A DNA stretch of 64,000 nt from a virus, in IMG/VR virus record IMGVR_UViG_3300025168_000032, positions 121,653-185,652 of that record. The stretch is one strand, 5' to 3'. This document shows, piece by piece, positions 1 through 64,000 of this stretch; position 1 is the first letter of the stretch; each line of letters begins with the position of its first letter. Under the pieces are notes generated by a model, which saw only the letters and a program-made list of their open reading frames with translations, was not told the origin of the DNA and ran no database searches. The translations under genes and the position numbers were made by a program.

Positions 1-37
1 TAGACAAAAAACTTAGCTAACAAAAGGAAAAAATATC

Positions 38-814
38 ATGGCTTTAAATATAGAACAAATGAGAGCAAAGCTCGAAGTGTCACGTAACGGTGGCAAAAAA
101 CAAGATAACACTAAATGGCGCCCTTCTGAGGGTGATCAAACTGTTCGCATCATTCCTACTGATGATGGTGACCCTTTCAAGGAATTTCATTTCCATTATA
201 ATGTTGGAAGGAACCCCGGCATTCTTTGCCCCAAACGTAATCATGGGGAAGACTGTCCAATATGTGATTTCGCCTCAAAGTTGTGGCGACAAGGTGTCGA
301 AGGTAACGACGATACCGCCAAAAGAGAAGCAAAGAAATTATTTGCTCGAAAGCGCTATTACTCACCGATTATTGTTAGAGGTGAGGAGAGCAAAGGCGTA
401 AGGGTGTGGGCTTATGGCAAAATGGCTTATGAGACTCTACTTTCTTACGTTTTAGATCCGGATTATGGTGACATTACTCATGCCGAAACAGGTACTGATG
501 TTGTACTTAACTATGCCATACCCGGAACTCCGGGATCTTTTCCCAAGACCACGCTTAAGCCCCGTCGACGGCCATCAGTGTTGTGTGATGAAGACGTAGC
601 TGATTGTGACGAATTATTAAACTCTGTACCTGAGATGGAGACTCTCTTTCAACGACATTCTACCTCCGAAGTTCAATCGTTGTTGGACGAATACCTATCC
701 TCCGATGAATCCTCCGAGTCTCTCTCAAGCGAAACGGGAAAATATAATAAACAAAAAACTGTCGATGATGCATTAAAATCATTTATGAACAACGATACAT
801 CAATGGTTCGATAG
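38..814 (+). CDS. Single-stranded DNA-binding protein, T4 gp32-like
   Basis: WRP..G...VRIIP, H(F)HY..G...CP.....CPIC Zn motif, KRYY..I.VRG, VWAYGK..Y, acidic Ser-rich C-tail; upstream of recA. Confidence 0.8.
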   Translation: MALNIEQMRAKLEVSRNGGKKQDNTKWRPSEGDQTVRIIPTDDGDPFKEFHFHYNVGRNPGILCPKRNHGEDCPICDFASKLWRQGVEGNDDTAKREAKKLFARKRYYSPIIVRGEESKGVRVWAYGKMAYETLLSYVLDPDYGDITHAETGTDVVLNYAIPGTPGSFPKTTLKPRRRPSVLCDEDVADCDELLNSVPEMETLFQRHSTSEVQSLLDEYLSSDESSESLSSETGKYNKQKTVDDALKSFMNNDTSMVR

Positions 815-830
815 TGTGGTTAAGTGTGAC

Positions 831-865
831 GCCCCCAGCACTATAAATATGGGGGCATTTTTTTT
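831..865 (+). terminator. Rho-independent terminator
   Basis: GCCCCCA-N12-TGGGGGC followed by A and T8, downstream of the SSB stop. Confidence 0.75.
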
Positions 866-877
866 ATTGGAGCAAAT

Positions 878-994
878 ATGAATATATTATTATTAATTTT
901 ATTAATCGCTTGTGGTGATGAGGAAGACTCAGCGTCAGACACAGGTGACGAAACAACAGAGACAGAGACTGAAGCCTATATTAGGTATCACTAA
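878..994 (+). CDS. 38-aa predicted lipoprotein (below ORF-track cutoff)
   Basis: GGAG RBS; MNILLLILLIACGDEEDSASDTGDETTETETEAYIRYH; lipobox LIAC. Confidence 0.6.
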   Translation: MNILLLILLIACGDEEDSASDTGDETTETETEAYIRYH

Positions 995-1005
995 AGGAGA
1001 AAACA

Positions 1006-2094
1006 ATGGGAAAGGTGATCGAAATGACTGAACACACAGGAAAAATTAACGTTGGCGACTTAGCCAAGAAAATAAATAAGAAATTGGGCATCAAAGTTGC
1101 CCACGATTTGAATGAATCTAACCCAGTCTCTGTTAAAGATTGGATTCCAACTGGGTCTCGTTGGCTTGACTGTTCAATTAAGCCCGGAGAATACGCTGGT
1201 ATCCCTGTCGGTAAAATCACAGAACTTGCTGGTTTATCTGGGGCTGGCAAGTCCTTTATGGCTGCTCAGATCGCAGGCAACGCTCAAAAGAAAGGTATGT
1301 TTGTCGTATATTTTGATGCAGAATCAGCGATAGATGAGGACTTTTTGGTGAAGGCTGGGTGCACCAAGGATCAATTGTTATATCAACAAGCAGTCTCAGT
1401 CGAAAAAACATTAGAAACGATGGAATATGTAATGGGCGAGTATAGTGATGCAAGAGTTCTGTTTATTTGGGATTCTATTGCTGCAACCCCATCTGAAAAA
1501 GACCTTGAAGGAGATTATAACCCTCAATCTTCAATGGCTGTGAAGCCAAGAATTTTTTCCAAGGCATTTCCCAAACTTACGATCCCATTGGCGAATACTG
1601 AATCAACACTATTGTTGATTAATCAGTTAAAGACAAACATCTCTTCACGACCAGCAGAGATGCTTATGGAGCCGTATATAGCTCCGGGTGGAAAAGCTAT
1701 TGAGTACTTTTCCTCTTTGCGTATTTGGCTTACAAAGAGAAGAGCAAAAGCGTCATTTGCACTTGACGATGATGGCGTAAGAGTCGGGTCTCACGTCAAG
1801 GCCTTCATAAAGAAATCCAGAATGGGATCAGAAGGAAGGGTATGTGAGTTCAAGATAATGTGGGGAGGTCCAAAGGTTAGAATACAAGATGAAGAGTCTT
1901 GGCTAGACGTCCTTAAAGTTTCAAAACACCCCAATTTCACGCTCTCTGGGGCGTGGTACACAATGGTAGGGAAAGATGGAAAAGGTGTTAAATTTCAATC
2001 AAAACAGTGGCTTACTAAGCTAAAAGAAGAGAGTTTTAGGGAGACTGTTATTTCTTTAATGGATGAAGTTCTGATAGAGAAATATAAGTCGTAG
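1006..2094 (+). CDS. recA: RecA/UvsX-family recombinase
   Basis: WIPTGSRWLD, Walker A GLSGAGKS, YFDAESA, Walker B IWDS, INQLK, PGGKAIEYFSSLRIWL. Confidence 0.93.
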   Translation: MGKVIEMTEHTGKINVGDLAKKINKKLGIKVAHDLNESNPVSVKDWIPTGSRWLDCSIKPGEYAGIPVGKITELAGLSGAGKSFMAAQIAGNAQKKGMFVVYFDAESAIDEDFLVKAGCTKDQLLYQQAVSVEKTLETMEYVMGEYSDARVLFIWDSIAATPSEKDLEGDYNPQSSMAVKPRIFSKAFPKLTIPLANTESTLLLINQLKTNISSRPAEMLMEPYIAPGGKAIEYFSSLRIWLTKRRAKASFALDDDGVRVGSHVKAFIKKSRMGSEGRVCEFKIMWGGPKVRIQDEESWLDVLKVSKHPNFTLSGAWYTMVGKDGKGVKFQSKQWLTKLKEESFRETVISLMDEVLIEKYKS

Positions 2095-2117
2095 TTTGTG
2101 TGTTTGATCATTGTGCT

Positions 2118-2149
2118 AACCCTCGGTTGAAATATACCGAGGGTTTTTT
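2118..2149 (+). terminator. Rho-independent terminator
   Basis: AACCCTCGGT-N8-ACCGAGGGTT then TTTT. Confidence 0.85.
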
Positions 2150-2151
2150 AT

Positions 2152-2180
2152 TTGACAAACATATGTGTATGGGTTACATT
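2152..2180 (+). promoter_or_regulatory. sigma70-type promoter
   Basis: TTGACA-N17-TACATT. Confidence 0.75.
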
Positions 2181-2200
2181 ACTTAAACATCGGAGGAAAT

Positions 2201-2632
2201 ATGAGTTATAGAGATTCATCAAACCAATCAGGGGACATCAGCGAAATAACAATTAAGCTTGATTTAATTAAGAAAGGATATGTGGTCTTAGAACCATCTT
2301 CTAGAGATTGTGTATATGACCTTGTTGTGGACATGGACGGAACCTTTGAGACAGTTCAGTGCAAAACAATGCAAAATAACAGCATAACAAAGATCGTAGA
2401 TCGATCAAATGAGGTTGTGTGCGCTGGCGGCAAAACAAGAAACTCATTGGACTATGCCGAGCATGGTGTTAATTGGCTAGTTGGTTGCCGCAAGGAGACA
2501 GCCGAAACATATTATTACAAACTTAAAACGTATGCTGCGATTCCGGGAAAATCGTTTAGTGTTCTGAAGAATCCACAAGACGGCTTTCCAAGTCGTGTAG
2601 TGCCAAATAGACACGCAAGGGGGAATAAATAA
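2201..2632 (+). CDS. PD-(D/E)XK nuclease, free-standing homing-endonuclease-like
   Basis: GDISE...L..KGY.V..P......YDLVVD......VQCK; start reassigned to the ATG after GGAGG at 2201. Confidence 0.7.
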   Translation: MSYRDSSNQSGDISEITIKLDLIKKGYVVLEPSSRDCVYDLVVDMDGTFETVQCKTMQNNSITKIVDRSNEVVCAGGKTRNSLDYAEHGVNWLVGCRKETAETYYYKLKTYAAIPGKSFSVLKNPQDGFPSRVVPNRHARGNK

Positions 2633-3615
2633 TGTTAAAACTTGAAGTAAAAAGAAGTGACAAAAAGAGAGTATTAATAATTGATGCTCTCAACATGTTC
2701 TTAAGAAGCTACACGATCATTCCAAGTATGAACCCCAAGGGCCTTCCCAACGGAGGTACAGTTGGGTTTATAAAATCGTTGCAAAAACTTTGTCGTGACT
2801 TTCGTCCAAGTGAAGTCGTTATTTGTTGGGATGGACATGGCGGTTCGGAAAAAAAGAGACAACTTAATAAGGAATACAAACAAGGTAGACGACCTGTGCG
2901 TTTCAACCGCAGAATGATTGAACTCCCAGAAGAAGATGTTTACAAAAACAGAAGAGATCAGCAACTAAGACTACATGAATATTTGAATGAGATGCCTGTT
3001 GTACAGTTGCAGCTTGATTATGTTGAAGCTGATGACATCATAGCGTATGTTGACACAAGAAGCAAGTATAAAGGCTGGGATAAAATAATAGTATCCTCTG
3101 ATAAAGACTTTTATCAACTATGTGAGGATGACCAAACATATATATGGAGACCCATTCAAAAAGAATTGATAAGTCAAAAACAACTAGTCTACAAGTTTGG
3201 AGTACACCCGGCTAACTTTGCACTGGTCAGGGCTATTGAAGGAGACTCATCAGATAACCTCAAGGGCGTACCAAGAATAGGTATGAAAACTGTTGTTAAA
3301 TATTTTCCTTTTGTCGATAAACCACAGAAGATCTCTTGTTCAGAAATATTCACACACTGTCAAATGGAAAAAAACAAGAAATCTGTTCACAATAAGTTGC
3401 TAGAACACAAAGAACTTGTTAAGAATAACTATACTATTATGCAGTTATACGATCCAAATATTTCTCTACAAGGTAAGCAACAGATTGATTATACTTTATC
3501 TAATTATAAGCCCCTGTTTAGTAAGATAAACGTTAGTAAAATGCTTATGGAAGATGGACAAGGATCGTTGAACTTGACTGACATGTGGGTTGCTTTTAGG
3601 AAAATTGTACAGTAG
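2632..3615 (+). CDS. 5'-3' exonuclease (T4 RNase H / Pol I 5'-exo, FEN family)
   Basis: LIIDALN, CWDG, YKQGR, EADDIIA, SSDKDFYQL, GDSSDNLKGVPRIG.KT (H3TH). Confidence 0.92.
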   Translation: MLKLEVKRSDKKRVLIIDALNMFLRSYTIIPSMNPKGLPNGGTVGFIKSLQKLCRDFRPSEVVICWDGHGGSEKKRQLNKEYKQGRRPVRFNRRMIELPEEDVYKNRRDQQLRLHEYLNEMPVVQLQLDYVEADDIIAYVDTRSKYKGWDKIIVSSDKDFYQLCEDDQTYIWRPIQKELISQKQLVYKFGVHPANFALVRAIEGDSSDNLKGVPRIGMKTVVKYFPFVDKPQKISCSEIFTHCQMEKNKKSVHNKLLEHKELVKNNYTIMQLYDPNISLQGKQQIDYTLSNYKPLFSKINVSKMLMEDGQGSLNLTDMWVAFRKIVQ

Positions 3616-3638
3616 TTATAAAACATTCGGAGGATGAT

Positions 3639-5000
3639 ATGGAATTAAAACATGAAACTTTTCAAAGGTTTGGAAAGACATTTCAAGAGAACTTGTGCCA
3701 CCTGATGCTTCAGGATAGGACATTTTGTGATCAGATATGCGAAGTACTCGACGTAGAATATTTACAGTACGAACACCTTAAAGTATTCGCGAATATGTTA
3801 ATAGAGTACAGAGCCAAATATAGACAGCACCCAAGCTATGAGATTATGGCGACCAATATAACCTCTGGCTTAGGGTCATACACAGATGCACTACAGAAGC
3901 AAATAAGACAGTTTTATGCTAAAGTTATTAACTCTCACGAGATCGATGGATCTGATTTCATTAAAGAACATGCCATTGATTTTTGCCGTAAGCAGGTACT
4001 TAAAAAAGCGATGATTCAGTCTGTTAAGCTTCTTAAGTCGTCTTCATTCGAGGAAATTGCTACTGTTATTGAAGATGCAATGAAGCTTGGTACGAACGTT
4101 GATTTTGGACATGATTATCATATGGATATCGACGATCGCTTCAGACTTAAATCCAGAAACCCAGTGTCGACAGGGTGGAAGAGAGTTGACGAGGTTTGTC
4201 AGGGTGGTCTTGGTAAATCAGAGCTTGGTGTTGCCATAGCTCCAACTGGCGCTGGAAAGAGTATGCTTATGGTGCATCTTGGGGCAACGGCCCTAAAGGA
4301 GGGTAAAACTGTTGTCTATTACACTCTAGAATTGGCAGACACGGTAGTTGGCCAAAGGTTCGACTCTTGCATAACAGGGATTAAACTTAATGATTTATTA
4401 AGAAACAAATTTAATATTGTGGAACAGGTAAAAGACATCAAAGGCCATCTAATTATTAAAGAATATCCAACAAAGTCGGCAAGTACTCAAACAATAAAGA
4501 GTCATATAGAGCGCCTCAAAAAGAGGGGCATAAACCCTGATATGATAATAGTAGATTACGCTGATTTACTCCGTCCAGTTAAAAGCTACGGAGAGAAACG
4601 CCACGACCTAGAGAGTATATATGAAGAACTTAGATCTATCGCACAAACCTATGAATGTCCAGTTTGGACATGTTCACAAACTAATCGTGGCGGCCTAAAT
4701 GCAGAAGTCATTACTATGGAGTCTATCTCCGAAGCGTTTAATAAATGTTTTGTCGCAGATTTTATATTCTCGCTGTCCAGAACAGCACAAGACAAACAGG
4801 CAAATACAGGACGATTCTTTATTGCCAAGAATAGAAACGGTCCTGATGGTTTGGTGTTCCCTATTTTTATGGACACATCAAATGTATCGATTAAGGCATT
4901 AGAGAGAACAGAGATGACAAGTGATGATAAACCCCAGCCTACGGCAAAGAGTAATCTCACATATTTGAGAGACAAGTACGCAGAAGTTCGAGGAAAATAG
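3639..5000 (+). CDS. dnaB: Replicative DnaB/gp41-family helicase
   Basis: STGW..VD, Walker A APTGAGKS, YTLEL, IIKEYPT, IVDYADL, SQTNR, KNRNG. Confidence 0.92.
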   Translation: MELKHETFQRFGKTFQENLCHLMLQDRTFCDQICEVLDVEYLQYEHLKVFANMLIEYRAKYRQHPSYEIMATNITSGLGSYTDALQKQIRQFYAKVINSHEIDGSDFIKEHAIDFCRKQVLKKAMIQSVKLLKSSSFEEIATVIEDAMKLGTNVDFGHDYHMDIDDRFRLKSRNPVSTGWKRVDEVCQGGLGKSELGVAIAPTGAGKSMLMVHLGATALKEGKTVVYYTLELADTVVGQRFDSCITGIKLNDLLRNKFNIVEQVKDIKGHLIIKEYPTKSASTQTIKSHIERLKKRGINPDMIIVDYADLLRPVKSYGEKRHDLESIYEELRSIAQTYECPVWTCSQTNRGGLNAEVITMESISEAFNKCFVADFIFSLSRTAQDKQANTGRFFIAKNRNGPDGLVFPIFMDTSNVSIKALERTEMTSDDKPQPTAKSNLTYLRDKYAEVRGK

Positions 5001-5010
5001 GAGACCCACA

Positions 5011-6873
5011 ATGAACATAGCAAATAAAATATTATCGGATATAACAGTGCATATGAAGTATGCAAGATACTTACCGGAAAAGAATCGCAGAGAGACTTGG
5101 GATGAATTAGTAACAAGAAACAAGACTATGCATCTTAAAAAGTTTCCTAAGTTGAAACATGAGATTGAGGAAGCGTACAAATTCGTATATGATAAGAAGG
5201 TATTACCTTCTATGCGCTCAATGCAGTTTGCAGGAAAACCTATTGAGATTAGTCCCAATCGGGTGTTTAATTGCGCCTACGCTCCTATAGACGATGTTCG
5301 TGTTTTTGGTGAAATAATGTTTTTATTATTAGGCGGAACCGGTGTTGGATTTTCAGTGCAAAGCCACCATGTGGAGAAATTGCCACCCGTCCTTAAGCCA
5401 AATAAGAAAAGAACAAGAAGGTTTTTGATTGGAGATTCCATCGAGGGCTGGTCAGATGCAGTAACAGCGCTGATAAAATCTTATTTCAAAGGAACTTCTC
5501 AGTTGAGATTCGATTATTCAGACATACGTGCAAAGGGCGAGAGACTAGTTACAAGTGGGGGCAAAGCTCCCGGACCACGACCTCTTCGGGAGTGCTTGGT
5601 TAAAGTCGAAGGTATGCTTGATGCAAAAGAAAACGGAGAAAGACTCAGTTCTATCGAGGTTCATGACGTGGTATGTCATGTGGCAGATGCTGTTTTGGCT
5701 GGTGGTATTCGTCGCGCTGCTCTCATATCTTTGTTTAGTATTGACGATGAGAATATGCTTGCTTCCAAGTCGGGTAACTGGTGGGAAACTAACCCCCAGC
5801 GCGGCCGGGCTAATAATTCTGCTGTCATTATGCGTCACCGCATTGATAAAGATACATTTATGAAAATATGGGAAAGAATCAGGGAATCAGGCAGCGGAGA
5901 GCCCGGTATATATTTAACAAATGATAAAGAGTATGGTTGCAACCCTTGTTGCGAGATTGCCCTTCGTCCATATCAGTTTTGTAATTTGACAGAAGTAAAT
6001 GTTAGTGATGTGGTCTCCCAAAAAGAGTATGAAGATAGAGCGAGAGCCGGGTCTTTCATCGGGACCTTACAAGCGTCTTACACTGACTTTCATTATTTAA
6101 GACCAGTGTGGCAGAGAAACACAGAAAAGGATTATTTAATTGGGGTTTCAATGACAGGGATAGCATCAGGCTTTGTAGAAGGTCTGGATATGGAACAAGC
6201 AGCCAGAGTAGTGGCTAACGAGAATCATAGAGTAGCCAACCTTGTCGGGATAAAACCTGCTGCGCGTTGCACCACTACAAAACCAGCAGGAACAACCTCG
6301 TTGGTTTTAGGAACATCGAGTGGTATTCATGCATGGCATAACGATACTTACATCAGAAGGTTGAGAGTTGGAAAGAACGAGGCAATTTATTCTTATTTAC
6401 TAAAAAATCACCCAGAATTGGTTGAGGATGAATACTTCCGACCACACGATACAGCAGTTATATCAGTTCCACAAAAGGCTCCGTTGGGTGCCACAACAAG
6501 GGTAGAAAGCGCGTTGAATCTCTTGGAGAGGGTTAAGAACGTTCACTTAAAGTGGGTCAAGACTGGGCACCGTAGCGGCCAGAACACAAACAATGTTTCA
6601 GCCACAATCAATATAAAAGAAACAGAATGGGATGAAGTCGGAGAGTGGATGTGGGATAACAGGAAAAACTATAATGGTTTAGCCATTTTACCCCATGATG
6701 GCGGCAGCTATCGGCAAGCTCCTTTTGAAGACTGCACAGAAGAGAAATACAATGAAATGTTAAAACATCTTGTTGATATAGATTTGACACAAGTTATAGA
6801 GACAGAAGACGAAACTGATCTTAAAGGTGAAATTGCCTGTGCCGGTGGAACCTGCACCGTTGAATTTCTATAG
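5011..6873 (+). CDS. nrdJ: Class II (adenosylcobalamin-dependent) monomeric ribonucleotide reductase
   Basis: LPSMR, FNCA, GTGVGF, GGIRRAA, NPCCEI, CNLTE, TTKPAGT, C-terminal CAGGTC; no beta subunit nearby. Confidence 0.9.
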   Translation: MNIANKILSDITVHMKYARYLPEKNRRETWDELVTRNKTMHLKKFPKLKHEIEEAYKFVYDKKVLPSMRSMQFAGKPIEISPNRVFNCAYAPIDDVRVFGEIMFLLLGGTGVGFSVQSHHVEKLPPVLKPNKKRTRRFLIGDSIEGWSDAVTALIKSYFKGTSQLRFDYSDIRAKGERLVTSGGKAPGPRPLRECLVKVEGMLDAKENGERLSSIEVHDVVCHVADAVLAGGIRRAALISLFSIDDENMLASKSGNWWETNPQRGRANNSAVIMRHRIDKDTFMKIWERIRESGSGEPGIYLTNDKEYGCNPCCEIALRPYQFCNLTEVNVSDVVSQKEYEDRARAGSFIGTLQASYTDFHYLRPVWQRNTEKDYLIGVSMTGIASGFVEGLDMEQAARVVANENHRVANLVGIKPAARCTTTKPAGTTSLVLGTSSGIHAWHNDTYIRRLRVGKNEAIYSYLLKNHPELVEDEYFRPHDTAVISVPQKAPLGATTRVESALNLLERVKNVHLKWVKTGHRSGQNTNNVSATINIKETEWDEVGEWMWDNRKNYNGLAILPHDGGSYRQAPFEDCTEEKYNEMLKHLVDIDLTQVIETEDETDLKGEIACAGGTCTVEFL

Positions 6874-6921
6874 AGCAACTAAAAAATAGTAAAATATCAT
6901 TTTAAAAAACCGGAGGATAAA

Positions 6922-7524
6922 ATGAAAGCAATAATGAATGTATCACCTTTACTTAAGGACCATGAATTGAGATATCGCCCAATTGTTATCTCTGTCAACG
7001 AGTTTGACGAAAAATCTGCAAAAGAGTTCTCGCAAAAGATGACTCTCGCACACAACACGGGACAGCCAGTTATACCTATCGTGATTGATTCCTATGGCGG
7101 TCAGGTCTATTCTCTTATGAATATGATCGCAGAAATAGAGAATTCATCACTACCGGTCATGACAATCGCCCAAGGTAAAGCAATGTCTTGTGGCGCTGTT
7201 TTACTGTCCTATGGATCGGAAGGGATGCGATACGCGGCCCCTACTGCGACAATTATGATTCATGATGTGGCGGCTGGTGCAATGGGAAAAATAGAAGATC
7301 TTAAGTCTAAAACAAGGGAAGCCAACAGGCTTAACAAAAAGATATTCTCGATGATGGATAAAAACTGCGGAAAACCCGAGGGGTTCTTTTTGGATAAGCT
7401 TCAGCAGAAGAGTCGAGCAGACTGGTATTTAACAGCGAAAAAAGCTAAGAAGCATAACCTTGTAAATCATTTGCGAGTCCCCACTATGAAAATCAATATA
7501 GGTGTATCAATAACAGTAAAATAA
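6922..7524 (+). CDS. clpP: ClpP-like serine protease, complete triad
   Basis: IDSYGG, AMSCG (Ser), IMIHD (His), ADWYLTA (Asp). Confidence 0.88.
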   Translation: MKAIMNVSPLLKDHELRYRPIVISVNEFDEKSAKEFSQKMTLAHNTGQPVIPIVIDSYGGQVYSLMNMIAEIENSSLPVMTIAQGKAMSCGAVLLSYGSEGMRYAAPTATIMIHDVAAGAMGKIEDLKSKTREANRLNKKIFSMMDKNCGKPEGFFLDKLQQKSRADWYLTAKKAKKHNLVNHLRVPTMKINIGVSITVK

Positions 7525-7529
7525 ATTAC

Positions 7530-7558
7530 TTGACTTTATACTCTTAGCATGTTATAAT
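7530..7558 (+). promoter_or_regulatory. sigma70-type promoter
   Basis: TTGACT-N17-TATAAT with TG extension. Confidence 0.8.
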
Positions 7559-7592
7559 ATATAATGTGTTAAGAGTTTTTTTGGAGGTTATT

Positions 7593-7886
7593 ATGAACTT
7601 TAAGCCGTTTAATCGTTATATTTTAGTGGAACCAGTCGAGGAAAAAGAAGAAGGATTTACAGCGACAATAGTACTACCGGAAAATTACACCAAACCGGTG
7701 TCTGCTTATCTTAGGTGTGTAGTATTGTCTGTCTCTAGAGATTCCAAATTTTCATCCCTCCTTTCGAAAGGGGATGAAATTATAATTGAAAGAAGAATGC
7801 TCTGTAATGTTGATATAACAGAAAAACCAGTCTATTTAGTATTAGAAAATTATATTTATGGGAGTATTACAGATGAAAATAACTAG
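7593..7886 (+). CDS. groES: Co-chaperonin GroES/Cpn10-like
   Basis: FKPFNRYILVEPVE, IVLPE, GDEII, LVLENYIYG; start after GGAGG. Confidence 0.75.
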   Translation: MNFKPFNRYILVEPVEEKEEGFTATIVLPENYTKPVSAYLRCVVLSVSRDSKFSSLLSKGDEIIIERRMLCNVDITEKPVYLVLENYIYGSITDENN

Positions 7887-8547
7887 AGAACTTTTAAAAG
7901 AGCTTATTACTGAGACTATGAAAGAAAACACAATGATCCTGTCTGAGGCCAGAGTAGATCTCAGCCTTGACAATATCATGAATATGTTGAAAGACAAAAA
8001 CCCAAAGGCGACCTTACAGAGAGTGGGTATCATGACTGCTGAAAACCCAAGAGGTGTTAAGAGCGACGCTCAGTCAAACATGGAAATGTTACAAGATTTC
8101 AAACAAACTCTAGATCGATCTTCACTGGACTATGTTGAGATGGGTGGGAAGTACGGAAGCCCAGAAAACAGTTTGTTAATTTTAAATCCAACCAAGATGG
8201 ATATTATATCATTCGGTAAGAAATATGGTCAAGCTGCTGTAATTTACGGTCAAAGATTAAAGAGAAACTATCGTGAAGGACAAGAATCTCAATATTTTAG
8301 AATTGACTATTATCAAACAGAACCAGATGGAGAAAAAGATCCAGATTATGGCCCTCAAGAATACTATCTAGTTGACTCAAGAGACATGGTTGTATCTGAT
8401 GACACAAGGCAAGATTATTACAGCGAGATTGGCGGCCGAAAGTTTTATATTCCGTTTTTCTCTGAAACCCCTGAACATAAAATGGGTGATGAATCTGGCG
8501 TAGTTGCCTCTGATCCTGAAAGTGAAATAAAATCCTACATGAGGTAA
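7873..8547 (+). CDS. DUF3293-like protein with MKITRELLKELITE leader
   Basis: GIMTAENPRG, G.Y..PE.S, GKKYGQ.AVI. Confidence 0.55.
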   Translation: MKITRELLKELITETMKENTMILSEARVDLSLDNIMNMLKDKNPKATLQRVGIMTAENPRGVKSDAQSNMEMLQDFKQTLDRSSLDYVEMGGKYGSPENSLLILNPTKMDIISFGKKYGQAAVIYGQRLKRNYREGQESQYFRIDYYQTEPDGEKDPDYGPQEYYLVDSRDMVVSDDTRQDYYSEIGGRKFYIPFFSETPEHKMGDESGVVASDPESEIKSYMR

Positions 8548-9279
8548 ATGATGGAAGAATATGATAAAAGTATCAATTTGTATAGTGACGGCATTGGTTC
8601 GGTATGTTACGTTGATCATATGGGCAGCGACATTACCGTTGTTAACAGCGCAAGGGTTAGTTTTGGTGTGCAAAAGTCTGATCTTGATGGGCGCGACAAG
8701 CGACTTATTAATTACCTTATCAAACATAGGCACACCTCTACATTGGAACATAATCTTGTTACCTTTAAATTTGTTGTGCCTTTGTTCGTTCGTTCTCAGC
8801 ACCATCGCCATAGAACATGGTCCTACAATGAGATTTCTAGAAGATATACCGACAAGGATCTACAATTTTATGAACCAAAGCAATTCAGAACGCAACACAA
8901 GTCAAACCGACAAGCTTCCAACCCAGACGAGTTAATAGATCCTAATTGGAGTCGTATATACAATTCAGTTATCCCAACTAAAACGAGAACCGCGTCTGAA
9001 GTGGTAAAAGCTCATCACGAATCAAGTCTAAAGCTTTTTTATACACTCATTGACAAAGGAGTGTGTAGAGAACAAGCTCGCGGAGTTCTACCACAGAACC
9101 TCTACACTGAATTCTACGGCACAGTAAATCTATCCAACCTCTTGAAGTTTATTGACCTTCGCACACACGAAGGAGCACAATGGGAGATTCAAAAAGTGGC
9201 GGAGGCCTGCTTGGAAATAGCAACAGATCTATGGCCGGTGACTGTTAATTCATACAGGAAACTGCGAGGTGGGACATAA
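8548..9279 (+). CDS. thyX: Flavin-dependent thymidylate synthase
   Basis: ARVSF, HTSTLEH, RHRTWSYNEISRRY, EQARGVLP, LR....AQWEI. Confidence 0.95.
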   Translation: MMEEYDKSINLYSDGIGSVCYVDHMGSDITVVNSARVSFGVQKSDLDGRDKRLINYLIKHRHTSTLEHNLVTFKFVVPLFVRSQHHRHRTWSYNEISRRYTDKDLQFYEPKQFRTQHKSNRQASNPDELIDPNWSRIYNSVIPTKTRTASEVVKAHHESSLKLFYTLIDKGVCREQARGVLPQNLYTEFYGTVNLSNLLKFIDLRTHEGAQWEIQKVAEACLEIATDLWPVTVNSYRKLRGGT

Positions 9280-9553
9280 GTTCAAAGTTGGAGATCTTGT
9301 GGAACTAAGTGATTTTGGCCAAACTATGGCTGGCGATTGGAGTATAAAATACGGCGTGGTAGTGAAAGGGCCCTATAGCATGGGATTACCGGGAGGCCAA
9401 GAGCCAGAGGGATACTACATAGCATATGATATAATGCTGGGTGATGAACTAATTAAGAGGATACCAATTCAATTTATTATGAGGATGGACAAAGATGAAG
9501 AAAATAATAAATCAGTGGAAAAAATGGTCATTCGAGACCCCAAAGAGTGGTAA
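9269..9553 (+). CDS. Small SH3/KOW-like protein (GDLV family)
   Basis: FKVGDLVEL...YGVVV. Confidence 0.55.
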   Translation: MGHKFKVGDLVELSDFGQTMAGDWSIKYGVVVKGPYSMGLPGGQEPEGYYIAYDIMLGDELIKRIPIQFIMRMDKDEENNKSVEKMVIRDPKEW

Positions 9554-10396
9554 ATGATAACTGAATACCATTTTAATAAGCTTAATATTGGTGGATCTGT
9601 GGAGTGTTTGCTTCATTCATTTATAAATGATGAGCAGGTTCTATTAATCGATCCGCTGTATCCTTTCCAGTTATCAACTGTAGAATATACTAGCAGTCTT
9701 AAGTTTTTGGGATACGACAACAATCGAAAGACTTACAAATCAGAGATGTGGGACAGATTGTCCTTCCTTTTATCAATGTCAGGTCAGATTATATTTCCTA
9801 ACATAGTAAAGACATATAGGGAGGAAAACAATAGGTTTATTCTTGTCACCGAGTCTAACAAAAGAATTATTATTACTTATGACGAACTCACTATATTCGA
9901 AAAAATGGGAGATTCCCATGTTAGTGTTTATGATTGGTTCAATGTTAGGTCTGGTAACAATCACACCTATGATGTTATCGAGGACAACAAGAGTGACTTT
10001 GTTCATACACTGCATTTCTATAAAGCAAACAGAATCGGGACCAACAGTTTCATGAGAGATATATGTGCAGAATCTCGATTGCCAACAAGATATTTGAATG
10101 ATGTGGGCCATACCGAAGGTATAGCTAGGTTGAAAACTATTAAGATGATGCTTGGGTCTGGCATAAGGGGCCAAAGCAATGGCTACGGAACAAAGGGACA
10201 ACAGGTTCATATGCCGATCAAAATTGAGCACACGCACCGTGAGGTTATAGAGGATTATACGCCCACTAGGACATTAGATGAAATTTTACAAGATAAAAGA
10301 AAGGAAGGTAAAGCATGGAATTTAGCGAAGAGGCTTTTTAGACATAAGCAAATTGCTATATTGCAAAAAAGTATAAGACTTCCTGCTTACCTATGA
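9554..10396 (+). CDS. Hypothetical protein, degenerate Rossmann-like N-terminus
   Basis: 280-aa ORF coupled to its neighbours; KLNIGGSVECLLHS. Confidence 0.55.
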   Translation: MITEYHFNKLNIGGSVECLLHSFINDEQVLLIDPLYPFQLSTVEYTSSLKFLGYDNNRKTYKSEMWDRLSFLLSMSGQIIFPNIVKTYREENNRFILVTESNKRIIITYDELTIFEKMGDSHVSVYDWFNVRSGNNHTYDVIEDNKSDFVHTLHFYKANRIGTNSFMRDICAESRLPTRYLNDVGHTEGIARLKTIKMMLGSGIRGQSNGYGTKGQQVHMPIKIEHTHREVIEDYTPTRTLDEILQDKRKEGKAWNLAKRLFRHKQIAILQKSIRLPAYL

Positions 10397-11292
10397 AAGC
10401 GTTCAGTTCACAAGCAAATTTCCATCTTGCAGGGATCATACCGGTTGCCGGCCAGCCTTTGGACTTTGGTATGCCATACCCTGATTGTTTGGTCCCAATA
10501 GCACCAGACTACACGATGATCGAAGCTGCTATCATTGAAGCGGCATTTGCTGGCTGTGATACGATATGGGTTATTTGCAATGATGATTTGGCACCTGTAG
10601 TTAGGCATAGGGTCGGAGACTTTATCCAAGATCCGGTGCATTTTTATAATAAATTTGATGCATTGCCGAGTCTTCGTAGAAAGCGTATACCAATCTATTG
10701 GGTCCCGGTCCACGCAAAAGATAGACACAGAAGAGATAGTCTTTCATGGTCAGTTCTGACCGGGGCAATCTCTTGCTTGAAGATCGCTAGTCAATTATCG
10801 AAGTGGTTAATACCAGAAAAGTACTATGTTTCGTTTCCTTACGGGATTATGGACCCAAGAAAACTACAAAAAGTTAGAGGCAAAATAAGAAATAAAAACA
10901 ACTTTTATGTGGTCTCTGAGGGAAAGACTGTGGAGGATAATATGTATTCTAGTTTTACTTTTGGTAAAGAAGAATTTATAATTTATCGTCGTAATGCTAG
11001 AAAAGGAACCGGAATGTACACTACAGAAATTGTTGATGAACGAGGGCTCCCCAGAAGCAAAATACCAGTAGAAGAAAGGTGGAGTGCGAGATTTTTTGAA
11101 CCAAAAGATGTTTTTTACGGTGTGAACGTTAACAACGGGTACCAACACAATGTAGAAAACTTTTATAATTTGGATGGCTGGGATGCTTATCGTGAATATA
11201 TGTTGTCCGATTTAGCTAGAGAAACACAGCGCCCAACAAAAGAATTGTTTTCTTACAGAGAATTCAACAGGATTGCAGAAGACCGAGACTAG
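10393..11292 (+). CDS. Nucleotidyltransferase-like (GT-A) protein with non-canonical motif
   Basis: AGIIPVAG, PDCLVPIA, MIEAAI.EA..AGCDTIWV, VGD pattern of the NTP-transferase N-terminus. Confidence 0.6.
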   Translation: MKAFSSQANFHLAGIIPVAGQPLDFGMPYPDCLVPIAPDYTMIEAAIIEAAFAGCDTIWVICNDDLAPVVRHRVGDFIQDPVHFYNKFDALPSLRRKRIPIYWVPVHAKDRHRRDSLSWSVLTGAISCLKIASQLSKWLIPEKYYVSFPYGIMDPRKLQKVRGKIRNKNNFYVVSEGKTVEDNMYSSFTFGKEEFIIYRRNARKGTGMYTTEIVDERGLPRSKIPVEERWSARFFEPKDVFYGVNVNNGYQHNVENFYNLDGWDAYREYMLSDLARETQRPTKELFSYREFNRIAEDRD

Positions 11293-11299
11293 TTAAGGT

Positions 11300-11941
11300 A
11301 TGTCCTTGGTACAAAAGAGATACAAAAAATTAGTTAAAGAGTTGGTTTTTGTTTATACTGAATTGGAATTTGTTAAGGAAGTTTTAGCAGACGCCCATTC
11401 TGATTTTGAAGCATACTACCAGAGGTTTTGTGCTGAAAACAATGTTCCTCTTACCGATTTAAATGAAAAACACAAAGAAAGAATAGAGGAAGTGATCCCG
11501 CACCCAAAAAAACAAGAGGCTGACGAGGAAGGTATAATAAAAGTTGAGGCTCCACCTGAACCTCCACCGCCAAAAATATACAAAGTGTTCACAAAGATGT
11601 ATAGAATGATAACTTCCAGAATTCACCCTGATAAGTTTGCTGGTCGCGAAGAGACACCAGAGATAAAAGAAAAGATCTTGATGTTTAAGGATTGTACGAA
11701 ATCCTATAACGATAGAAACTGGGGCAAGTTCCTTGATATTTGTGAAAAACTTGATATAATACCAACCAGATATGAAGGAGTTAGTTCGGTAATAAGAGAT
11801 GAGATTTCAGATATTAACAAAAAAATAGTTAATGGCAAAAGGGCGTTTAGCTGGAAGTTGTATGAGTGTGAAGAGGATGACTCTTGCAAAGACAAAGTAA
11901 TCAAGGACTTTTTGTTTCAATTATTTAAATACAAAGCATAG
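11300..11941 (+). CDS. J-domain (DnaJ-like) protein
   Basis: KMYRMITSRIHPDKF (HPD motif) in helical context. Confidence 0.65.
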   Translation: MSLVQKRYKKLVKELVFVYTELEFVKEVLADAHSDFEAYYQRFCAENNVPLTDLNEKHKERIEEVIPHPKKQEADEEGIIKVEAPPEPPPPKIYKVFTKMYRMITSRIHPDKFAGREETPEIKEKILMFKDCTKSYNDRNWGKFLDICEKLDIIPTRYEGVSSVIRDEISDINKKIVNGKRAFSWKLYECEEDDSCKDKVIKDFLFQLFKYKA

Positions 11942-11949
11942 GAGTTAAT

Positions 11950-12927
11950 ATGCATTTCGATCCAAACGAAAAATTACGTAGCCTAATCACCAAGAACGGT
12001 GGCTTTGCTAACGCCCATTCCCACTTAGACCGTGCCCACACTGTCACAGAGAAAAACTTACAAGATGTAGTTTACAACCATCTTCATGAAAAATGGCTTT
12101 ATGTTGATGGCTATAAGGCGTCTGCATCAGAAGCCCAATACTATAATAATATTTCCCAAGCTTTGGTCGGGCAAATATCTATGGGAACCACCTCTTGTTT
12201 GTCATTTATAGACATTGACCACGTTGCGGGCTATCGAGCTTTGCGGGCAGCACGTTCTGCAAAAAAAGATTTTGAAGGTCAATTGGACTTCAAGATAGCA
12301 TGTCAGACACTAAAAGGTATTTTAGATAAACGATGCAAGATCATGCTAATTGAGTGTTTGGAGTATAATCTGATTGACGTTATTGGATCATTGCCCGGAG
12401 CCGACAAAGGGCAGGAAGAGAAACATATTGACTATCTGATGCGGCTAGCTAAAGTGTACAATAAGAGACTCCATGTTCATGTTGACCAGCTAAATACCAG
12501 AGCGGAAAAGGAAACCGAAATGCTAGCCAGAATGACAATAAAACATGGCATGGAAAACCGAGTTACGGCTGTCCATTCGATTAGTCTGTCATGCCACCCT
12601 AAACACTACCGGGACGATGTGTATAAAATGTCAAAAGATGCGGGCCTATCATTCATAACTTGTCCGACTGCTTGGATTGACGCAAGAAGGTCGGAGGAAG
12701 AAACCCCAACCCACAATGCTGTTACGCCAGTGGATGAGTTGTTGAATAATGATTTAATTGTAGCGATAGGTTCAGACAACATCCATGATGTTTATAAGCC
12801 CTTTTCAACAGGTGATATGTTTACGGAAATAAAGTTTTTACTTGAGTCATTGCACATTTATGATATGCAGACCCTAGTTAATATAGCAACCAAAAATGGT
12901 TTAGAGGTTATAGGTTCTCTTGATTAG
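11950..12927 (+). CDS. Metal-dependent amidohydrolase, cytosine deaminase-like
   Basis: FANAHSHLD (HxH), HVHVD, VTAVHSISL, GSDNIHD..PF. Confidence 0.8.
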   Translation: MHFDPNEKLRSLITKNGGFANAHSHLDRAHTVTEKNLQDVVYNHLHEKWLYVDGYKASASEAQYYNNISQALVGQISMGTTSCLSFIDIDHVAGYRALRAARSAKKDFEGQLDFKIACQTLKGILDKRCKIMLIECLEYNLIDVIGSLPGADKGQEEKHIDYLMRLAKVYNKRLHVHVDQLNTRAEKETEMLARMTIKHGMENRVTAVHSISLSCHPKHYRDDVYKMSKDAGLSFITCPTAWIDARRSEEETPTHNAVTPVDELLNNDLIVAIGSDNIHDVYKPFSTGDMFTEIKFLLESLHIYDMQTLVNIATKNGLEVIGSLD

Positions 12928-13221
12928 ATGCGTAAAAATAAATTTAAAGTTGGTGATTTGGTTGTTTTAACGGGGTTAGACGGCGTGATAGGGTATAAAC
13001 ATATAATCAATGGCGAGCTTGGGGTTATAATCGAAGTTATCTCATTACCAGCACCAGAAATACCTTTATCCATGGCCAGTTTCTTTTTTGATTATTTGGT
13101 TTTAGTCAGTGGCACAGAGATCATGCTGTTCGAGGAAGAATTGAGAGAATACCCGATAGATTACAAGCCGTGTGTGGCTTGCGACTGTGACCCGTGTGAT
13201 TGTGAGTGGGGCATAGAGTGA
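12928..13221 (+). CDS. Small SH3/KOW-like protein (GDLV family)
   Basis: FKVGDLVVL...LGVII; CxxCDCxPCDC tail. Confidence 0.55.
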   Translation: MRKNKFKVGDLVVLTGLDGVIGYKHIINGELGVIIEVISLPAPEIPLSMASFFFDYLVLVSGTEIMLFEEELREYPIDYKPCVACDCDPCDCEWGIE

Positions 13222-13409
13222 GGCAGATAAAAGGAAAATCGATAGCATTTATAGAAGCTTGTGGTCCAATACCAAAAGGAGCTAGGGGACTTTGCACAGA
13301 AGAGTGCCTTCAGACAAATACAATCAGAATATGGCTGATTCAGTCTGTATTCGGAGTTAACGAATTTGCCATCTCAAGAAAACATATCGGAAAAATCCAC
13401 ATTTTTTAA
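13206..13409 (+). CDS. Hypothetical protein
   Basis: ORF between coupled neighbours; start uncertain. Confidence 0.4.
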   Translation: MGHRVRQIKGKSIAFIEACGPIPKGARGLCTEECLQTNTIRIWLIQSVFGVNEFAISRKHIGKIHIF

Positions 13410-13596
13410 AGTTGGTGATCTGGTTCAATACTACGCTATGTCTGACGGTGACGGTGCATGGTTGTCTCCCGGATCATACGGCGTAATTCTGAAAATATCT
13501 GTAGAATTGGGCCGCGATGGCGCTGCACAAGTTCACTGGATAGACGGTAGCGGTATTTGTTTTATTTGTTGCAGTTATTTAAGAATAATTTTTTGA
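13366..13596 (+). CDS. Small SH3/KOW-like protein (GDLV family)
   Basis: FKVGDLVQY...YGVIL...VHWIDG. Confidence 0.55.
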   Translation: MPSQENISEKSTFFKVGDLVQYYAMSDGDGAWLSPGSYGVILKISVELGRDGAAQVHWIDGSGICFICCSYLRIIF

Positions 13597-13620
13597 CAAG
13601 CACTGGAAACGTGTTATGTT
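13593..13620 (+). promoter_or_regulatory. sigma70-type promoter
   Basis: TTGACA-N16-TATGTT with TG extension. Confidence 0.65.
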
Positions 13621-13682
13621 ATATATGGTTCCGTTCAGGAACCAATTTCTGGCCGTTTAGGCCATACAAAAATGGAAACAAA

Positions 13683-14738
13683 ATGTTAAAAGAAAAAACA
13701 AATGGAACAACAACCTTAAATGTTGGAAACTACAAAAATAACATCACGACATATGAAAGCATGGGCGCTAAATTTGTTGGCGCTGAGTGGTTTGACTGGG
13801 ATCAATTGGAAATTTCCGATAGGCAATATCAAACACGGGTGGCCGATGCAGATCTTGGGCATATCGCAACTTTGGCTGCTGATATTGAAAATATCGGAAT
13901 CCAAACACTTCCGATTGTTGAATTTGACCCTGTAAAGGTAAAATATCGTGTTTTGTCTGGGTTTCATCGTATGTTGGCACTGCACAAAAACAATGATAAC
14001 CCAGAATCAGCAAAGAATAAATACCCAGCCATTGTCTTGGAATTTCAAGATAGTATAAAGAGGTGGGAATTTTTACAACACTGTAATAATCATCGCCCAT
14101 CAAAATCGCATGGAAAAAGTGATGCTGTTGCGTATATTAAAAAGATGCAATCGATGGGGCACTTTGACAAATACGGTAAAGATGAAAAAGCGATTCAGAA
14201 TCAAGTCTATCAAATGCTTACAAAACATTATCCTAGAATTAAAACAAGTACAAAAGCATCAATTTTTGAAGAAGCTTTGAATTTTAAAACAAAGAAAGTG
14301 AAAACTTGGACCCCTTCAGAAGCCAAAGTCGAAGTCCAAAGAATTCACGGCAAGCCCCACAAAAGTGGAGCCGTTGAAGGTGATGCTTGCTATATTACTT
14401 CTGACTATAATGTTGTTAGAAAGTCGATTTATGTTAAGAGTACAGATCGAGCAAATCAAATTCACGACAAAACATCGTCAAGTCGGTTGGATATTAAGCT
14501 TGTTACTTGGGCTCCAAAACAATATAATATCGGCAGTGGGATTAAAGATTTGAAAGCATTTAGAAAAAATGCTTTAAAAGATTTGACCGTAATGAACAAT
14601 ATGGTCTGGGGACCGTCAAAGGTTAGTTTGGTTACGGAAGTTGACTTCTTGCACCAAGCACTAACCGGTGAAGAGAAGGAGTCAATCCCAATAAAATATA
14701 AGTGGTCTTCAAAAAACAAGAAGTTCAACTTAGTTTAA
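13683..14738 (+). CDS. ParB/Srx N-terminal-domain protein
   Basis: YQTR, LAADIENIGIQTLPIV, YRVLSGFHRMLA; start reassigned to 13683. Confidence 0.7.
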   Translation: MLKEKTNGTTTLNVGNYKNNITTYESMGAKFVGAEWFDWDQLEISDRQYQTRVADADLGHIATLAADIENIGIQTLPIVEFDPVKVKYRVLSGFHRMLALHKNNDNPESAKNKYPAIVLEFQDSIKRWEFLQHCNNHRPSKSHGKSDAVAYIKKMQSMGHFDKYGKDEKAIQNQVYQMLTKHYPRIKTSTKASIFEEALNFKTKKVKTWTPSEAKVEVQRIHGKPHKSGAVEGDACYITSDYNVVRKSIYVKSTDRANQIHDKTSSSRLDIKLVTWAPKQYNIGSGIKDLKAFRKNALKDLTVMNNMVWGPSKVSLVTEVDFLHQALTGEEKESIPIKYKWSSKNKKFNLV

Positions 14739-14752
14739 GTTTTTCGTAAGAG

Positions 14753-14785
14753 CCCCTTGACATTTGTCAGGGGGTTTGTTATTTA
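14753..14785 (+). promoter_or_regulatory. Terminator-like hairpin overlapping the dnaE promoter
   Basis: CCCCTTGAC-ATTT-GTCAGGGGG-TTT; TTGACA 14757-14762, TGT-TATTTA at N17. Confidence 0.6.
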
Positions 14786-14815
14786 TATATTATAGAGTTT
14801 ACATCGGAGGTAAAT

Positions 14816-17800
14816 ATGAACAACATTAAATTCGTTGGGCTTCATGCTCACTGTGGAGTTGGTTCTCCATTTGACGGCTTCGGATTCCCCGCTGACCACA
14901 TGGACTTCGCACATAAGAATGGCTGCGAAGCTCTGGCCTTGACAGATCATGGTAATATGAACGGGACAAGCTACCAAGTACTACACGCCAAGAAGATGCA
15001 AAAGCAAGGAAAGAGTTTCAAGCCCATATTCGGCGTCGAGGCGTATTTTATCTCTGATGTTGTTGAGTGGCGCAAGACCTACGAAGAGCATAAGGCTGAT
15101 AAGAAGAAAGCTCGCGCCCTTTCAAAAGAACAGTCAGGCACCAACATTGAAGCCGAAGGTGCCAGCAAGAGCAAGGGGACTGCAATTAATCGCTCTCGTC
15201 ACATTGTTCTTCTTGCAATGAGCCAAGAGGGTCTTAACAATATTTATAAGATGGTCTCAGAATCTTATACCGGAGACTACTTCTATCGTAAACCAAGGAT
15301 TGATTATGCACTACTTAACAAATATTCTAGCGGCGTTATTTGCCTTTCCGCTTGTCTTGGCGGTATATATGCTGGTTGCTATTGGGCCAACCGCGAAGAG
15401 GGCAAAGAGGCTGTTCTTGCGGCTATGCGAGACACCACCGAAAGAATGGTTTCAATCCTTGGAGACCGTTGGTACGGAGAACTTCAATGGAATAACGTCC
15501 CGGAGCAACATGAACTCAACAACTATGTTATCCAAATGCACGAAGAATATGGAATCCCGTTAGTTTCCACAGCAGATTCCCATTACCCAACACCAGACGC
15601 TTGGAACGACAGAGAACTATATAAGAGACTTGGCTGGCTTGGTAGGGGAAAACCCGAATGGCTTGACATGAATCTTCCGACATCAGTTCAAGAGATGGAG
15701 TATGAGCTTTATCCAAAGAACGGAGATCAAATGTGGGAAGCATATAAGAAATATTCTAATGATTGTGGAGTAAAATATGATGATAAACTTGTACTTGATA
15801 GCATTGAGAGAACTCACGATATTGCTTTCAACCGGATTGAAAGATTTTATCCTGATGATACCGTTCGTTTACCTGACTTTGTGGTTCCTGCTGGATATAC
15901 TGCCGATGATTATCTCAAGCGTATAGCCACTGAGGGTTTGTTTTCTTTACTTAAGAAGACTTCTCGCTTGGAGCACAACACTGAATATAAACTCAGACTT
16001 GACCACGAACTCAAAGTTATTGCTGATCGTGGGTTTTCTAAATACTTTCTAACCATGAAGGCAATCGCGGATAAAACAAATGAAATACAAATCTCTGGGC
16101 CCGGTCGAGGCTCTGCGGCTGGTTCTCTTGTTGCTTATGCTCTTGGTATTACTCAAGTGGACCCAGTTTCTTACGACCTCCTCTTCTCGCGGTTTTTACG
16201 TGCTGATGCTACTGATTACCCTGATATCGATTACGATGTGTCTGAGCCGATGGCTCTAAAAGAAAAACTGATCGATGATTGGGGTAGCAATGTTGTTGTT
16301 CCTATATCGAACTTCAGCACCTTGCAACTTAAGTCGCTCATCAAAGACATCAGTAAGTTTTATGACGTGCCATTCGTGGAAGCGAACGCAGTAACAAACA
16401 AGATGTTGTTTGAGGCTACACCGTTGGCCAAAGCCAAGCATGGCATCAAAGCGGGGGTATATAATCCTACATTCGACGAGGTTATCCAATACAGCGAGTC
16501 GCTCCAAAAATTTTTTTCCACATACCCCAAGATTAAGGATCATGTGTTGGGTCTTGTAGGGCAAGTCCGGCAGGTTTCCCGTCACGCAGGTGGTGTGGTG
16601 ATCGGAGAGGACTTGGACAAGTACATGCCACTCATAGCATCCAAGGGAGTCAGGCAGACTCCGTGGAGCGAGGGTATGAATGTTCGACACCTTGAGCCTA
16701 TGGGTTTCATCAAGTTTGATTTGCTCGGTCTATCGACTCTTCGTATGGTTGAGGATTGCATCTCCCTCATTCTCAAGAGACACCACGACATACCAGAGCC
16801 CACGTTTGCACAGATCAAAGACTATTACGACACCAAGTTACACCCAGATGTTATAGATTTAGGAGACCAGAACGTTTATGAAAATATATTCCACAAAGGA
16901 AAGTGGGTTGGAATCTTCCAGTTCGCGGAACAAGGCGCACAAAAATTTGCTCAACGAGCCAAACCAAGATCCATTATCGATATATCTGCTATTACTAGCA
17001 TATACCGTCCCGGTCCTTTATCGGCTGGTGTTGATAAGCAATATGTAAAAGCCAAGGAAGAACCCGAATCAGTCAAGTACCTCAACAAAATTGTTCGCTC
17101 CGTGACTCAGGAAACACATGGGTTCTTAATTTTTCAAGAACAAATCGCCATGCTAGCTCATAAGCTAGGTGACAATATCACCCTCGACGAAGGGAACCTA
17201 TTGCGTAAGCTGCTCACCAAGAAGGGAACAGGTAAAGGAAACGAGGACAAAGAACGGATATACGACAAGTTCATCAGGGGATGTAGAGACAAACGCATTT
17301 CGGATAAAAAAGCTAACGCTTTATGGACAACTTTCGAGTACTTTTCGGGCTATGGCTTTAACAAGTCACATGCCGTTTCTTATTCTATTATCAGCTATCA
17401 GTGCGCTTGGCTATGCAACTATTACCAAGCAGAGTGGACAGCAGCGTTCCTCGAAAGAGAACCAGAGTCGCGCAAAGAGAAAGCCATAAACCTCGCAAAA
17501 CAGCACGGTTTTACGATCAAGGATATCGACCTTAATACCTCTGGCATGAGGTGGGAGATACTTGATAAAAACACCCTTGTTGCCCCCCTGACGACTATCA
17601 AGGGACTGGGGGAGAAAGCCATTGAACAGATCCTCAACAACCGTCCGTTCAATACGGTGGAGGAGTTTATCTTTAATGAGGACATTGTATACTCAAAGCT
17701 CAACAAGAGAGCGTTCGATGTTCTTTGTAGAGCAGGAGCCTTACGGGATTTGGTTGACGAACGATTCACAGGAGACAAACATTTCTGGTCGGCAGTGTGT

Positions 17801-18247
17801 GTAGATCGCCCAAGAAAGCCCAAAAATCTCATTGAGAACATTGAGAAGTATGCACCGGAAGGTTCCTTCACAGAAGAGGAAAAAATTACCTTCTTAAGCG
17901 ACTTAACTGGCATCTTCCCTATGTCTAAGGTTATAACCCCTGACGTTCAAGCTAGAATTGATGAATGGTGTTCTCCTCCGATATCAGAATACGACCCAGA
18001 CCTTGGGTATTGTTGGTGCATCCCCCGCTCAATAACCCAAAAGAAATCAAAGAATGGAAAGAACTTTTATGTTGTTGAGGTAATAGACGCCAACTCTGTT
18101 TTGACCAAGATTCGCTGTTGGTCTGTCAAGCCTGAGCGGGATAACATCCACATTAATAGGCCATATATGATTAAGCCGAAATACAATGCAGATTGGGGAT
18201 TCAGCACTTATGGTATGGTAAACAATTCTTGGTTTTTGTTGGGATAG
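14816..18247 (+). CDS. dnaE: DNA polymerase III alpha subunit (family C)
   Basis: PHP domain (LHAH, ALTDHG, GVEAY, TADSHY), GPGRGSAAGSLVAY.LGIT, DYPDIDYD, SRHAGGVVI, KFDLLGL, GYGFNKSHA, OB-fold tail. Confidence 0.96.
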   Translation: MNNIKFVGLHAHCGVGSPFDGFGFPADHMDFAHKNGCEALALTDHGNMNGTSYQVLHAKKMQKQGKSFKPIFGVEAYFISDVVEWRKTYEEHKADKKKARALSKEQSGTNIEAEGASKSKGTAINRSRHIVLLAMSQEGLNNIYKMVSESYTGDYFYRKPRIDYALLNKYSSGVICLSACLGGIYAGCYWANREEGKEAVLAAMRDTTERMVSILGDRWYGELQWNNVPEQHELNNYVIQMHEEYGIPLVSTADSHYPTPDAWNDRELYKRLGWLGRGKPEWLDMNLPTSVQEMEYELYPKNGDQMWEAYKKYSNDCGVKYDDKLVLDSIERTHDIAFNRIERFYPDDTVRLPDFVVPAGYTADDYLKRIATEGLFSLLKKTSRLEHNTEYKLRLDHELKVIADRGFSKYFLTMKAIADKTNEIQISGPGRGSAAGSLVAYALGITQVDPVSYDLLFSRFLRADATDYPDIDYDVSEPMALKEKLIDDWGSNVVVPISNFSTLQLKSLIKDISKFYDVPFVEANAVTNKMLFEATPLAKAKHGIKAGVYNPTFDEVIQYSESLQKFFSTYPKIKDHVLGLVGQVRQVSRHAGGVVIGEDLDKYMPLIASKGVRQTPWSEGMNVRHLEPMGFIKFDLLGLSTLRMVEDCISLILKRHHDIPEPTFAQIKDYYDTKLHPDVIDLGDQNVYENIFHKGKWVGIFQFAEQGAQKFAQRAKPRSIIDISAITSIYRPGPLSAGVDKQYVKAKEEPESVKYLNKIVRSVTQETHGFLIFQEQIAMLAHKLGDNITLDEGNLLRKLLTKKGTGKGNEDKERIYDKFIRGCRDKRISDKKANALWTTFEYFSGYGFNKSHAVSYSIISYQCAWLCNYYQAEWTAAFLEREPESRKEKAINLAKQHGFTIKDIDLNTSGMRWEILDKNTLVAPLTTIKGLGEKAIEQILNNRPFNTVEEFIFNEDIVYSKLNKRAFDVLCRAGALRDLVDERFTGDKHFWSAVCVDRPRKPKNLIENIEKYAPEGSFTEEEKITFLSDLTGIFPMSKVITPDVQARIDEWCSPPISEYDPDLGYCWCIPRSITQKKSKNGKNFYVVEVIDANSVLTKIRCWSVKPERDNIHINRPYMIKPKYNADWGFSTYGMVNNSWFLLG

Positions 18248-18250
18248 TTC

Positions 18251-18278
18251 TTGACAAACTCGCATAATGTGTTAATAT
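18251..18278 (+). promoter_or_regulatory. sigma70-type promoter
   Basis: TTGACA-N16-TAATAT with TG extension. Confidence 0.6.
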
Positions 18279-18307
18279 TATAATACAATTCAAAGTTTGG
18301 GATTGAT

Positions 18308-18478
18308 ATGAATTTTAATAATTTGAATAAAGCCGTATTAATTGGTGATTTGGTTTGCTTAGATGGTGCTCACTTCATTGTCATAAATGTGAACAAAGAT
18401 ACAATACCTGAGATTTTAACCGGGATCTCTGTAGAGCATTCATACGAGCTTAATTTTACAATAGAAAATGTAGCATAA
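18308..18478 (+). CDS. 56-aa SH3/KOW-like protein (not in ORF track)
   Basis: MNFNNLNKAVLIGDLVCLDGAHFIVINV... Confidence 0.45.
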   Translation: MNFNNLNKAVLIGDLVCLDGAHFIVINVNKDTIPEILTGISVEHSYELNFTIENVA

Positions 18479-18489
18479 AGGAGGTTAAC

Positions 18490-18960
18490 ATGATTTTTAG
18501 TAAAGAACAGATTCGAGCGTTAAATGATTTAAATGTGTCTGGAAAAGGCGGCAAAGATAGAGAGATAGCAGAAGCTTTAGGACATCAACGAGTTTCGTCG
18601 AAATACTATGATGGTGTTGATGCCTATGGTCAAACTTGGGAATATAAAAAACAAACAAGTATGCAATTTCTTGACCCATATAAATTTTCCCAAATGATGG
18701 AAGAAGAAAAGCAAATCCCAATTTTATTTTTTAACCACGTTGAAGGCAAAATTGTATCAGTTCACAAAGCAACATATGAAGAGGTTATAAAGAAGATGGG
18801 GTATACCAAGGAAGGCTTGTCAATGTTAAACACCCTCTTCGAAAGACCAGAGTACTCCAACAGAACGCCACAGCCAAAAGCAGTATTGACTAAAAAAGAG
18901 ATTCTTTCTTTTGAAAAGGTATTGGACCTATTTGAAAATGGAGATAAAAATGAAAATTAA
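18490..18960 (+). CDS. Putative restriction-endonuclease-fold (PD-(D/E)XK) protein
   Basis: E-helix then YDGVD..G..WEYKK (D...ExK); GGAGG RBS. Confidence 0.45.
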   Translation: MIFSKEQIRALNDLNVSGKGGKDREIAEALGHQRVSSKYYDGVDAYGQTWEYKKQTSMQFLDPYKFSQMMEEEKQIPILFFNHVEGKIVSVHKATYEEVIKKMGYTKEGLSMLNTLFERPEYSNRTPQPKAVLTKKEILSFEKVLDLFENGDKNEN

Positions 18961-19381
18961 AATAAAAAAAGTAAGCCCTAACGCTATTATTCCAAAGTAT
19001 GCTAAAACTGGTGATGCTGCAATGGATTTAGTTGCAACCTCGATGGAAGTTGATCGTCATGGTAACCTCGTATACAAAACCGGCTTGGCTCTTGAGATTC
19101 CCGAAGGCTTTGTTGGTCTTCTTTTCCCGAGGAGTTCCGTATCTAAGACAAGCATGTCATTGGCTAATTCTGTCGGTGTCATCGACAGTGGGTATCGAGG
19201 TGAAATAATGTTGAAATACAAAGATATTGGTAGATCTTCGAACATTCAAGTGGTTTACAAAGCCGGAGACAGGGTAGGGCAATTAATGATAATTCCTCAT
19301 CCAAAAGTAGAGTTTATTGAAGTTAGCGAACTATCTAATAGTGATAGAGGAAGCGGTGGTTTTGGGAGTACTGGGCAATGA
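18950..19381 (+). CDS. dut: Trimeric dUTPase
   Basis: AAMDL, PRSS, GVIDSGYRGEI, RVGQL, RGSGGFGSTG. Confidence 0.96.
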   Translation: MKIKIKKVSPNAIIPKYAKTGDAAMDLVATSMEVDRHGNLVYKTGLALEIPEGFVGLLFPRSSVSKTSMSLANSVGVIDSGYRGEIMLKYKDIGRSSNIQVVYKAGDRVGQLMIIPHPKVEFIEVSELSNSDRGSGGFGSTGQ

Positions 19382-19665
19382 ACAGAAAACAACGTAGAGC
19401 GAGACAAAAAGCTATTAAGAAAGCGGGTGTAGCGGATACCGACTTTGACAAGCAGCTTGGCTTGTTTGACCTAATTCCAAAGGATTGTATGATTTGTCAT
19501 ACTGACTTCGACAAGTCAAACAAAAAAATGGTCTCGACTTGGAATGTTGTGGTGCGAGAAGAAGAAAAAAAAGTACGAATTTATTGTCCAACATGTTGGT
19601 CAAAGGCGCAGAATCTATTAAATGAGCTTGGGATCAACAACAATGAAGAACAAAACAAAGGATAA
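19378..19665 (+). CDS. Hypothetical CxxC...CxxC protein
   Basis: CMIC and CPTC; NRKQRRA N-terminus. Confidence 0.55.
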   Translation: MNRKQRRARQKAIKKAGVADTDFDKQLGLFDLIPKDCMICHTDFDKSNKKMVSTWNVVVREEEKKVRIYCPTCWSKAQNLLNELGINNNEEQNKG

Positions 19666-19975
19666 AACTAAAAGATTAGTTTTCGATGACACAGATTACA
19701 GACACGCTCAGCTTAAGGTTAGACTTGATTACGATGGACTAACACAGGCTGAGTTTTTTCGTTCTTTCATAACTGGATATTTGCAAAAAGATCCTTTTGT
19801 TATGAAGTATATTAGTTCCTATAAAGAGGGCAAACGAATTCAGAGTAAAAGGAATATCAAAATAATAATGAAAGATCATGAAACTGCTGAGACGTTGATG
19901 TCGCAATTCGGCATTGAACAAGATGAATTAGAGCATATTTTTGATATGATAGCAAAAGAGCACCCTGATTTATAA
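19640..19975 (+). CDS. Hypothetical protein, possibly ribbon-helix-helix DNA-binding
   Basis: KRLVFDDT beta strand followed by two helices. Confidence 0.45.
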   Translation, partial: TMKNKTKDKTKRLVFDDTDYRHAQLKVRLDYDGLTQAEFFRSFITGYLQKDPFVMKYISSYKEGKRIQSKRNIKIIMKDHETAETLMSQFGIEQDELEHIFDMIAKEHPDL

Positions 19976-20039
19976 TTTTGAGTGTTTTATCATTTTGGTG
20001 CCTATTTACTACTGAAAAACATTTTTAGGAGATTTATAA

Positions 20040-20624
20040 ATGGCTAAGAAAAAACTTTTAAACGAAGCAACCGTTAGGCGCTTCATGGGACTTGCTGGTA
20101 TGGAATCAAATCTGGTTTCAAATGCTATTAGCGAAATGTACAACTACAATGAAGAAGAAGAGGACATGGCTGATGAAGAAATGCCTCCCGCAGAACCAGA
20201 AATGGCTGCTGTCGAACCAATGGACGCTGCTCCTGAAGAGCCTGATATGGGTGATGAAATGGACGCAGAAATGGGTGAAGAAGGTGAGCTTAACATTGAT
20301 GAAGATGCAATCAAAATGGCAGTAAAAGCTTATGAAGATCTTGGCGAAGTTGTTGACATGCTTTCAAGTGCACTACCTGACGGCGAAATGGATATGGGCG
20401 ATGAAATGGACGCAGAAATGCCCGCTGAAGAGCCCGCAATGGACGCCGAAGAACCTGCAATGGATGATAAAGAAGAAGGTATGCTTGAGGGCGTTAATCT
20501 TGAACTTTCTGAAGACGAAGTGGTACAAGAAGTCGCTCGTCGTGTTGCTAAAAGAATTCTTCAAGCAAAAAAAGCCAAGGCCCAACTTGATGAAGCTCTC
20601 GGAAGAAAGTCTAGTCTAAAATAG
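20040..20624 (+). CDS. Highly acidic Met/Glu-rich protein, probable internal head or scaffold-like
   Basis: LLNEATVRRFMGLAG; repeated DMGDEMDAEM; CTATTTA at 20002. Confidence 0.55.
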   Translation: MAKKKLLNEATVRRFMGLAGMESNLVSNAISEMYNYNEEEEDMADEEMPPAEPEMAAVEPMDAAPEEPDMGDEMDAEMGEEGELNIDEDAIKMAVKAYEDLGEVVDMLSSALPDGEMDMGDEMDAEMPAEEPAMDAEEPAMDDKEEGMLEGVNLELSEDEVVQEVARRVAKRILQAKKAKAQLDEALGRKSSLK

Positions 20625-20625
20625 T

Positions 20626-20654
20626 TTGACTTAGAATCAAAAACGTGTTATATT
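20626..20654 (+). promoter_or_regulatory. sigma70-type promoter
   Basis: TTGACT-N17-TATATT with TG extension. Confidence 0.75.
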
Positions 20655-20657
20655 TAG

Positions 20658-20686
20658 AGGACGGGGGTTGGAACCGTCCTTTTTTA
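20658..20686 (+). terminator. Rho-independent terminator
   Basis: AGGACGG-N9-CCGTCCT then T-run. Confidence 0.75.
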
Positions 20687-20700
20687 TTTTTGGAGTGCCA

Positions 20701-21084
20701 ATGGACCAGATAATTTATATTACAATTTCATTTATAGTAGGAGTAGTTCTTACGAGGTTGTGGTATAGCATTGTGGGCCTTGGTTATACCTCCATCTTAA
20801 TGAAGCGTACAATCAATGACTGCTTATTAGTCATGGCTGACAACATACAATCGTCTCATGAATCTTGTGAGATCAAATATGCCGCTTTTAAAATCGCGGA
20901 GAGAGACGATAAATATATTGAATTTCAAAAAAAGATAGATAAACAACAACAAAGGACATTGCAAAAAACAATCATAAGGAACTTTATGAATTCAGTGCCC
21001 CAGAGTTATAACCACCTCGTTGAATTCCATGATTGGGACTCTGCAATGAAACACTTGACCGATCAACTTAAAAGGAGGATTTAA
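20701..21084 (+). CDS. Hypothetical membrane-anchored protein
   Basis: N-terminal TM helix; GGAG RBS. Confidence 0.55.
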   Translation: MDQIIYITISFIVGVVLTRLWYSIVGLGYTSILMKRTINDCLLVMADNIQSSHESCEIKYAAFKIAERDDKYIEFQKKIDKQQQRTLQKTIIRNFMNSVPQSYNHLVEFHDWDSAMKHLTDQLKRRI

Positions 21085-21698
21085 TGATGATTAAGATAAC
21101 AGATAAACCAAAGGACGAGGAAAAAGAAACGAAAGAAGACCTAATGGAACTCCTAGGCGCAGCACAACAACCAGAGATCAGAACGATTGCGATGTTTGGT
21201 GATGTAGATGAGGAAAAAGCAGGCGACTTATGTATGGGCTTGTTGATGCTTACAGACTTTAGTCCCAAAGAGCCTCCTTACGAACCAATAAAGATGTACC
21301 TTTCAACCTACGGTGGTTCTGCTGACGAAATGTTCTCCATTTATGATATGATGTCACTGTCTAAGACAAAGTGTGAGATTCACACAATTGGTCTTGGCAA
21401 GGTTATGTCGGCTGGGACACTATTGCTGGCTGCCGGTACCAAAGGTCAAAGGACTATCGGTCGACATTGCAGAGTTATGATCCACGCAGTAGCCGCAGGT
21501 TCTGCTGGTGAACTACATGATATTGAGAATGAAGTTAAGTCCATAAAGCACATTCAAGAACTATATATTAATGCTTTATCAAAGGAGACATGTATGACTA
21601 AGCGCACAATTCAGAAATTGCTGGATCGCAAGGTTAATGTTTATCTCACAGCGGAAGAAGCCGTAGAGTATGGTATCGCAGATACAATTATTAACTAA
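21084..21698 (+). CDS. clpP: Second ClpP-like protein (triad Asp position is Asn)
   Basis: YLSTYGGS, VMSAGT, VMIH, NVYLTAEEAVEYGIAD. Confidence 0.88.
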   Translation: MMIKITDKPKDEEKETKEDLMELLGAAQQPEIRTIAMFGDVDEEKAGDLCMGLLMLTDFSPKEPPYEPIKMYLSTYGGSADEMFSIYDMMSLSKTKCEIHTIGLGKVMSAGTLLLAAGTKGQRTIGRHCRVMIHAVAAGSAGELHDIENEVKSIKHIQELYINALSKETCMTKRTIQKLLDRKVNVYLTAEEAVEYGIADTIIN

Positions 21699-21709
21699 GA
21701 GGAATACAG

Positions 21710-22618
21710 ATGGATAAGATTTTTTATAATGAAGCGTCTGCTGTTAAACTTGGATGGACGCCTGAATGGTTTGGTGCTTACGAGTTTGATGAAGACTTGC
21801 TAAAGAAGATCAGGGCATTTCAGAGGAAATATCACTTAACAGCCGATGGTATGTGTGGCCCAACTACTTTTCGTAGAATCAACACAGTTCGAGAAGAACA
21901 GCTTGAGACTTTTGAACATAAAGAAATTCGAGAGGGCTCCTCAAATCACATTATTTACAACAATGATTATTTTCCAATTGACTGGCATAAAGTGGTACTA
22001 CCATTTAATGCCAATGGCTTAAAACTAACCAAAGGCTATAAGAAGGTGACCAAGCAGCGCAAGCCAAAGATGTTCGTTTCGCATTGGGACGTCTGTCTTA
22101 GCTCAAAGTCCTGCTTCAAGGTGCTTTCTCGACGTGGCCTTAGTGTTCACTTCGCCATCGACAACGATGGAACCATATTCCAGTTCATGGACATGAACCA
22201 TATAGCTTACCATGCTGGTGGTAAATTCAATACCACTTCGGTTGGAGTGGAGATCAGCAACGCATATTACCCAAAGTACCAAGACTGGTACAAACGTCAT
22301 GGCTTTGGAGAGCGCCCTTTAATTGAGGGGCAGAAGGTCCATGGTAAAAATATGAAACCCTTCACGGACTTTTATCCAGTTCAAAAGCAAGCACTCAAAG
22401 CTTTGATGAAAGCTGTCCATGGCGCAATGCCTTGGATTCCCTTGGAGTGCCCCGTTGACAGCAATGGCGAGACAAGTTACGCTCTCGATCCTGTTGCGTC
22501 TAAGAATAGATACAGTGGCTATGTCTCGCATTATCACCTTACAAGGCGGAAAATCGACTGTGCAGGTCTCGACCTAAAATCTATTTTGGAGGAAATTAAG
22601 AATGAAGATAACCAATGA
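21710..22618 (+). CDS. N-acetylmuramoyl-L-alanine amidase with peptidoglycan-binding domain (endolysin)
   Basis: FQRKYHL.ADG.CGPTT; VSHW, SVHFAID.DG.I.Q, SVGVEISN, HYHL. Confidence 0.85.
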   Translation: MDKIFYNEASAVKLGWTPEWFGAYEFDEDLLKKIRAFQRKYHLTADGMCGPTTFRRINTVREEQLETFEHKEIREGSSNHIIYNNDYFPIDWHKVVLPFNANGLKLTKGYKKVTKQRKPKMFVSHWDVCLSSKSCFKVLSRRGLSVHFAIDNDGTIFQFMDMNHIAYHAGGKFNTTSVGVEISNAYYPKYQDWYKRHGFGERPLIEGQKVHGKNMKPFTDFYPVQKQALKALMKAVHGAMPWIPLECPVDSNGETSYALDPVASKNRYSGYVSHYHLTRRKIDCAGLDLKSILEEIKNEDNQ

Positions 22619-23963
22619 TCTACTTGATAATCTGATTATAGAGCAGATAAGAGTCTTAGCCGAAGATTTGTCTTATAGCATTAAGAGTAATGATGGTCAA
22701 GAGTCTCAAGAATTTGAAGACTTACAATCGTTTGCACAGTATATTGTGGACCTAAGCGATGAAGAGACTTATACAATAAACACACCCCAGACAGATGGAG
22801 ACGTTCGAGGCTCTGGTGCAACAATTAAGAGCAAGTTTGCATTACCAAGCAAGAAGTCAAGCGATAATGGCGAGTCCAAAACGGGGTATCTTGGCGACAT
22901 TCCGATATCGCATTACCGAGATGATATGGTCAGACTACCAGAGATATACCTACAAGCATTCAAAAACGCTGGGTTTTCTTCTGGAACGCTTGCAGATAGG
23001 ATTGCACGGCTCAACAACATGCTTAGTGAATTTGGAACTGCTAAAAAGGAAAAATCTCCGGCTAAACCGTTGAACGAACAGTTTTCTCAAATATTGGTCG
23101 TGGAGTTTTTAGAAAGAGTAGTTTCACACGTTAGGGGTGGAGCAACCACAAGACTCAAAGAGGGCGGGTTCTTGTTTGAGTCATTTTTAGCTTTTATTCT
23201 GTCTGGAACTTTGCCTGTTGCCAATGATTCATACGAGGACATCATTGACAATAAACTTAACAATATATCCGTTAAGTTTATGTCCGAAAAATCATCCTTT
23301 TATCAAGCGTGGTCTACCGTTGCTGGCTATTTTAACAAAAACGAAAGCCCGATGTATCACATCTCAGCCTTGAAGGAAAGAGTCTCCAAGGCAGGAAGTC
23401 AGATTTCATTTTACATTAGCGAATTTACATATAAAGATTATTTAAATCTTGCAAGACAAATTGAGAACATGAACCCAGAAGCTGAAATGGCAGAAACTGA
23501 TAAAGCGATCTTTATTAAGGGTGGTGGTGTAAACTATTCTGTTAGTAATAAACAAGACAACGATACAAGATCAGCCGAAGTTAGCCTCAACGAGTATGAA
23601 ACTGGTAAAGAGCCAAGAATAACATTCAAAGATTATGGAAAGAATGTTGGTGGCACCTTATTTCTACCAAGCCAGATCAATATCCGAAAGAAATCCAAAA
23701 CCTTGATGGATAATTATAACGAAAACATCGATCTCCTATTTAGAGAGATTACAAACTTCAGAAAGCTTTCAAACATATTTTTCTCTGTCTCGGATGAGGA
23801 CACGACCAAAATTGCTGATAAGATAATAACCAGCTATGGACAAATCAAAACTGGGGTGAATCAGGGATTCAAACAAAGAGAGACAGAAAAGGAAATAAAT
23901 GAAAAAATTACTTATGAACTACTTGACAAACTTGTAAAAGAGGTTATATTAAAGGGTAAGTGA
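22602..23963 (+). CDS. Hypothetical protein with MKITNDLLDNLIIE leader
   Basis: 453-aa ORF; leader motif at both the N- and C-terminus. Confidence 0.55.
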   Translation: MKITNDLLDNLIIEQIRVLAEDLSYSIKSNDGQESQEFEDLQSFAQYIVDLSDEETYTINTPQTDGDVRGSGATIKSKFALPSKKSSDNGESKTGYLGDIPISHYRDDMVRLPEIYLQAFKNAGFSSGTLADRIARLNNMLSEFGTAKKEKSPAKPLNEQFSQILVVEFLERVVSHVRGGATTRLKEGGFLFESFLAFILSGTLPVANDSYEDIIDNKLNNISVKFMSEKSSFYQAWSTVAGYFNKNESPMYHISALKERVSKAGSQISFYISEFTYKDYLNLARQIENMNPEAEMAETDKAIFIKGGGVNYSVSNKQDNDTRSAEVSLNEYETGKEPRITFKDYGKNVGGTLFLPSQINIRKKSKTLMDNYNENIDLLFREITNFRKLSNIFFSVSDEDTTKIADKIITSYGQIKTGVNQGFKQRETEKEINEKITYELLDKLVKEVILKGK

Positions 23964-23970
23964 TTTTAAT

Positions 23971-24129
23971 ATGAATGATCCCAAAGAACAATGGTTGGCA
24001 GTTGACAGTATGATTAAGAAACTTAAACGTCTTAAGTACTGGCTAACTTCCCTTGATCCAGAAAAGAAACATATTATTAATGCTATAAACGAACTCGAAC
24101 AAGCAAAACAACTATTGGAGGAAAAATGA
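23971..24129 (+). CDS. 52-aa helical hypothetical protein (not in track)
   Basis: MNDPKEQW...LLEEK; ATGA overlap with groEL. Confidence 0.5.
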   Translation: MNDPKEQWLAVDSMIKKLKRLKYWLTSLDPEKKHIINAINELEQAKQLLEEK

Positions 24130-25691
24130 CGAAACATTATAGCAATGGGCAGGAGCTTAACACAAGGATTCTGTCTGGGATTAATAAACTGGCAGACAAC
24201 GTAGCTACGACTCTCGGACCAAAGGGTCGCAACGTAATACTATTCCATAAGGAGCAGGGTATCCCTGTTATTACAAAAGATGGAGTAACTGTTGCTAAGT
24301 TCGTGGGCTTTGAAGACCCGATGGAAAACGTTGGAGCACAGATTGTAAAACAAGCAGCAGAGCAGTCTGCTACAAAAGCTGGCGATGGTACTACAACTGC
24401 TACTGTCCTGACTAGAGCAATCTTACAGAGGGCCCAGAAGTACCTTATGGCTGGTGTTTCTCCAATCGAGATCAAGCGTGGGATGGATAATGCCACAAAT
24501 CTTATTGTTGACCGTTTGAGTGAAATGTCCACCCCGATTCGATCGGAGGAAGATATTCGGCACATTGCTACGATCTCAGCGAACAACGACAAATCAATAG
24601 GCACTTTGATAGCCACAGCGGTTGATTCAGCAGGTAAAGATGGTTCTGTTCTTGTTGAAGAAGCAAAATCAATCAACACATCCTTAGATTTGATTGAAGG
24701 TTTCCGTTTTGATTCTGGGTATCTATCTTCCACCTTTATCAACAACGAGAGATCAGGGACCATTGAGTATAATAGTCCCCTCATTCTAATCACAGACGAG
24801 AAGATCGAAACCATCGAGCAGATATTACCCACCCTTGAGCTTGCGTCAAGAGACAACAGTCCGTTGTTGATTGTTGCAGATGTAGAAGGCCAAGCCTTGG
24901 CTGCTGTTATCGCCAACGCGGTTCGCGGCACAATGAAAATAGTAGCGGTTAAACCACCCAGATATGGAGAAGAGAGAAGGAACATATTAAAAGACATGGC
25001 TTTGAAGACTGGCGCTACCTTTATAACAAGAGAGAGCGGGGTAGCCCTGAGACAGGTACAATTGCCCCACTTTGGTAATTGTAAATCGATATCTATCAAC
25101 AAAGGATGGAGTACCATTGTCGGTGCAAGTGGCCCAGAAGAAGAAACAGAAAACAGGATTGAAGCACTGAAAGCAGAGATCAAACAAACAGACGACATCA
25201 AGGCTTGCGAGAGAATCCAAGAACGGATTACTCGTCTTGCTTCTGGTGTGGCTGTGATTCGAGTTGGAGCGGCAACAGAGATTGAAATGATGGAAAAGAA
25301 ACACAGGATTGATGATGCTTTGGAGGCTGTAAGATCAGCACAGGAAGAAGGAATTGTCTCAGGTGGTGGCATAGCCTTGATTCGAGCAACACAAGATCTA
25401 CTTGTGCGAACGGAGTCCGAAGAACAGTCTATCGGTGCCAAGATCATTCTTGAGGCCATTGAAGAACCTCTGCGACAAATGGCTAAAAACGCTGGAAAAT
25501 CGCCTGATATTCTTGTTGCTAGGGTAAGGCAGTGCTCCTCGAATATGGGCTATAATTTCATGACTGACACCATTGTGAACATGCTTGAAGAGGGCATAGT
25601 AGATCCAGCTAAGGTGACTCGCTGCGCGTTGCAGAACGCTGTCTCAGTCGCATCCACTTTGATTACCACCAGTCATGCTATTGTATCTTAA
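24126..25691 (+). CDS. groEL: Group I chaperonin GroEL
   Basis: TLGPKGRNV, ITKDGVTVAK, AGDGTTTA, KPPRYG.ERR, GGVAVI-like SGVAVIRVGAATE, DPAKVTR; no GGM tail. Confidence 0.96.
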   Translation: MTKHYSNGQELNTRILSGINKLADNVATTLGPKGRNVILFHKEQGIPVITKDGVTVAKFVGFEDPMENVGAQIVKQAAEQSATKAGDGTTTATVLTRAILQRAQKYLMAGVSPIEIKRGMDNATNLIVDRLSEMSTPIRSEEDIRHIATISANNDKSIGTLIATAVDSAGKDGSVLVEEAKSINTSLDLIEGFRFDSGYLSSTFINNERSGTIEYNSPLILITDEKIETIEQILPTLELASRDNSPLLIVADVEGQALAAVIANAVRGTMKIVAVKPPRYGEERRNILKDMALKTGATFITRESGVALRQVQLPHFGNCKSISINKGWSTIVGASGPEEETENRIEALKAEIKQTDDIKACERIQERITRLASGVAVIRVGAATEIEMMEKKHRIDDALEAVRSAQEEGIVSGGGIALIRATQDLLVRTESEEQSIGAKIILEAIEEPLRQMAKNAGKSPDILVARVRQCSSNMGYNFMTDTIVNMLEEGIVDPAKVTRCALQNAVSVASTLITTSHAIVS

Positions 25692-25720
25692 AAGTACTAT
25701 TTATAGCGGAGGTTCTTGTT

Positions 25721-25987
25721 ATGACTGAAGACCAAATAACAAAAATAACAACCGGTATTCTTGAAATCAAAAATGATATCGAAAGAATAGCGGAGAAGCA
25801 AGATGAAATGGTGAGAGATATGCGCGATGTAAAGACCGCGATTTACAACCCGGACTCGGGTTTGTATGCTAGATTGCGAGCGATAGAGCAATGGAAAGAG
25901 GCCCAAGCTAAAATACAATGGGGTGTTATTATGACAGTTTTTGGATTATTAACAACCACAATATACAAAATGATAATGAGTTCTTAA
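25721..25987 (+). CDS. Coiled-coil protein with C-terminal TM helix (XhlA/holin-like)
   Basis: Coiled coil, GL.ARL..IE, terminal TM helix; CTATTTA at 25697. Confidence 0.45.
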   Translation: MTEDQITKITTGILEIKNDIERIAEKQDEMVRDMRDVKTAIYNPDSGLYARLRAIEQWKEAQAKIQWGVIMTVFGLLTTTIYKMIMSS

Positions 25988-26000
25988 TTCAGGAGGTAAT

Positions 26001-26342
26001 ATGAAAGTAAGAATCAACCAAGCAGTGAATCTCGATGAGGTTCCTGAGAAATTAACAGACATGATGTCTGATATAAGAAAAGAAATTGGTAAAGTGTCGG
26101 AATTATCTATGGAGGCAGAGTCTGCCTCGGAAATAGTTTCTGGTTCAGTTTTAAAATACCAGCTAGTATTGGAGATGCTTTTAGAAATAAAGCGTCAAGT
26201 GTCGGATGTTGACCAAATGGTAGAAGATATGTCATCCATTCTTAATGGGTACGTAGGCATCCTTGAGCCAAAACCTTCTACCCCCGTACCCGCACCTGAG
26301 CCCATACCCGAGCATGTTATAAAAGAACCAGATGCTGACTAA
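26001..26342 (+). CDS. Hypothetical coiled-coil protein
   Basis: GGAGG RBS; helical sequence. Confidence 0.55.
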   Translation: MKVRINQAVNLDEVPEKLTDMMSDIRKEIGKVSELSMEAESASEIVSGSVLKYQLVLEMLLEIKRQVSDVDQMVEDMSSILNGYVGILEPKPSTPVPAPEPIPEHVIKEPDAD

Positions 26343-26565
26343 GGGCGACCTTGTTAAGGTAAAACAGGACACTTTCATGTACCCTGCTACCTTAGAGCCA
26401 TGGTATATAACCAAGCTAAAAACACCACAATACGGCGTTGTTATAAAGCAAGAAAGCGAAACTGAGACTAAGGTTTTTGTGAACGAGCAAGCTTGGATCA
26501 TAAACAATAAATGTTTACAATTAGTGGGAGATTACAATGTTCATAAAGTTAAACAAAATAAATAA
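26332..26565 (+). CDS. Small SH3/KOW-like protein (GDLV family)
   Basis: KGDLVKV...YGVVI. Confidence 0.55.
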   Translation: MLTKGDLVKVKQDTFMYPATLEPWYITKLKTPQYGVVIKQESETETKVFVNEQAWIINNKCLQLVGDYNVHKVKQNK

Positions 26566-26818
26566 GACACATTCTGGTGAATTTTATCTGTCAGAGGTAA
26601 GGATCAATCCAGCGAAAATACTCTTCATTTCTGAAAATGATCAAATTAAAGTGGCAATGATGGAAGGAAAAACCCAACTTGGCCTTAACTCTGTAGCTCG
26701 ATTTTCAGATTTGTCTTTTGCTTTCGATAGCGGCAGCGAGACTATAACGGTGGTAGGAGATCCGGCTCTGATAGAGGCCAAGATATTAAGTTCAAATAGA
26801 CAATTACTTAGGGGATAA
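26537..26818 (+). CDS. Hypothetical protein
   Basis: Coupled ORF. Confidence 0.5.
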   Translation: MFIKLNKINKTHSGEFYLSEVRINPAKILFISENDQIKVAMMEGKTQLGLNSVARFSDLSFAFDSGSETITVVGDPALIEAKILSSNRQLLRG

Positions 26819-26819
26819 C

Positions 26820-27098
26820 ATGAATCAATATTACAAAATTTATGCTTGGGCCGAATGTCCATATTGCATAAAAGCCAAAGAGTTGCTGGTCCGAAACAAC
26901 AAGCAGTTTATGTTTTGTTGCATTGATGATTCTAAAGAATTGCTAACACACATTAAAGAAAAGCACAACTGGATGACAGTCCCAATGATAATCAAACACA
27001 CAAGAGTAAGCTCAACGGAATGGACTGAGGAGTTTATAGGTGGGTTTTCGGATCTTACAAAGATCTTTGGAGGTAGTGATGAAGAAATTAATAGTTAA
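26820..27098 (+). CDS. Glutaredoxin
   Basis: CPYC, TVPMI, FIGGFSDL. Confidence 0.88.
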   Translation: MNQYYKIYAWAECPYCIKAKELLVRNNKQFMFCCIDDSKELLTHIKEKHNWMTVPMIIKHTRVSSTEWTEEFIGGFSDLTKIFGGSDEEINS

Positions 27099-27459
27099 AA
27101 GAGCACCGCAAAAGAGCCATAAGCCATGGGGACACGAGGTGGAATGGGCCATAAACAACAAATATATTGGCAAAATTATTCATATTGATAGAATGAAGTC
27201 TCCACCCAAGCAATATCATGACGTGAAGGACAAGACTATACATGTACTTAACGGGGTATTGATAGTTGATGTTTGGGAAAAACCAGACGGCAAATCATTT
27301 TCCACCATGGTCTTAACAGAGGGGGAGAGTGTAAGAATTCAACCAAAGACAGTCCATAAATTTAGTGCCCCTATCGAAGGTTACGTTAGATTGATCGAAG
27401 CATCAACACCACAATATGATGATGTAGTGTTACTACAGGACGATCATGGCGGAGCTTGA
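27079..27459 (+). CDS. Cupin, mannose-6-phosphate isomerase-like
   Basis: KPWG.E, QYHDVKDKT, I.P.TVH.F, EASTP..DDVV. Confidence 0.75.
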   Translation: MKKLIVKRAPQKSHKPWGHEVEWAINNKYIGKIIHIDRMKSPPKQYHDVKDKTIHVLNGVLIVDVWEKPDGKSFSTMVLTEGESVRIQPKTVHKFSAPIEGYVRLIEASTPQYDDVVLLQDDHGGA

Positions 27460-27619
27460 ACCGGAACAAAGATACAGGGTTGAGTTTGTTGACAATGATC
27501 ATTTTATAACGTGTATGTTTAAAAAACATCATCGTGGTTTTTTGATTTTTGTTGACGAAAACAACATAAAAATCGTTTGTAGGCCCTCAAGTATAAGGAA
27601 AATAGAAAAACACACTTAA
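27446..27619 (+). CDS. 57-aa hypothetical protein (not in track)
   Basis: MAELEPEQRYRVEF...KIEKHT. Confidence 0.45.
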   Translation: MAELEPEQRYRVEFVDNDHFITCMFKKHHRGFLIFVDENNIKIVCRPSSIRKIEKHT

Positions 27620-27691
27620 CGCAAATTATGTAAGAACTCTTTTTAGGTAACAATGGTCTTTCGGTTCATAGTTATTATAGGGGGGAATGTT

Positions 27692-28384
27692 ATGTTGATA
27701 TTGTTATTATCGTGTTTGATATCTATGGAGGTAGATGATCAGGCCACGACTCTTTCGTTTGAAAACCAAGGTTTACCATCTTGTAATCAAAAGATTACAA
27801 GAGGTATGAAAAGCTCAGTCCGTATTGGGTTTTCGTTGGGTGATGGTTACGGAGGGTGGGGTTCTGGAAATTATTTTAAGCTTGGAAAGTACAAGTTTGT
27901 AATAACGGCAGCCCATGTTGTCGCGGAGGGAAACATATTCCTAATGGACAATGACGAAGAGATACCAGTGAGGGTAATATATACTAATGCAAGTAGGGAC
28001 ATCGCTATTGTCGAGCCTTTGACGGACCCGTCTTTTGAGCCTATAAAGCTTAAGATCAACGACGACCCGGATGTTGTAGGTAATTTAGTCAACTACACAG
28101 GTTTTCCAGATAACCTTGGGCAGACTACTTATACAGGTTTTGTGTCTAAAAGTAATTTAGAATCAATATTAATTCAGTCTTTTGCCCTTCCGGGGTCTTC
28201 TGGTTCTGTTGTGTTCGACAAGAAGGGAAGAGCAGTCGGGTTAGTTTCCGCTGTAAAGGTTATAGATACCCCGCTATCGCCATTCCCAGAGTTAGTTGAA
28301 ACCCTTGTTTATGTTGAAAGGTTTAGTTTTATAAACAAGAGTTTCCTTAAGGAGGTATTCATGAGTGCTGACGAAGGAAGGTAA
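27692..28384 (+). CDS. Trypsin-like serine protease with signal peptide
   Basis: ITAAHVV (His), DIAI (Asp), PGSSGS (Ser). Confidence 0.85.
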   Translation: MLILLLSCLISMEVDDQATTLSFENQGLPSCNQKITRGMKSSVRIGFSLGDGYGGWGSGNYFKLGKYKFVITAAHVVAEGNIFLMDNDEEIPVRVIYTNASRDIAIVEPLTDPSFEPIKLKINDDPDVVGNLVNYTGFPDNLGQTTYTGFVSKSNLESILIQSFALPGSSGSVVFDKKGRAVGLVSAVKVIDTPLSPFPELVETLVYVERFSFINKSFLKEVFMSADEGR

Positions 28385-28604
28385 ATCAAGGTTCTCCGTA
28401 GGTACTTTGCTTAAGGACACAGGAAAGGTGGGTGTTGTAAGTAAAATACTACAATCAGGAGCACTACAGACGGAAGTCTCTACTATCAAGTGGAGATTAA
28501 ACTATGAAATATGCTATATAGATGGGGATGTACAGATCATAGGCGAGAGCACGTTGTTAAGGCTCATTGAAGCTGGTGTTATAGAAATATTATCTACTAA
28601 TTAG
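28365..28604 (+). CDS. Small SH3/KOW-like protein
   Basis: FSVGTLL..TGKVGVV. Confidence 0.5.
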   Translation: MLTKEGKSRFSVGTLLKDTGKVGVVSKILQSGALQTEVSTIKWRLNYEICYIDGDVQIIGESTLLRLIEAGVIEILSTN

Positions 28605-28614
28605 AGGGTCTTAT

Positions 28615-28821
28615 GTGGGTATCGAAAGGAAAGAAACATACGTTAAGGGTGATCTTGTGATTATTGATGACGACAAAAACTTTAGAGAGATAGCAGTAAT
28701 TTTATCTCCCAGTATACCCATGTACCATCGGTTATATGAGTTCTATCAAGTTTTTTCGATCATAGAAGGGTGTGTGTATATCGTCCCCTGTGAGATGGTC
28801 AAAGGTCGGATTAAAGGTTGA
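28615..28821 (+). CDS. Small SH3/KOW-like protein
   Basis: YVKGDLVII. Confidence 0.5.
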   Translation: MGIERKETYVKGDLVIIDDDKNFREIAVILSPSIPMYHRLYEFYQVFSIIEGCVYIVPCEMVKGRIKG

Positions 28822-28846
28822 CAAACAAAAGTAAACATGTTACATA
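28818..28846 (+). promoter_or_regulatory. sigma70-type promoter
   Basis: TTGACA-N17-TACATT with TG extension. Confidence 0.75.
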
Positions 28847-28852
28847 TTATAT

Positions 28853-29056
28853 ATGGAGAGGAAAGTGAAAAAATATTATATTGGAGATTTGGTAATGCAC
28901 ATAAGTACTAATCGGATTGGTGTTGTCACTACAGACAGTAACATACTACTCGGATACCCACGGGGGGTGCATGTTTGTTACGTTGCGTGGTCAGACACGC
29001 ACTACTCCAATCTAATGGATATAGGGGCACTCTCCGGAGTTTTCAAGAGTAAATGA
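28853..29056 (+). CDS. Small SH3/KOW-like protein
   Basis: YIGDLVM...IGVV...VAW. Confidence 0.5.
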   Translation: MERKVKKYYIGDLVMHISTNRIGVVTTDSNILLGYPRGVHVCYVAWSDTHYSNLMDIGALSGVFKSK

Positions 29057-29310
29057 ATTTTAATAATTCTCACTTATCTAAGTCTTTCGAGGATATAGAA
29101 CATAAGCGTAGATGGTGGCAAGGAAAGCTTGTCAAGGTAAGGAGCACAATAAATACACTTTTCATTAACACTCCACCAGAAGAAGAAATAGGAATAGTGG
29201 TGGAGTTTCTACAAACAAGCGTTGGCGATCATCTTCGAGTACACTTTGTAAGTTATGGCAAGTGTACATGGGTTTTCCCGTCTGACGTATTCACACAGGA
29301 TGAGACATGA
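29053..29310 (+). CDS. Small SH3/KOW-like protein
   Basis: GKLVKV...IGIVV...VHF. Confidence 0.5.
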   Translation: MNFNNSHLSKSFEDIEHKRRWWQGKLVKVRSTINTLFINTPPEEEIGIVVEFLQTSVGDHLRVHFVSYGKCTWVFPSDVFTQDET

Positions 29311-29675
29311 GTTATTTTAAGAAGTTTATAGCAATTTCAGCTTTTATGATGGCACCTTTCTACGAAGCTTGTGCAATGCGAGTTCTTATAAAGGATAATC
29401 ATTACACAACCCAGTCAGCGACCACAGTCTACAACGTAGAAGAGTACCACAAAGAGACTCAACAACCCCAACCCACAGTTGGGTCACAAAGTCCAACATC
29501 CAAGCGCAAAATAAAGCGTAAAAAGAAAGCAATACGCAGAGTTCCCAAGCACAAAAAAAGAAAAAAGATTAGTAAGCGTCCATCTCGTAAAGTTAAAAAA
29601 GAATGGAAGCGAAAAGGCAGAAAAGCAGTTAATAAAAGAAATAAAAAACACAAATATAAAAAAAGGGACAAATAA
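29307..29675 (+). CDS. Protein with hydrophobic N-terminus and very Lys/Arg-rich C-terminal half
   Basis: KRKIKRKKK...HKYKKRDK; stop codon lies inside the first dyad element. Confidence 0.5.
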   Translation: MSYFKKFIAISAFMMAPFYEACAMRVLIKDNHYTTQSATTVYNVEEYHKETQQPQPTVGSQSPTSKRKIKRKKKAIRRVPKHKKRKKISKRPSRKVKKEWKRKGRKAVNKRNKKHKYKKRDK

Positions 29676-29709
29676 TGTCCTACCCGTATACTACCTACTA
29701 TGATACATT
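29666..29709 (+). repeat. Dyad promoter element, type A, copy 1
   Basis: GGACA-AATAA-TGTCC-TACCCG-N17-TACATT. Confidence 0.9.
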
Positions 29710-29731
29710 ATAGACAAGACAGGAGAGTGCG

Positions 29732-29863
29732 ATGAAAAACAACCTATTTATTTTGATATCAGTGGCACTTCTTATTGTAGTGGCTGATCCCAGATGGGCT
29801 TTCCTGATTTCTTGTTTAGTTTTAACCACAATATTGCTTTCCATTGGAGGTAACAATGAGTAG
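29732..29863 (+). CDS. 43-aa membrane peptide
   Basis: AGGAG RBS; two hydrophobic segments. Confidence 0.5.
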   Translation: MKNNLFILISVALLIVVADPRWAFLISCLVLTTILLSIGGNNE

Positions 29864-30149
29864 TTTATTTTTTGGAGGGGAAAAAGCCCCTAAAGAGGAA
29901 GCAGAAGCAGCCCTCATGAAAGACATGGTAGAATATACCGATAACCGATTTTGGGTCCGTTTCGAGAGTGATGACACCAGCACACATCTAACCGCCATTA
30001 TTGAGAGTAAGCACAACGCCACATCTTCACTATTTAAGTTAAAAAAACCTTTGCCGGCTAAATATATGGGCTGGCGATTGATTGTTAAATCAGTTCCGCC
30101 TAACTATATAGAATATATTTTGCTTGCAAAGGAGAAAGCTAATGATTAG
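29856..30149 (+). CDS. Hypothetical protein
   Basis: GGAGG RBS. Confidence 0.55.
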   Translation: MSSLFFGGEKAPKEEAEAALMKDMVEYTDNRFWVRFESDDTSTHLTAIIESKHNATSSLFKLKKPLPAKYMGWRLIVKSVPPNYIEYILLAKEKAND

Positions 30150-30324
30150 GCCATTTAAAATAACAAAAAAACACTTAGGTAAGTACGAAGAACTCTCAAA
30201 TTATGATCTTGGAATGTATGCAATCCAAGTCAGACCAGAACAACCCCTGATGGTGTACGAAACCATTCAGATAGCGGTCAAAGCATACAGTTATTTTCAG
30301 AACATAATCAAAAAGGACAATTAA
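30142..30324 (+). CDS. Hypothetical protein
   Basis: AGGAG RBS; stop inside dyad copy 2. Confidence 0.5.
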   Translation: MIRPFKITKKHLGKYEELSNYDLGMYAIQVRPEQPLMVYETIQIAVKAYSYFQNIIKKDN

Positions 30325-30358
30325 TGTCCTACCCACCTACCCCCGAGCATGATATGTT
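30315..30358 (+). repeat. Dyad promoter element, type A, copy 2
   Basis: GGACA-ATTAA-TGTCC-TACCCA-N17-TATGTT. Confidence 0.9.
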
Positions 30359-30381
30359 ATGTATACAACCAAGGAGATAGT

Positions 30382-30627
30382 ATGAATGAGAAACTTGAAG
30401 CGATCAAAGAAGCAATAACCTTTATTAGGCACAATTGGCTCGATAACTCTGGTATATGGAGAGGCGAACTAAATGACTTTGTTGGGGCCATCAAACTAAG
30501 CAATGTCTCAGGTCGCGAGGTCACGCGCTTAGTCAAAGCTATTGCTGATGGTGAACACACACCAGTAGACGGGATAACTGGAACTTTACTTGGAGGAAAG
30601 TTGACAATCGTTAGGGTTTCGAGATGA
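30382..30627 (+). CDS. Hypothetical early protein
   Basis: CCAAGGAG RBS. Confidence 0.55.
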   Translation: MNEKLEAIKEAITFIRHNWLDNSGIWRGELNDFVGAIKLSNVSGREVTRLVKAIADGEHTPVDGITGTLLGGKLTIVRVSR

Positions 30628-31418
30628 TAGGTATAGAGTGGGGATCAGGAACTGTACGTTGCAGCTTTTGTGGCAAAAGGGGGCACAATATCTCCTCCTG
30701 TAGCCATGTCGAGGAAGTATTCCAGACCATCACGAAGAACAACCAAGACACAACAGATCTAACGTTCACTCAAAGACAAGCCGTGCATGAAATGAAAAAT
30801 AGAACCGTCCGAAACCAAAAAAGAAAAAACCGTAGAAATGCTAAGAAAGGCTCACGCTGTTCTTTTTGTAGAGAGGGAGGGCACAGGAGAACTACCTGCA
30901 CTAAACACAAGTCTTTTGGAAAAAAAATATATAGAGCAAACCAAATCTGGAAAAAAGAGTTTGCTGAACTTGTTAACGAGACTGGAATAGGCGTAGGGTC
31001 GCTTATCGAGTTTCCGAGAGCTTCAATCATGTGGTATGCAGCAGATAACGACAAACTAAGGGGAATAGTTACTGCTTTTAATATGGATAGCCTAAACATA
31101 TTTTCTGCTTGGCCTAATCAAGATAAATACAGAACCGTACCCAATATGATTGTTGTAGACTGTGCGGATTATAAGCAGGTTAATTGGCCATTCAATAAAA
31201 TCCAGCCGTTTGTTGATAACGGCCTAACTTTATCACGATGGGGTAACGTCACAACCGATATTATTTGTAGTGCTCCATGGCAGCCACCTACTGGGTGGCT
31301 GGAAAGCAAAGAAAACCCAGAGATTGAATATGTACTTGGCAGTCTTTCTCGTGAACATAGAGCGTATGCAGCAATTGACACCCTTGTAAAAAACTGGCTA
31401 AACAGGGATAATAAATGA
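30624..31418 (+). CDS. Double CCHC zinc-knuckle protein (paralogue 1)
   Basis: CSFCGKRGHNISSC and CSFCREGGHRRTTC, both Cx2Cx4Hx4C. Confidence 0.75.
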   Translation: MIGIEWGSGTVRCSFCGKRGHNISSCSHVEEVFQTITKNNQDTTDLTFTQRQAVHEMKNRTVRNQKRKNRRNAKKGSRCSFCREGGHRRTTCTKHKSFGKKIYRANQIWKKEFAELVNETGIGVGSLIEFPRASIMWYAADNDKLRGIVTAFNMDSLNIFSAWPNQDKYRTVPNMIVVDCADYKQVNWPFNKIQPFVDNGLTLSRWGNVTTDIICSAPWQPPTGWLESKENPEIEYVLGSLSREHRAYAAIDTLVKNWLNRDNK

Positions 31419-31723
31419 GCAAGACGCTTAGGAGAGCAGTGATACGCTCAAGAACAAACAGCGAATGGTATAACACCAAAAGGCGGTCAAAAAATGACCT
31501 ACCCGATTCACCAAAGGCAAGATATATTACTAACACACCCAAGGAGGATGTAATGGTTGACGTTGACAAGATAATACAATATGAAAATGGAGAGATGCAG
31601 GAAGATGAAGTAATAGAGTTCTTTCAAGAGCTTATTAACACAGGTCATGCTTGGACCCTCCAAGGGCATTACGGTAGAGTTGCCAGCGGTCTTATTAAGG
31701 CTGGCCTCTGTACAAGACCATGA
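31415..31723 (+). CDS. Hypothetical protein; probable true start 31553, with an upstream stub reading through dyad copy 3
   Basis: AAGGAGG RBS before MVDVDK...FQELINTG.AW.LQGHYGR. Confidence 0.6.
   Translation: MSKTLRRAVIRSRTNSEWYNTKRRSKNDLPDSPKARYITNTPKEDVMVDVDKIIQYENGEMQEDEVIEFFQELINTGHAWTLQGHYGRVASGLIKAGLCTRP
31485..31528 (+). repeat. Dyad promoter element, type A, copy 3
   Basis: GGTCA-AAAAA-TGACC-TACCCG-N17-TATATT. Confidence 0.9.
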
Positions 31724-31887
31724 TGATCGGGGACTTGATCTATATTTCAGATTGGAAGGAGTATGCTATTGTAATGGAGAAGGGCGAGGTTTTTACTGAT
31801 GAATGCTCATGGCGCGTGTCGATTATCTCAGACCCTGAATTGGTCGAAGTTTTTAGTTATGAGATGGAGGTGATTAATGAAGCATGA
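31720..31887 (+). CDS. 55-aa SH3/KOW-like protein (not in track)
   Basis: MMIGDLIYI...MEVINEA. Confidence 0.55.
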   Translation: MMIGDLIYISDWKEYAIVMEKGEVFTDECSWRVSIISDPELVEVFSYEMEVINEA

Positions 31888-32095
31888 ACCAGCTAAATAC
31901 GAAGTTGGTGACTTGGTTGGCATTGGCTGGAATGGTAAGTTAAAATGCCCAAATCCAGCCATTGTGATAAAGGTTTTAGACCCCGTTTCTATCTCTTGCG
32001 GTAGCACCTTGTATGTCGTCAGACCAGTTAAGGACCATGAGAGTGAGAGTTGGTGTGACTATACGCATCTGACCCCTTGGGTAACGGACAAATAA
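31877..32095 (+). CDS. SH3/KOW-like protein
   Basis: YEVGDLV; stop inside dyad copy 4. Confidence 0.6.
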   Translation: MKHEPAKYEVGDLVGIGWNGKLKCPNPAIVIKVLDPVSISCGSTLYVVRPVKDHESESWCDYTHLTPWVTDK

Positions 32096-32129
32096 TGTCC
32101 TACCCACCTACCCCTGCCTGTGATATACT
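32086..32129 (+). repeat. Dyad promoter element, type A, copy 4
   Basis: GGACA-AATAA-TGTCC-TACCCA-N17-TATACT. Confidence 0.9.
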
Positions 32130-32153
32130 ATATACATAACCAAGGAGAACAAA

Positions 32154-32207
32154 ATGAACGAACATGAAGAAGAAGAAAGAATGTGGAGAACGTGGGGTGA
32201 CCAATGA
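32154..32207 (+). CDS. 17-aa mini-ORF or gene stub
   Basis: CCAAGGAG RBS; MNEHEEEERMWRTWGDQ; ATGA-coupled to the next gene. Confidence 0.4.
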   Translation: MNEHEEEERMWRTWGDQ

Positions 32208-32377
32208 AAGTAGGAGATTTAGTAAGATACGATATGGATGATCTTTGCGTAGGTGTTGTCACCTGCATCGATCCAGAAGAGCTTGGTGATGATGGCGAAG
32301 TGGAAGTCGTTTGGGTCGGTGGTGCTGTAAGCAACCATTCAACTTATTTTTTGGAGGTGATCAGTGAAAATAAATGA
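32204..32377 (+). CDS. 57-aa SH3/KOW-like protein (not in track)
   Basis: MKVGDLVRY...GVV...VEVVW.GG...FLEVISENK. Confidence 0.65.
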   Translation: MKVGDLVRYDMDDLCVGVVTCIDPEELGDDGEVEVVWVGGAVSNHSTYFLEVISENK

Positions 32378-32558
32378 TTTAGTAAAAGTAGGTGACTTAG
32401 TAAGGTACAAACATCGTTACATAGGAGAACAGTTTGTAGTTGTAGCCGTTCGCACAAACCACACCAGCCCCAAACGTCTAAAGGTGCTGTGCGTATCAGC
32501 CAAGACCCTAAAAAAAACAAGATGGTCTTGGTCATCGACCGTTAGTGTGCTTGCGTGA
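32364..32558 (+). CDS. SH3/KOW-like protein with duplicated start motif
   Basis: MKINDLVKVGDLVRY. Confidence 0.6.
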   Translation: MKINDLVKVGDLVRYKHRYIGEQFVVVAVRTNHTSPKRLKVLCVSAKTLKKTRWSWSSTVSVLA

Positions 32559-32761
32559 ATGTTGGTGATTTGGTCTGGGTATACCGCAATGCTCACCCAA
32601 GCCGAGAAAGGTTTATAGGTGTGATCACTGAGATCGAAGACCCTTGGGGTTCGGATCGTGGGTGTAGCGTGTTTGTTACCTTTTTTGACGGAGACTGGGG
32701 AGTATATCACCCATCCCAAATCAATCTTATCCCAAAAGAGAAAGAACATGAAAGTAGGTGA
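32555..32761 (+). CDS. SH3/KOW-like protein
   Basis: MNVGDLV...IGVI...VTFFDG...HESR. Confidence 0.65.
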   Translation: MNVGDLVWVYRNAHPSRERFIGVITEIEDPWGSDRGCSVFVTFFDGDWGVYHPSQINLIPKEKEHESR

Positions 32762-32912
32762 TTTAATAGTGCCAACCAAAAGGATGCGAGACTTCGGCTA
32801 TCACGAGGTTGGTATTGTAATTAGGATATGGGGTGGCAGATCGGTGGTCGCCTTTCCAGATGGAAGCTCCCAGACTTTCCACCCATCTCAATTGAAACCG
32901 GACAAAAATTGA
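32748..32912 (+). CDS. SH3/KOW-like protein
   Basis: MKVGDLI...VGIVI...VAFPDG...LKPDKN; stop inside dyad copy 5. Confidence 0.65.
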   Translation: MKVGDLIVPTKRMRDFGYHEVGIVIRIWGGRSVVAFPDGSSQTFHPSQLKPDKN

Positions 32913-32943
32913 CCTACCCATGTACCCCCGAGCATGATATATT
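32900..32943 (+). repeat. Dyad promoter element, type A, copy 5
   Basis: GGACA-AAAAT-TGACC-TACCCA-N17-TATATT. Confidence 0.9.
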
Positions 32944-32966
32944 ATATGTAGACCCAAGGAGAAACC

Positions 32967-33671
32967 ATGAGAAGAAGAACATCAGAAGAAATCGCAGCAG
33001 CGATTGAAAGAGCAGAACAAATGGGAAGACATAGATCCGTAAAGGTTATGGCTGATATGAAAACGCAATTTGACAGCCGAGGGTGTCTATCAGATCGCCA
33101 ATGGGACTACTTGAACAAACTTATGCTTGATAATTGCAAAGCAGCATTGGTGGATTTTAATGAATACTTTGAACGCTTTACCACAGATAAAGAGTTTAGG
33201 GAAAAGGCGGAGGTCGTGTCTCGATATTACCAAGGGGCCGGACAATACTACGTCAGAGCAGCGACGCAAACACTGATAGCATTAAAGAGTAATGACAAGA
33301 ATGATTTGCCACCGTACCATTCTTTTTCCAAAATGATAAATAACAAATACGCTGATAAGGTATGGGATAGCCATAGTAAACCACCTTTATATTCAGCAGG
33401 TGACTTGATAAAAATACGCTCTACTGGTATCAATCGGATATGGAGCCAAAGAAAAAGCACCGAAGAGGAGCAAGCTGGGATCGAGAACCTCAACAGCCAC
33501 CCTTGTTTGGTCATCAAGGCAAACGCGAAACCCATCACTACTGCGCTTCAATACAAACCAAAACAGGGTGGCGCAAGGGTTTACTCTGTTATGCCAGTCG
33601 GCAGCACGTTGATTTACTATATCTTAGAATGTGATTTGAAGAAGAATCGCACACCAAAAGCCAAAAAATAG
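32967..33671 (+). CDS. Hypothetical protein with C-terminal SH3-like domain
   Basis: LSDRQW.YL helix; YSAGDLIKIR domain. Confidence 0.6.
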   Translation: MRRRTSEEIAAAIERAEQMGRHRSVKVMADMKTQFDSRGCLSDRQWDYLNKLMLDNCKAALVDFNEYFERFTTDKEFREKAEVVSRYYQGAGQYYVRAATQTLIALKSNDKNDLPPYHSFSKMINNKYADKVWDSHSKPPLYSAGDLIKIRSTGINRIWSQRKSTEEEQAGIENLNSHPCLVIKANAKPITTALQYKPKQGGARVYSVMPVGSTLIYYILECDLKKNRTPKAKK

Positions 33672-33679
33672 GGACTGAT

Positions 33680-33946
33680 ATGGATATTATATTTGAAGAG
33701 GTGCCGCTGCCATTCAAACTTGGCCTTGGAAACAAAAATGGCAAGATAACAAGAGTGCTGGTGCACCATAAGGGAAATTTTTATATAGTATCAGAGAACA
33801 CAGCCCTAAAAGAGACGCTGGTTTTTCCTGCTTCTCCAACGGGCGAGATACTTGACTGGGTTGAAGTGGGCGGCGGAGACGGATTAACACTAAAAGAGGT
33901 TTTGGCTAACTTCGACCAGAACCTACATTCCGAGATGTATTTTTAA
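33680..33946 (+). CDS. Hypothetical protein
   Basis: TLVFPAS..GEILDW.EV.G. Confidence 0.55.
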   Translation: MDIIFEEVPLPFKLGLGNKNGKITRVLVHHKGNFYIVSENTALKETLVFPASPTGEILDWVEVGGGDGLTLKEVLANFDQNLHSEMYF

Positions 33947-33949
33947 GCC

Positions 33950-33993
33950 GGACATTTTCTGACCTACCCATCTACCCCTGCCCATGATACATT
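33950..33993 (+). repeat. Dyad promoter element, type A, copy 6
   Basis: GGACA-TTTTC-TGACC-TACCCA-N17-TACATT. Confidence 0.9.
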
Positions 33994-34017
33994 GTATACA
34001 GAACCAAGGAGAACCCA

Positions 34018-34887
34018 ATGAAAATATTTGAAGAAAAGAACAGACCCACACACAAAAGCAGTGCGAACGCTTGTGGCTATTGCCGCAACACAGGACACAA
34101 TAGATCCAACTGTCCTCATGCACCAGAAGACTGGTCACACTTTACCACTTATCAAATACCATTGAAGACCTCAAAGGTACAATCTCAATGGATAAAGTAT
34201 CCAAAGTATTGGGGTGCTTGGTATGAAGAGTGTAAAAAGACTGTGGAACTTCAACAGCGCAATGCACAAAAGGTCAAGGCTAAAAGATCGACAACCAGAC
34301 ACTGTGGTTTCTGTGGTGATGCTGGTCACACTCGTCGTAACTGCTCAGAGATGGAGGAGTTCCTTAAACAGTGCTACAAAGCCAATGAGAACTGGCGAAG
34401 GGCTGCATACAACATTCTCGTTAAAGAGCATGGCATTGATATAGGGGCAGCGGTGCAAGTTTCCCAAAGTCAGTGGGTTGGGGGTGAGAATATTAAGACT
34501 GAACATATTGGACTCATCACCTCCGTTAATTGGGATAGTTTAAATGTTATGACTGCTTATGACAGCGGCTATGATTGGCAGCGGTATGCCCAATGTATTG
34601 ACGTTAGGGTCATGGTTGACGGAAAAGATCATCGTCTTTCACTAAAAGACAAGCTTCACGGTACGTCTCTTTCAGAGGTAATCAACAAGAGAAACACAAA
34701 TACAGGCTATTATTATCAGCAACTTTCCTTAGACAAGGTGATCGGCAAGTCAGCGCAGCCACTAAAAGAAGAATGGGTCACGTCTTACAAAGACGCTTTT
34801 GATTACCTTGCTAAGAAGCTTAGTTTAGAACAGCTTGAAGATCGTGGGATACTCAGTCATATCCAAAGCTGGGCAAATCGGTCATAA
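34018..34887 (+). CDS. Double CCHC zinc-knuckle protein (paralogue 2)
   Basis: CGYCRNTGHNRSNC and CGFCGDAGHTRRNC; stop inside dyad copy 7. Confidence 0.75.
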   Translation: MKIFEEKNRPTHKSSANACGYCRNTGHNRSNCPHAPEDWSHFTTYQIPLKTSKVQSQWIKYPKYWGAWYEECKKTVELQQRNAQKVKAKRSTTRHCGFCGDAGHTRRNCSEMEEFLKQCYKANENWRRAAYNILVKEHGIDIGAAVQVSQSQWVGGENIKTEHIGLITSVNWDSLNVMTAYDSGYDWQRYAQCIDVRVMVDGKDHRLSLKDKLHGTSLSEVINKRNTNTGYYYQQLSLDKVIGKSAQPLKEEWVTSYKDAFDYLAKKLSLEQLEDRGILSHIQSWANRS

Positions 34888-34923
34888 TCTGTCCTACCCA
34901 ATTCCTATCCACCATGATACATT
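34880..34923 (+). repeat. Dyad promoter element, type A, copy 7
   Basis: GGTCA-TAATC-TGTCC-TACCCA-N17-TACATT. Confidence 0.9.
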
Positions 34924-34947
34924 GTATACAGAACCAAGGAGAACAAA

Positions 34948-35100
34948 ATGAAGTTTAAAGTAGGAGATTTAGTAAAGACCCACCGTGGCAATGTTGCCCT
35001 CGTTACAGAGGTTGGCGAAGACTGGTGCAATATACTATTTTGCAACAGTGGGTTTTTAAGAACTGGCTTTCCAGCGTGGTGGTTAGAGGTGGTACAATGA
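34948..35100 (+). CDS. 50-aa SH3/KOW-like protein (not in track)
   Basis: MKFKVGDLVK...WLEVVQ. Confidence 0.65.
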   Translation: MKFKVGDLVKTHRGNVALVTEVGEDWCNILFCNSGFLRTGFPAWWLEVVQ

Positions 35101-35246
35101 AAATCGGTGATTTAGTAAAATACGATTACGATGGAGATACCGGCATAGTCATTGACATAGATGCAACTGGTATGCTTTTCGTTCACTGGAGTGACGGCAA
35201 AGAAGGGTGGCATATCCACAGCGAGTTGGAGGCAGTATGCAAGTAG
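35097..35246 (+). CDS. SH3/KOW-like protein
   Basis: MKIGDLVK..GIVI..VHWSDG..LEAVCK. Confidence 0.7.
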   Translation: MKIGDLVKYDYDGDTGIVIDIDATGMLFVHWSDGKEGWHIHSELEAVCK

Positions 35247-35392
35247 GTGATTTAGTCAAGAACAGGCACGGCAACACGGGGATCATTACAAAACGATATG
35301 GCTTCAAGAAACGGAGGACTTGGTGGGTGCATTGGCTTTGTGGTGAGGACTGCCCGATTCATGAGCGATTTGTGGAGGCAGTATGCAGATAG
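35237..35392 (+). CDS. SH3/KOW-like protein
   Basis: MQVGDLVK..GII..VHWLCG..VEAVCR. Confidence 0.7.
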   Translation: MQVGDLVKNRHGNTGIITKRYGFKKRRTWWVHWLCGEDCPIHERFVEAVCR

Positions 35393-35619
35393 GTGATTTA
35401 GTAAGGATAGATAAGAGTTCCGCTATGGTTGGTCACGTTGGCAAGGTGGGCTTAGTTGTCAGAAGAGTGAAACAAACATTGAAGCCATCTAACACGTGGC
35501 TGATCGCGTTTTCAGATGGCAGTACGGTTATTTTTCATAGAGTAGATTTATTAGAGGTGCCAAATGAAAATAGGAGATTTAGTACAACTATCAGCTTATG
35601 GGGAAGCGAGGAACCATAA
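35383..35619 (+). CDS. SH3/KOW-like protein with extended C-terminus
   Basis: MQIGDLVR..GLVV..IAFSDG..LLEVPNENRR... Confidence 0.65.
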   Translation: MQIGDLVRIDKSSAMVGHVGKVGLVVRRVKQTLKPSNTWLIAFSDGSTVIFHRVDLLEVPNENRRFSTTISLWGSEEP

Positions 35620-35779
35620 CCACGGTTGGTATGGTGGCTGGGGGCTTATATTGGAAATCCATAATGACTCAACCTATCCCATCAAAGCCCAGTGGTACAA
35701 TACCCGTAGTGGCAAAGATCAAGGCGGAGCGCGATTCCACCCAAGAGAATTGAAGAAATATAAACCGGACAAAAATTGA
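35564..35779 (+). CDS. SH3/KOW-like protein
   Basis: MKIGDLVQ..GLIL..AQWY..YKPDKN; stop inside dyad copy 8. Confidence 0.7.
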   Translation: MKIGDLVQLSAYGEARNHNHGWYGGWGLILEIHNDSTYPIKAQWYNTRSGKDQGGARFHPRELKKYKPDKN

Positions 35780-35810
35780 CCTACCCATTTACCCCTGACC
35801 ATGCTATATT
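35767..35810 (+). repeat. Dyad promoter element, type A, copy 8
   Basis: GGACA-AAAAT-TGACC-TACCCA-N17-TATATT. Confidence 0.9.
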
Positions 35811-35834
35811 ATGTACAGAACCAAGGAGAACAAA

Positions 35835-36005
35835 ATGCAAGTAGGTGATTTAATGATTGACGAAAAGACCTTGAGGGAAATAGGGGAAGCAGTTTATGTC
35901 ATCTTTCTTGGTTACAACCAATGGGGTGAGATCAAGGTTATGCTTCCAGACGGATTTGTTTACCAAGGCTGCGAATTGGACTTCAAGGAGGTAGTATGCA
36001 AGTAG
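35835..36005 (+). CDS. SH3/KOW-like protein
   Basis: MQVGDLM...VMLPDG...FKEVVCK. Confidence 0.65.
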   Translation: MQVGDLMIDEKTLREIGEAVYVIFLGYNQWGEIKVMLPDGFVYQGCELDFKEVVCK

Positions 36006-36214
36006 GTGATTTAGTAAAGCAAAAAAGCGATTGGGTTCGGCACAATCCGTGGATGAGTGGTACTGAACTTGATGACAGCCCAGACATCTTGGGAATTATA
36101 GTAAAGGTTGAGGTTCCAGCGTGTTCCATAACATCTGGCTGGTATATAATTGAATGGCTGAACGGTGGAAGGAACCACACAAAAGGAGACAGGTTGGAGG
36201 CAATATGCAAGTAG
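35996..36214 (+). CDS. SH3/KOW-like protein
   Basis: MQVGDLVK..GIIV..IEWLNG..LEAICK. Confidence 0.7.
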   Translation: MQVGDLVKQKSDWVRHNPWMSGTELDDSPDILGIIVKVEVPACSITSGWYIIEWLNGGRNHTKGDRLEAICK

Positions 36215-36417
36215 GAGATTTGGTAACAAGAGATAAGTACCACATGAGTCATGGCAAATTATTCGGAACCATCGTAAAAAGGAAGCCGCTGGAATTTTGC
36301 TTGGGCCCCGACGGAAAGCAGGCATATCAATATAAAATCTATTGGTTGTGTTGTCAAACAAAGATTTGTGCCGATGACTGGTGGATCGATCAATTTTTGG
36401 AGGCAGTATGCAAGTAG
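36205..36417 (+). CDS. SH3/KOW-like protein
   Basis: MQVGDLVT..GTIV..IYW..FLEAVCK. Confidence 0.7.
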   Translation: MQVGDLVTRDKYHMSHGKLFGTIVKRKPLEFCLGPDGKQAYQYKIYWLCCQTKICADDWWIDQFLEAVCK

Positions 36418-36584
36418 GTGATTTGGTAACCCACAGACCAACAGGAGCGGTGGGTATTATTATAGAAGAGAACGGGACCAGTGTCTGTATCGTGTGGAAC
36501 TACGACCCATTGCATAAAGACGAGGGTGAAGAGGAGTGGATAAGCAAGTTTTTCATCGAAAACCTAAAACCGGTCAAAAAATGA
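36408..36584 (+). CDS. SH3/KOW-like protein
   Basis: MQVGDLVT..GIII..IVW..LKPVKK; stop inside dyad copy 9. Confidence 0.7.
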   Translation: MQVGDLVTHRPTGAVGIIIEENGTSVCIVWNYDPLHKDEGEEEWISKFFIENLKPVKK

Positions 36585-36615
36585 CCTACCCATCCACCCC
36601 TGCCTATGCTATATT
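36572..36615 (+). repeat. Dyad promoter element, type A, copy 9
   Basis: GGTCA-AAAAA-TGACC-TACCCA-N17-TATATT. Confidence 0.9.
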
Positions 36616-36640
36616 ATATACATAACCAAGGAGAAAACTT

Positions 36641-36931
36641 ATGACCTTTCGCAATATGAAACAACTAAAATCTTTCAGTCACTCGCAAGGATGGCACTAC
36701 TTTGCTTGGGATGTTGTGCATGGTCGTCGAACCCAAAAGACCCCACCTTATGGAGGCTGCGTTTTTGTAGCATCGGAGAAACATAGTGATGGAACTCGAT
36801 ACTACGATATTCTTAGAATTATGCCCTTGGGTAACATTAAGTATGTACCCAGCAATAGGCCGTTCACGAACAGAAAGAAAGCTCACGCTTTTGCAAAAGC
36901 CTTCGCAAAGAAAATCTCACAACGGACATAA
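36641..36931 (+). CDS. Hypothetical early protein
   Basis: RBS; G..FV.SE......RYY motif; stop inside dyad copy 10. Confidence 0.6.
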   Translation: MTFRNMKQLKSFSHSQGWHYFAWDVVHGRRTQKTPPYGGCVFVASEKHSDGTRYYDILRIMPLGNIKYVPSNRPFTNRKKAHAFAKAFAKKISQRT

Positions 36932-36967
36932 ATTGTCCTACCCATTCAGACTGAAACAGCATATATT
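36924..36967 (+). repeat. Dyad promoter element, type A, copy 10
   Basis: GGACA-TAAAT-TGTCC-TACCCA-N17-TATATT. Confidence 0.9.
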
Positions 36968-36991
36968 ACTTATACCAACCAAGGAGAGAGC

Positions 36992-37216
36992 ATGTCAAAA
37001 CAAACAACATTCATCGTATCAGGCTGGGTAGAGCGTCACTACCGACTGGAAATAGAAGCTTCTTCTTATGAGGAGGCAGAAAGGATAGCAGAGAGCAAGC
37101 TTGATTATTCAGAGGGTTCCGAGCTTGATGATTATGAGGATGGTACACACGTTCGCATTAGTGATGTAGAGTGTGAAGACCCCGAATGGGATGAAGAATC
37201 CGAAGAAGAATTATAA
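36992..37216 (+). CDS. Small acidic early protein
   Basis: IEASSYEEAERIAE motif. Confidence 0.6.
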   Translation: MSKQTTFIVSGWVERHYRLEIEASSYEEAERIAESKLDYSEGSELDDYEDGTHVRISDVECEDPEWDEESEEEL

Positions 37217-37219
37217 AAC

Positions 37220-37263
37220 GGACAAAAAATGTCCTACCCAAACAGACCTAAACTACTTATATT
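37220..37263 (+). repeat. Dyad promoter element, type A, copy 11
   Basis: GGACA-AAAAA-TGTCC-TACCCA-N17-TATATT. Confidence 0.9.
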
Positions 37264-37312
37264 ATAGATACAAAACAAACACAAACTTTAACTTTCCAAA
37301 AGGAGTCCTATC

Positions 37313-38368
37313 ATGGCTATCGACTTTCGTACTTACAACTCAGTTATTCACCTCGTCATCAATGCAAAGTTTCCTATACTTATTCGTGGTCGTCACGGTG
37401 TTGGGAAATCAGAGCTTGTCTATAAGACAGCAAAAGACCTTGGTCTGCCTATCGTTGAGCGTCGAGCCTCACAGATGACAGAAGGCGACTTACTCGGCCT
37501 ACCAAAGGTAGAGAAGGGTATCACTAAGTGGCTTGCCCCTGAGTGGTTGCACAATGCCTGTAAAAACCCTGTGGTCCTTTTCCTCGACGAGGTTGATCGA
37601 GCTACAATGGAAGTCCGTCAAGGTATCTTTGAGCTTTGCGATAGCCGTAAAATCGCTGGCTACACCCTTCATCCAGATACTCTCATCTTTGCCGCTGTTA
37701 ACGGTGGAGAGCACGGTGCCCAGTACCAAGTAGGAGAGATGGACCCTGCTGAACTTGACCGCTACACTGTCTTTGATGTGGAGCCTACTACTGAAGATTG
37801 GCTGGATTGGGCTTCTGACCGTGTATCCTCAGAAGTCTGGGACTTTATTAACGCTAACCATAGTCATTTAGAGCACAAGGATGAGTATGAGCCTAACAAG
37901 GTTTACCCTTCTCGACGCTCTTGGGTTCGCCTTGACAAGGCCCTTAAAGGCTTAAAGCAAATCGAGCATGGTACTACACTATACCACCTTAGCCACGCCT
38001 TCGTAGGTATGGAGGCTGCGGTTGCTTTCAACGACTTCATCCAGAACTATGAACGTCAGGTCACTGTAGAAGACATCCTTGACAGAGGTAAGTTTGAACT
38101 CATGAAGGACTGGAAAAACAATGATCACCTTGCTCTTATCGAGAAGATGAAGGCAGAAAAGATATTTGATGAGGATCTTAGTGATGTTCGCACTGCTAAC
38201 CTTGCCGAGTATTTCGTAATTCTCCCAAGTGAGATCGCCATGACCATTTGGACCAACATCGGCAAAGGAAAAGTGCAGTCTAACATCGCAGCTTTCCACG
38301 GGCAAATCACAAAAGCTGGCGTAGTTGTTAAAATGCACCTTGTAAAGCTTCTATCGAAGGAGGTATAA
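37313..38368 (+). CDS. MoxR-type AAA+ ATPase
   Basis: GRHGVGKS, EGDLLGLP, LFLDEVDRA, FAAVN, MDPAELDR, PSRRSW. Confidence 0.88.
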   Translation: MAIDFRTYNSVIHLVINAKFPILIRGRHGVGKSELVYKTAKDLGLPIVERRASQMTEGDLLGLPKVEKGITKWLAPEWLHNACKNPVVLFLDEVDRATMEVRQGIFELCDSRKIAGYTLHPDTLIFAAVNGGEHGAQYQVGEMDPAELDRYTVFDVEPTTEDWLDWASDRVSSEVWDFINANHSHLEHKDEYEPNKVYPSRRSWVRLDKALKGLKQIEHGTTLYHLSHAFVGMEAAVAFNDFIQNYERQVTVEDILDRGKFELMKDWKNNDHLALIEKMKAEKIFDEDLSDVRTANLAEYFVILPSEIAMTIWTNIGKGKVQSNIAAFHGQITKAGVVVKMHLVKLLSKEV

Positions 38369-38369
38369 T

Positions 38370-38582
38370 ATGAATACCATATATGTAACACCAACCCCAG
38401 CTAACTATTTTACTACTGGACTTGGGGTATTCAACAAAGCTAAGAGAAGAAAGCCCAAGTCACGCAATGTTGTCCAGCAAAACCACATTCAACAGAATCG
38501 CAAGGCTGGTCCCCACAAAGACAAGAAGAAAGAACAAAGCAGAAAGAAATGTAGACAAAGAGTGAGAACGGACAGTTTTTGA
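38370..38582 (+). CDS. Small basic hypothetical protein
   Basis: AGPHKDKKK..SRKKCR; stop inside dyad copy 12. Confidence 0.5.
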   Translation: MNTIYVTPTPANYFTTGLGVFNKAKRRKPKSRNVVQQNHIQQNRKAGPHKDKKKEQSRKKCRQRVRTDSF

Positions 38583-38613
38583 CCTACCCACATACCACAT
38601 GCCGCGATATATT
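38570..38613 (+). repeat. Dyad promoter element, type A, copy 12
   Basis: GGACA-GTTTT-TGACC-TACCCA-N17-TATATT. Confidence 0.9.
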
Positions 38614-38639
38614 ATAGACATATCCAAGGAGTAATAGAA

Positions 38640-39821
38640 ATGACCAAGTTTGATTTAAATGAATACACGTTTTCGCTACTGAGACAGGAGCCGTTTTTTG
38701 CGGCCTTGTCTCGACGCATTACAAAGATGTCCACCAAGTCTATTCCTACCGCTGGTGTCTGTATCAACAAAAACACAGCCCAGTTTGAGATGGTATACAA
38801 CCCCGAGTTTATGGGGGACTTGTCCACAACGCACCTACAGGGGGTCTTGATGCACGAGTTCTATCATATCATCTTTGAGCATGTTACTGGTCGTTTACCC
38901 CCAGAAGGCATGAATATTATGTGGAACATTGCTACTGATCTTGCCATCAATAGCCATATAGCTGATAAACTTCCAGAGCAAGCCTGCATCCCCGGCCAAG
39001 GCCGATTTGAAGAGTATGAAACAGGCCTATCAGCAGAGCAATATTATTCTCAACTAAAGAAAGATGAGCAGTTTAAACCCAAGGACGGTGATGACGGTGA
39101 GGGCAAGGGAGGTGAAGGTCAACCCAACAGCCTTGATGATCACTCTGGTTGGGGTAATGCCGATGCAGAGACGAAGGCTATGGCTAAAGAGCGACTACGC
39201 CAAGCTGTAGAGGATGCGGCTAAAGAAGCCAGTAGCAAAGGTTCATGGGGTAGTGTATCCGCTGAGATGAGAAAGAAGATTATGGATATGATTAATCCAA
39301 AAGTCGATTGGAGAAAGGTGCTACGTTACTTCATTAAGACATCGCAACGCTCCAACAAGCGTAGCACCGTTCGACGAATTAACAAGCGTTTTCCCTACAT
39401 TCATGCTGGTAAGAAGGTGACACGTCATGCGAAAATCGCCATCTCTATCGATCAGTCTGGCTCTGTATCTGACAAGATGCTTGCAGCATTCTTCGCTGAA
39501 CTTGGTTCACTTGCCAAATATGCCGAGTTCACTGTCATACCCTTTGATACTGAGGTTATGGAAGAGCATGTGTATGTATGGAAAAAGGGCAAGCGTAAGA
39601 CGTGGGAACGTGTCATGTGCGGTGGAACCTGCTTTGATGCTCCCACCAAGTATGTAAACAGCAAACAGTTTGATGGTCATATAGTGCTGAGTGATATGTG
39701 TGCTCCTAAACCCATCCCTTCTAAGTGTCAACGCATGTGGATGACAGATACAGAGGGCAAAAACGCTCAATATTTCACTACAAATGAAAGGGTTATAGTC
39801 ATAGAGGGCAATAGTGAGTAA
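38640..39821 (+). CDS. Metallopeptidase-vWA protein (DUF2201-like), MoxR partner
   Basis: IPTAGV, HEFYH (HExxH), WNIATDLAIN, IDQSGSV (MIDAS), GGTCF, SD. Confidence 0.88.
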   Translation: MTKFDLNEYTFSLLRQEPFFAALSRRITKMSTKSIPTAGVCINKNTAQFEMVYNPEFMGDLSTTHLQGVLMHEFYHIIFEHVTGRLPPEGMNIMWNIATDLAINSHIADKLPEQACIPGQGRFEEYETGLSAEQYYSQLKKDEQFKPKDGDDGEGKGGEGQPNSLDDHSGWGNADAETKAMAKERLRQAVEDAAKEASSKGSWGSVSAEMRKKIMDMINPKVDWRKVLRYFIKTSQRSNKRSTVRRINKRFPYIHAGKKVTRHAKIAISIDQSGSVSDKMLAAFFAELGSLAKYAEFTVIPFDTEVMEEHVYVWKKGKRKTWERVMCGGTCFDAPTKYVNSKQFDGHIVLSDMCAPKPIPSKCQRMWMTDTEGKNAQYFTTNERVIVIEGNSE

Positions 39822-40038
39822 ATCCGAAAATAGGGCCGTTTTGAACGATTATTATATGTCCGTTGGGGACTTGGTTGAAGATAGAGTTGTAAATCCGAAT
39901 ACCATAGGTCAAAGGATAGGTATAGTCTTAAGGATCGACTCAGCTTGGACAGTCAACGCAACATATCTCGTTCAATGGAATGGCTGGGTTAATCCCATAC
40001 CATATAAAGATTGGGAAATCAGAAAAGTGGTCAAATAA
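39814..40038 (+). CDS. SH3/KOW-like protein
   Basis: SVGDLV..IGIVL..VQWNG; stop inside dyad copy 13. Confidence 0.6.
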   Translation: MSKSENRAVLNDYYMSVGDLVEDRVVNPNTIGQRIGIVLRIDSAWTVNATYLVQWNGWVNPIPYKDWEIRKVVK

Positions 40039-40072
40039 TGACCTACCCACCTACCCCTGTACGCGCTACATT
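40029..40072 (+). repeat. Dyad promoter element, type A, copy 13
   Basis: GGTCA-AATAA-TGACC-TACCCA-N17-TACATT. Confidence 0.9.
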
Positions 40073-40099
40073 ATATATACAACCAAGGAGAATAAGAAA

Positions 40100-40504
40100 A
40101 TGGCTTATTTGAAAACAGACCAAACAGTCTATTTTGCACAAGGTAACATTACTTCAATTGTTGAAAAGGTGGCCTTCCGCAAATACCTTTCCAAGCCCCG
40201 CAAGGATAAGAAGACTGGGGAACGTAGAAGGAAGTGGAAAGCAATGCCTTATGCAGTTTGTAAAGTGCTTTTAAGCGAAGACAACAGCGTCCCAGCCGAT
40301 ACACAATTTTTGATTGCTGGTTACCGTCTTAACCAAAAATACTTACAGGGAAAGATGATCCTTGTGATGGGTAACGAGCATATAGCAGACTATCAAGAAG
40401 AATGGGGAAACCAGTGGGTTAGCAACATGATTAAACAGGAGAATGAATATGAAGAACAACGAAAGAAAAAGGCGGCTGAGTATCGGGCGAAGAATAATAA
40501 ATAA
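40100..40504 (+). CDS. Hypothetical early protein
   Basis: CCAAGGAG RBS; the track's N-terminal extension is promoter DNA. Confidence 0.6.
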   Translation: MAYLKTDQTVYFAQGNITSIVEKVAFRKYLSKPRKDKKTGERRRKWKAMPYAVCKVLLSEDNSVPADTQFLIAGYRLNQKYLQGKMILVMGNEHIADYQEEWGNQWVSNMIKQENEYEEQRKKKAAEYRAKNNK

Positions 40505-40505
40505 G

Positions 40506-40601
40506 ATGGAAAATATAGTCTTAGGGATAGGGTTAGTAAGTTTTGTATATTGTGCAGTGATCAGGAGGAGTTTCGGCTATGGTAAAGAAAACAAACATTA
40601 A
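40506..40601 (+). CDS. 31-aa membrane peptide
   Basis: MENIVLGIGLVSFVYCAVIRR... Confidence 0.4.
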   Translation: MENIVLGIGLVSFVYCAVIRRSFGYGKENKH

Positions 40602-40794
40602 ACAGCGCAAATTTTCGATAAAACTAAAGACCTGCTTCGTGTTGCAGGTCCACTTAGAAGAACTCGATATGATAAAGGAAACAGCAAGTCAATTCCCTGA
40701 GCCTGTCCCTGAGCATGATGAGTTTATAGAAATGATGGTTGAAGCCCTCTGTAAGTCTCTCTATATCATTTTTCCTAATCCTTTTGACGCATAG
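40579..40794 (+). CDS. Hypothetical protein
   Basis: GGAGG RBS. Confidence 0.5.
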   Translation: MVKKTNIKQRKFSIKLKTCFVLQVHLEELDMIKETASQFPEPVPEHDEFIEMMVEALCKSLYIIFPNPFDA

Positions 40795-40802
40795 ACCCAA
40801 AC

Positions 40803-40846
40803 GGACACCTTTTGTCCTACCCAACCAGACCAGAACAAGATATATT
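40803..40846 (+). repeat. Dyad promoter element, type A, copy 14
   Basis: GGACA-CCTTT-TGTCC-TACCCA-N17-TATATT. Confidence 0.9.
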
Positions 40847-40870
40847 ATATATACCAACCAAGGAAACAAA

Positions 40871-41119
40871 ATGGAAAATCAAGCTGACCTTTACAAAACC
40901 ACCATCACCGATACTATTGATGACTTCCAGAGCTTAATGGCCAAAGACCTTGGTAATATTAAGAAGCTTATCAGCATAATGGAAGCAGACCCATCACGTA
41001 TGCCATCGCTTACAACCAACCTATCTCAGTTAGCCGCAAGCCTTCAAGAGAATACCAATGCAATGCGAGCACTGCAAAATGTGGCTCTGTATGTTGACAG
41101 AGAAGCGAAGTACAGATAA
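40871..41119 (+). CDS. Hypothetical helical protein
   Basis: CCAAGGA RBS. Confidence 0.55.
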   Translation: MENQADLYKTTITDTIDDFQSLMAKDLGNIKKLISIMEADPSRMPSLTTNLSQLAASLQENTNAMRALQNVALYVDREAKYR

Positions 41120-41120
41120 C

Positions 41121-41164
41121 GGACATTTTTTGTCCTACCCAAAGAGACTGAAACAAGATATATT
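41121..41164 (+). repeat. Dyad promoter element, type A, copy 15
   Basis: GGACA-TTTTT-TGTCC-TACCCA-N17-TATATT. Confidence 0.9.
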
Positions 41165-41189
41165 ATTAACACAACCAAGGAGAACTAAC

Positions 41190-41471
41190 ATGCCTATTCG
41201 TACTACCAATTCAGACATCCCCCGTCACTGGTCACACAACCAACCAGCCACAAGCCATAACAACCAATACAAGACAGATGGCCAGAACCTGTATAGCTAT
41301 CGCCAGATTATTGGTATCACCCTTAGCAACGGTGATAAAGTCCTACTTGATTATACATCGCCCGCTGGTCACATGATATCAATGACCACCTCCAACCACG
41401 TTGGAAGGGCCCGCAGTTATGCCGATGTTGTCATGAACCCCGACGCGGCCAAAGTTGCTGATTTGATATAA
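41190..41471 (+). CDS. Hypothetical early protein
   Basis: LYSY...IG...S.TTSNHVG motif. Confidence 0.6.
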   Translation: MPIRTTNSDIPRHWSHNQPATSHNNQYKTDGQNLYSYRQIIGITLSNGDKVLLDYTSPAGHMISMTTSNHVGRARSYADVVMNPDAAKVADLI

Positions 41472-41473
41472 CG

Positions 41474-41812
41474 ATGAAGTCAGACCTATACAAAATAAAA
41501 CTTATCAACAAGAGAACCGATAAGTCATGGGAGGTGAAAAGGAAGGGAAAGATAGAACGCAAAGGAAACCTATATATTCGCAAGTGTTATAGAGGGAGAA
41601 AGGGCCAATGGTCTATTATCCATAAGCATACCGACTCAGCGATCATAAAGCCCTTCCTTCGCCTGTCTCTCCCCCAAGCTCGTAGCATCTGCCAGAATAT
41701 CGGGCATTGGCAATGCTGGAAACGAAAGAGTGTTAAGGCCGTAAGATCCAGCCTGACCGAAGCCCAGAAGACAAAGCTATTGAAAGAGGTGAAACAATGT
41801 CAGCACATATAA
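41474..41812 (+). CDS. Basic hypothetical protein
   Basis: ORF. Confidence 0.5.
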   Translation: MKSDLYKIKLINKRTDKSWEVKRKGKIERKGNLYIRKCYRGRKGQWSIIHKHTDSAIIKPFLRLSLPQARSICQNIGHWQCWKRKSVKAVRSSLTEAQKTKLLKEVKQCQHI

Positions 41813-41937
41813 CCACGAACGGCAGCACCGTTCAAATCCACATTACACCAAAGAACAACCACAAGAGGGATAATATTATTTTTGTAGAGAAGGGACCAAG
41901 AGTAAGAAAGAACAAGAAGGTACAAAGCAATGACTGA
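41797..41937 (+). CDS. 46-aa hypothetical protein (not in track)
   Basis: GAGG RBS; MSAHITTNG... Confidence 0.4.
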   Translation: MSAHITTNGSTVQIHITPKNNHKRDNIIFVEKGPRVRKNKKVQSND

Positions 41938-42115
41938 TCCAATATCAAACACACAGCTTAGTAAGTCGGAACAGTTTGCTATTAACTTCGCTGCAATGCT
42001 GACGATCAACCAAGTCATCAAGGAAGCCCAGTATCAGCCCGAGCAAATCCGAAAGGAGCTTGAGAAAACCATCTATGACGCACTGCTGTTAAACCCCAAT
42101 CCTGCTGAGGCATAG
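41930..42115 (+). CDS. Hypothetical protein
   Basis: Coupled ORF. Confidence 0.5.
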   Translation: MTDPISNTQLSKSEQFAINFAAMLTINQVIKEAQYQPEQIRKELEKTIYDALLLNPNPAEA

Positions 42116-42117
42116 CT

Positions 42118-42384
42118 ATGAATCAAGACCTCATAAAATATAAAAACGTAAAAGTAGGGGACTTGTTAAAGAGTGAAAGCTTTAGAGGTAACCACGCAAC
42201 AGTATTAGATAAACGTTTAGAGTGGGACTTAATACCTACAAGCTGTGAATATATTGAATGGGGAATGATACAGGTGATTGATTGTTACGGTGATGTCTTC
42301 TGGTTTGAAGCTGATGAGCATGATGTTTATTTATGTTATCATCCTGATACAAAGGAGCCTGTAACACAGTGTGAAGATAAATAA
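42118..42384 (+). CDS. SH3/KOW-like protein
   Basis: VKVGDLL. Confidence 0.55.
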   Translation: MNQDLIKYKNVKVGDLLKSESFRGNHATVLDKRLEWDLIPTSCEYIEWGMIQVIDCYGDVFWFEADEHDVYLCYHPDTKEPVTQCEDK

Positions 42385-42676
42385 AATGATCTACTACTAC
42401 ACTCCCCTGCGCCTGCTCGTGCCTGTTTGCGCTTGTCTGCTTGTGCTTGCAATGTCAATGGGGAGGAGTTTAGTAGAAAGGTGTAGATATTACTATGTTT
42501 TTAAGGTGTTTTTTATGTTAATGGTCTGTTTAGTGGTGGTTATGGTAGTGTATTTGGTGCACTTTCGCAGTGTAGCTTTGACGATATTCAGCTTACAACC
42601 TGTGTTATCCACGAGCAGCATTGACGATAAAGTAAACCTTTCAAACACCGTTCGGAAACCCAACAGTATTCTATGA
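42371..42676 (+). CDS. Putative two-TM membrane protein
   Basis: Hydrophobic stretches; start uncertain. Confidence 0.35.
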   Translation: MKINKMIYYYTPLRLLVPVCACLLVLAMSMGRSLVERCRYYYVFKVFFMLMVCLVVVMVVYLVHFRSVALTIFSLQPVLSTSSIDDKVNLSNTVRKPNSIL

Positions 42677-42694
42677 GCAATGTTTTGTTTTGCC

Positions 42695-42747
42695 GGACAT
42701 ATTGTGACCGCTTTCACGTTTGACAGAGGATATCATCGGGTTATATT
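42695..42747 (+). repeat. Dyad promoter element, type B, copy 16
   Basis: GGACA-TATTG-TGACC-N10-TTGACA-N16-TATATT. Confidence 0.85.
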
Positions 42748-42843
42748 ATATATATGAAAAGGGCAAACAAATATTCTTTCTCCCCCTAAGAGAAACCTAA
42801 ACTAACCCCTTGATTTTCCTCACCTTTTTATTTTGGAGTTTTC

Positions 42844-42984
42844 ATGCACATCATCACAAGAACATGGTTAGGAATGACCCACACCGTAAAGATCCCAGCC
42901 AGTGACACGGCTCGTTTGTTCTTCTACTTGGAAGCTTATAGCAATCACCCCGAGGTTACATACACTCACAGCTTTGTCGAGTAA
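42844..42984 (+). CDS. 46-aa hypothetical protein (not in track)
   Basis: GGAG RBS; MHIITRTWLG... Confidence 0.5.
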   Translation: MHIITRTWLGMTHTVKIPASDTARLFFYLEAYSNHPEVTYTHSFVE

Positions 42985-42985
42985 C

Positions 42986-43038
42986 GGACATAAATTGACC
43001 GGTTATGGATTCGACAGCAGACCCCAACGAGTTATATT
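42986..43038 (+). repeat. Dyad promoter element, type B, copy 17
   Basis: GGACA-TAAAT-TGACC-N10-TCGACA-N16-TATATT. Confidence 0.85.
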
Positions 43039-43069
43039 ATATACATGAAAACAAACACTTTGGAGAACC

Positions 43070-43324
43070 ATGAACAATCTTTCACTTTATCAAGCCACCC
43101 AACAAGCCAACGAGCTTGCACAGAAGACCCGCCAAGATCATCACGTTGTAGGCAAAAGATCAATGGGAGATTATCATATCGTAGTCATGAGCGAACACGA
43201 GTTTTATCCTTACACGAGTTTGAAGACAACCGATAAGTTTCACGACATCCTAAGAACCAAGCGGGTTGACTGGTCCCTATGGACTCGCGATAGCAACCAA
43301 GGCGTAAAGGAAACACAACCATGA
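43070..43324 (+). CDS. Hypothetical early protein
   Basis: GGAG RBS. Confidence 0.55.
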   Translation: MNNLSLYQATQQANELAQKTRQDHHVVGKRSMGDYHIVVMSEHEFYPYTSLKTTDKFHDILRTKRVDWSLWTRDSNQGVKETQP

Positions 43325-43410
43325 ATGAAGCCACCTTAGACCTTATCCTTATCTTTGCTATCTTCTTTCTATCATACCTTACCATCATTCTTTTAGGAGT
43401 TTTATTATGA
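43321..43410 (+). CDS. 29-aa membrane peptide
   Basis: MNEATLDLILIFAIFFLSYLTIILLGVLL. Confidence 0.45.
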   Translation: MNEATLDLILIFAIFFLSYLTIILLGVLL

Positions 43411-43622
43411 GCCGTCAATCCACTTTAGTTCTCGCTGTTATCGTCGATGTCGCCTGTTGGTCCACCTTAATCCTTTTGCTTGTGCTCTTCCTTCCTTCAT
43501 GCGCTAAGGTTCCACAAGGCACCGTTACAGCCGTGTATGATGAGGTTGTTGTTGTTGATGCAACTCCCATGGTTATTGCAGTATCCGAAGAAATGACAGC
43601 TACAGAATACATTTTAGAATAG
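43407..43622 (+). CDS. Small membrane or lipoprotein-like protein
   Basis: TM helix followed by LPSC. Confidence 0.45.
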   Translation: MSRQSTLVLAVIVDVACWSTLILLLVLFLPSCAKVPQGTVTAVYDEVVVVDATPMVIAVSEEMTATEYILE

Positions 43623-43674
43623 GACATTTTCTGTCCGGTGTCTTGTTTGACAGACCCTGTCACAATGTTATATT
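43622..43674 (+). repeat. Dyad promoter element, type B, copy 18
   Basis: GGACA-TTTTC-TGTCC-N10-TTGACA-N16-TATATT. Confidence 0.85.
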
Positions 43675-43719
43675 ATATACATGAAAACAAACAACTTTCC
43701 CTTTTCCCTCGGAGCCTCA

Positions 43720-44067
43720 ATGAATTTCACTAACCTTCCTAAGCACTCAACCGATATCAAAGACTATGCTGACCAGCGTAACCCCGAGCTTAACGTGAAG
43801 CTTGCCAAGCAACTCAACGCACAGGCCGTCCGGTTGGAGCTTCTTTTTCTCGACATCTTGACCAGCCCTAAGCATCAAGAGATAGAGTATAAGGATATCC
43901 TACCATGGCGCCAGCGTGTCAGCTACCTTAAGAGTCAGGGCCAAGGTCGTGCAGCTAAGCGCATCGCAATTGCTGAAGCTGCAATAGAAGCCAAGCAGGT
44001 TGACAGTGACGAGGAGTTCATGACTGGATACAAGGAGTTCCTTGACAGTGAGTTCATTGTTAGCTAA
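43720..44067 (+). CDS. Hypothetical helical protein
   Basis: GGAG RBS before MNFTNLP (in-frame ATG also at 43681). Confidence 0.55.
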   Translation: MNFTNLPKHSTDIKDYADQRNPELNVKLAKQLNAQAVRLELLFLDILTSPKHQEIEYKDILPWRQRVSYLKSQGQGRAAKRIAIAEAAIEAKQVDSDEEFMTGYKEFLDSEFIVS

Positions 44068-44125
44068 CCACCTACCTACCCCCCAACCCTAACCTAACTA
44101 CTTATTATATTACCGGAGTTTATCT

Positions 44126-44293
44126 ATGTCTATTAAAGTAACCATTCAACCATCAACCAAATACGCCAACAGTTACCAAGTCGTCAAGACCATAACCTAT
44201 GAAGGCGCGGCCCGTCCTGTATCCCGCGAGGTGATCGAGTGTCACAACCTTGCTACCGCTAAGTGGGAAGCACGTAACGCAACACGCAAGTAA
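44126..44293 (+). CDS. 55-aa hypothetical protein (not in track)
   Basis: GGAG RBS; preceded by degenerate CTACC-TACCCC promoter lacking the dyad. Confidence 0.5.
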   Translation: MSIKVTIQPSTKYANSYQVVKTITYEGAARPVSREVIECHNLATAKWEARNATRK

Positions 44294-44500
44294 CAAAGAG
44301 TTACGCGTAACAAATAAATGTTTTGTTACGTTTACATTAAAGGGGGGGTCCTCCCCCCTCCCCCCTACTGCTCCCTCCTCTACGGGGATTCAAATAAGTA
44401 CCATTGAACCTGCCTTTTCGGCCGGCTAGTATATGGTACACTCACACTATTTCCAAAAAATCCGAGATTCGAAAATTTGCCCAAAAATTTTTTCAGTTTT
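44290..44500. other. Non-coding boundary with palindromes, G/C runs and A/T tracts
   Basis: GTTACGCGTAAC, CGTAACAAA..TTTGTTACG, AGGGGGGGTCCTCCCCCCTCCCCCC, AAAAATTTTTT. Confidence 0.7.
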
Positions 44501-44533
44501 AAAGACTATTTAAGGTTAAAGAGGGATTCAACA

Positions 44534-44872
44534 ATGAAATTAACTAAAGAACTGCTTAGAAATATCATTAAACAGGAACTTAAAGAAGCCTACGGTAACC
44601 TTGGACCAGACGATGACACCGAAGAAGAATACCACGGCTCTATTCATCAACAAAGGGATCAAGATGATGCTAACCGTTCAAGCGAATTCGATAGACAACA
44701 CAACAGCGAAATGAAGAGGGACGAATTTATCCAAACACAGTATATGAATTGGGTTAAAGAACTCGGTAGGGGAAACCCCGAAGACCTTGAGAAGATTGTG
44801 GAAGTTCTAGATGAAGCCTATGACAAACTCGGAGAAGCCTTTGAGCTTGATGGGTATGTGGACTTTTACTAG
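44534..44872 (+). CDS. Acidic protein with MKLTKELLRNIIKQELKE leader
   Basis: CTATTTA at 44506; start reassigned. Confidence 0.6.
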   Translation: MKLTKELLRNIIKQELKEAYGNLGPDDDTEEEYHGSIHQQRDQDDANRSSEFDRQHNSEMKRDEFIQTQYMNWVKELGRGNPEDLEKIVEVLDEAYDKLGEAFELDGYVDFY

Positions 44873-44875
44873 ACC

Positions 44876-45214
44876 ATGAAACCAATAATAATCCAAAACA
44901 GCAAGATCCCCAAGCTACTAAGCATATTCATCGACATATGGGCAATCACTTTATATCCTTTTGTTATTTGTAAGGGAGAGATGAACGAGGTCACTCTAAA
45001 CCATGAGAAGATCCACCTTGCACAACAAAAAGAATTGTGGCTTATTGGCTTCTATCCGTTGTATGCTTTCTATTGGCTTAAGGCCCGTCTATTTTCGGGT
45101 TTAACTTCCAATGAGGCCTACCGTGCCATTCCCTTCGAAAAGGAGGCATACGCCCATGAAACCGATGACCAATACCTTAATAGTCGCGAACGCTTCGCGT
45201 GGAGAAACCAATGA
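44876..45214 (+). CDS. Zincin-like HExxH protein
   Basis: AITLYPF, LNHEKIHLAQ, YRAIPFEKEAY. Confidence 0.7.
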   Translation: MKPIIIQNSKIPKLLSIFIDIWAITLYPFVICKGEMNEVTLNHEKIHLAQQKELWLIGFYPLYAFYWLKARLFSGLTSNEAYRAIPFEKEAYAHETDDQYLNSRERFAWRNQ

Positions 45215-45576
45215 ACTTAATATTTATCCTATTTTTCGCTTCGTGCATAACAAGCACAAGAAGTTTTATAAAGAATGCCCGAACGCAGTTTCCCAAGGGT
45301 TTCTATTGTAATGATATAATAAAGCAAAAAATGAACCAAGCCGGTTGCACTCAATTGTTAATTGATGAAAGCGCAACCGAATTAACGGTTAGGTGCCATA
45401 AGGAAGATAAGGATCGCGGAGAATTCTGGGATAACTGGGTATTTCGCATAACTCGCTCGGATACTGAAATAAATCCAGAAGCCTTTGTGGAAGTTCGACA
45501 ACATACAATATGTATTGATCAAAACATTCGCATTGAGGCATATCCCCCAAGCATTGTTAATATGACATTAAAATAA
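45211..45576 (+). CDS. Predicted lipoprotein
   Basis: MNLIFILFFASC. Confidence 0.55.
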   Translation: MNLIFILFFASCITSTRSFIKNARTQFPKGFYCNDIIKQKMNQAGCTQLLIDESATELTVRCHKEDKDRGEFWDNWVFRITRSDTEINPEAFVEVRQHTICIDQNIRIEAYPPSIVNMTLK

Positions 45577-45649
45577 TGGAGAATAGCGGAATCGAACCGC
45601 TGACCTCCTGAATGCAAATCAGGCGCTCTCCCAACTGAGCTAATTCCCC
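45577..45649 (-). tRNA. tRNA-Ala(TGC), CCA not encoded
   Basis: GGGGAAT/ATTCTCC acceptor with G3:U70; CCTGA-TTTGCAT-TCAGG; GGTTCGATTCC. Confidence 0.95.
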
Positions 45650-45659
45650 TCAAGTCCCA

Positions 45660-46202
45660 TTATTCGAAAAAATCCCTTCGGGATATTGATTTGTAGTGTG
45701 TGCCAATTTCCATTTGGCTCCCTTCGCGCAAACGGTTGCCTTCCCCATCGATTCGGATATTGAAGGAGGCCTTATCGCCTTTGGCGTCATGGCTCTCAAT
45801 TTCGCGCATTTCATCCGCCCAAGCCATCAAGTACGTGGAGCCCTCAAAGGGTTCGCCCTTGAAGTCCGTGCGTAACCCGTAACATAAAATGTTTACGCTT
45901 ACACGATCCACCAATTCGGCCAAGTTTTTAACTTGTTTTTTTGTTAGGAACTGGGCTTCGTCGATGAATACCCATGAACCTTTCTTCCAGCCATACCCAA
46001 ACTCCGTTGTTTGGTCGTATACATAGGCTGTGGCCTGTATGCCTATCCTTGATACAATCAGCCCGCTTCCCCAACGATTGTCGAGAACGTGCGTGAACCT
46101 TGCCACTGACGCTCCTTTGGATTGGAGGTTGTGGGCTTTTTGTAGCAAATGAGTAGACTTACCGGCATCCATTCCCGAATAGTAGAATACTAACTTTGAC
46201 AT
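45660..46202 (-). CDS. tdk: Thymidine kinase
   Basis: YSGMDAGKS, SRIG, FIDEAQFL, YGLRTDF.GEPFEGS; C-terminal Zn cysteines absent. Confidence 0.92.
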   Translation of the reverse strand: MSKLVFYYSGMDAGKSTHLLQKAHNLQSKGASVARFTHVLDNRWGSGLIVSRIGIQATAYVYDQTTEFGYGWKKGSWVFIDEAQFLTKKQVKNLAELVDRVSVNILCYGLRTDFKGEPFEGSTYLMAWADEMREIESHDAKGDKASFNIRIDGEGNRLREGSQMEIGTHYKSISRRDFFE

Positions 46203-46207
46203 ATCTT

Positions 46208-46387
46208 TTACAACATTTGTAATGCGGGGAAATTCAGCATTTTTCCGGCAAATGTGATCGCGGCAGCGATACACCATAGGCCTGCGGCCCATGCAACAAT
46301 ATACATTGCCACTTGCAAACAGGTGTCAAATGGGCTAGATGCCATTTTCTTCGCGTATTCTTTGACTGTTTCTTTTATATTATCCAT
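46208..46387 (-). CDS. 59-aa membrane protein (not in track)
   Basis: AGGAGG RBS; MDNIKETVKEY...TM helix. Confidence 0.55.
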   Translation of the reverse strand: MDNIKETVKEYAKKMASSPFDTCLQVAMYIVAWAAGLWCIAAAITFAGKMLNFPALQML

Positions 46388-46413
46388 GTTATAACCTCCT
46401 GCGGTTGTTTTGT

Positions 46414-46441
46414 ATTATAACCTATTAAAAAATTTTGTCAA
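46414..46441 (-). promoter_or_regulatory. sigma70-type promoter for the minus-strand tdk/tRNA unit
   Basis: TTGACA-N16-TATAAT on the - strand. Confidence 0.7.
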
Positions 46442-46472
46442 GGAAAAATGGTATTTTGTTTCTATTTAACGC

Positions 46473-46865
46473 ATGGATTTAATAACAACATATTTTTGCA
46501 AGGCAAGTCAAGTGGGATATCATGGCAATCTTTTTGGCGGGCGAATGCTCGCGTGGCTCGATGAGGCCGGAGCGGCCTATACCGCCCAATGTTGCGATTC
46601 CCCCCGAATGGTCACTAAGCATATATCGTCCGTAACGTTCGAAAAACCGGTCCGTCCGGGTCAGATCATTAAGATATACGGGGAAGTAAAGAAAGTCGGA
46701 AATACAAGCATTACCATCCGTTTAGAGGCACGTAGGCATAGTGTGTACAATGGTACCCAAAGGATGGTATGTTCCACGGAGATGGTTTTTGTCCGTATTG
46801 ACGGGGATGGAGAAAGTATCCCTTTAAGCCAAAAAGTAAAGGACAAATACAATAAAAAAGACTAA
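46473..46865 (+). CDS. Acyl-CoA thioesterase (hotdog fold, YciA-like)
   Basis: GYHGNLFGGRMLAWLDEAG, VTFEKPV..G, VGNTSI, MVFV. Confidence 0.88.
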   Translation: MDLITTYFCKASQVGYHGNLFGGRMLAWLDEAGAAYTAQCCDSPRMVTKHISSVTFEKPVRPGQIIKIYGEVKKVGNTSITIRLEARRHSVYNGTQRMVCSTEMVFVRIDGDGESIPLSQKVKDKYNKKD

Positions 46866-46890
46866 TTATTGCAAAAGGAATAATGTAATA

Positions 46891-48801
46891 ATGAGTTTTA
46901 ATACTAATAAGTGGAAAAAATTTTTACTGACGGAGAGCGAGCAACCTGAATTGCTTGAAGAGGCTCTCGAAGATCGTGTGCCGGTTTCTGTTGCCGAAGA
47001 GATAAGAGAGGACGCCTCTACGATGTCTTGGGTAAAGGGCGGAAAGCACCCCCAAGACGAAAAGGGTATGGAAAACCTTCTCGCGGATTGGTTTGTGCAA
47101 GCGCACGATCCCAAAGACTATGTGAGCCCAAGAAGGTGGTCTGAGTTTAATGAAAACTGGGCAAGAAATCAAGTAGTGGGGGTTATCGCTGATTTTTGGG
47201 AAAAAGCAAAGGGAAAAACCAACCCTCACATGCACCCCCTCCCTTCTGGTCACATGCAAGCGAGACAATTTCCAATTCTTAAAATGTTAGAGTATGATAA
47301 AAATCTGAATATTTCATTGGCGCAAGCACATCATGAAATGCAATCGTTCATTGTGTTGGGTAGTGAAGGTCGCACGAAATCTTGGGAGGGAACAAAGAGG
47401 CGGTTTATGGCAGACCCTGATTCTCCAAAGGGAGCGTGGATTGACAGACCCATGCCGGAAGCTTGGATGACCACTCCAAACCCAGCCACCATGACCAAAC
47501 CAGCGGTATTCAGAATTGCAAAAGGGTTTAAGAAATACCAAGTACGATCAAGAGGCGTCTTTGGGCCTGATATGCACAGCATGGATTTTCCATTTGATAT
47601 TGACTTTAAAACTGATGCTCCAACCTTTCAGACTATCGTAGATTATTTAAAACCGATTGACGAGCAATTCAACAAACTCACCGACCAAGAGGAAATCCAA
47701 ACCTATTATAACGAAGCAAATAGTTTAATCATGAGATCGTTTGGAAGGGTCTCTGCTCGGGAAATGAAATTGACATACAACTACTTGGTTGGAAAGCCAA
47801 AATCAGCACTCCCCGAATCTTCACTTGAAAAAATCAAGGCCGTTGCAGACGATACAAAAAAGTATTTTGGCGAGCAAGACCCGCTTTCTTATAAAATAAT
47901 GAACGGCGTTCACAAAAGATTAAAAAAGATTATAAACAGAGATGAAGGTGTAGAAGGCGAAGTTAAAGATGAAATGCTTATAAAACTACAACGGCACTTT
48001 TTAATGGCTTACAAGGGCTTGTATGTGGAGCTTATAAGGGACAGCAAAGACATTTTTGAATTTCTTGGCCTAAAAGCAGCAGGTTGGCGGGAGCTTAAAG
48101 GGAAAAGTCTTATAGATGCCATACGGTATTGTAAAGCTGCTATTAATAATTTTGAATCCGAAGACCAAGTTCGAATAAAGTACCCTGACGGTTCTTATTG
48201 GTATGAGATCGGAGCCGCTGGTTGTGAGGGAGATGAGGATAACGAGTGGAGAGACAAAGAATTAAAAAAAGCCGCTCAAAGACACGCCAACTGTGCTGCT
48301 GATGCTCATGGTTCTCTCTGGACTCTACGGTACAAAGACAAAGAAGGCTTAATTGAGTCTGAGGTCATGGTTTCATATTTCAAAGAACACAACAGAATTG
48401 GACAGATTAAAGGCAGCTTACCAAACTCAGTTGAAGGGCAAGGAAACCGCGCACCAGCAGAAAAATGGTGGAAACACACCCTTGACCTCATCAATCAACT
48501 TAAAATAACCGAAATTTACGAAGAAGGCCAATATACAACCTCAGACCAGCAAGGGAAGTTCAAACCATTCTTACTCTGGATTAAAAAGAATGCTAAGCAC
48601 GATGTTTATGTGAGAGTCAGTCCAGACCCAGATGAATGGCAAGCAAACCCAGAAGATGCAGAAAACCCTTGGGGCCCAGAGGCACCAGTGCCTTTTCAAG
48701 AAAGATTAAAAAGAAACCTTAACCTTAAACCAAAGAAAAAACTAAGTAATAACGCACAAGCAAAAATAGAATGGTATAATAAACGGAGAAACCGAAAATG
48801 A
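46891..48801 (+). CDS. Large hypothetical protein (tandem paralogue A)
   Basis: W...G..GC, HANC...HGSLWTLR, QIKG...N..P domain; KWKKFLLTE leader. Confidence 0.6.
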   Translation: MSFNTNKWKKFLLTESEQPELLEEALEDRVPVSVAEEIREDASTMSWVKGGKHPQDEKGMENLLADWFVQAHDPKDYVSPRRWSEFNENWARNQVVGVIADFWEKAKGKTNPHMHPLPSGHMQARQFPILKMLEYDKNLNISLAQAHHEMQSFIVLGSEGRTKSWEGTKRRFMADPDSPKGAWIDRPMPEAWMTTPNPATMTKPAVFRIAKGFKKYQVRSRGVFGPDMHSMDFPFDIDFKTDAPTFQTIVDYLKPIDEQFNKLTDQEEIQTYYNEANSLIMRSFGRVSAREMKLTYNYLVGKPKSALPESSLEKIKAVADDTKKYFGEQDPLSYKIMNGVHKRLKKIINRDEGVEGEVKDEMLIKLQRHFLMAYKGLYVELIRDSKDIFEFLGLKAAGWRELKGKSLIDAIRYCKAAINNFESEDQVRIKYPDGSYWYEIGAAGCEGDEDNEWRDKELKKAAQRHANCAADAHGSLWTLRYKDKEGLIESEVMVSYFKEHNRIGQIKGSLPNSVEGQGNRAPAEKWWKHTLDLINQLKITEIYEEGQYTTSDQQGKFKPFLLWIKKNAKHDVYVRVSPDPDEWQANPEDAENPWGPEAPVPFQERLKRNLNLKPKKKLSNNAQAKIEWYNKRRNRK

Positions 48802-51026
48802 TTAAAGTACGAATTAAACGAAACATAAGCGAGGACATGCTCCAAGAAGCTATGCGCCTTGAAGACATGGGTTTACCGACTATGCTTGTTACGCTTATCA
48901 AAAACGATGTCAAAAAACGTGAAGCACAAGTTAGACTAGGCTCGCTCTTAAAAGAAAAAGAACTCCCTTTGAGAGTCTTGAGAAGTGTCTACGACCTTGC
49001 TGGTAAGTCTTTTCAATGGCGGGACCTTATCGATACAGGCGGAGACTCCGAGAAGGTATCAAAAATAGAGAAAATATTTGGTTTTTCAGATACAGATACA
49101 ATGGCTGGTCTTGAGTGGATGCGCGATTTCCGCAGGTTCGGAATTGAAGCAATCCCCCAAGATCGAAGAAACGACAGATATACCTTGAAAAATTTGAAAG
49201 GGCTTCGAAAATCAATCAACAAAATGCTTAGAAAACTTGATTTATCAGAAAAGGCTATAAATCAAAGATTAGACGAAATTATAATTCAATATTATCAATA
49301 CCATATTCAAGATAATGATGAAGGTAATAAGATTGTTGCCTTTTTGAATGAGCACCCCGACAACCATAAAGACATAGCTGATATGAATCTGAGTGAAGCG
49401 GAAGATTATGTTTCAAGTTATTTTGAACAGAAAGAGGATGAAAACCGTATCGTAAAAAAGTATGAAAAAGAAAATCTGTTTTGGTATCACTTGGGAGAAG
49501 GTAGCTGCGATTTAGAAGCTCAGAGAATGGGACACTGTGGTGCCGATGATCGAGGTGTTTTGTTCTCTTTAAGATCAAAAGGTCCAAAGCAAAAGGTTTC
49601 CGATTCTCATGTCACTATCTCATATAATGAATTTGAAGACACTGTTTATCAAATCAAAGGAAAACAAAACTGTACCCCGGATGAAAAATACGGACCATAT
49701 ATTGTTGATTTTTTAGAAATGTATGACGTTAAAAAAATAGAAGAGTCTGGGGAGCATTCTAGTTGTGACTTTTCCGAATTTATTCAATATCTATCTGAAA
49801 GATACGAGGCGGAATACTCTGGGAATAATTTACAGGAACTAGAAGAATTGGATTCTGAAATTTCTAACGGAGACTATAATACCGAATATATAAATTTTTA
49901 TTCCAATGTGGATGAATACAATGATGACCCAAACAGACCAACGATATATATTGAAGCTAGTGTCGGGTTCGACACAGAACTAGATCTCCTAAATGACATC
50001 AGTGATGAACAATGGGAAAAAATAGAAGAGCTTTTTGAAGATGAGTATGAAGATATAACAGAGTCTGTAATCGATGCCTGCGGCTTTGATCATTATGATG
50101 GTGGTAATGCTGAAATAGATCTTACGATAAGTCGAGTTATCAACGGATCAGTGGATATAACAACAGGGTTCAACCTAAGTAACGAGAATAATTATCATAG
50201 AGACAGAGAGGAAGCGGAAAGCCACATCAGAGAACTGAAATATAGTTACGAAGATTCAGATATTGATAATTTTAGAAATGATATTGATGAAGTAATGATG
50301 AAATATTTCAAGAAATTTTTGTCTTCTGAAAGTATTGACGAGTTTAATAAAATAAAAGACAGGATTAGTGAGATAGAGGATGGTTTTAATTATTTCACGG
50401 CATGGCTTAATGAAGAAGAAGATGAAATAGTGTTTCACACGGTTGAAGTAGAATTGCCAATTCGTATTCCAATACTCCCAAGGCCAAATAAATTTCCTAC
50501 TTCACAAAATGTACCATACACCAGAGAGCTTAGAACCTATAACAAGATGATAGCTAGCAACATTGAAGATATGCGTAGATCCCTAATTAACTCTGTGCAA
50601 GACCACAGCAAAAAAGCAATTGCAGCAGCAAAGAGACAAGTAAGACTACCACTAGACATACCCAAAGGAAAGGAACCGAAAGTGATAATACGACCACAAC
50701 TTGTCAATTTCATTGTAACCGGCCCTTCCGATAATGTTCTCTCCGGGGGTCTTAAACACAAAAATCAGGAAACTGTTGTTCCCAGAATTAGAATGAAAAT
50801 AGAAATGACTTTAACATGGACTGACGATCTTGAAGATATCTTGGGGGGTATGGAATATATCAGTTATATGGACAAAAATATGTCAAGTATAATCAGAAAC
50901 ACACAGAAAAATATGGATAAATTCGAGGGACAAGTCAGGTACTCACACGGATTGGCGTTAAAGAGCATCTTGAAGATGATGAATGAGAATAAACAAAGAT
51001 CAAAGATCAAAATAAGACTCAAGTAA
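48798..51026 (+). CDS. Large acidic hypothetical protein (tandem paralogue B)
   Basis: WYHLG.GSC..E..RMGHCG..GVLFSLR, YQIKGKQN..P. Confidence 0.6.
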   Translation: MIKVRIKRNISEDMLQEAMRLEDMGLPTMLVTLIKNDVKKREAQVRLGSLLKEKELPLRVLRSVYDLAGKSFQWRDLIDTGGDSEKVSKIEKIFGFSDTDTMAGLEWMRDFRRFGIEAIPQDRRNDRYTLKNLKGLRKSINKMLRKLDLSEKAINQRLDEIIIQYYQYHIQDNDEGNKIVAFLNEHPDNHKDIADMNLSEAEDYVSSYFEQKEDENRIVKKYEKENLFWYHLGEGSCDLEAQRMGHCGADDRGVLFSLRSKGPKQKVSDSHVTISYNEFEDTVYQIKGKQNCTPDEKYGPYIVDFLEMYDVKKIEESGEHSSCDFSEFIQYLSERYEAEYSGNNLQELEELDSEISNGDYNTEYINFYSNVDEYNDDPNRPTIYIEASVGFDTELDLLNDISDEQWEKIEELFEDEYEDITESVIDACGFDHYDGGNAEIDLTISRVINGSVDITTGFNLSNENNYHRDREEAESHIRELKYSYEDSDIDNFRNDIDEVMMKYFKKFLSSESIDEFNKIKDRISEIEDGFNYFTAWLNEEEDEIVFHTVEVELPIRIPILPRPNKFPTSQNVPYTRELRTYNKMIASNIEDMRRSLINSVQDHSKKAIAAAKRQVRLPLDIPKGKEPKVIIRPQLVNFIVTGPSDNVLSGGLKHKNQETVVPRIRMKIEMTLTWTDDLEDILGGMEYISYMDKNMSSIIRNTQKNMDKFEGQVRYSHGLALKSILKMMNENKQRSKIKIRLK

Positions 51027-51104
51027 TGCAACAATAAAAATCGAACCCAATATGCCAACTGCTATCAGTATTTTTATAAATGTGAAGCTTTCGTATGCAT
51101 CCAT
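51000..51104 (-). CDS. 34-aa membrane peptide (not in track)
   Basis: MDAYESFTFIKILIAVGILGSIFIVALLESYFDL; CTAATTA-N4-ATG. Confidence 0.45.
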   Translation of the reverse strand: MDAYESFTFIKILIAVGILGSIFIVALLESYFDL

Positions 51105-51111
51105 GTAATAA

Positions 51112-51351
51112 TTAGTCATCCTCTGCGAGGGAATAGCTTTTATGTATATCTATTTTTTCTGATCTTTCTTTTTCGTTTTCCGCTGTTTGGAGTTGTTCTT
51201 TGTGAAATACAAATAATCTATCTTCACTCATAACGTAAACAACCCACCACTCTTCATCATATTCACTCTTTCTTACAAGAATGCCATGAGTGCCCCATGG
51301 CACATGAGTAGTAGCTATTGTATATACTTTTACAAGGTCTCCCGGTTTCAT
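51112..51351 (-). CDS. SH3/KOW-like protein
   Basis: MKPGDLVKV..HGILV..WVVYV. Confidence 0.65.
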   Translation of the reverse strand: MKPGDLVKVYTIATTHVPWGTHGILVRKSEYDEEWWVVYVMSEDRLFVFHKEQLQTAENEKERSEKIDIHKSYSLAEDD

Positions 51352-51356
51352 ATCAT

Positions 51357-51372
51357 AAATAACTAGTTATTT
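51357..51372. promoter_or_regulatory. Perfect 16-bp palindrome, putative bidirectional late promoter
   Basis: AAATAACTAGTTATTT between divergent SH3-like genes; CTAGTTA on both strands. Confidence 0.65.
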
Positions 51373-51373
51373 C

Positions 51374-51601
51374 ATGGACAGGGATTTAAGAATTGGTGAT
51401 TTAGTAATCATAAAAAAAGAATTACAAGAAATTGTTGGTATTAAACATATTGGCATTATAATTGCTGAGGCTCGAATAATACCGTCTGAAGTTATAGATT
51501 GCGATATAGAGGAGATAGATTCATTTAATATTTACTTTGCAGATTTGGATACACTATATACAATCCCTAAAGGATGTGTAGAAAAAGTACCCGATATGTA
51601 A
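51374..51601 (+). CDS. SH3/KOW-like protein
   Basis: LRIGDLVII..HIGIII..IYF. Confidence 0.65.
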   Translation: MDRDLRIGDLVIIKKELQEIVGIKHIGIIIAEARIIPSEVIDCDIEEIDSFNIYFADLDTLYTIPKGCVEKVPDM

Positions 51602-51644
51602 GAATAGCCATTTTCACTCATAGTTATTTTAGGAGGGTTTATGA

Positions 51645-52652
51645 ATGAATATTTTAATGTTAATTTTTCTTTCTTGTTTCGGAGACAGCACCTTGACCCA
51701 CGAGGTAGAAAAAATAGTTTACAAAGACAGAGAGGTTATTGTAGAGGTTGAGAAGCAGGTTGAAATACCAATTGTTGTTATTAAAGAAGTTGAGGTCTTG
51801 GTCGAGGATACAGATGATGATGCGGCTGATGTTTGGGTCGAGAATTTTACTCAACCTATGTCAGTTAACGGGGTTGATATTCTATGGGTGATTGATCCTT
51901 CCGGTTCAATGTATAATGATAAGCCCCAGATATTAGACGGTATAGCAGATATGATGAGTGTACTACCAGCCACTGATTGGAGATTAGCAATCATATCATC
52001 TGATTATAGATGGGCGGAAAATGAAAATCAGTTCCCACTAATTCCCGGCGATACTGCTGCTGACGCTGAGGCAATGTATAGTGCGTCGGTGGTCGGAGCA
52101 TTCGAGGCAGGGTTCGATGCAACTTACGGCTATATCATGAATAATCCATATGCTCAAACTTGGCTTCGGCATGATGCTGCTTTACTTGTTGTATTTGTTT
52201 CTGACGAAAATGAACAGAGTCAAACATATTTTAGTGCGACAAACGAATTCACTCAATGGTATTCTAACGTGAGACAAAGTGTCTTTATTGCTTCTATAGT
52301 TAATTTCGATCCTGCTGTTTCATTGTGTAACTCTTCGTCAACTTTGAATACGGGTACAGAATATATGGATGCGACCAATTATTTTGGGGGACAAATAATA
52401 GATATTTGCAATGAAGATTGGAGCGCTGGTGTTGCGGATGCTTCTAATCAGACAGCACCTTATGAATATTGGGATCTATCCAAGACACCGCTATACGAAG
52501 ACCGAATTTATATTTTTATTAATGGGGTTGAAGTGAAAGACACTGATGGTGTGGATATTTTTTGGCGCTTCGTTCCTAGCGAAAACCGCATTTATTTTGA
52601 TAAAATACCAGATGGAGGAGCATTGGTAGAGGTTGCATATTATTATGAATAA
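51645..52652 (+). CDS. vWA-domain lipoprotein
   Basis: Lipobox FLSC; VDILWVIDPSGSM (DxSxS), VVFVSDENEQS. Confidence 0.75.
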   Translation: MNILMLIFLSCFGDSTLTHEVEKIVYKDREVIVEVEKQVEIPIVVIKEVEVLVEDTDDDAADVWVENFTQPMSVNGVDILWVIDPSGSMYNDKPQILDGIADMMSVLPATDWRLAIISSDYRWAENENQFPLIPGDTAADAEAMYSASVVGAFEAGFDATYGYIMNNPYAQTWLRHDAALLVVFVSDENEQSQTYFSATNEFTQWYSNVRQSVFIASIVNFDPAVSLCNSSSTLNTGTEYMDATNYFGGQIIDICNEDWSAGVADASNQTAPYEYWDLSKTPLYEDRIYIFINGVEVKDTDGVDIFWRFVPSENRIYFDKIPDGGALVEVAYYYE

Positions 52653-52694
52653 TGTAACTATTTATTTTTGTTAAGATAAAAAAGTAAAAATTAT

Positions 52695-52723
52695 TTGACA
52701 AAATAAGCAAAACGTGTTATATA
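52695..52723 (+). promoter_or_regulatory. sigma70-type promoter
   Basis: TTGACA-N17-TATATA with TG extension. Confidence 0.7.
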
Positions 52724-52741
52724 CTAAAGGAGATTTCTATT

Positions 52742-53305
52742 TTGAGTTTATTTACAATTCTACTAACTGTATTACTTGCGTGTGTCGCGCCCAAGTCTAA
52801 AACAGAAACAGCAATAGAAGAACCCACTGAATGTGGGTATGACGTCGGTGAGTATGCATGCAATTTTACACTTTTGAATCAAAAAGACAAAAAAGTAAGT
52901 TTATGGGATTTCACGGGACAAACAATAATACTTGATTTCTCAACCGCGTGGTGCTACTATTGCAAAGTTGCCGCTATGGACGAGAACAGCTTACTTGAAG
53001 AATACAAATCACACAATCTTGTTTGGGTTACTGTTTTACTCCAAGATAAACAAGGCAATAAACCATCTATCAACGATCTTAAAGCATGGGCCTTAGAATA
53101 TGATCTAAAAGACCCAATCCTGTCCGGTGAAGAGTCGATTGTAGACTTTGAAAACGATGAAATCAACACCGGGTACAAATGCGGTGGATACCCTACGTTT
53201 GTTTTGATTGACAAAGATATGATTATCGACCAATATATGTTTGGTTGGTCCTCAAGTGGAATCAGAGAAATCTTGAATCAACATTTCCAATTGAGGGTGA
53301 AGTAA
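52742..53305 (+). CDS. TlpA/AhpC-TSA redoxin lipoprotein
   Basis: LLAC lipobox; NFTL..Q....SL.DF.G, WCYYC, GYPTF..ID. Confidence 0.8.
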   Translation: MSLFTILLTVLLACVAPKSKTETAIEEPTECGYDVGEYACNFTLLNQKDKKVSLWDFTGQTIILDFSTAWCYYCKVAAMDENSLLEEYKSHNLVWVTVLLQDKQGNKPSINDLKAWALEYDLKDPILSGEESIVDFENDEINTGYKCGGYPTFVLIDKDMIIDQYMFGWSSSGIREILNQHFQLRVK

Positions 53306-54075
53306 TGAAACTTTTAATGGAAAACTGGCGGCGTTACCTAACCGAAAACAAGGAAGAATATCTTAAGACTCTTGGGTTGCACGTAACTAAAACCGATGGT
53401 GAATATAATATTCACCTATATGAGTGGAATACCGAGAGGTCTCGTGATGGTTGGCCTATGATTGTTGGCAGTCTGGGGACAATGCAGATGCCCGGTGCAG
53501 GTAGCCCCGAACCTTGTATACCTACCACACAAGAAATAGGCAAGTCAGCAGTAAGAACCGAACGACAAGGAAGAGGTATTGGCTCACATATGTACGAAGT
53601 TGCCGCTTATTACATGAAAGCAGAGCAAGATGGGGGCATTACTTCCGACCACAGCGCTAGCACAACCAAAGATGCTGCCAAAGTGTGGATGAAGTTGAAA
53701 AACAGACTCAACTATATTAAACGAAAGACACCGAAAGGCCCGGATAAAGAAACATTCAACCCAAATACTGGTGAAATCTTGCCCGCGTACAAAGGCAGCA
53801 ATGATGAATACGACTATGATAAGTCGACACCCGACCCAAATGATGATTGTTATTTGCCAACAGACGGTAAGCCGGCATCTGATAACAGTTTGCAGATTCC
53901 TCCGGATAGAATGGGGTATATTGCGAAACTTATGGAGATTCAACTCGATAATTTTGATAAAATGATGTCAAAAGCAGAAAAGTTTGATGTTCAAGACGCA
54001 GGGTCAGACGGGGCAGGTCTTTTTGATAGAGAATACGACCCCTACATATCAGGAATTCACGGAGATGATGACTAA
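53305..54075 (+). CDS. GNAT-like protein with MKLLMENWRRYLTE leader
   Basis: VRTERQGRGIGSHMY acetyl-CoA motif; start reassigned. Confidence 0.55.
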   Translation: MKLLMENWRRYLTENKEEYLKTLGLHVTKTDGEYNIHLYEWNTERSRDGWPMIVGSLGTMQMPGAGSPEPCIPTTQEIGKSAVRTERQGRGIGSHMYEVAAYYMKAEQDGGITSDHSASTTKDAAKVWMKLKNRLNYIKRKTPKGPDKETFNPNTGEILPAYKGSNDEYDYDKSTPDPNDDCYLPTDGKPASDNSLQIPPDRMGYIAKLMEIQLDNFDKMMSKAEKFDVQDAGSDGAGLFDREYDPYISGIHGDDD

Positions 54076-54780
54076 ATGAAAAGATTATTTGAAAATTGGA
54101 AGAGATACCTTGATGAAGATCAAATCGATGAAAGGTTAATGCTCAAAAAAGGTAAAATGGGGTGGTGGCAATACTCTAAGTTAGTTGCCGAAGCCTATAA
54201 AACTGCTTCCAAGTATGACTCTGAGGCCGAAAGAGGCTATATGGTCCTTGCTGAGTGGCTTGACAAGCACTTCGGGCGATTAAAAAGCCGGGTAAAGTTT
54301 AAATTTGTCCCTGAGCATGTGTATACCTCTGCAAAAGACCTAAAATCTAGAGTCAATGCTGAAGGTGTGATGTACGTTTCTACTCTTGATGCTGAACATC
54401 CAGTGTGGAAAGGAGAAGAGGGTCTTATAACTAATACAATGTTCCGGGCTTGGCACGATTGGGAAGGACATATCGTCAAAAAGAAGGGCTTTACCCTTGC
54501 CGGAGAGATAGGAGCGTACAACGCTCATGCTAAAATTGTTCCAAGAGCAGCAATTCCAGTGCTTTTTACTGAAGTTGTCGGGCAAATATGTTGTTTTTAC
54601 CAGTCCGGTAAGAGAAACTGCATACAAAAGGCAGTGATCCTACCAGAATTCGATTATATTAACGTTGGACAGCTAACAAAAGAGGGCGAAAAGCGTTTTG
54701 GAGTGCAAGTGAACCCCATGACTAAGCTTTTGGAGCCAATAAATAGTGAAACCTCACCGGAAACAAGCGAAAATGAGTAA
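54076..54780 (+). CDS. Hypothetical protein with MKRLFENWKRYLDE leader
   Basis: FRAWHDWEGH, GEIGAY.AH, FTEVVGQ. Confidence 0.6.
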   Translation: MKRLFENWKRYLDEDQIDERLMLKKGKMGWWQYSKLVAEAYKTASKYDSEAERGYMVLAEWLDKHFGRLKSRVKFKFVPEHVYTSAKDLKSRVNAEGVMYVSTLDAEHPVWKGEEGLITNTMFRAWHDWEGHIVKKKGFTLAGEIGAYNAHAKIVPRAAIPVLFTEVVGQICCFYQSGKRNCIQKAVILPEFDYINVGQLTKEGEKRFGVQVNPMTKLLEPINSETSPETSENE

Positions 54781-55957
54781 AACCATCACGTTTGACTTCG
54801 ATAATACTATTGCGATGTCCCATATGGACCTTTCAAGTGACAAAGTGCAGTATGTTTTCGAAGAATACAACGATAAAGTCGTCAATTTGATGAAAAAACA
54901 CATAAATGATGGCGATAATGTTCATATCGTAACCGCAAGGGATGTAGAAAAAGAAAAATTGTTCCCAAACGACACGGTTAGGGCACATCTTGATAAGCTC
55001 TCGTTAAGCGACTATTTTACGGACGAAAGGATTCACTACACTAACGATACCCCAAAGATAAAAACTCTTAAAAAATTGGGCTCTATGCTCCATTATGACG
55101 ACAATATGCAAGAGCATATAGATAACTTTGGAGGAATATCGGTAAAAAACCCCTACGATTTCTACCCAGACACCGAATTTGTAGCAAAAGCGATCATGTA
55201 TGACATGAATAACAATGTTTTGATACTGAAGAGGACTGATGAGGGTGAAAAATGGGACATACCCGGTGGCCATTTGAAGGATATCGAGGTAAAAAGAGGT
55301 GATTTAGGCTTCAAAGGGGGGTTAGAACGGGAAGTTGCAGAGGAAACCGGGCTAATTTTGCCGTTTTCGAAGGAAATTGGCATGTCTGACTTTACTTTTA
55401 AGGGTGAAAATAGCAAAATCACTATGTTTTTGTCTAAATTCGAGACCTCCATGCCCGATGTTAACCTAAAAATGCAAGGATTTCAAGAAAATAGCCAATT
55501 TAAGTGGGTTTCTTTGGAAAAAATTGATAAATTTGTCGAAAATGGCACCCAAGTGATGCGGAAAGCGATAGAAATGGCTAAAAAACACGGAATACTGACC
55601 GAAATCGAACATTTTCAGGTCAAAATGAAGTCAAAACACCGAAAAATGAAGTCAAAACTCATTGGACTGGGCGGGAACAAGGGGTTTGGTGGCGGAAAAG
55701 GGCATTCAGAGCCTAAAATGGGCCGATCAAAGAGTGCTCCACCCGGTTTTGGGGCTCTCGGAGAGGAGAATAAGGGCCCTAAACGCTCTATTAGGATCAA
55801 AATAGTGCAAAATATGACAGAAAAACGCCGTAAAAAGCGTAAAAAACGCCGCAAAAAGTCCCAAAAAAGGGGCAAATTCTTCCCTTATGGGGGGAGTTTT
55901 CCACACCACGGCCACTCTGATGGGAGTGACGGGGGTGATGGTGGCGGCGGAGAATAG
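54773..55957 (+). CDS. HAD-like phosphatase fused to Nudix hydrolase
   Basis: FDFDNTI, VTAR, HYDD; WDIPGGH...LEREVAEETGL Nudix box. Confidence 0.78.
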   Translation: MSKTITFDFDNTIAMSHMDLSSDKVQYVFEEYNDKVVNLMKKHINDGDNVHIVTARDVEKEKLFPNDTVRAHLDKLSLSDYFTDERIHYTNDTPKIKTLKKLGSMLHYDDNMQEHIDNFGGISVKNPYDFYPDTEFVAKAIMYDMNNNVLILKRTDEGEKWDIPGGHLKDIEVKRGDLGFKGGLEREVAEETGLILPFSKEIGMSDFTFKGENSKITMFLSKFETSMPDVNLKMQGFQENSQFKWVSLEKIDKFVENGTQVMRKAIEMAKKHGILTEIEHFQVKMKSKHRKMKSKLIGLGGNKGFGGGKGHSEPKMGRSKSAPPGFGALGEENKGPKRSIRIKIVQNMTEKRRKKRKKRRKKSQKRGKFFPYGGSFPHHGHSDGSDGGDGGGGE

Positions 55958-55993
55958 GTTTATTACCACACTAGTTATAATAAAGAGGTGTTT

Positions 55994-56311
55994 ATGATGG
56001 ATCAGACATATTATTCAAAGGAATATGAGGCAAACTTCATCAAATTGGCTGCTAAACTGAGTGGTTGGACCAAAGCTAAGGATGGCACTCTGTTAGAACC
56101 AGCAAGAATACTTGGAGGCGGCAAAGGTTTCTATTGGTCTATCTCAGATAAAAGTTTTGTGTGGGTTGATAGAGATTTGGAATGGTACCTTGTTAGCGGA
56201 GTCCCTCCTGATGATCAAGGCAGGTTATGTTTATACTCTCCGTTTATCTTTGCAAGTGGTGTTATTTGTAGAGTTCCACCAAAAGAAATAGAACTTATAG
56301 GATTTAATTAA
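55994..56311 (+). CDS. Hypothetical protein
   Basis: GAGG RBS; CTAGTTA at 55971. Confidence 0.55.
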   Translation: MMDQTYYSKEYEANFIKLAAKLSGWTKAKDGTLLEPARILGGGKGFYWSISDKSFVWVDRDLEWYLVSGVPPDDQGRLCLYSPFIFASGVICRVPPKEIELIGFN

Positions 56312-56436
56312 TGGGAAAAGCAATATTTAATATTATTGGGCTAATGTGCGTTCTGTTAGCTTATGTAATTATAGGTTTTGAACCTGTGTGTTTAGCGCTA
56401 ATATACATGCTATACATAGAATATAGATATGATTGA
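56311..56436 (+). CDS. 41-aa membrane peptide
   Basis: MGKAIFNIIGLMCVLLAYVIIG... Confidence 0.4.
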   Translation: MGKAIFNIIGLMCVLLAYVIIGFEPVCLALIYMLYIEYRYD

Positions 56437-56667
56437 AAACAACTACCCATTTGGATCTTCTATTGTAAAAGATATTAAAGAAGGGGACCTTGTTCACTGG
56501 AATGATTGGAAAGTTATAGATAAGAAACTTACGAAGAAAAAGAAATTTGGCGTGTTTTTAAAAAAAAAATTAAGTTCGTAGGCAATAGAGAGGTTTTATA
56601 CGGAATTATTATATCAGCAGTGTCTGGTGATATAATTGAAATCCTAGGTACGAGATTAAAAAAATAG
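56429..56667 (+). pseudogene. SH3/KOW-like gene split at an A10 homopolymer
   Basis: Frame 0 stops at TAG 56579-56581; the -1 frame continues IKFVGNREVLYGIII...LGTRLKK. Confidence 0.55.
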
Positions 56668-56683
56668 GAAACTAATTAATATT

Positions 56684-57025
56684 ATGAAAATTGTTGATCA
56701 TATTGCTGTTTTAGTATCAGATCTGAGTGCGTCTCAGGATTGGTACGAGAAAAATTGTGGTGCTGAGTTGGTATTCGAAGACCCCAAATACAAAAGAATG
56801 AAAATGAATAATACTACTATTGCGTTAATAGATAAAAAGCACTACAAAGATGCCCACTTCGGGGTTCTAGTGGGTTGTGTTAAGGACTTCCCAGATGGTG
56901 GTGAGATCGTGGCGCATAGAGACGGAACAGTTGGGTGTTATACTAAAGACCCAGACGGTAACACGGTAGAGTTTATCTACTATTCACCGGACATGAGGGA
57001 GAAATTAAACATTGATGAAATATAA
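56684..57025 (+). CDS. VOC/glyoxalase-family protein
   Basis: VDHIAVLVSDL..S..WY, HFGVLV, YTKDPDGNTVE. Confidence 0.85.
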   Translation: MKIVDHIAVLVSDLSASQDWYEKNCGAELVFEDPKYKRMKMNNTTIALIDKKHYKDAHFGVLVGCVKDFPDGGEIVAHRDGTVGCYTKDPDGNTVEFIYYSPDMREKLNIDEI

Positions 57026-57791
57026 TATTAAAAATAACTCAGGTTCTCCGATTGAGTTTGAAAATGAAGTCCATAGTCTTTGCAGATTTGCACAAAAAAG
57101 GTTTGGATTTAAGAAACCTCCAACACTGGTATTCGATCAGGATGATGCTAATGCTGGTAAAATCCTAGCAAAAACAGGGTATTATCACCCTAGCACCATG
57201 GAAATACATGTATTCATTACAGATAGGCACCCCAAGGACATCCTTCGCTCTATAGCCCATGAGTTAGTTCATCATATGCAACACGATAAAGGAGAGCTTG
57301 AACAGGAGGGATATTCAGGGGCCGGCTATGCCCAGAAAAACCCACATTTACGGGAAATGGAAAAGCAAGCCTACGAGATGGGGAACTTGTGTTTTCGTGA
57401 TTGGGAAGATGGCCTAAAACAAGAACAACCAACTATTTATAACGAAAGGAGAAATAGTAACATGTCATTAAAAGAATGGAAAAACAAAGAACTTGGTCAA
57501 AATCTCACCGAAAAATGGGGATTTAAAATGGACCTTAGTAAATTAAATGAAGGTGAAATTCCCGATCAGTTGAAACCTTTTGTAAATAAAAAGAAAGAAG
57601 ATTCTGATAACGAAGATAAGAAAGAAGATGAATCAGAAGGTAGCAGCAAGCCTGATTTTCCTGATGTAGATGGTGATGGTGATAAAAGTGAACCTATAGC
57701 CAAGGCGCAACAAGACAAGAAAGAAAAGGTAGATGAAGCCAGCAGCACTGGTGGTGTCCAAGGACATACAGGAAGCAAGGAGCGCAAATAA
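57012..57791 (+). CDS. Zincin HExxH domain fused to an acidic tail, with a nested start at 57462
   Basis: DILRSIAHELVHHMQ, EKQAY; internal CTATTTA-AAGGAG-ATG. Confidence 0.65.
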   Translation: MMKYNIKNNSGSPIEFENEVHSLCRFAQKRFGFKKPPTLVFDQDDANAGKILAKTGYYHPSTMEIHVFITDRHPKDILRSIAHELVHHMQHDKGELEQEGYSGAGYAQKNPHLREMEKQAYEMGNLCFRDWEDGLKQEQPTIYNERRNSNMSLKEWKNKELGQNLTEKWGFKMDLSKLNEGEIPDQLKPFVNKKKEDSDNEDKKEDESEGSSKPDFPDVDGDGDKSEPIAKAQQDKKEKVDEASSTGGVQGHTGSKERK

Positions 57792-58543
57792 TGAACAATC
57801 ATGAAAAAGCTTTAAGACAAGTTGTAAGAAAAAAGATTCATGAGCACATGATAGAACAACGAAAAAGTGAACACACTTTAAGGTTAGTGATCAGAAAAAT
57901 GCTCAAAGAAGGTGACTTATCTGATGTACACCCGAATCGTTCTACAGGAATCAATACCCTTGAGGATGTTCTAAAGAAATCAATTCCGACTCTAAGGACA
58001 GATTTTAAACGACTGACAACTGACAAAAAACAGCGAGACTCTTTCCGCGCTCATATTGTTAAAGCGGTAAAAGACGCCATCATGCCAGAAATGGTAAAAG
58101 GTTCTTATGGTATTGGTGATGCAGGTGGATCTGCAAGTGCTCTTTTATCTGAACCTGTCAACGGGGCTACACCAGAGGGGGAGGAATCCCTAGACTCAGA
58201 TTTGTCTGATCTAGAAGAGGCCGATATCCAAATTGATGTTGGTGACGAAGATAAGAAGATCCCCGTTGAAGCCGATGACGTTCCATCTGCTGAAGAGGAC
58301 TTCGGTTCAGGTCTTGAAGATATGGATGAAACTGGTCGTAATATGGCTTACACTTCTTTTCGTAAGATATCTCAATATGTTCTTGATGCATATGACTCAC
58401 TTGCAAACCCGAAAGACAAGGAAATTTTCCTTGACTATCTTGTAACAAATTTGAAACTTTATTTTGATAAATTTGAGGATGAACTCCAAAGCACAGTTGA
58501 AGAACCAACAACAAGTGAATATGATAATATGAAAAATGCATAA
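57791..58543 (+). CDS. Hypothetical acidic protein
   Basis: LRQVVRKKIHE and LRLVIRKMLKE leader-like helices. Confidence 0.55.
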   Translation: MNNHEKALRQVVRKKIHEHMIEQRKSEHTLRLVIRKMLKEGDLSDVHPNRSTGINTLEDVLKKSIPTLRTDFKRLTTDKKQRDSFRAHIVKAVKDAIMPEMVKGSYGIGDAGGSASALLSEPVNGATPEGEESLDSDLSDLEEADIQIDVGDEDKKIPVEADDVPSAEEDFGSGLEDMDETGRNMAYTSFRKISQYVLDAYDSLANPKDKEIFLDYLVTNLKLYFDKFEDELQSTVEEPTTSEYDNMKNA

Positions 58544-58579
58544 TATATTATAACCTATTGCTAAACTGGTGTCAACTCA

Positions 58580-58957
58580 ATGTGGAAGAAAAAATTAAGA
58601 GAATATAAAGGTAAGAACTATAAATATTCTTTACGACAGAAACTGAAAAGAGAGAGAAAAACCTCTGATGATTTTGAGGGTATGCTTCATAATTTGACCA
58701 TAGAAGAAATACTTGGGTTGAAACTCGAGCTTGCCGCTTCTCATATCAATAATAAACTGTACAATTTCCCTGTTTACCGATCAATTAGGTACATTGTGAA
58801 AGAGGCCTGTCTACATTTCGCTCTATCTTCTACCAGAACATTTAGAGATGCTGCTTCTTTTCTTGGCATGAGGGAAGGAGATTTGAGAAAAGAAGTTAAT
58901 AGATATCAAATCGATTTGTCTGAAATGACGTATGATTCGTTTGAGGAACCTATTTAG
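58580..58957 (+). CDS. Protein with C-terminal Fis-like HTH
   Basis: FALSSTRTFRDAASFLGM...L.K...RY. Confidence 0.5.
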   Translation: MWKKKLREYKGKNYKYSLRQKLKRERKTSDDFEGMLHNLTIEEILGLKLELAASHINNKLYNFPVYRSIRYIVKEACLHFALSSTRTFRDAASFLGMREGDLRKEVNRYQIDLSEMTYDSFEEPI

Positions 58958-58977
58958 TGTAAAAAGGAGATTTTTAA

Positions 58978-59346
58978 ATGAAATTAACAGCTAAATTACT
59001 TAAACAGATTATTAAAGAAGAATTGCAAAATAATTTAAACGAAGAATGTGGAGAAATGCCAATGGAAACTCCTGAGATTGGTATTGCTCATGATGACCAA
59101 CCTTGTGGTTGCCCTGATATGGCCCATTATCACGATAATGATGAAGGAAGTATGTCTCGATCTCAATTAATGCATATGAAGGGTTATGTTGATCAGTTAA
59201 TGCATATGATTCAAGACCAAGACAATCTCCCTGAGTGGGTTGAGAGTAAAATCACCTTAGCAAATGATTATATTGCTAAGGTAAAACACTACCTTGAAGG
59301 TGAAATGGCTAGAGATCAAGGGATGTTAGAAAATAAAATGAAGTAA
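58978..59346 (+). CDS. Protein with MKLTAKLLKQIIKEE leader
   Basis: EGSMSRSQL, LPEWVESKIT.A.DYI..V.HYL; CTATTTA at 58950. Confidence 0.6.
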   Translation: MKLTAKLLKQIIKEELQNNLNEECGEMPMETPEIGIAHDDQPCGCPDMAHYHDNDEGSMSRSQLMHMKGYVDQLMHMIQDQDNLPEWVESKITLANDYIAKVKHYLEGEMARDQGMLENKMK

Positions 59347-59353
59347 AGAATAC

Positions 59354-59382
59354 TTGACAAATCTCTATTATAGTGTTAGTAT
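59354..59382 (+). promoter_or_regulatory. sigma70-type promoter in a very AT-rich leader
   Basis: TTGACA-N17-TAGTAT with TG extension. Confidence 0.65.
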
Positions 59383-59435
59383 AATATATAAATTATTAAT
59401 TAATAAAATATTAATATTATAATAGGAATATATAT

Positions 59436-60242
59436 ATGATAAATAATAAAATAGTATTATTTGATATGGATGGTACTTTAACTGAACCTAGAGGTCTTTT
59501 TGATACAGAGTTATTATTATCACTTAGAAAACTTTCTCAACATACTGAAATAGGAATTCTTACTGGTAGTGATTTGAAATATATTGAGTCTCAATTATTA
59601 AGACTTCTAAAGTTTTCAGAAATTAGATTCAAACTGCATCTTCTTCCCTGTAATGGTACAAAATATTATAAACCACCAGTTTATTCTAAAGATGAATTCA
59701 CCCTTGTAAGTGAAAATGATATGGCTGCTGAATTGAGCGATAGTTGTTTAAAAGAACTTTTTAGGATTCTTACAAAGTCACAAGCTTCCGTTTGTTATGA
59801 ACAAATACCATTAACAGGTCATTTTATTGATTATCGTGGATCTATGATAAATTGGTGTCCTATCGGTAGAAATGCAACAGCGAAACAAAGAGAAGAGTTT
59901 GTTGCCTTCGATAAAGAACGTAATTTTAGAAAACGTTTGATGGATAATTTAAAAACCAAAATTTCTTTAAGATGCCCAAACAAGATTGATGTTAAGTTAG
60001 GGGGAGAGACCTCTTTCGATATATACCCTATTGGTTGGGACAAAACTTATGGTCTTAAACATTTTTCAGATTACGAATGCTGGTTTGTTGGCGACAGATG
60101 CTTTCCCGGAGGGAATGATTATGAGATTTATGAGAAACTTTCAGTTAATGGTCGCGCATTTAAGACTTCAGACACAATAGAGACTGGGATAATCATAAGA
60201 GAACAAATCATTCCAAAACTTAAAGGAGAAAATAATGAATGA
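59436..60242 (+). CDS. Phosphomannomutase-like HAD-IIB enzyme
   Basis: LFDMDGTLT.PR, TGSD, R.SMINWCPIGRN, GGETSFDIYP.GWDKT, FVGDR...GGNDYE. Confidence 0.88.
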   Translation: MINNKIVLFDMDGTLTEPRGLFDTELLLSLRKLSQHTEIGILTGSDLKYIESQLLRLLKFSEIRFKLHLLPCNGTKYYKPPVYSKDEFTLVSENDMAAELSDSCLKELFRILTKSQASVCYEQIPLTGHFIDYRGSMINWCPIGRNATAKQREEFVAFDKERNFRKRLMDNLKTKISLRCPNKIDVKLGGETSFDIYPIGWDKTYGLKHFSDYECWFVGDRCFPGGNDYEIYEKLSVNGRAFKTSDTIETGIIIREQIIPKLKGENNE

Positions 60243-60393
60243 AATTTTAAAAAGTAAAAATATGAGTTTGGTCTGCACCATTGCAAATTCTCTATTTGCA
60301 ATCCACTCATTTTCCAATGGTAGTTGGTTATTCGGCCTAATGTGTGTAGGATTTGCAATATTCTGCGGAAGAAATTATCTTAAGCACCCATAG
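60235..60393 (+). CDS. 52-aa membrane peptide
   Basis: AAGGAG RBS; hydrophobic. Confidence 0.4.
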   Translation: MNEILKSKNMSLVCTIANSLFAIHSFSNGSWLFGLMCVGFAIFCGRNYLKHP

Positions 60394-60402
60394 CTCAACT
60401 TT

Positions 60403-60474
60403 GCATCCATGGTGAAAGGGATATCACTAGGGACTTCTAATCCCTCGTTCTAGGTTCGAATCCTAGTGGATGTA
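60403..60474 (+). tRNA. tRNA-Arg(TCT), CCA not encoded
   Basis: GCATCCA/TGGATGT acceptor; GTGA/TCAC D-stem; AGGGA-CTTCTAA-TCCCT; GGTTCGAATCC. Confidence 0.92.
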
Positions 60475-60481
60475 TTTTAAT

Positions 60482-60554
60482 GCTGGTGTAGCTCAACTGG
60501 TAGAGCACCGGTTTTGTAAACCGGGGGTTAAGGGTTCAAGTCCCTTCACTAGCT
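60482..60554 (+). tRNA. tRNA-Thr(TGT), CCA not encoded
   Basis: GCTGGTG/CACTAGC acceptor; CCGGT-TTTGTAA-ACCGG; GGTTCAAGTCC. Confidence 0.94.
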
Positions 60555-60570
60555 TTCTTATGGAGATCAA

Positions 60571-61011
60571 ATGACAAAACGAGTATTTTTAATATTGTGC
60601 CTGCTGATGAGTATAACAGCCCAAGCAGCACCACAGGAAACTCTTTCCAAAGAGAAGGATCATAGAATTGCTGTTATTTTGGAACTTTTTATTCCGATGG
60701 CCGGTAACATATATGCAGACAATAGTGTAAGAGGGTTGGCGCCTAATTTGGTTGGGGCCACCGGTTCTGCTCTTTTGGCGGTTGGTTCATTTAACCATTT
60801 CACCTATGACATTTCTAATGGACTCAGTGGCAGTCCTATGACCGAGAAGCAGGCTAATATTTACCTCTCTATGGCAATTCTAGGTAGAACTTGGGCGCTA
60901 ATAGAGTGCTTTCAGGGCACGACCAGATACAACAAAAAATTGTATGCGATCAACCCAACTATCTTACCTACTAACGATGGTATTACATATGGAATACAGA
61001 TAGAGTTCTAA
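60571..61011 (+). CDS. Secreted or membrane protein
   Basis: Signal peptide ending AQA; C-terminal YGIQIEF. Confidence 0.55.
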   Translation: MTKRVFLILCLLMSITAQAAPQETLSKEKDHRIAVILELFIPMAGNIYADNSVRGLAPNLVGATGSALLAVGSFNHFTYDISNGLSGSPMTEKQANIYLSMAILGRTWALIECFQGTTRYNKKLYAINPTILPTNDGITYGIQIEF

Positions 61012-61037
61012 TACAGATTACAAAAATACTGTTTCGT

Positions 61038-61066
61038 TTGACAAACTCTAATTAATATGTTATACT
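61038..61066 (+). promoter_or_regulatory. sigma70-type promoter
   Basis: TTGACA-N17-TATACT with TG extension. Confidence 0.8.
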
Positions 61067-61084
61067 ATAAAGGAGAAAAGGCAA

Positions 61085-61408
61085 ATGAAAATTTTTTATT
61101 TAAAACGAGATGAAGATGAAAGTGGGATAAGCGGCACTGGCCGAGTAGCCCAAGGATTTATTTTTGATAATGGTAAAGTAGCTGTCTCATGGTTATCGGA
61201 ACACCCAAGTGTTACAATCTATGATAACATTGGGGAAGTTCATGCAATTCATGGCCATGGTGGAAAAACGGAAGTGGTAATGGAACCAGATTATAAGAGA
61301 GCGTTTGGGGAATTAAAGTCTTTTGTAGACAATTTTAAACTCTCTGATATAATGTCTGAAAAGCTTGCGCCTGAATCTCCTGCGTCTAAACTCTTTTCTA
61401 AAAACTAA
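61085..61408 (+). CDS. Conserved-type phage hypothetical protein
   Basis: F.L.R.ED.SG.SGTG.VA.G, IHGHGGKT. Confidence 0.6.
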   Translation: MKIFYLKRDEDESGISGTGRVAQGFIFDNGKVAVSWLSEHPSVTIYDNIGEVHAIHGHGGKTEVVMEPDYKRAFGELKSFVDNFKLSDIMSEKLAPESPASKLFSKN

Positions 61409-61416
61409 TTCATTAT

Positions 61417-61902
61417 GTGTATAAATCAAACTGGAACAAATTTACTCTCAAATTGGACGCTGCATGGCGACCTTTGGATATCATTGGCTCCTTTAAGGCG
61501 TTCAACATGGTACTAACTGAAAGAGCCAATCAAGTTGCGGCCTACGAAGACGGAACCCCAGCAGTGATTGTGTTAAACAAATACGTTAGAAAATTTCCAT
61601 TTAGTTTAAGCTGTAATCGTAAGAACGTGTTTTGGAGAGATGAGAATCAATGTCAATACTGTTTAAATATGTTTAATTATTCTGAATTGACGATGGATCA
61701 TGTTAACCCTAAATCTAACGGTGGTCCTAAAGTGTGGGAAAATATTGTTACTTGCTGTAAGCACTGTAACAGTAAGAAGAAAAATAGAACGCCAAAGGAG
61801 GCCAATATGCCCCTAATGAGAAGGCCATACGCACCGAGGGTTAAAATGATAGACCTGTATCGTAATGTTGAAATAGTAAAAGAGTGGGAACAATTTTTAT
61901 AG
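61417..61902 (+). CDS. HNH endonuclease (McrA-like)
   Basis: RD..QCQYC, TMDHV.P...GG...WEN.VTCC..CN..K.NRTP. Confidence 0.9.
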   Translation: MYKSNWNKFTLKLDAAWRPLDIIGSFKAFNMVLTERANQVAAYEDGTPAVIVLNKYVRKFPFSLSCNRKNVFWRDENQCQYCLNMFNYSELTMDHVNPKSNGGPKVWENIVTCCKHCNSKKKNRTPKEANMPLMRRPYAPRVKMIDLYRNVEIVKEWEQFL

Positions 61903-61910
61903 GAGTTAAA

Positions 61911-62351
61911 ATGAAAGTACCAACTATAATCGTGAGTGGGGGTTTTGATCCTATTCACAAGGGACACGTCCAAATGATACGAGAAGCTGCTGAGTACGGT
62001 AGAGTTATCGTAATATTGAATTCGGATGATTGGTTAATAAGAAAAAAAGGATATAAATTTATGTCCTTTGAAGAACGTGCATACATTGCAGGAAGTATCA
62101 AAGGTGTTGGTATCGTATCAAATGTAGACGATCAAGATGGAACAGTCTGTGATGCTTTAAAAAGGTTTAAACCTGATTATTTTGCCAATGGCGGAGATCG
62201 TCTTGAGAAAAACACCCCAGAAATGAACATTTGTAAGGAATTGGAAATTAAGATGCTTTGGAATGTTGGTGGTGGAAAAATACAATCGTCTTCTGATTTG
62301 GTATACAATTCACAACTTAAAAGGAGAGTGGTCAATGGCCAAGAATTTTGA
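61911..62351 (+). CDS. Cytidylyltransferase-like (HxGH, RfaE/TagD family)
   Basis: VSGGFDPIHKGH, LNSDDWL.RKKG, FANGGDR, KIQSSS. Confidence 0.88.
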   Translation: MKVPTIIVSGGFDPIHKGHVQMIREAAEYGRVIVILNSDDWLIRKKGYKFMSFEERAYIAGSIKGVGIVSNVDDQDGTVCDALKRFKPDYFANGGDRLEKNTPEMNICKELEIKMLWNVGGGKIQSSSDLVYNSQLKRRVVNGQEF

Positions 62352-62586
62352 TTTTACAACGATGGATCTTTTGTTAGAGAGATTACAAGAAAACCCAAAC
62401 CCAGATATGGTCGCAGTTGTTAATGACCTGATTATGCTAACAAAGAAAGCTGGGGATCTTGGCTTCACAATGAAAGAGATAGCTAGTTTAAGTACAATGG
62501 GCTTTTTCATATCACAGGAGCCCGAATTACAGAGTTTGTTAAACTTTATGTTAGGAAAAATACAACCAGACGGCGTATATAATTAA
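62335..62586 (+). CDS. Hypothetical helical protein
   Basis: AGGAG RBS. Confidence 0.5.
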   Translation: MAKNFDFTTMDLLLERLQENPNPDMVAVVNDLIMLTKKAGDLGFTMKEIASLSTMGFFISQEPELQSLLNFMLGKIQPDGVYN

Positions 62587-62600
62587 ACAATTTTAAGGTT

Positions 62601-62646
62601 AAATCCCTTGTTCTTTTCTATTTAGGGAGGGGCAAGGGATTTTTAT
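62601..62646 (+). terminator. Rho-independent terminator
   Basis: AAATCCCTTG...CAAGGGATTT followed by T-run. Confidence 0.7.
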
Positions 62647-62779
62647 ATGTCAAAAAATATGAAACTCACAATACATCAGATACAAAACAAACATTTGTTG
62701 CTTCTATTAAGACGATTAGACTATTTATGACTGAAAGTGCATAGTTATTTAGTATTTAAAATTATTAGGAGATATAAAA

Positions 62780-63106
62780 ATGAATATTACGAAATCAAAA
62801 CTCAAACAAATCATTGCTGAAGAATATCAAAGATTTAATGAGCAAGATGATATGGGAGTTCCCGCAACACCCGATCAGGAAGAACCGATGGTTTCCCAAG
62901 GTGAAGAACTACCAAATTCAGCATCGAAGTTAAAGATAGCATTGAAAAATTTGGCAATGGACACTTCAAAGTTTAAAGGAATTGACCCCAAAGAAGCCGC
63001 TGCCATTGCAGACGCTATTAATCGCCTGCTAGGAAAAGCCCAAGAAGGCTCAGCCGGCGCAATCTTTAAAAGGTTGTCCGTGGCATTCGAGAGATTAAAA
63101 ATCTAA
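62780..63106 (+). CDS. Protein with MNITKSKLKQIIAEE leader
   Basis: CTATTTA at 62721 and ATAGTTA at 62741; AGGAG RBS. Confidence 0.6.
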   Translation: MNITKSKLKQIIAEEYQRFNEQDDMGVPATPDQEEPMVSQGEELPNSASKLKIALKNLAMDTSKFKGIDPKEAAAIADAINRLLGKAQEGSAGAIFKRLSVAFERLKI

Positions 63107-63121
63107 TTTAGAGGAATTATA

Positions 63122-64000
63122 ATGAACAAGCTGAATGATAATATTTTAAATCATCGTATTTTACAAAAATTAATTGAAATGAATCTTATATCTCAAAATG
63201 AGGTTCGTCGTCTTATAACAGAAGAGTTGGCTAACAAAGATTTGTTAGAAGAAGCACCAAAGGACACTGTGAGTAATTGGCTAACCACAAAACTGAGAAA
63301 GATTGAAGATCCTGTAGAAAAACTAAAAGAGGTAGAAAAATTACTTGGCTTTTTGGATGAATCATTAACGGATAACGATGCTTTTGAAAAAGCGTTCCCT
63401 AAAATCTTTAGCCAAGGGGAAGAGAAAATTAGGACATATCGTGAAGCTATCGCCGAGAAATTGGCGTCATGGGCCCCCGATGGTAACCCAAAGTCCATAT
63501 CTAACAGATTGAGAGCAGCAGCCGCTGGAAGTGCAAGCCCAAAAGAAAAAGTAGAAGTAGCCGCTGCCGCAGTAGCCGTAGTAGCGAAGGAAGAAAGTAC
63601 ACCAGTTACTTTGGCCGCCATAAGTACTGCTTTGACGATTGTTGGTGGAGATAGAGCCGCAAATAATAAAGAGGCAACAAAAGCAATTGTTGCATTGGCA
63701 CAAAAAATCACAGGCGAACCCGTAGAAGGAACAGGGGAAGAACCTGACCAACGAAAGGCCGGAGTGTCAAACGATCCAAACTTGTTTGATTTAAACAGGG
63801 AGCAGATCGAATCCCTTAAAAGTGCATATAAACCTTTTAGAAACGACTTTTACGGTACAACAACTCTAGCTAAGCAAGGGGAGATTGTACGAGAATTTAA
63901 ACAAGCTCTAAAGGCAGTGTCGGAAGATGAAGACAAGGAAGCTGGGTACGAAAGAACTTCTGATGCTAAAGCAGAAACGCCCCCGATAGAGGAGCAAGAA
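63122..64000 (+). CDS. 5' part of a large helical protein running off the window end (not in track)
   Basis: GAGG RBS; 293 open codons, MNKLNDNIL...VRRLITEEL... Confidence 0.65.
   Translation, partial: MNKLNDNILNHRILQKLIEMNLISQNEVRRLITEELANKDLLEEAPKDTVSNWLTTKLRKIEDPVEKLKEVEKLLGFLDESLTDNDAFEKAFPKIFSQGEEKIRTYREAIAEKLASWAPDGNPKSISNRLRAAAAGSASPKEKVEVAAAAVAVVAKEESTPVTLAAISTALTIVGGDRAANNKEATKAIVALAQKITGEPVEGTGEEPDQRKAGVSNDPNLFDLNREQIESLKSAYKPFRNDFYGTTTLAKQGEIVREFKQALKAVSEDEDKEAGYERTSDAKAETPPIEEQE

Follow-up and report, generated by a model that had tools for sequence, protein, structure and literature searches.

The window analysed here, 64,000 nt at positions 121,653 to 185,652 of the IMG/VR virus record IMGVR_UViG_3300025168_000032, contains a family of small paralogous genes. 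An iterated HMM search of all 1336 ORFs of at least 35 aa in the 185.6-kb phage record yielded 30 members at E ≤ 1.3e-8, and the next-ranked ORF reached only E ≥ 0.11. Twenty-five members lie in the window and five outside it, at record positions 6959, 61829, 65576, 65925 and 66079, each being a stand-alone ORF of 49–97 aa. An earlier note, made from the DNA sequence alone, had listed 29 small GDLV-motif ORFs as paralogues. The family is real: the profile confirmed 25 of these, and the other four (56429, 28615, 29053 and 28365; E 0.11–0.89) rank just below the gap as sub-threshold candidates. Translations from all 29 listed starts contain GDL[VIML] near the N-terminus, except 28365 (VGTLL) and 29053 (QGKLV). 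One listed plus-strand start, 51112, was wrong, as this ORF reads only on the minus strand (51351 to 51112). In a leave-one-out test all 30 members outscored the best non-family ORF (10.1–43.7 versus ≤10.0 bits), with 26332 and 31720 as marginal members. When the GDLVx strand was deleted, 17 of the 30 still scored above all 200 shuffles, several further members exceeded them weakly, and six never did (9269, 31720, 35835, 51112 on the minus strand, 51374 and record position 61829). About six members thus share little besides the N-terminal strand. A separate six-frame search with the family alignment gave 26 matches in the phage record, 25 on the plus strand and one on the minus strand, and GDL[VI] was counted 34 times in plus frames versus four times in minus frames. 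Identity between paralogues of this genome does not exceed 41%, and there are no recent duplicates. We consider it probable that these ORFs form one uncatalogued, anciently diversified multigene family of real genes.

Several members occur singly. The HMM and leave-one-out tests identified 12928..13221 (+), which encodes 97 aa ending in an acidic, Cys-rich tail; 13366..13596 (+), of uncertain start codon, with the motif at residues 14–20; 28853..29056 (+); 42118..42384 (+; 88 aa); and a weak member at 18308..18478 (+), which directly follows a DnaE-type polymerase gene and has a TTGACA-like promoter motif upstream. The 94-aa product of 9269..9553 (+), found by the HMM, was modelled as a barrel with a low-confidence C-terminal tail. 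Also found by the HMM were 26332..26565 (+; leave-one-out score 10.4 bits), the orthologue of which in the related contig L005 is 96% identical; 39814..40038 (+), overlapping the end of a DUF2201 gene; and 51374..51601 (+), recognized mainly by its N-terminal strand and starting 12 nt downstream of a ACTAGTTA late-like motif. The member at 51112..51351 (−) was recovered by both the HMM and the six-frame search. The borderline ORFs lie at 28365..28604 (E 0.89), 28615..28821 (E 0.14), 29053..29310 (E 0.34) and 56429..56581 (E 0.11; GDLV at residues 19–22), all on the plus strand.

The remaining members form arrays, all on the plus strand. Fifteen lie inside 31720–36584, bearing out the earlier count for 31.7–36.6 kb. 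These are two overlapping members at 31720..32095 (31720–31887, marginal by leave-one-out, and 31877–32095); four overlapping members at 32204..32912 (32204, 32364, 32555 and 32748); five at 34948..35779 (34948, 35097, 35237, 35383 and 35564); and four at 35835..36584 (35835, 35996, 36205 and 36408). The arrays are bracketed by copies of a palindrome/promoter-like module, GGWCA-N5-TGWCC-TACCCR, of which 15 exact or near-exact copies occur in 29.6–41.2 kb where chance would give none. The module at 31485 opens the cassette of the first pair, modules 32086 and 32900 flank the second array, 34880 (34880..34900, +) and 35767 the third, and 35767 and 36572 the fourth. Different promoter-like motifs precede other members, including the TTGACA-like and ACTAGTTA late-like ones, in agreement with the earlier observation that members stand behind different promoter classes. 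Sites found in a scan with sigma-70 and terminator consensus sequences were no commoner than in shuffled sequence. PHROG and Pfam scans of the neighbouring cassette genes gave no functional hint, all neighbours being ORFans without a PHROG match.

The placement of the genes bears on the possibility that they encode small virion or assembly accessory proteins, acting as decoration or as chaperone-adaptor modules for the phage GroEL or a MoxR/VWA pair. Members do adjoin MoxR-like AAA_5 and DUF2201 genes, with a GroEL gene nearby, and the top Foldseek row is an SH3-like Lon protease specificity factor (5ycq, E 0.013). This match is not significant, however, and most copies are located in promoter-like cassettes among ORFans rather than in late operons. 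We also know of no precedent for thirty different adaptors of one machine, and regard this role as very improbable.

The organization of the cassettes recalls the PeSL (promoter-early stem-loop) cassettes and the shuffling of modules described for hyperplastic regions in T4-type phages (Arbiol et al. 2010, PMC2839356; Comeau et al. 2014, PMC4122927). As in those regions, a phage with a T4-type capsid has a variable region in which small, mostly ORFan genes are divided into cassettes by repeated palindrome and promoter-like modules, and close relatives (the window and L005) differ at module and junction boundaries. The module sequence differs from that of PeSL, which is a sigma-70 consensus promoter. 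Furthermore, PeSL cassettes carry unrelated ORFans, whereas those described here carry arrays of a single family, the genes of which are linked inside the cassettes by a second, coding-level repeat, a dual-coding junction of about 31 nt. Judged by sequence, the many modules delimiting cassettes and the exchange between relatives at repeats would place this region among PeSL-type systems.

The junction comprises the upstream C-terminus and stop codon, a GGAGG ribosome site, and the downstream start codon and GDLV motif. In the copy at 35226..35256 (+), the upstream gene ends in EAVCK-stop and the downstream gene begins with MQVGDLV; further copies lie near 35372, 35987, 36194 and 36397. The junction DNA holds stop codons in both other frames. 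This arrangement affects how the LE.V motif pointed out in the earlier note should be read. Its Glu (column 63) does recur, but it was found in 42 of the 48 members preceding a family gene versus 11 of the 42 other members (Fisher p = 2e-9; the orthologues counted are not independent), and for the most part reflects the Shine-Dalgarno sequence of the gene that follows rather than a feature of the protein. The apparent conservation at both protein termini is partly imposed by the overlapping junction DNA. The junction provides an example of overlapping coding combined with recombination in one repeat of stop, ribosome site and start.

Comparison with related phages revealed how the gene set changes. 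The window and L005 are colinear at approximately 90% nucleotide identity, except for rearranged or absent mini-genes; the array at 34948–36584 differs from that of L005 in both content and order, and the DNA breakpoints are located at gene junctions and modules. Across eight sources, the members fall into 59 clusters at 60% identity. The repertoire therefore changes by whole-gene gain, loss and reordering at the junction. Where stop and start codons overlap at a junction that carries a ribosome site, the genes typically encode stoichiometric partners, and neighbouring coupled paralogues might form homo- or hetero-oligomers, such as Sm/Hfq-like rings or DfrB-like tetramers, so that an array would encode the subunits of one or a few complexes instead of independent binders. 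Some adjacencies, such as 35383–35564 and 35996–36205, are indeed kept in several relatives, and the R67/DfrB barrel appears among the structural matches (Z 7.2) and the language-model leads (0.84, a lead only). Single members are nevertheless dropped, added and reordered in close relatives, a turnover incompatible with an obligate complex, the AF2 models of 32204 and 9269 lack an N-terminal Sm helix, and by-eye inspection revealed no DfrB active-site motif. Such oligomers therefore appear improbable.

Each paralogue is conserved between phages. Relative to L005, 15 family genes gave a dN/dS of 0.13, compared with 0.10 in 25 neighbouring genes and 0.15 in small neighbours. In a pool of 44 orthologue pairs, strands had a ratio of 0.16 and loops one of 0.24. 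Purifying selection thus acts on the orthologues in related marine contigs, also in their loops, which implies a stable job for each paralogue. Together with the strand bias of the six-frame matches, these ratios rule out an artefactual or non-coding origin of the ORFs. Loops diverge more than the core between orthologues (21% versus 11%), as is usual in any protein and not specific to binding. In the 36408 group the loops are nearly unchanged across six phages, and in some relatives single paralogues are kept at 81–93% identity, loops included, next to shared flanking genes of approximately 50% (small) or 83–90% (large) identity. Hypervariability between strains, which the reading in the earlier note would imply, is not supported by these ratios (0.13 overall and 0.24 in loops), which are the same as those of neighbouring genes. 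Of the conservation and invariance between strains that the note had named as evidence against its reading, conservation was found for each paralogue, but the family as a whole is not invariant, as gene content differs between related phages. A diversity-generating retroelement was also considered as the source of loop variation, and is rejected in view of the conserved orthologue loops and the missing reverse transcriptase (no RVT_1 match in the record, which is 92% complete; control genomes gave matches).

These data also bear on the notion that the arrays are mostly evolutionary by-products, in which mini-genes would multiply and drift, of little use to the phage, by way of a junction that recombines easily and restarts translation. 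The junction has a self-propagating design that combines a ribosome site and a start codon with stops in the other two frames; gene content turns over fast between relatives, and the neighbouring genes are all ORFans. Against this, the dN/dS values (0.13–0.24) equal those of neighbouring genes, single paralogues are maintained while small flanking genes diverge, and recent duplicates are lacking. We therefore consider this explanation improbable.

The AF2 models of a typical member (32204, pLDDT 90) and a divergent one (9269, pLDDT 81) are both five-strand small beta-barrels with identical strand order, although the family alignment was the input to both and biases them towards one common fold. 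Both match one common set of barrels (KOW, Tudor, PsaE, NdhS, Mind-bomb and YorP), with VIA Z-scores of up to 8.9 (32204) and 6.9 (9269), and hundreds of small beta-barrel chains match at Z ≥ 5. Foldseek against the PDB gave nothing at E ≤ 0.001, and the fold call consequently rests on the VIA Z-scores and on matches in BFVD and Atlas, which are uncharacterised viral proteins. Small beta-barrels of the SH3/KOW/Tudor type have approximately 50–60 residues in five antiparallel strands that close into a barrel, the last of them preceded by a short 3-10 turn, and the predicted structures would belong to this SH3-like class. The earlier assignment of the paralogues to one homologous family on such a scaffold is supported by the HMM and by the agreement of the two models. 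As for the heterogeneous folds sharing only the N-terminal strand that it had named as contrary evidence, the two predicted folds agree, but about six members share little else in the leave-one-out test.

The alignment of 112 distinct members shows conservation in only about 20 columns, which map to barrel strands and turns (M-K/Q-V-G-D-L-V, G..G-I-I, V.W.DG and L.xV), whereas length varies at four loop sites, with insertions of up to 19 residues. The concentration of sequence and length variation in loops, proposed earlier for the paralogues, is thereby substantiated. Tudor readers of methylated lysine or arginine have a cage of four or five conserved aromatic residues; in the present family column 46 (W/F) is the sole aromatic conserved family-wide, and column 57 (F/Y) is partly conserved. 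To our knowledge, bacterial Tudor-like domains lack the cage. The net charge of members spans −10 to +10, which suggests diverse partners.

KOW domains occur in NusG, Spt5 and uL24, and Tudor-like domains in UvrD, PcrA and CarD. The members resemble the KOW domains of NusG/Spt5 and uL24/eL21 in their five-strand barrel of approximately 50 residues and in beginning with a G-D-x-V strand that leads into a Gly-rich hairpin. They could be KOW-like factors, docking on RNA, the ribosome or RNA polymerase and so redirecting transcription or translation in the host. The closest matches in structure are the Spt5 KOW domain 4zn3 (Z 8.9, rmsd 1.5 over 53 residues) and the NusG KOW domains 2xhc/1m1g (Z 7.7, up to 31% identity over 49 residues), the GD.V strand and G..G hairpin resemble the KOW motif, a UvrD/PcrA Tudor domain is in the Foldseek list, and uL24 and NusG were ranked in a profile search against PDB sequences that gave nothing significant (E 0.5–0.8). 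However, no member matched Pfam KOW (PF00467) at E ≤ 0.1 (23 members searched) or E ≤ 1 (10 members), members are stand-alone without NGN or ribosomal context, and many carry a net charge of −6 to −10, ill-suited to RNA binding. PsaE, NdhS, Mind-bomb and PWWP barrels score nearly equally, indicating a match to the fold class; the structural matches are generic (Z < 9), and fold likeness would be no proof of function. One docking site for some thirty paralogues per genome with unrelated loops is also unlikely, and we regard this explanation as improbable.

Weak similarity to other small SH3-like families was detected (E 0.002–0.04). No member scored above the gathering score of SH3_15 (the Mind bomb repeat), DUF1918, DUF4314, SH3-C_UBE2O, DUF2158/YodC or HspQ/YccV, the best scores being 14–19 bits (cut-offs 21–27 bits) in one or two members only, and SPbeta YorP matched in structure (Z 6.1–6.5). 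We know of no 30-copy expansion of any of these seven in a single phage genome, nor of chained overlapping mini-genes in such small SH3-like families. A language-model search of the Atlas gave only leads below 0.9 (DsrB, DfrB, UBE2O-SH3, DUF4314 and DUF1918). Against PHROG there was no match to a catalogued family, only five scattered matches (E 0.0016–0.01) to unnamed PHROGs. No Pfam or PHROG family covers the members, which constitute a new, large family of known fold. The carrier is an uncultured marine lineage of distant T4-type phages with a T4-type capsid. In INPHARED, from which records close to this genome might have been withheld, megablast of the 31–37 kb region gave no match and tblastn with three members no credible one, and the family profile, which recovered 26 matches in the phage's own record as a positive control, found none in Flavobacterium phage immuto, Microcystis phage Mel-JY01 or the uncultured phage LR756508. 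The family is thus absent from the nearest cultured relatives checked.

The explanation we favour, and hold to be probable, is that of a diversified family of stand-alone SH3-like barrels, shuffled as whole genes, which may function as single-domain binders. Each gene would encode one barrel protein of approximately 50–95 residues, with the strand and turn residues as scaffold and the four loop sites as the differences between paralogues. Most copies would be translationally coupled, overlapping mini-genes in promoter-delimited cassettes of an ORFan-rich variable region, and recombination at the conserved junction and the modules would drive gain, loss and reordering. A role as binders or inhibitors is plausible for these putative mini-proteins, which might, as the earlier note proposed, be inhibitors or decoys directed at defence or transcription-translation targets, and during infection they may act as adaptors or inhibitors of different host or phage macromolecules. 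If members are specific binders, they offer ready-made scaffolds that are very small, fold well and have their natural targets in marine bacteria, and a clear case of phages trading accessory functions as whole mini-genes. That the roughly 30 genes per phage form a natural, recombination-shuffled library neutralising variable host defence or takeover targets is more speculative and, in our view, rather unlikely. If true, the marine pan-repertoire would contain hundreds of loop specificities, swapped as plug-in cassettes via a universal junction, a gene-level counterpart to combinatorial immune repertoires.

The family extends well beyond this phage, with hundreds of clusters (50% identity) in ocean metagenomes, in no catalogue and with no cultured representative. 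At E ≤ 1e-3 the profile matched 419 representative clusters, and many of these come from marine samples, Tara among them. A search for longer, fused homologues gave none, which is weak evidence, and the matches are mostly stand-alone proteins of 50–75 aa. The profile also recruits multi-repeat proteins carrying SH3_15 or DUF1918, and some homologues carry the automatic JGI names YodC or HspQ.

The N-terminal (M)(K/Q)(V/I)GDLV strand, by which the earlier note had defined a family of about 29 small SH3/KOW-like proteins, is present on translation at nearly all of the 29 listed starts, and the virus record has 34 instances of GDL[VI] across its three plus frames versus four across the minus frames. 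A profile was seeded with 16 clear members, and its iteration through the record's full set of 1336 ORFs converged on 30 matches (29 plus, one minus; E ≤ 1.3e-8), the next ORFs having E ≥ 0.11. These include 25 of the listed ORFs, named here by window start position, and five members outside the window; the remaining four (56429, 28615, 29053 and 28365) rank directly below the threshold and are therefore kept as borderline. ORF 51112, listed on the plus strand, is a member encoded on the minus strand. Since iterated E-values are circular, a leave-one-out run was made, in which 30/30 members outscored every non-family ORF, 26332 and 31720 marginally. After deletion of the GDLVx strand from model and query, 17 of the 30 still beat 200/200 shuffles, and six carried no signal beyond that strand: 9269, 31720, 35835, 51112 (minus), 51374 and the member at record position 61829. 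An independent six-frame search with the family alignment found 26 places.

Aligned to the profile, 112 distinct members from the record and seven related loci share the columns M-K/Q-V-G-D-L-V, G..G-I/V-I/V-I/V, V.W.D-G and L-E-V-V; the remaining columns hold about 1.3 bits or less. Four sites between strands take insertions of up to 8, 8, 19 and 14 residues, and net charge spans about -10 to +10. No two paralogues of this genome exceed 41% identity, and thus none is a recent duplicate. Member 12928 (12928-13221) ends in an additional tail that is acidic and Cys-rich (C-x2-C-x-C-x2-C-x-C) and may bind metal. In member 32364 (32364-32558) the first-strand motif is doubled at the N-terminus (VKINDLV-KVGDLV), suggestive of a scar left by crossover at a junction.

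AlphaFold2 models, both built with the family alignment as input, gave five strands in the same order for 32204 (57 aa, pLDDT 90) and 9269 (pLDDT 81), the latter with an additional short first-loop helix and a tail of low confidence; 9269 is among the members failing the strand-deleted test. Both match one set of structures (Spt5/NusG KOW, Tudor, PWWP, PsaE, NdhS, Mind-bomb repeat, R67 DHFR and SPbeta YorP), with top structural Z-scores of 8.9 and 6.9, respectively. Foldseek gave no match below E 0.01 in the PDB, the family profile found nothing significant among PDB sequences, and no family reached threshold in Pfam and PHROG scans of the members; the sub-threshold Pfam echoes are all SH3-like (SH3-C_UBE2O, SH3_15, DUF4314 and Tudor_RapA). 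The nearest models in BFVD and the ESM Atlas are uncharacterised viral proteins (top identity 58%). A small beta-barrel fold class is established for the family as predicted by these two alignment-based models; its assignment to a named family is not. A profile search of 1.84 billion representatives returned 419 clusters at E ≤ 1e-3, most of them single-domain proteins of 50-75 aa starting MK/Q-V/I-GDLV; the few long matches, SH3_15, DUF1918 or RING proteins with several repeats, sum weak repeat scores. Most homologues are from marine samples, Tara among them, and the profile found nothing in the nearest cultured relatives.

Related loci, recovered by exact look-up of homologues, include a 41-kb ENA contig (L005, about 90% nucleotide identity), a 140-kb JGI contig (L014) and the Tara contigs L011-13 and L017-19, all carrying the same region. 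Each locus has 10-20 members, all on the plus strand, and at 60% identity the members of these loci and the record form 59 clusters, only 30 of them in this record; on the 3.1-kb contig L023, 12 of 16 ORFs are members. Relative to L005, family genes outside the 34948-36584 array of chained, overlapping genes are syntenic and 85-98% identical, the same as their neighbours. Within that array, L005 carries members missing here and gene order differs; L005 lacks 35835 and 35996, which L011/L012, more distant relatives, carry at 84-92%. Colinear DNA blocks end at gene junctions, whose copies of about 31 nt cross-match at 88-94%. Compared with L005, 15 family genes have a dN/dS of 0.13, 25 neighbours one of 0.10 and small neighbours one of 0.15; pooling 44 orthologue pairs gave 0.16 in strands and 0.24 in loops. 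Orthologues differ at 11% of residues in core columns, at 14.5% elsewhere in the strands and at 21% in loops, and the loops of the 36408 orthologues are nearly unchanged across six phages. No reverse transcriptase was found in the record. The family therefore evolves under ordinary purifying selection and shows no hypervariation between strains. Its diversity stems from old divergence and whole-gene exchange.

In the arrays, the upstream protein ends in ...L-E-A-V-C-K-stop, encoded by TTGGAGGCAGT-ATGCAAGTAGGTGATTTAGTA, and the same bases provide the GGAGG ribosome site, ATG and MQVGDLV of the next gene. Because the conserved start region has a stop in each of the two other frames (TAG, TGA), C-terminal tails recur: ...VCK in the arrays of this genome, ...ENK in member 32204, and ...NESR in related contigs L023/L024 and the record's copies outside the window. 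Three of the members outside the window stand in tandem at record 65576-66261, with tails ...VINENR/VINESR. In a de-duplicated set, Glu occupies profile column 63 in 42/48 members with another family start 9-40 nt downstream and in only 11/42 without one (Fisher p = 2e-9, orthologues not being independent); array-terminal members have L-K in place of L-E. The Glu of the "LE.V" motif listed in the earlier note is therefore largely the Shine-Dalgarno site of the next gene. A two-barrel fusion of 127 aa on a Logan contig (P0009), in which the junction stop is lost (...LEVVKQVKVGDLV...), shows that adjacent mini-genes can become joined when their junction mutates.

A palindromic repeat, GGWCA-N5-TGWCC-TACCCR, occurs in 15 copies at 29666-41141, with none expected by chance. 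Copies at 31485, 32086, 32900, 34880, 35767 and 36572 bracket four arrays with 15 members, and 39814 and 42118 sit in further cassettes. These repeats are candidate terminator/promoter modules of the type in the promoter-early stem-loop cassettes of T4-type phages; unlike in those cassettes, a second, coding-level repeat here joins genes of one family. TTGACA-type motifs precede members 18308 and 28853, and 51374 starts 12 nt after ACTAGTTA, so that the earlier statement that members occur behind all three promoter classes is plausible at motif level only. The copy at 31485 falls within the longest ORF call for a DUF7417 gene, which probably starts further downstream for this reason.

The family fits small, single-domain putative binding modules with paralogue-specific surfaces. 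Heterogeneous charges and unrelated loops speak against all members sharing one site on RNA, RNA polymerase or the ribosome, and the coming and going of single family genes argues against obligate complexes. PHROG and Pfam gave no assignment for neighbouring genes in the cassettes. We consider the structural and evolutionary description highly probable and a binder or inhibitor role a tentative suggestion; the statement combining both is held with moderate confidence.

The window spans positions 121653-185652 (plus strand) of the 185,652-bp record, which is 92% complete (CheckV). The phage unites a T4 gp23-type major capsid protein (record 97790-99600; PF07068, 205 bits), a 1143-aa polymerase of the DnaE type (Pol III alpha; window 14816-18247) to which no phage record is more than 31% identical, a full GroEL (24126-25691) and ThyX (8548-9279). 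A MoxR-like AAA_5 ATPase (351 aa) followed by a DUF2201_N/DUF2201 protein (393 aa; together 37313-39821) is kept at 87-98% in all related contigs, with member 39814 overlapping the DUF2201 stop codon. No DNA-level relative was found in the INPHARED copy. Three tRNA genes, Ala-TGC, Arg-TCT and Thr-TGT, lie at 45577-45649 (minus) and 60402-60554 (plus). The closest capsids from cultured phages belong to Flavobacterium phage immuto (48%), Microcystis phage Mel-JY01 (47%) and Rhodothermus phage RM378 (40%). The first and nearest of these infects Flavobacterium, a member of a group largely avoiding Shine-Dalgarno sites. Here, by contrast, strong GGAGG ribosome sites are in use throughout (35220-36420 and elsewhere), and for this reason the host may lie outside the Bacteroidota.

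Follow-up and report, generated by a model that had tools for sequence, protein, structure and literature searches.

Composite promoter cassettes have been described for the hyperplastic regions of the T4-type phages RB49/phi1, T4/PST, and KVP40/nt-1, where they are known as PeSL (promoter-early stem-loop) cassettes (PMC2839356, PMC4122927). The stem-loop of these elements is a stable, G/C-rich hairpin and a demonstrated transcription terminator (PMC2839356, PMC4122927). By the published criteria (Arbiol 2010; Comeau 2014), a PeSL has a strong early promoter that equals or closely resembles the sigma-70 form TTGACA-N17-TATAAT, is preceded by a stable terminator or attenuator stem-loop, and ends in a Shine-Dalgarno site and a start codon. 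PeSLs cluster in a hyperplastic region among small, non-essential ORFans, related phages differ at the elements by insertions, deletions, replacements, and reorderings, and mini-circles arise via recombination between neighbouring elements. T4-type phages also harbor PmSL elements (PMC4122927).

In this work we analyzed a window of 64,000 nucleotides, the whole stretch of DNA considered, from an uncultured, marine, 186-kb phage (record length, 185,652 bp). A preliminary description of this window had likened a repeated dyad with its adjoining promoter to the T4-type elements, and the comparison is apt: the composite, in which an operator-like dyad is joined to a promoter and a ribosome-binding site, leads gene cassettes (PMC2839356, PMC4122927). 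On the evidence presented below, we consider it somewhat probable that these are PeSL-like promoter cassettes that combine an operator for a dimeric regulator with a lineage-specific replacement of the -35 hexamer.

Architecture of the repeated element and its gene array

The 18 copies of GGWCA-N5-TGWCC noticed initially were all recovered at the same coordinates and on a single strand by a pattern search with GGWCANNNNNTGWCC, which gave exactly 18 matches in the window against a chance expectation of 0.19 and at most two in each of 100 shuffles. The dyad was also said to be absent elsewhere, and the full 185,652-bp record indeed contained no further match. The copies and the genes that they precede are as follows.

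29732..44293, + strand: about 45 same-strand genes, mostly ORFans of 40-130 aa
29666..29709, + strand: type A element 1; dyad GGACAAATAATGTCC, TACCCG, 17 nt, TACATT
30315..30358, + strand: type A element 2; TACCCA, -10 hexamer TATGTT
31485..31528, + strand: type A element 3; TACCCG, TATATT; leads the DUF7417 gene at 31553
32086..32129, + strand: type A element 4; TACCCA, TATACT
32900..32943, + strand: type A element 5; central A.A mismatch; leads conserved gene B (32967-33671)
33950..33993, + strand: type A element 6; mismatched dyad; leads Zn-knuckle gene Z2 (34018-34887)
34880..34923, + strand: type A element 7; T.T mismatched dyad; leads a run of SH3-like mini-genes
35767..35810, + strand: type A element 8; mismatched dyad; leads four more MQVGDLV mini-genes
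36572..36615, + strand: type A element 9
36924..36967, + strand: type A element 10; spacer of the CAGAC..AAAC sub-family
37220..37263, + strand: type A element 11; leads, via a 49-nt leader, the AAA_5/MoxR-like ATPase (37313-38368)
38570..38613, + strand: type A element 12; mismatched dyad; leads the DUF2201 metallopeptidase/VWA gene (38640-39821)
40029..40072, + strand: type A element 13; leads cassette Y (40100-40504)
40803..40846, + strand: type A element 14
41121..41164, + strand: type A element 15; leads cassette P (41190-41471)
42695..42747, + strand: type B element 1; dyad, 10 nt, TTGACA, 16 nt, TATATT; sigma-70 type
42986..43038, + strand: type B element 2; dyad, 10 nt, TCGACA, 16 nt, TATATT
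43622..43674, + strand: type B element 3; dyad, 10 nt, TTGACA, 16 nt, TATATT; leads gene Q (43720-44067)

All 15 type A copies have the arrangement first reported, in which TACCCA (13 copies) or TACCCG (2 copies) adjoins the dyad and precedes exactly 17 nt and a TAnnnT hexamer, namely, TATATT in nine copies, TACATT in four, and TATGTT and TATACT in one each. Outside this set, TACCCR-N17-TAnnnT has a single further match in the genome, which is distant and on the opposite strand. The spacers had been regarded as variable; they do differ in sequence but are not freely variable, and two sub-families are present, yyTACCCCTG..ATGa in about eight copies and CAGACnnAAAC in four. The sequence CCAAGGAG is found downstream in 12 of the 15 copies, and an ATG start codon lies 22-27 nt past the -10 hexamer in 14. 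As had been observed, the stop codon of the upstream gene lies inside the dyad in 10 cases and 3-9 nt before it in four; in the remaining case it is found 67 nt before the dyad. The last three copies (42695, 42986, and 43622) form the separate type B class, with a canonical promoter.

At least 15 genes of the array are SH3-like M(K/Q)(V/I)GDLV mini-genes, and those at 30624-31418 and 34018-34887 are CCHC Zn-knuckle paralogues. Their initial designation as early effectors is not borne out, since nearly all are ORFans, mostly without family matches. Genes for an SSB, an exonuclease, and a UvsX/RecA-like recombinase are present in the window, as had been stated. The phage polymerase is DnaE, and the phage is not a T4-type replicator; its identity to any cultured phage does not exceed 31%. 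Elsewhere in the genome there are dozens of dyad-less TTGACA-N17-TATATT promoters, evidence for recognition of the canonical -35 hexamer by the host polymerase.

Conservation of the dyad and of its spacing in related phages

The preliminary description overlooked that the dyad is widespread in a clade of marine phages, where it stands ahead of canonical promoters. What is particular to the lineage of the window is the TACCCR hexamer alone. Promoters led by the dyad were seen in about 39 related loci on marine phage contigs, and in the ATPase tree 37 of these are located on the same, well-supported side. The dyad is near-invariant across phages with ATPases that are only 60-70% identical. In complete genomes the dyads are restricted to a single region of 17-22 kb each, and the number of copies per genome is 10-25 in G005-G009 as compared to 0-2 in G010-G014.

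The distance between the end of the dyad and the -35 hexamer was determined for 292 non-redundant copies. It is 0 in 145 of them (34 of which have TACCC), 9-11 in 17, 19-20 in 69, and 29-30 in 9; other distances were seen in 17 copies, and the hexamer was not assignable in 35. Spacings of 0 and about 10, 20, and 30 bp mean that the dyad stays on one face of the helix, although the 69 copies of the offset-20 class have one conserved insert in common and do not constitute independent support for phasing.

The hexamer that abuts the dyad is the same within a lineage and differs between lineages: it is TACCCA in the window and in loci L009-L013, L094, and L095, mostly TCGACA in L015-L019 and L099-L104, and TTGACT in L113-L119 and L129. 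Hexamers away from the dyad are nearly always TTGACA. The proposal that TACCCR is a non-canonical -35 hexamer gains support from this comparison, because relatives carry TCGACA, TTGACT, or TTGACA at exactly the same site. In a sister lineage a CTACCC box is found within the spacer, beside a canonical -35 hexamer.

Possible functions of the dyad and of TACCCR

The palindrome comprises 15 bp, with the extended consensus aaaC-GGWCA-(A/T-rich N5)-TGWCC, and its central 5 bp are 90% A/T. In the 292 copies the central pair is A-T in 170, T-A in 20, A.A in 53, and T.T in 49, as compared to 167, 17, 56, and 52 under independence. The pair is thus mismatched in 35% of the copies and shows no covariation; sequence is conserved across the dyads, whereas structure is not. 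Judged by this pattern, the dyad looks like a pair of protein half-sites rather than a terminator hairpin.

We favor a unit of three joined parts. The palindrome would act at the DNA level as a putative operator for a symmetric dimeric protein, which may be either phage- or host-encoded. The second part is a predicted promoter for the host RNA polymerase, in which a sigma-70-type -10 hexamer (TATATT) is separated by a 17-bp spacer from the -35 position, occupied in this lineage by TACCCR. A short G-poor leader that carries the CCAAGGAG ribosome-binding site completes the unit. Since the operator abuts the -35 position, its center would lie near -43, assuming a start site about 7 nt past the -10 hexamer, and a protein bound to it would contact RNA polymerase in the manner of a class II-type activator. 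With such a start site the geometry fits a class II placement of the Mor/C or CRP/FNR kind (-41.5 to -43.5), as does the phasing; no activator was found. Given that TACCCR matches TTGACA at only three of six positions, the 15 type A promoters probably require either the dyad-binding protein or a TACCCR-reading partner. At the three type B promoters, where the dyad is located one helical turn further upstream of a canonical -35 hexamer, the host sigma-70 alone may suffice. A TGn extended -10 motif is present in 8 of the 15 type A promoters and absent from 7; promoters of this kind may function without a -35 contact or an activator, an observation that counts against activation.

The dimeric protein might be a host transcription factor whose site was borrowed by the phages, in which case the dyad-bearing sub-clade would correspond to phages that infect hosts with this factor. 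We regard this as a tentative alternative with an appreciable, though minor, chance of being correct. It would account for the class II-like placement and for the near-invariance of the dyad in spite of the divergence of the ATPase. It also agrees with the search for phage-encoded DNA-binding regulators, none of which was recognizable in any dyad-bearing genome: Mor, HTH_3, RHH_1, and HTH_17 were absent from these genomes, and gene profiling of dyad-plus versus dyad-minus genomes provided no credible regulator candidate. However, when 185,579 prokaryote genomes were scanned for the dyad followed by TTGAC, only single matches were returned, one per contig, as expected by chance, and no multi-copy host. 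The variation of the abutting hexamer between lineages, moreover, points to a factor evolving along with the phage. To our knowledge, no known operator consensus matches the dyad.

Alternatively, the dyad may be a shut-off operator through which a later-made dimeric repressor, bound beside the -35 hexamer or upstream of it, silences the whole array, with the TACCCR promoters being weak or extended -10 promoters used by the host sigma-70 alone. The palindrome abuts or overlaps the region contacted by the polymerase, one operator common to 18 promoters fits coordinated silencing, the eight TGn-bearing copies agree with it, and the lack of covariation and the A/T-rich center are compatible with any dimeric binder. 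Repression is nevertheless unlikely in our view: dyads located 10, 20, or 30 bp away miss the core promoter and still keep their register, a feature more characteristic of polymerase-contacting activators, the mere loss of a -35 hexamer leaves the uniform and strongly conserved TACCCR unexplained, and seven type A copies have no TGn.

A further reading assigns TACCCR-N17-TATATT to a phage sigma factor, as suggested previously, or to a MotA/AsiA-like pair of an unrecognized family, and treats the dyad as a separate layer of control. A uniform non-canonical hexamer in 15 of 15 copies alongside canonical promoters in the same genome, its variation with phage lineage, and the CTACCC box of the sister lineage all point in this direction. 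We nonetheless judge it quite improbable, as the -10 hexamer is still sigma-70-like and no Sigma70_r2, Sigma70_r4, MotA, AsiA, or T7-type or multisubunit polymerase domain was detected above threshold, PF09114 and PF09010 (MotA/AsiA) being absent.

The dyad occupies the position of the PeSL stem-loop, at the end of the preceding gene and just upstream of the promoter (PMC2839356), and a 5-bp stem is possible in 11 of the 18 copies in the window. A classical terminator or attenuator hairpin that insulates the cassettes from upstream transcription is nevertheless very improbable. Apart from the mismatched, non-covarying central pair and the conservation of sequence rather than structure, folding of the 18 window dyads gave -5.5 kcal/mol at best and between 0 and -0.6 kcal/mol for seven of them, and none of the 18 is followed by a U tract. 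The dyad thus lacks the G+C-rich hairpin and the U tract of an intrinsic (rho-independent) terminator. The earlier statement that no terminators separate the units agrees with these data: the array contains no convincing intrinsic terminator on the + strand, and only one weak case was called.

Cassette order and comparison with known systems

The 18 units would split the 14-kb region of small ORFans into cassettes, each with its own promoter, that related phages may have reordered, acquired, and lost over evolutionary time. Cassette shuffling had been proposed at the outset, and the order does differ between relatives, the closest one available for comparison having at most 87% amino-acid identity. 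Both orders of the ATPase and metallopeptidase genes were found, and it depends on the relative whether cassettes Y and P precede or follow this pair, with Y upstream of the ATPase in some of them. Reordered genes often, but not always, keep their leading dyad promoter; gene Q has kept one of the offset type in L018/L104 but not in L016. Several large replacements have an element at both boundaries.

The idea that the dyad itself is the recombination junction found no clear support. Breakpoints coincide with elements in 52 of 272 cases as compared to 28 expected, a modest enrichment that is biased upward, since the ends of alignments are anchored by conserved elements. The exact identity common to element pairs has a median of 11 nt and a maximum of 33 nt, and searches of eight clade genomes revealed no recombinase of the tyrosine or serine type. 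The simplest route to cassette permutation would be general homologous recombination at short shared patches. An integron attC-like site at which a dedicated recombinase moves the cassettes has next to no probability: there are imperfect palindromes at cassette boundaries, and the order varies among relatives, but no such recombinase was found in the eight genomes, a fixed helical register with the promoter is of no use to a recombination site, and every cassette has its own promoter.

Integron arrays consist of an integrase and promoterless cassettes with attC sites and differ from the present array in both respects. The operators of the lambdoid phage 434, ACAA-N6-TTGT, have an uncontacted, A/T-preferring center. 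They share with the dyad the conserved outer half-sites and a center that is constrained in composition only, which is the signature of a small dimeric DNA-binding protein. In contrast to the tripartite immunity operator of 434, there are 18 dispersed sites in front of promoters and no HTH_3 or Cro-like gene here. The middle and late promoters of phage Mu, which are activated by Mor and C, have a dyad near -43.5 and a poor -35 hexamer. They resemble type A in that a palindromic site, with a predicted center at about -43 here, abuts or overlaps a poor -35 hexamer, but the dyad sequence is different, sites are also found at +10, +20, and +30 bp, and no Mor-family protein is encoded.

T4 middle promoters combine a MotA box, TGCTT at -30, with a sigma-70 -10 hexamer and are used through sigma appropriation by MotA/AsiA. 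As in these and in PmSL elements, a sigma-70-type -10 hexamer is accompanied here by a phage-specific box that replaces the -35 hexamer, and canonical early promoters coexist. However, TACCCR is located at the true -35 distance (17 bp), none of the elements contains a TGCTT box, no MotA/AsiA homologue is present, and there is an additional upstream palindrome.

The differences from PeSL cassettes concern the -35 hexamer, which is sigma-70-like in only 3 of the 18 copies (TTGACA/TCGACA) and TACCCR in the other 15, the dyad, which is conserved in sequence, non-covarying, too weak to terminate, and in helical register with the -35 hexamer, and the phage itself, with its DnaE polymerase. The similarities include a repeated unit of about 75 bp in which a dyad is followed by a promoter and, at the 3' end, by a Shine-Dalgarno site and the start codon, as well as the location of the units between small ORFan genes, on one strand and in one plastic region. 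All copies are clustered within 14 kb, and they are likewise clustered in the relatives, and in both systems the content and order of the cassettes vary between related phages. The promoter-cassette array as a general kind is already known; the novelty of this locus lies in the combination of an operator-like dyad with TACCCR.

The palindromic element and its two promoter layouts

The GGWCA-N5-TGWCC palindrome (GGACAAAAAATGTCC, hereafter the dyad) was found to be confined to the array of small genes whose cassettes it heads, as had been described before: the pattern GGWCANNNNNTGWCC has 18 matches in the window, all of them between 29666 and 43636, as compared to 0.19 expected by chance and at most two in any shuffle, and there is none in the rest of the 185,652-bp record. 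Fifteen of these copies share a layout termed type A, in which the dyad is directly followed by TACCCA (13 of 15) or TACCCG (2 of 15), then by exactly 17 nt and a TAnnnT hexamer, which reads TATATT in nine cases. Downstream of this hexamer, CCAAGGAG is present in 12 type A copies, and in 14 a start codon lies 22-27 nt past it. The stop codon of the preceding gene is located within the dyad in 10 type A copies and 3-9 nt ahead of it in four more. What the preliminary description says on these points was reproduced, whereas its view that the type A spacer varies freely was not, since the spacers form two sub-families. A further correction concerns the last three dyad copies, which constitute a distinct class, type B, composed of the dyad, 10 nt, a canonical TTGACA or TCGACA, 16 nt, and TATATT.

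Information on the nature of the dyad comes from 292 non-redundant copies. At the central stem position, A-T occurs 170 times, T-A 20 times, A.A 53 times, and T.T 49 times, which matches the 167, 17, 56, and 52 predicted for independent half-sites and thus gives no sign of selection for base pairing. Folding energies of the 18 copies in the window are low, with only 0 to -0.6 kcal/mol for seven of them and -5.5 kcal/mol for the best one, and none of the 18 is followed by a U tract. Lacking covariation, stable folding, and a U tract, the dyad is not a terminator hairpin of the kind found in promoter-early stem-loop (PeSL) cassettes. A/T makes up 90% of the central five bases, and the extended consensus is aaaC-GGWCA-N5-TGWCC(-G). 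Such features are those expected where a protein binds DNA as a symmetric dimer, the two half-sites being separated by one helical turn.

Register with the promoter and the proposed mode of action

The register was measured for the 292 copies as the gap between the dyad end and the nearest -35-like hexamer. This gap is 0 nt in 145 copies, including all 34 TACCC copies, 9-11 nt in 17, 19-20 nt in 69 (those at offset 20 share a conserved insert, GTAACAnAAAAAAC, and are therefore mutually non-independent), and 29-30 nt in 9; 17 copies have other gaps, and in 35 the hexamer could not be assigned. Seen from the promoter, the dyad thus keeps to the same helical face, and if transcription starts 7 nt past the -10 hexamer, its centre is at about -43, -53, -63, or -73.

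The hexamer abutting the dyad has one form within a lineage and differs between lineages, namely, TACCCA in the lineage of the window, mostly TCGACA in the related marine phage loci L015-L019 and L099-L104, and TTGACT in L113-L119 and L129; hexamers distant from the dyad are nearly always TTGACA. This exchange by lineage places TACCCR at the -35 position, so that the earlier proposal of a non-canonical -35 holds as far as position is concerned. Outside the window, only the nearest relatives (L009-L013, L094, and L095) have the type A composite in its exact form, with TACCCR, and TACCCR is the derived state of a terminal sub-lineage. In sister contigs (L096-L101 and L017), the dyad is lost and a CTACCC box is present in the spacer beside a canonical -35; the same box occurs in the main spacer sub-family of the window. 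The dyad-free promoters of four of these (L098, L100, L101, and L017) read aaaCTTTTTTCaC-TTGACA-(4 nt)-CTACCC...GATAGTGGATAGTATAAC, and several genes of this sister lineage are preceded by a G-free TACCCTACCCACACCCTAtCtATC immediately ahead of GGAG. Elsewhere in the genome of the window, there are dozens of dyad-less TTGACA-N17-TATATT promoters, and these show that a canonical -35 is recognized by the polymerase of the host.

In the best-supported reading, a regulator would bind to the cassette operator as a dimer and touch RNA polymerase. For the abutting promoters of the window lineage, TACCCR would have replaced the -35 contact, and type A promoters would therefore probably depend on the regulator or on a partner that reads TACCCR; for the three type B promoters, sigma-70 alone would suffice for firing. 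That the dyad is bound by a factor borrowed from the host is a live rival. It is also possible that the dyad is a shut-off operator, and the extended -10 TGn present in 8 of the 15 type A copies is in line with such a function; however, the helical register persists where the dyad does not overlap the core promoter, and we thus favour predicted activation over repression. The most far-reaching version of the activation model, to which we give tentative and rather low credence, is a hitherto undescribed phage transcription switch, in which a conserved dimeric operator-binding protein of a new family would dock on RNA polymerase from the four helically phased dyad positions and act with a co-evolving reader of the lineage-specific -35 surrogate (TACCCA, TCGACA, or TTGACT). 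If true, the promoters so controlled would form a class of their own in a large and abundant marine phage clade (uncultured, genomes of about 190 kb), and the switch would be a functional analogue of T4 MotA/AsiA or Mu Mor that is unrelated to both.

Genome context, relatives, and cassette order

The record is a 185,652-bp viral sequence with an estimated completeness of 92%, of which the window represents the last 64 kb. Close relatives in culture are lacking: megablast of the array against 50,697 records of cultured phages gave no match, and identity to any cultured phage is at most 31% for DnaE and for the metallopeptidase, so that there is no annotated relative to draw on. As stated earlier for RecA, exonuclease, and SSB, the window encodes a UvsX-like recombinase, an exonuclease, and SSB, and in addition a DnaB helicase, DnaE polymerase, ribonucleotide reductase, and thymidylate synthase. 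The array itself comprises about 45 genes on one strand, nearly all of them ORFans; the genes include a MoxR-like ATPase, a DUF2201 metallopeptidase/VWA protein, and two CCHC zinc-knuckle paralogues. The following features stand out in the array and around it.

28365-29056, 31720-32912, 34948-36584, 39814-40038, 42118-42384: SH3-like mini-genes of 49-88 aa, with N-terminal (M)K/Q-V/I-GDLV and weak SH3-like Pfam hits
6922-7524, 21084-21698, 24126-25691, and 62044-62364 of G000: proteostasis genes of the phage
2165-2632, plus strand: PD-(D/E)XK endonuclease gene (PF11645), between the UvsX-like recombinase and exonuclease genes
45577-46441, minus strand: tRNA-Ala and thymidine kinase, behind a perfect TTGACA-N16-TATAAT promoter

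The array holds at least 15 of the mini-genes with the M(K/Q)(V/I)GDLV start, many of which form chains, the stop codon of one gene overlapping the start codon of the next. Genomes across the clade have multiple copies of this family, and its coding sequence surfaces as a false "dyad" (AAGTCGGTGACTT); the AAGTC-N3-GACTT palindrome common in relatives was rejected for this reason, being merely the coding sequence of MKVGDLV. The zinc-knuckle paralogues (30624-31418 and 34018-34887) are of the retrovirus type, CxxCxxxGHxxxxC, probably bind nucleic acid, and are kept in about 60 related loci, dyad-bearing and dyad-less alike. The phage has a proteostasis set of its own, consisting of two ClpP-like proteases and GroEL, encoded in the window, together with a ClpS-like adaptor recognized by eye from its YKVVLYNDDYTPMEFV motif. 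The PF11645 gene was found in one related contig only (G002, 82% identity), which suggests a mobile insertion. The tRNA-Ala/thymidine kinase unit is the sole minus-strand unit near the array and coincides with a local GC-skew reversal at 40-46 kb. Inverted repeats (GTAACAAAGAGTTAC / GTAACAAATAAATGTTTTGTTAC) and a G7TCCTC6 hairpin lie in the 240-nt intergenic gap at 44294-44533; this gap is without an Rfam match, the Rfam search of 28-47 kb having returned only a tRNA, and may be a terminator or small RNA closing the last type B unit.

With the array ATPase as query, at least 219 contigs were retrieved from IMG/VR and at least 585 from metagenomes, many from Tara or other marine samples, the complete genomes among them measuring 180-205 kb. 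Of the 160 loci fetched, about 39 carry the dyad, and in the ATPase tree (56 rows), 37 of these fall on the same side of a well-supported split (SH-aLRT 99). Complete dyad-bearing genomes possess 10-25 copies, restricted to a single region of 17-22 kb each, versus 0-2 copies in dyad-less ones. In the dyad-less locus L057 (951-11324, IMGVR_UViG_3300017775_000008) and its kin, the real -35 of the promoters is preceded by two extra TTGACA boxes, at distances of about 11 and 26 nt (cTTGACAttcaCTTGACAactt..TTGACA), a different upstream element at the place of the dyad.

Gene order differs among dyad-bearing relatives. The ATPase precedes the metallopeptidase in the window, L015, L016, L018, and L020, and follows it in L027, L040, L122, L129, L132, L141, L144, and L145. 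Cassette Y precedes the ATPase in L018, L019, and L117 and follows it in the window, L015, L016, and L099, and cassette P also switches sides; permuted genes often, but not always, keep their own dyad promoter in the lead. Between Z1 and B, two conserved anchor genes, the window has two promoter-led cassettes with eight genes and L010 three chained mini-genes, and in pairs that are 77-89% identical several replacements of 0.8-1.8 kb are flanked on both sides by elements. These differences in order are in line with the earlier claim of shuffling, whereas its other part, the dyad as recombination junction, found no support: exact identity between elements in the window is short (median 11 nt, maximum 33 nt), and profile searches in eight genomes of the clade detected no tyrosine or serine recombinases. 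Breakpoints lie within 20 nt of an element in 52 of 272 cases, as compared to 28 expected, an excess that is inflated by conserved elements anchoring alignment ends. Given the short identity and the missing site-specific recombinase, the simplest explanation is that cassettes would move by rare homologous recombination via the UvsX, SSB, and exonuclease set of the phage.

The search for the factor and relation to known systems

Profile searches of the genome detected no sigma-70 domains (Sigma70_r2, Sigma70_r4), RNA polymerase beta subunit, MotA, AsiA, Mor, HTH_3, RHH_1, or HTH_17; nor was an RNA polymerase of its own found, the T7 RNA polymerase profile giving a single sub-threshold match of 14 bits in a conserved structural-region gene. 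Phylogenetic profiling of three dyad-plus against three dyad-minus complete genomes, and of TACCC-lineage contigs against the rest, is confounded by relatedness and furnished no credible DNA binder; an Acb5-like protein, a trypsin-like protease, NUDIX, DUF3293, an amidohydrolase, a PD-(D/E)XK nuclease, and small ORFans were rejected as such. The ESM Atlas yielded nothing on gene Q (43720-44067), which the last type B element heads. As to the host, a scan of prokaryote genomes for the dyad plus TTGAC gave single chance-level matches only, and a GroEL search two weak, uninformative loci. One gene from this comparison merits separate mention.

61085-61408, plus strand: gene for a 107-aa protein, behind a strong TTGACA-N17-TATACT promoter

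This protein (78-83% identity) is present in all three dyad-bearing genomes and missing from the three dyad-less ones, and the ESM Atlas groups it with Acb5 (PF26761) clusters at 0.95, according to which it is likely an anti-CBASS protein.

Large phages are known to use repeated promoter cassettes, located in plastic regions, for the expression and shuffling of accessory genes. The "stem-loop" at the upstream end of a cassette of this kind is not necessarily a terminator, and the statistics on 292 copies describe a predicted protein-binding palindrome in helical register with the promoter. That a whole promoter class of one lineage exchanged its -35 for TACCCR while canonical promoters persist would be the footprint of a trans-acting factor, and with no known sigma factor, appropriator, or activator encoded, a new regulator family may await discovery in this abundant marine clade. 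The elements provide a handle, as a pull-down probe, for finding the factor and for timing expression in phages without a cultured host.

Among known systems, the PeSL cassettes of T4-type phages and their middle-promoter form, PmSL, come closest (PMC2839356, PMC4122927). The window array resembles both in layout, ORFan setting, and cassette-level variation between relatives. However, unlike in PeSL, the dyad is not a terminator hairpin, is conserved in sequence, and is phased with the promoter, and most window copies are without a sigma-70 -35; unlike in PmSL, there is no Mot box, and MotA and AsiA are missing. In view of the differences in dyad, phasing, and -35, the array was not assigned as PeSL. 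What merits following is the dyad as a putative operator, its phasing, and the replacement of the -35 by TACCCR. In its operation, the array recalls class II activator promoters, such as Mu Pm with Mor, and 434-type operators, likenesses that do not imply membership.
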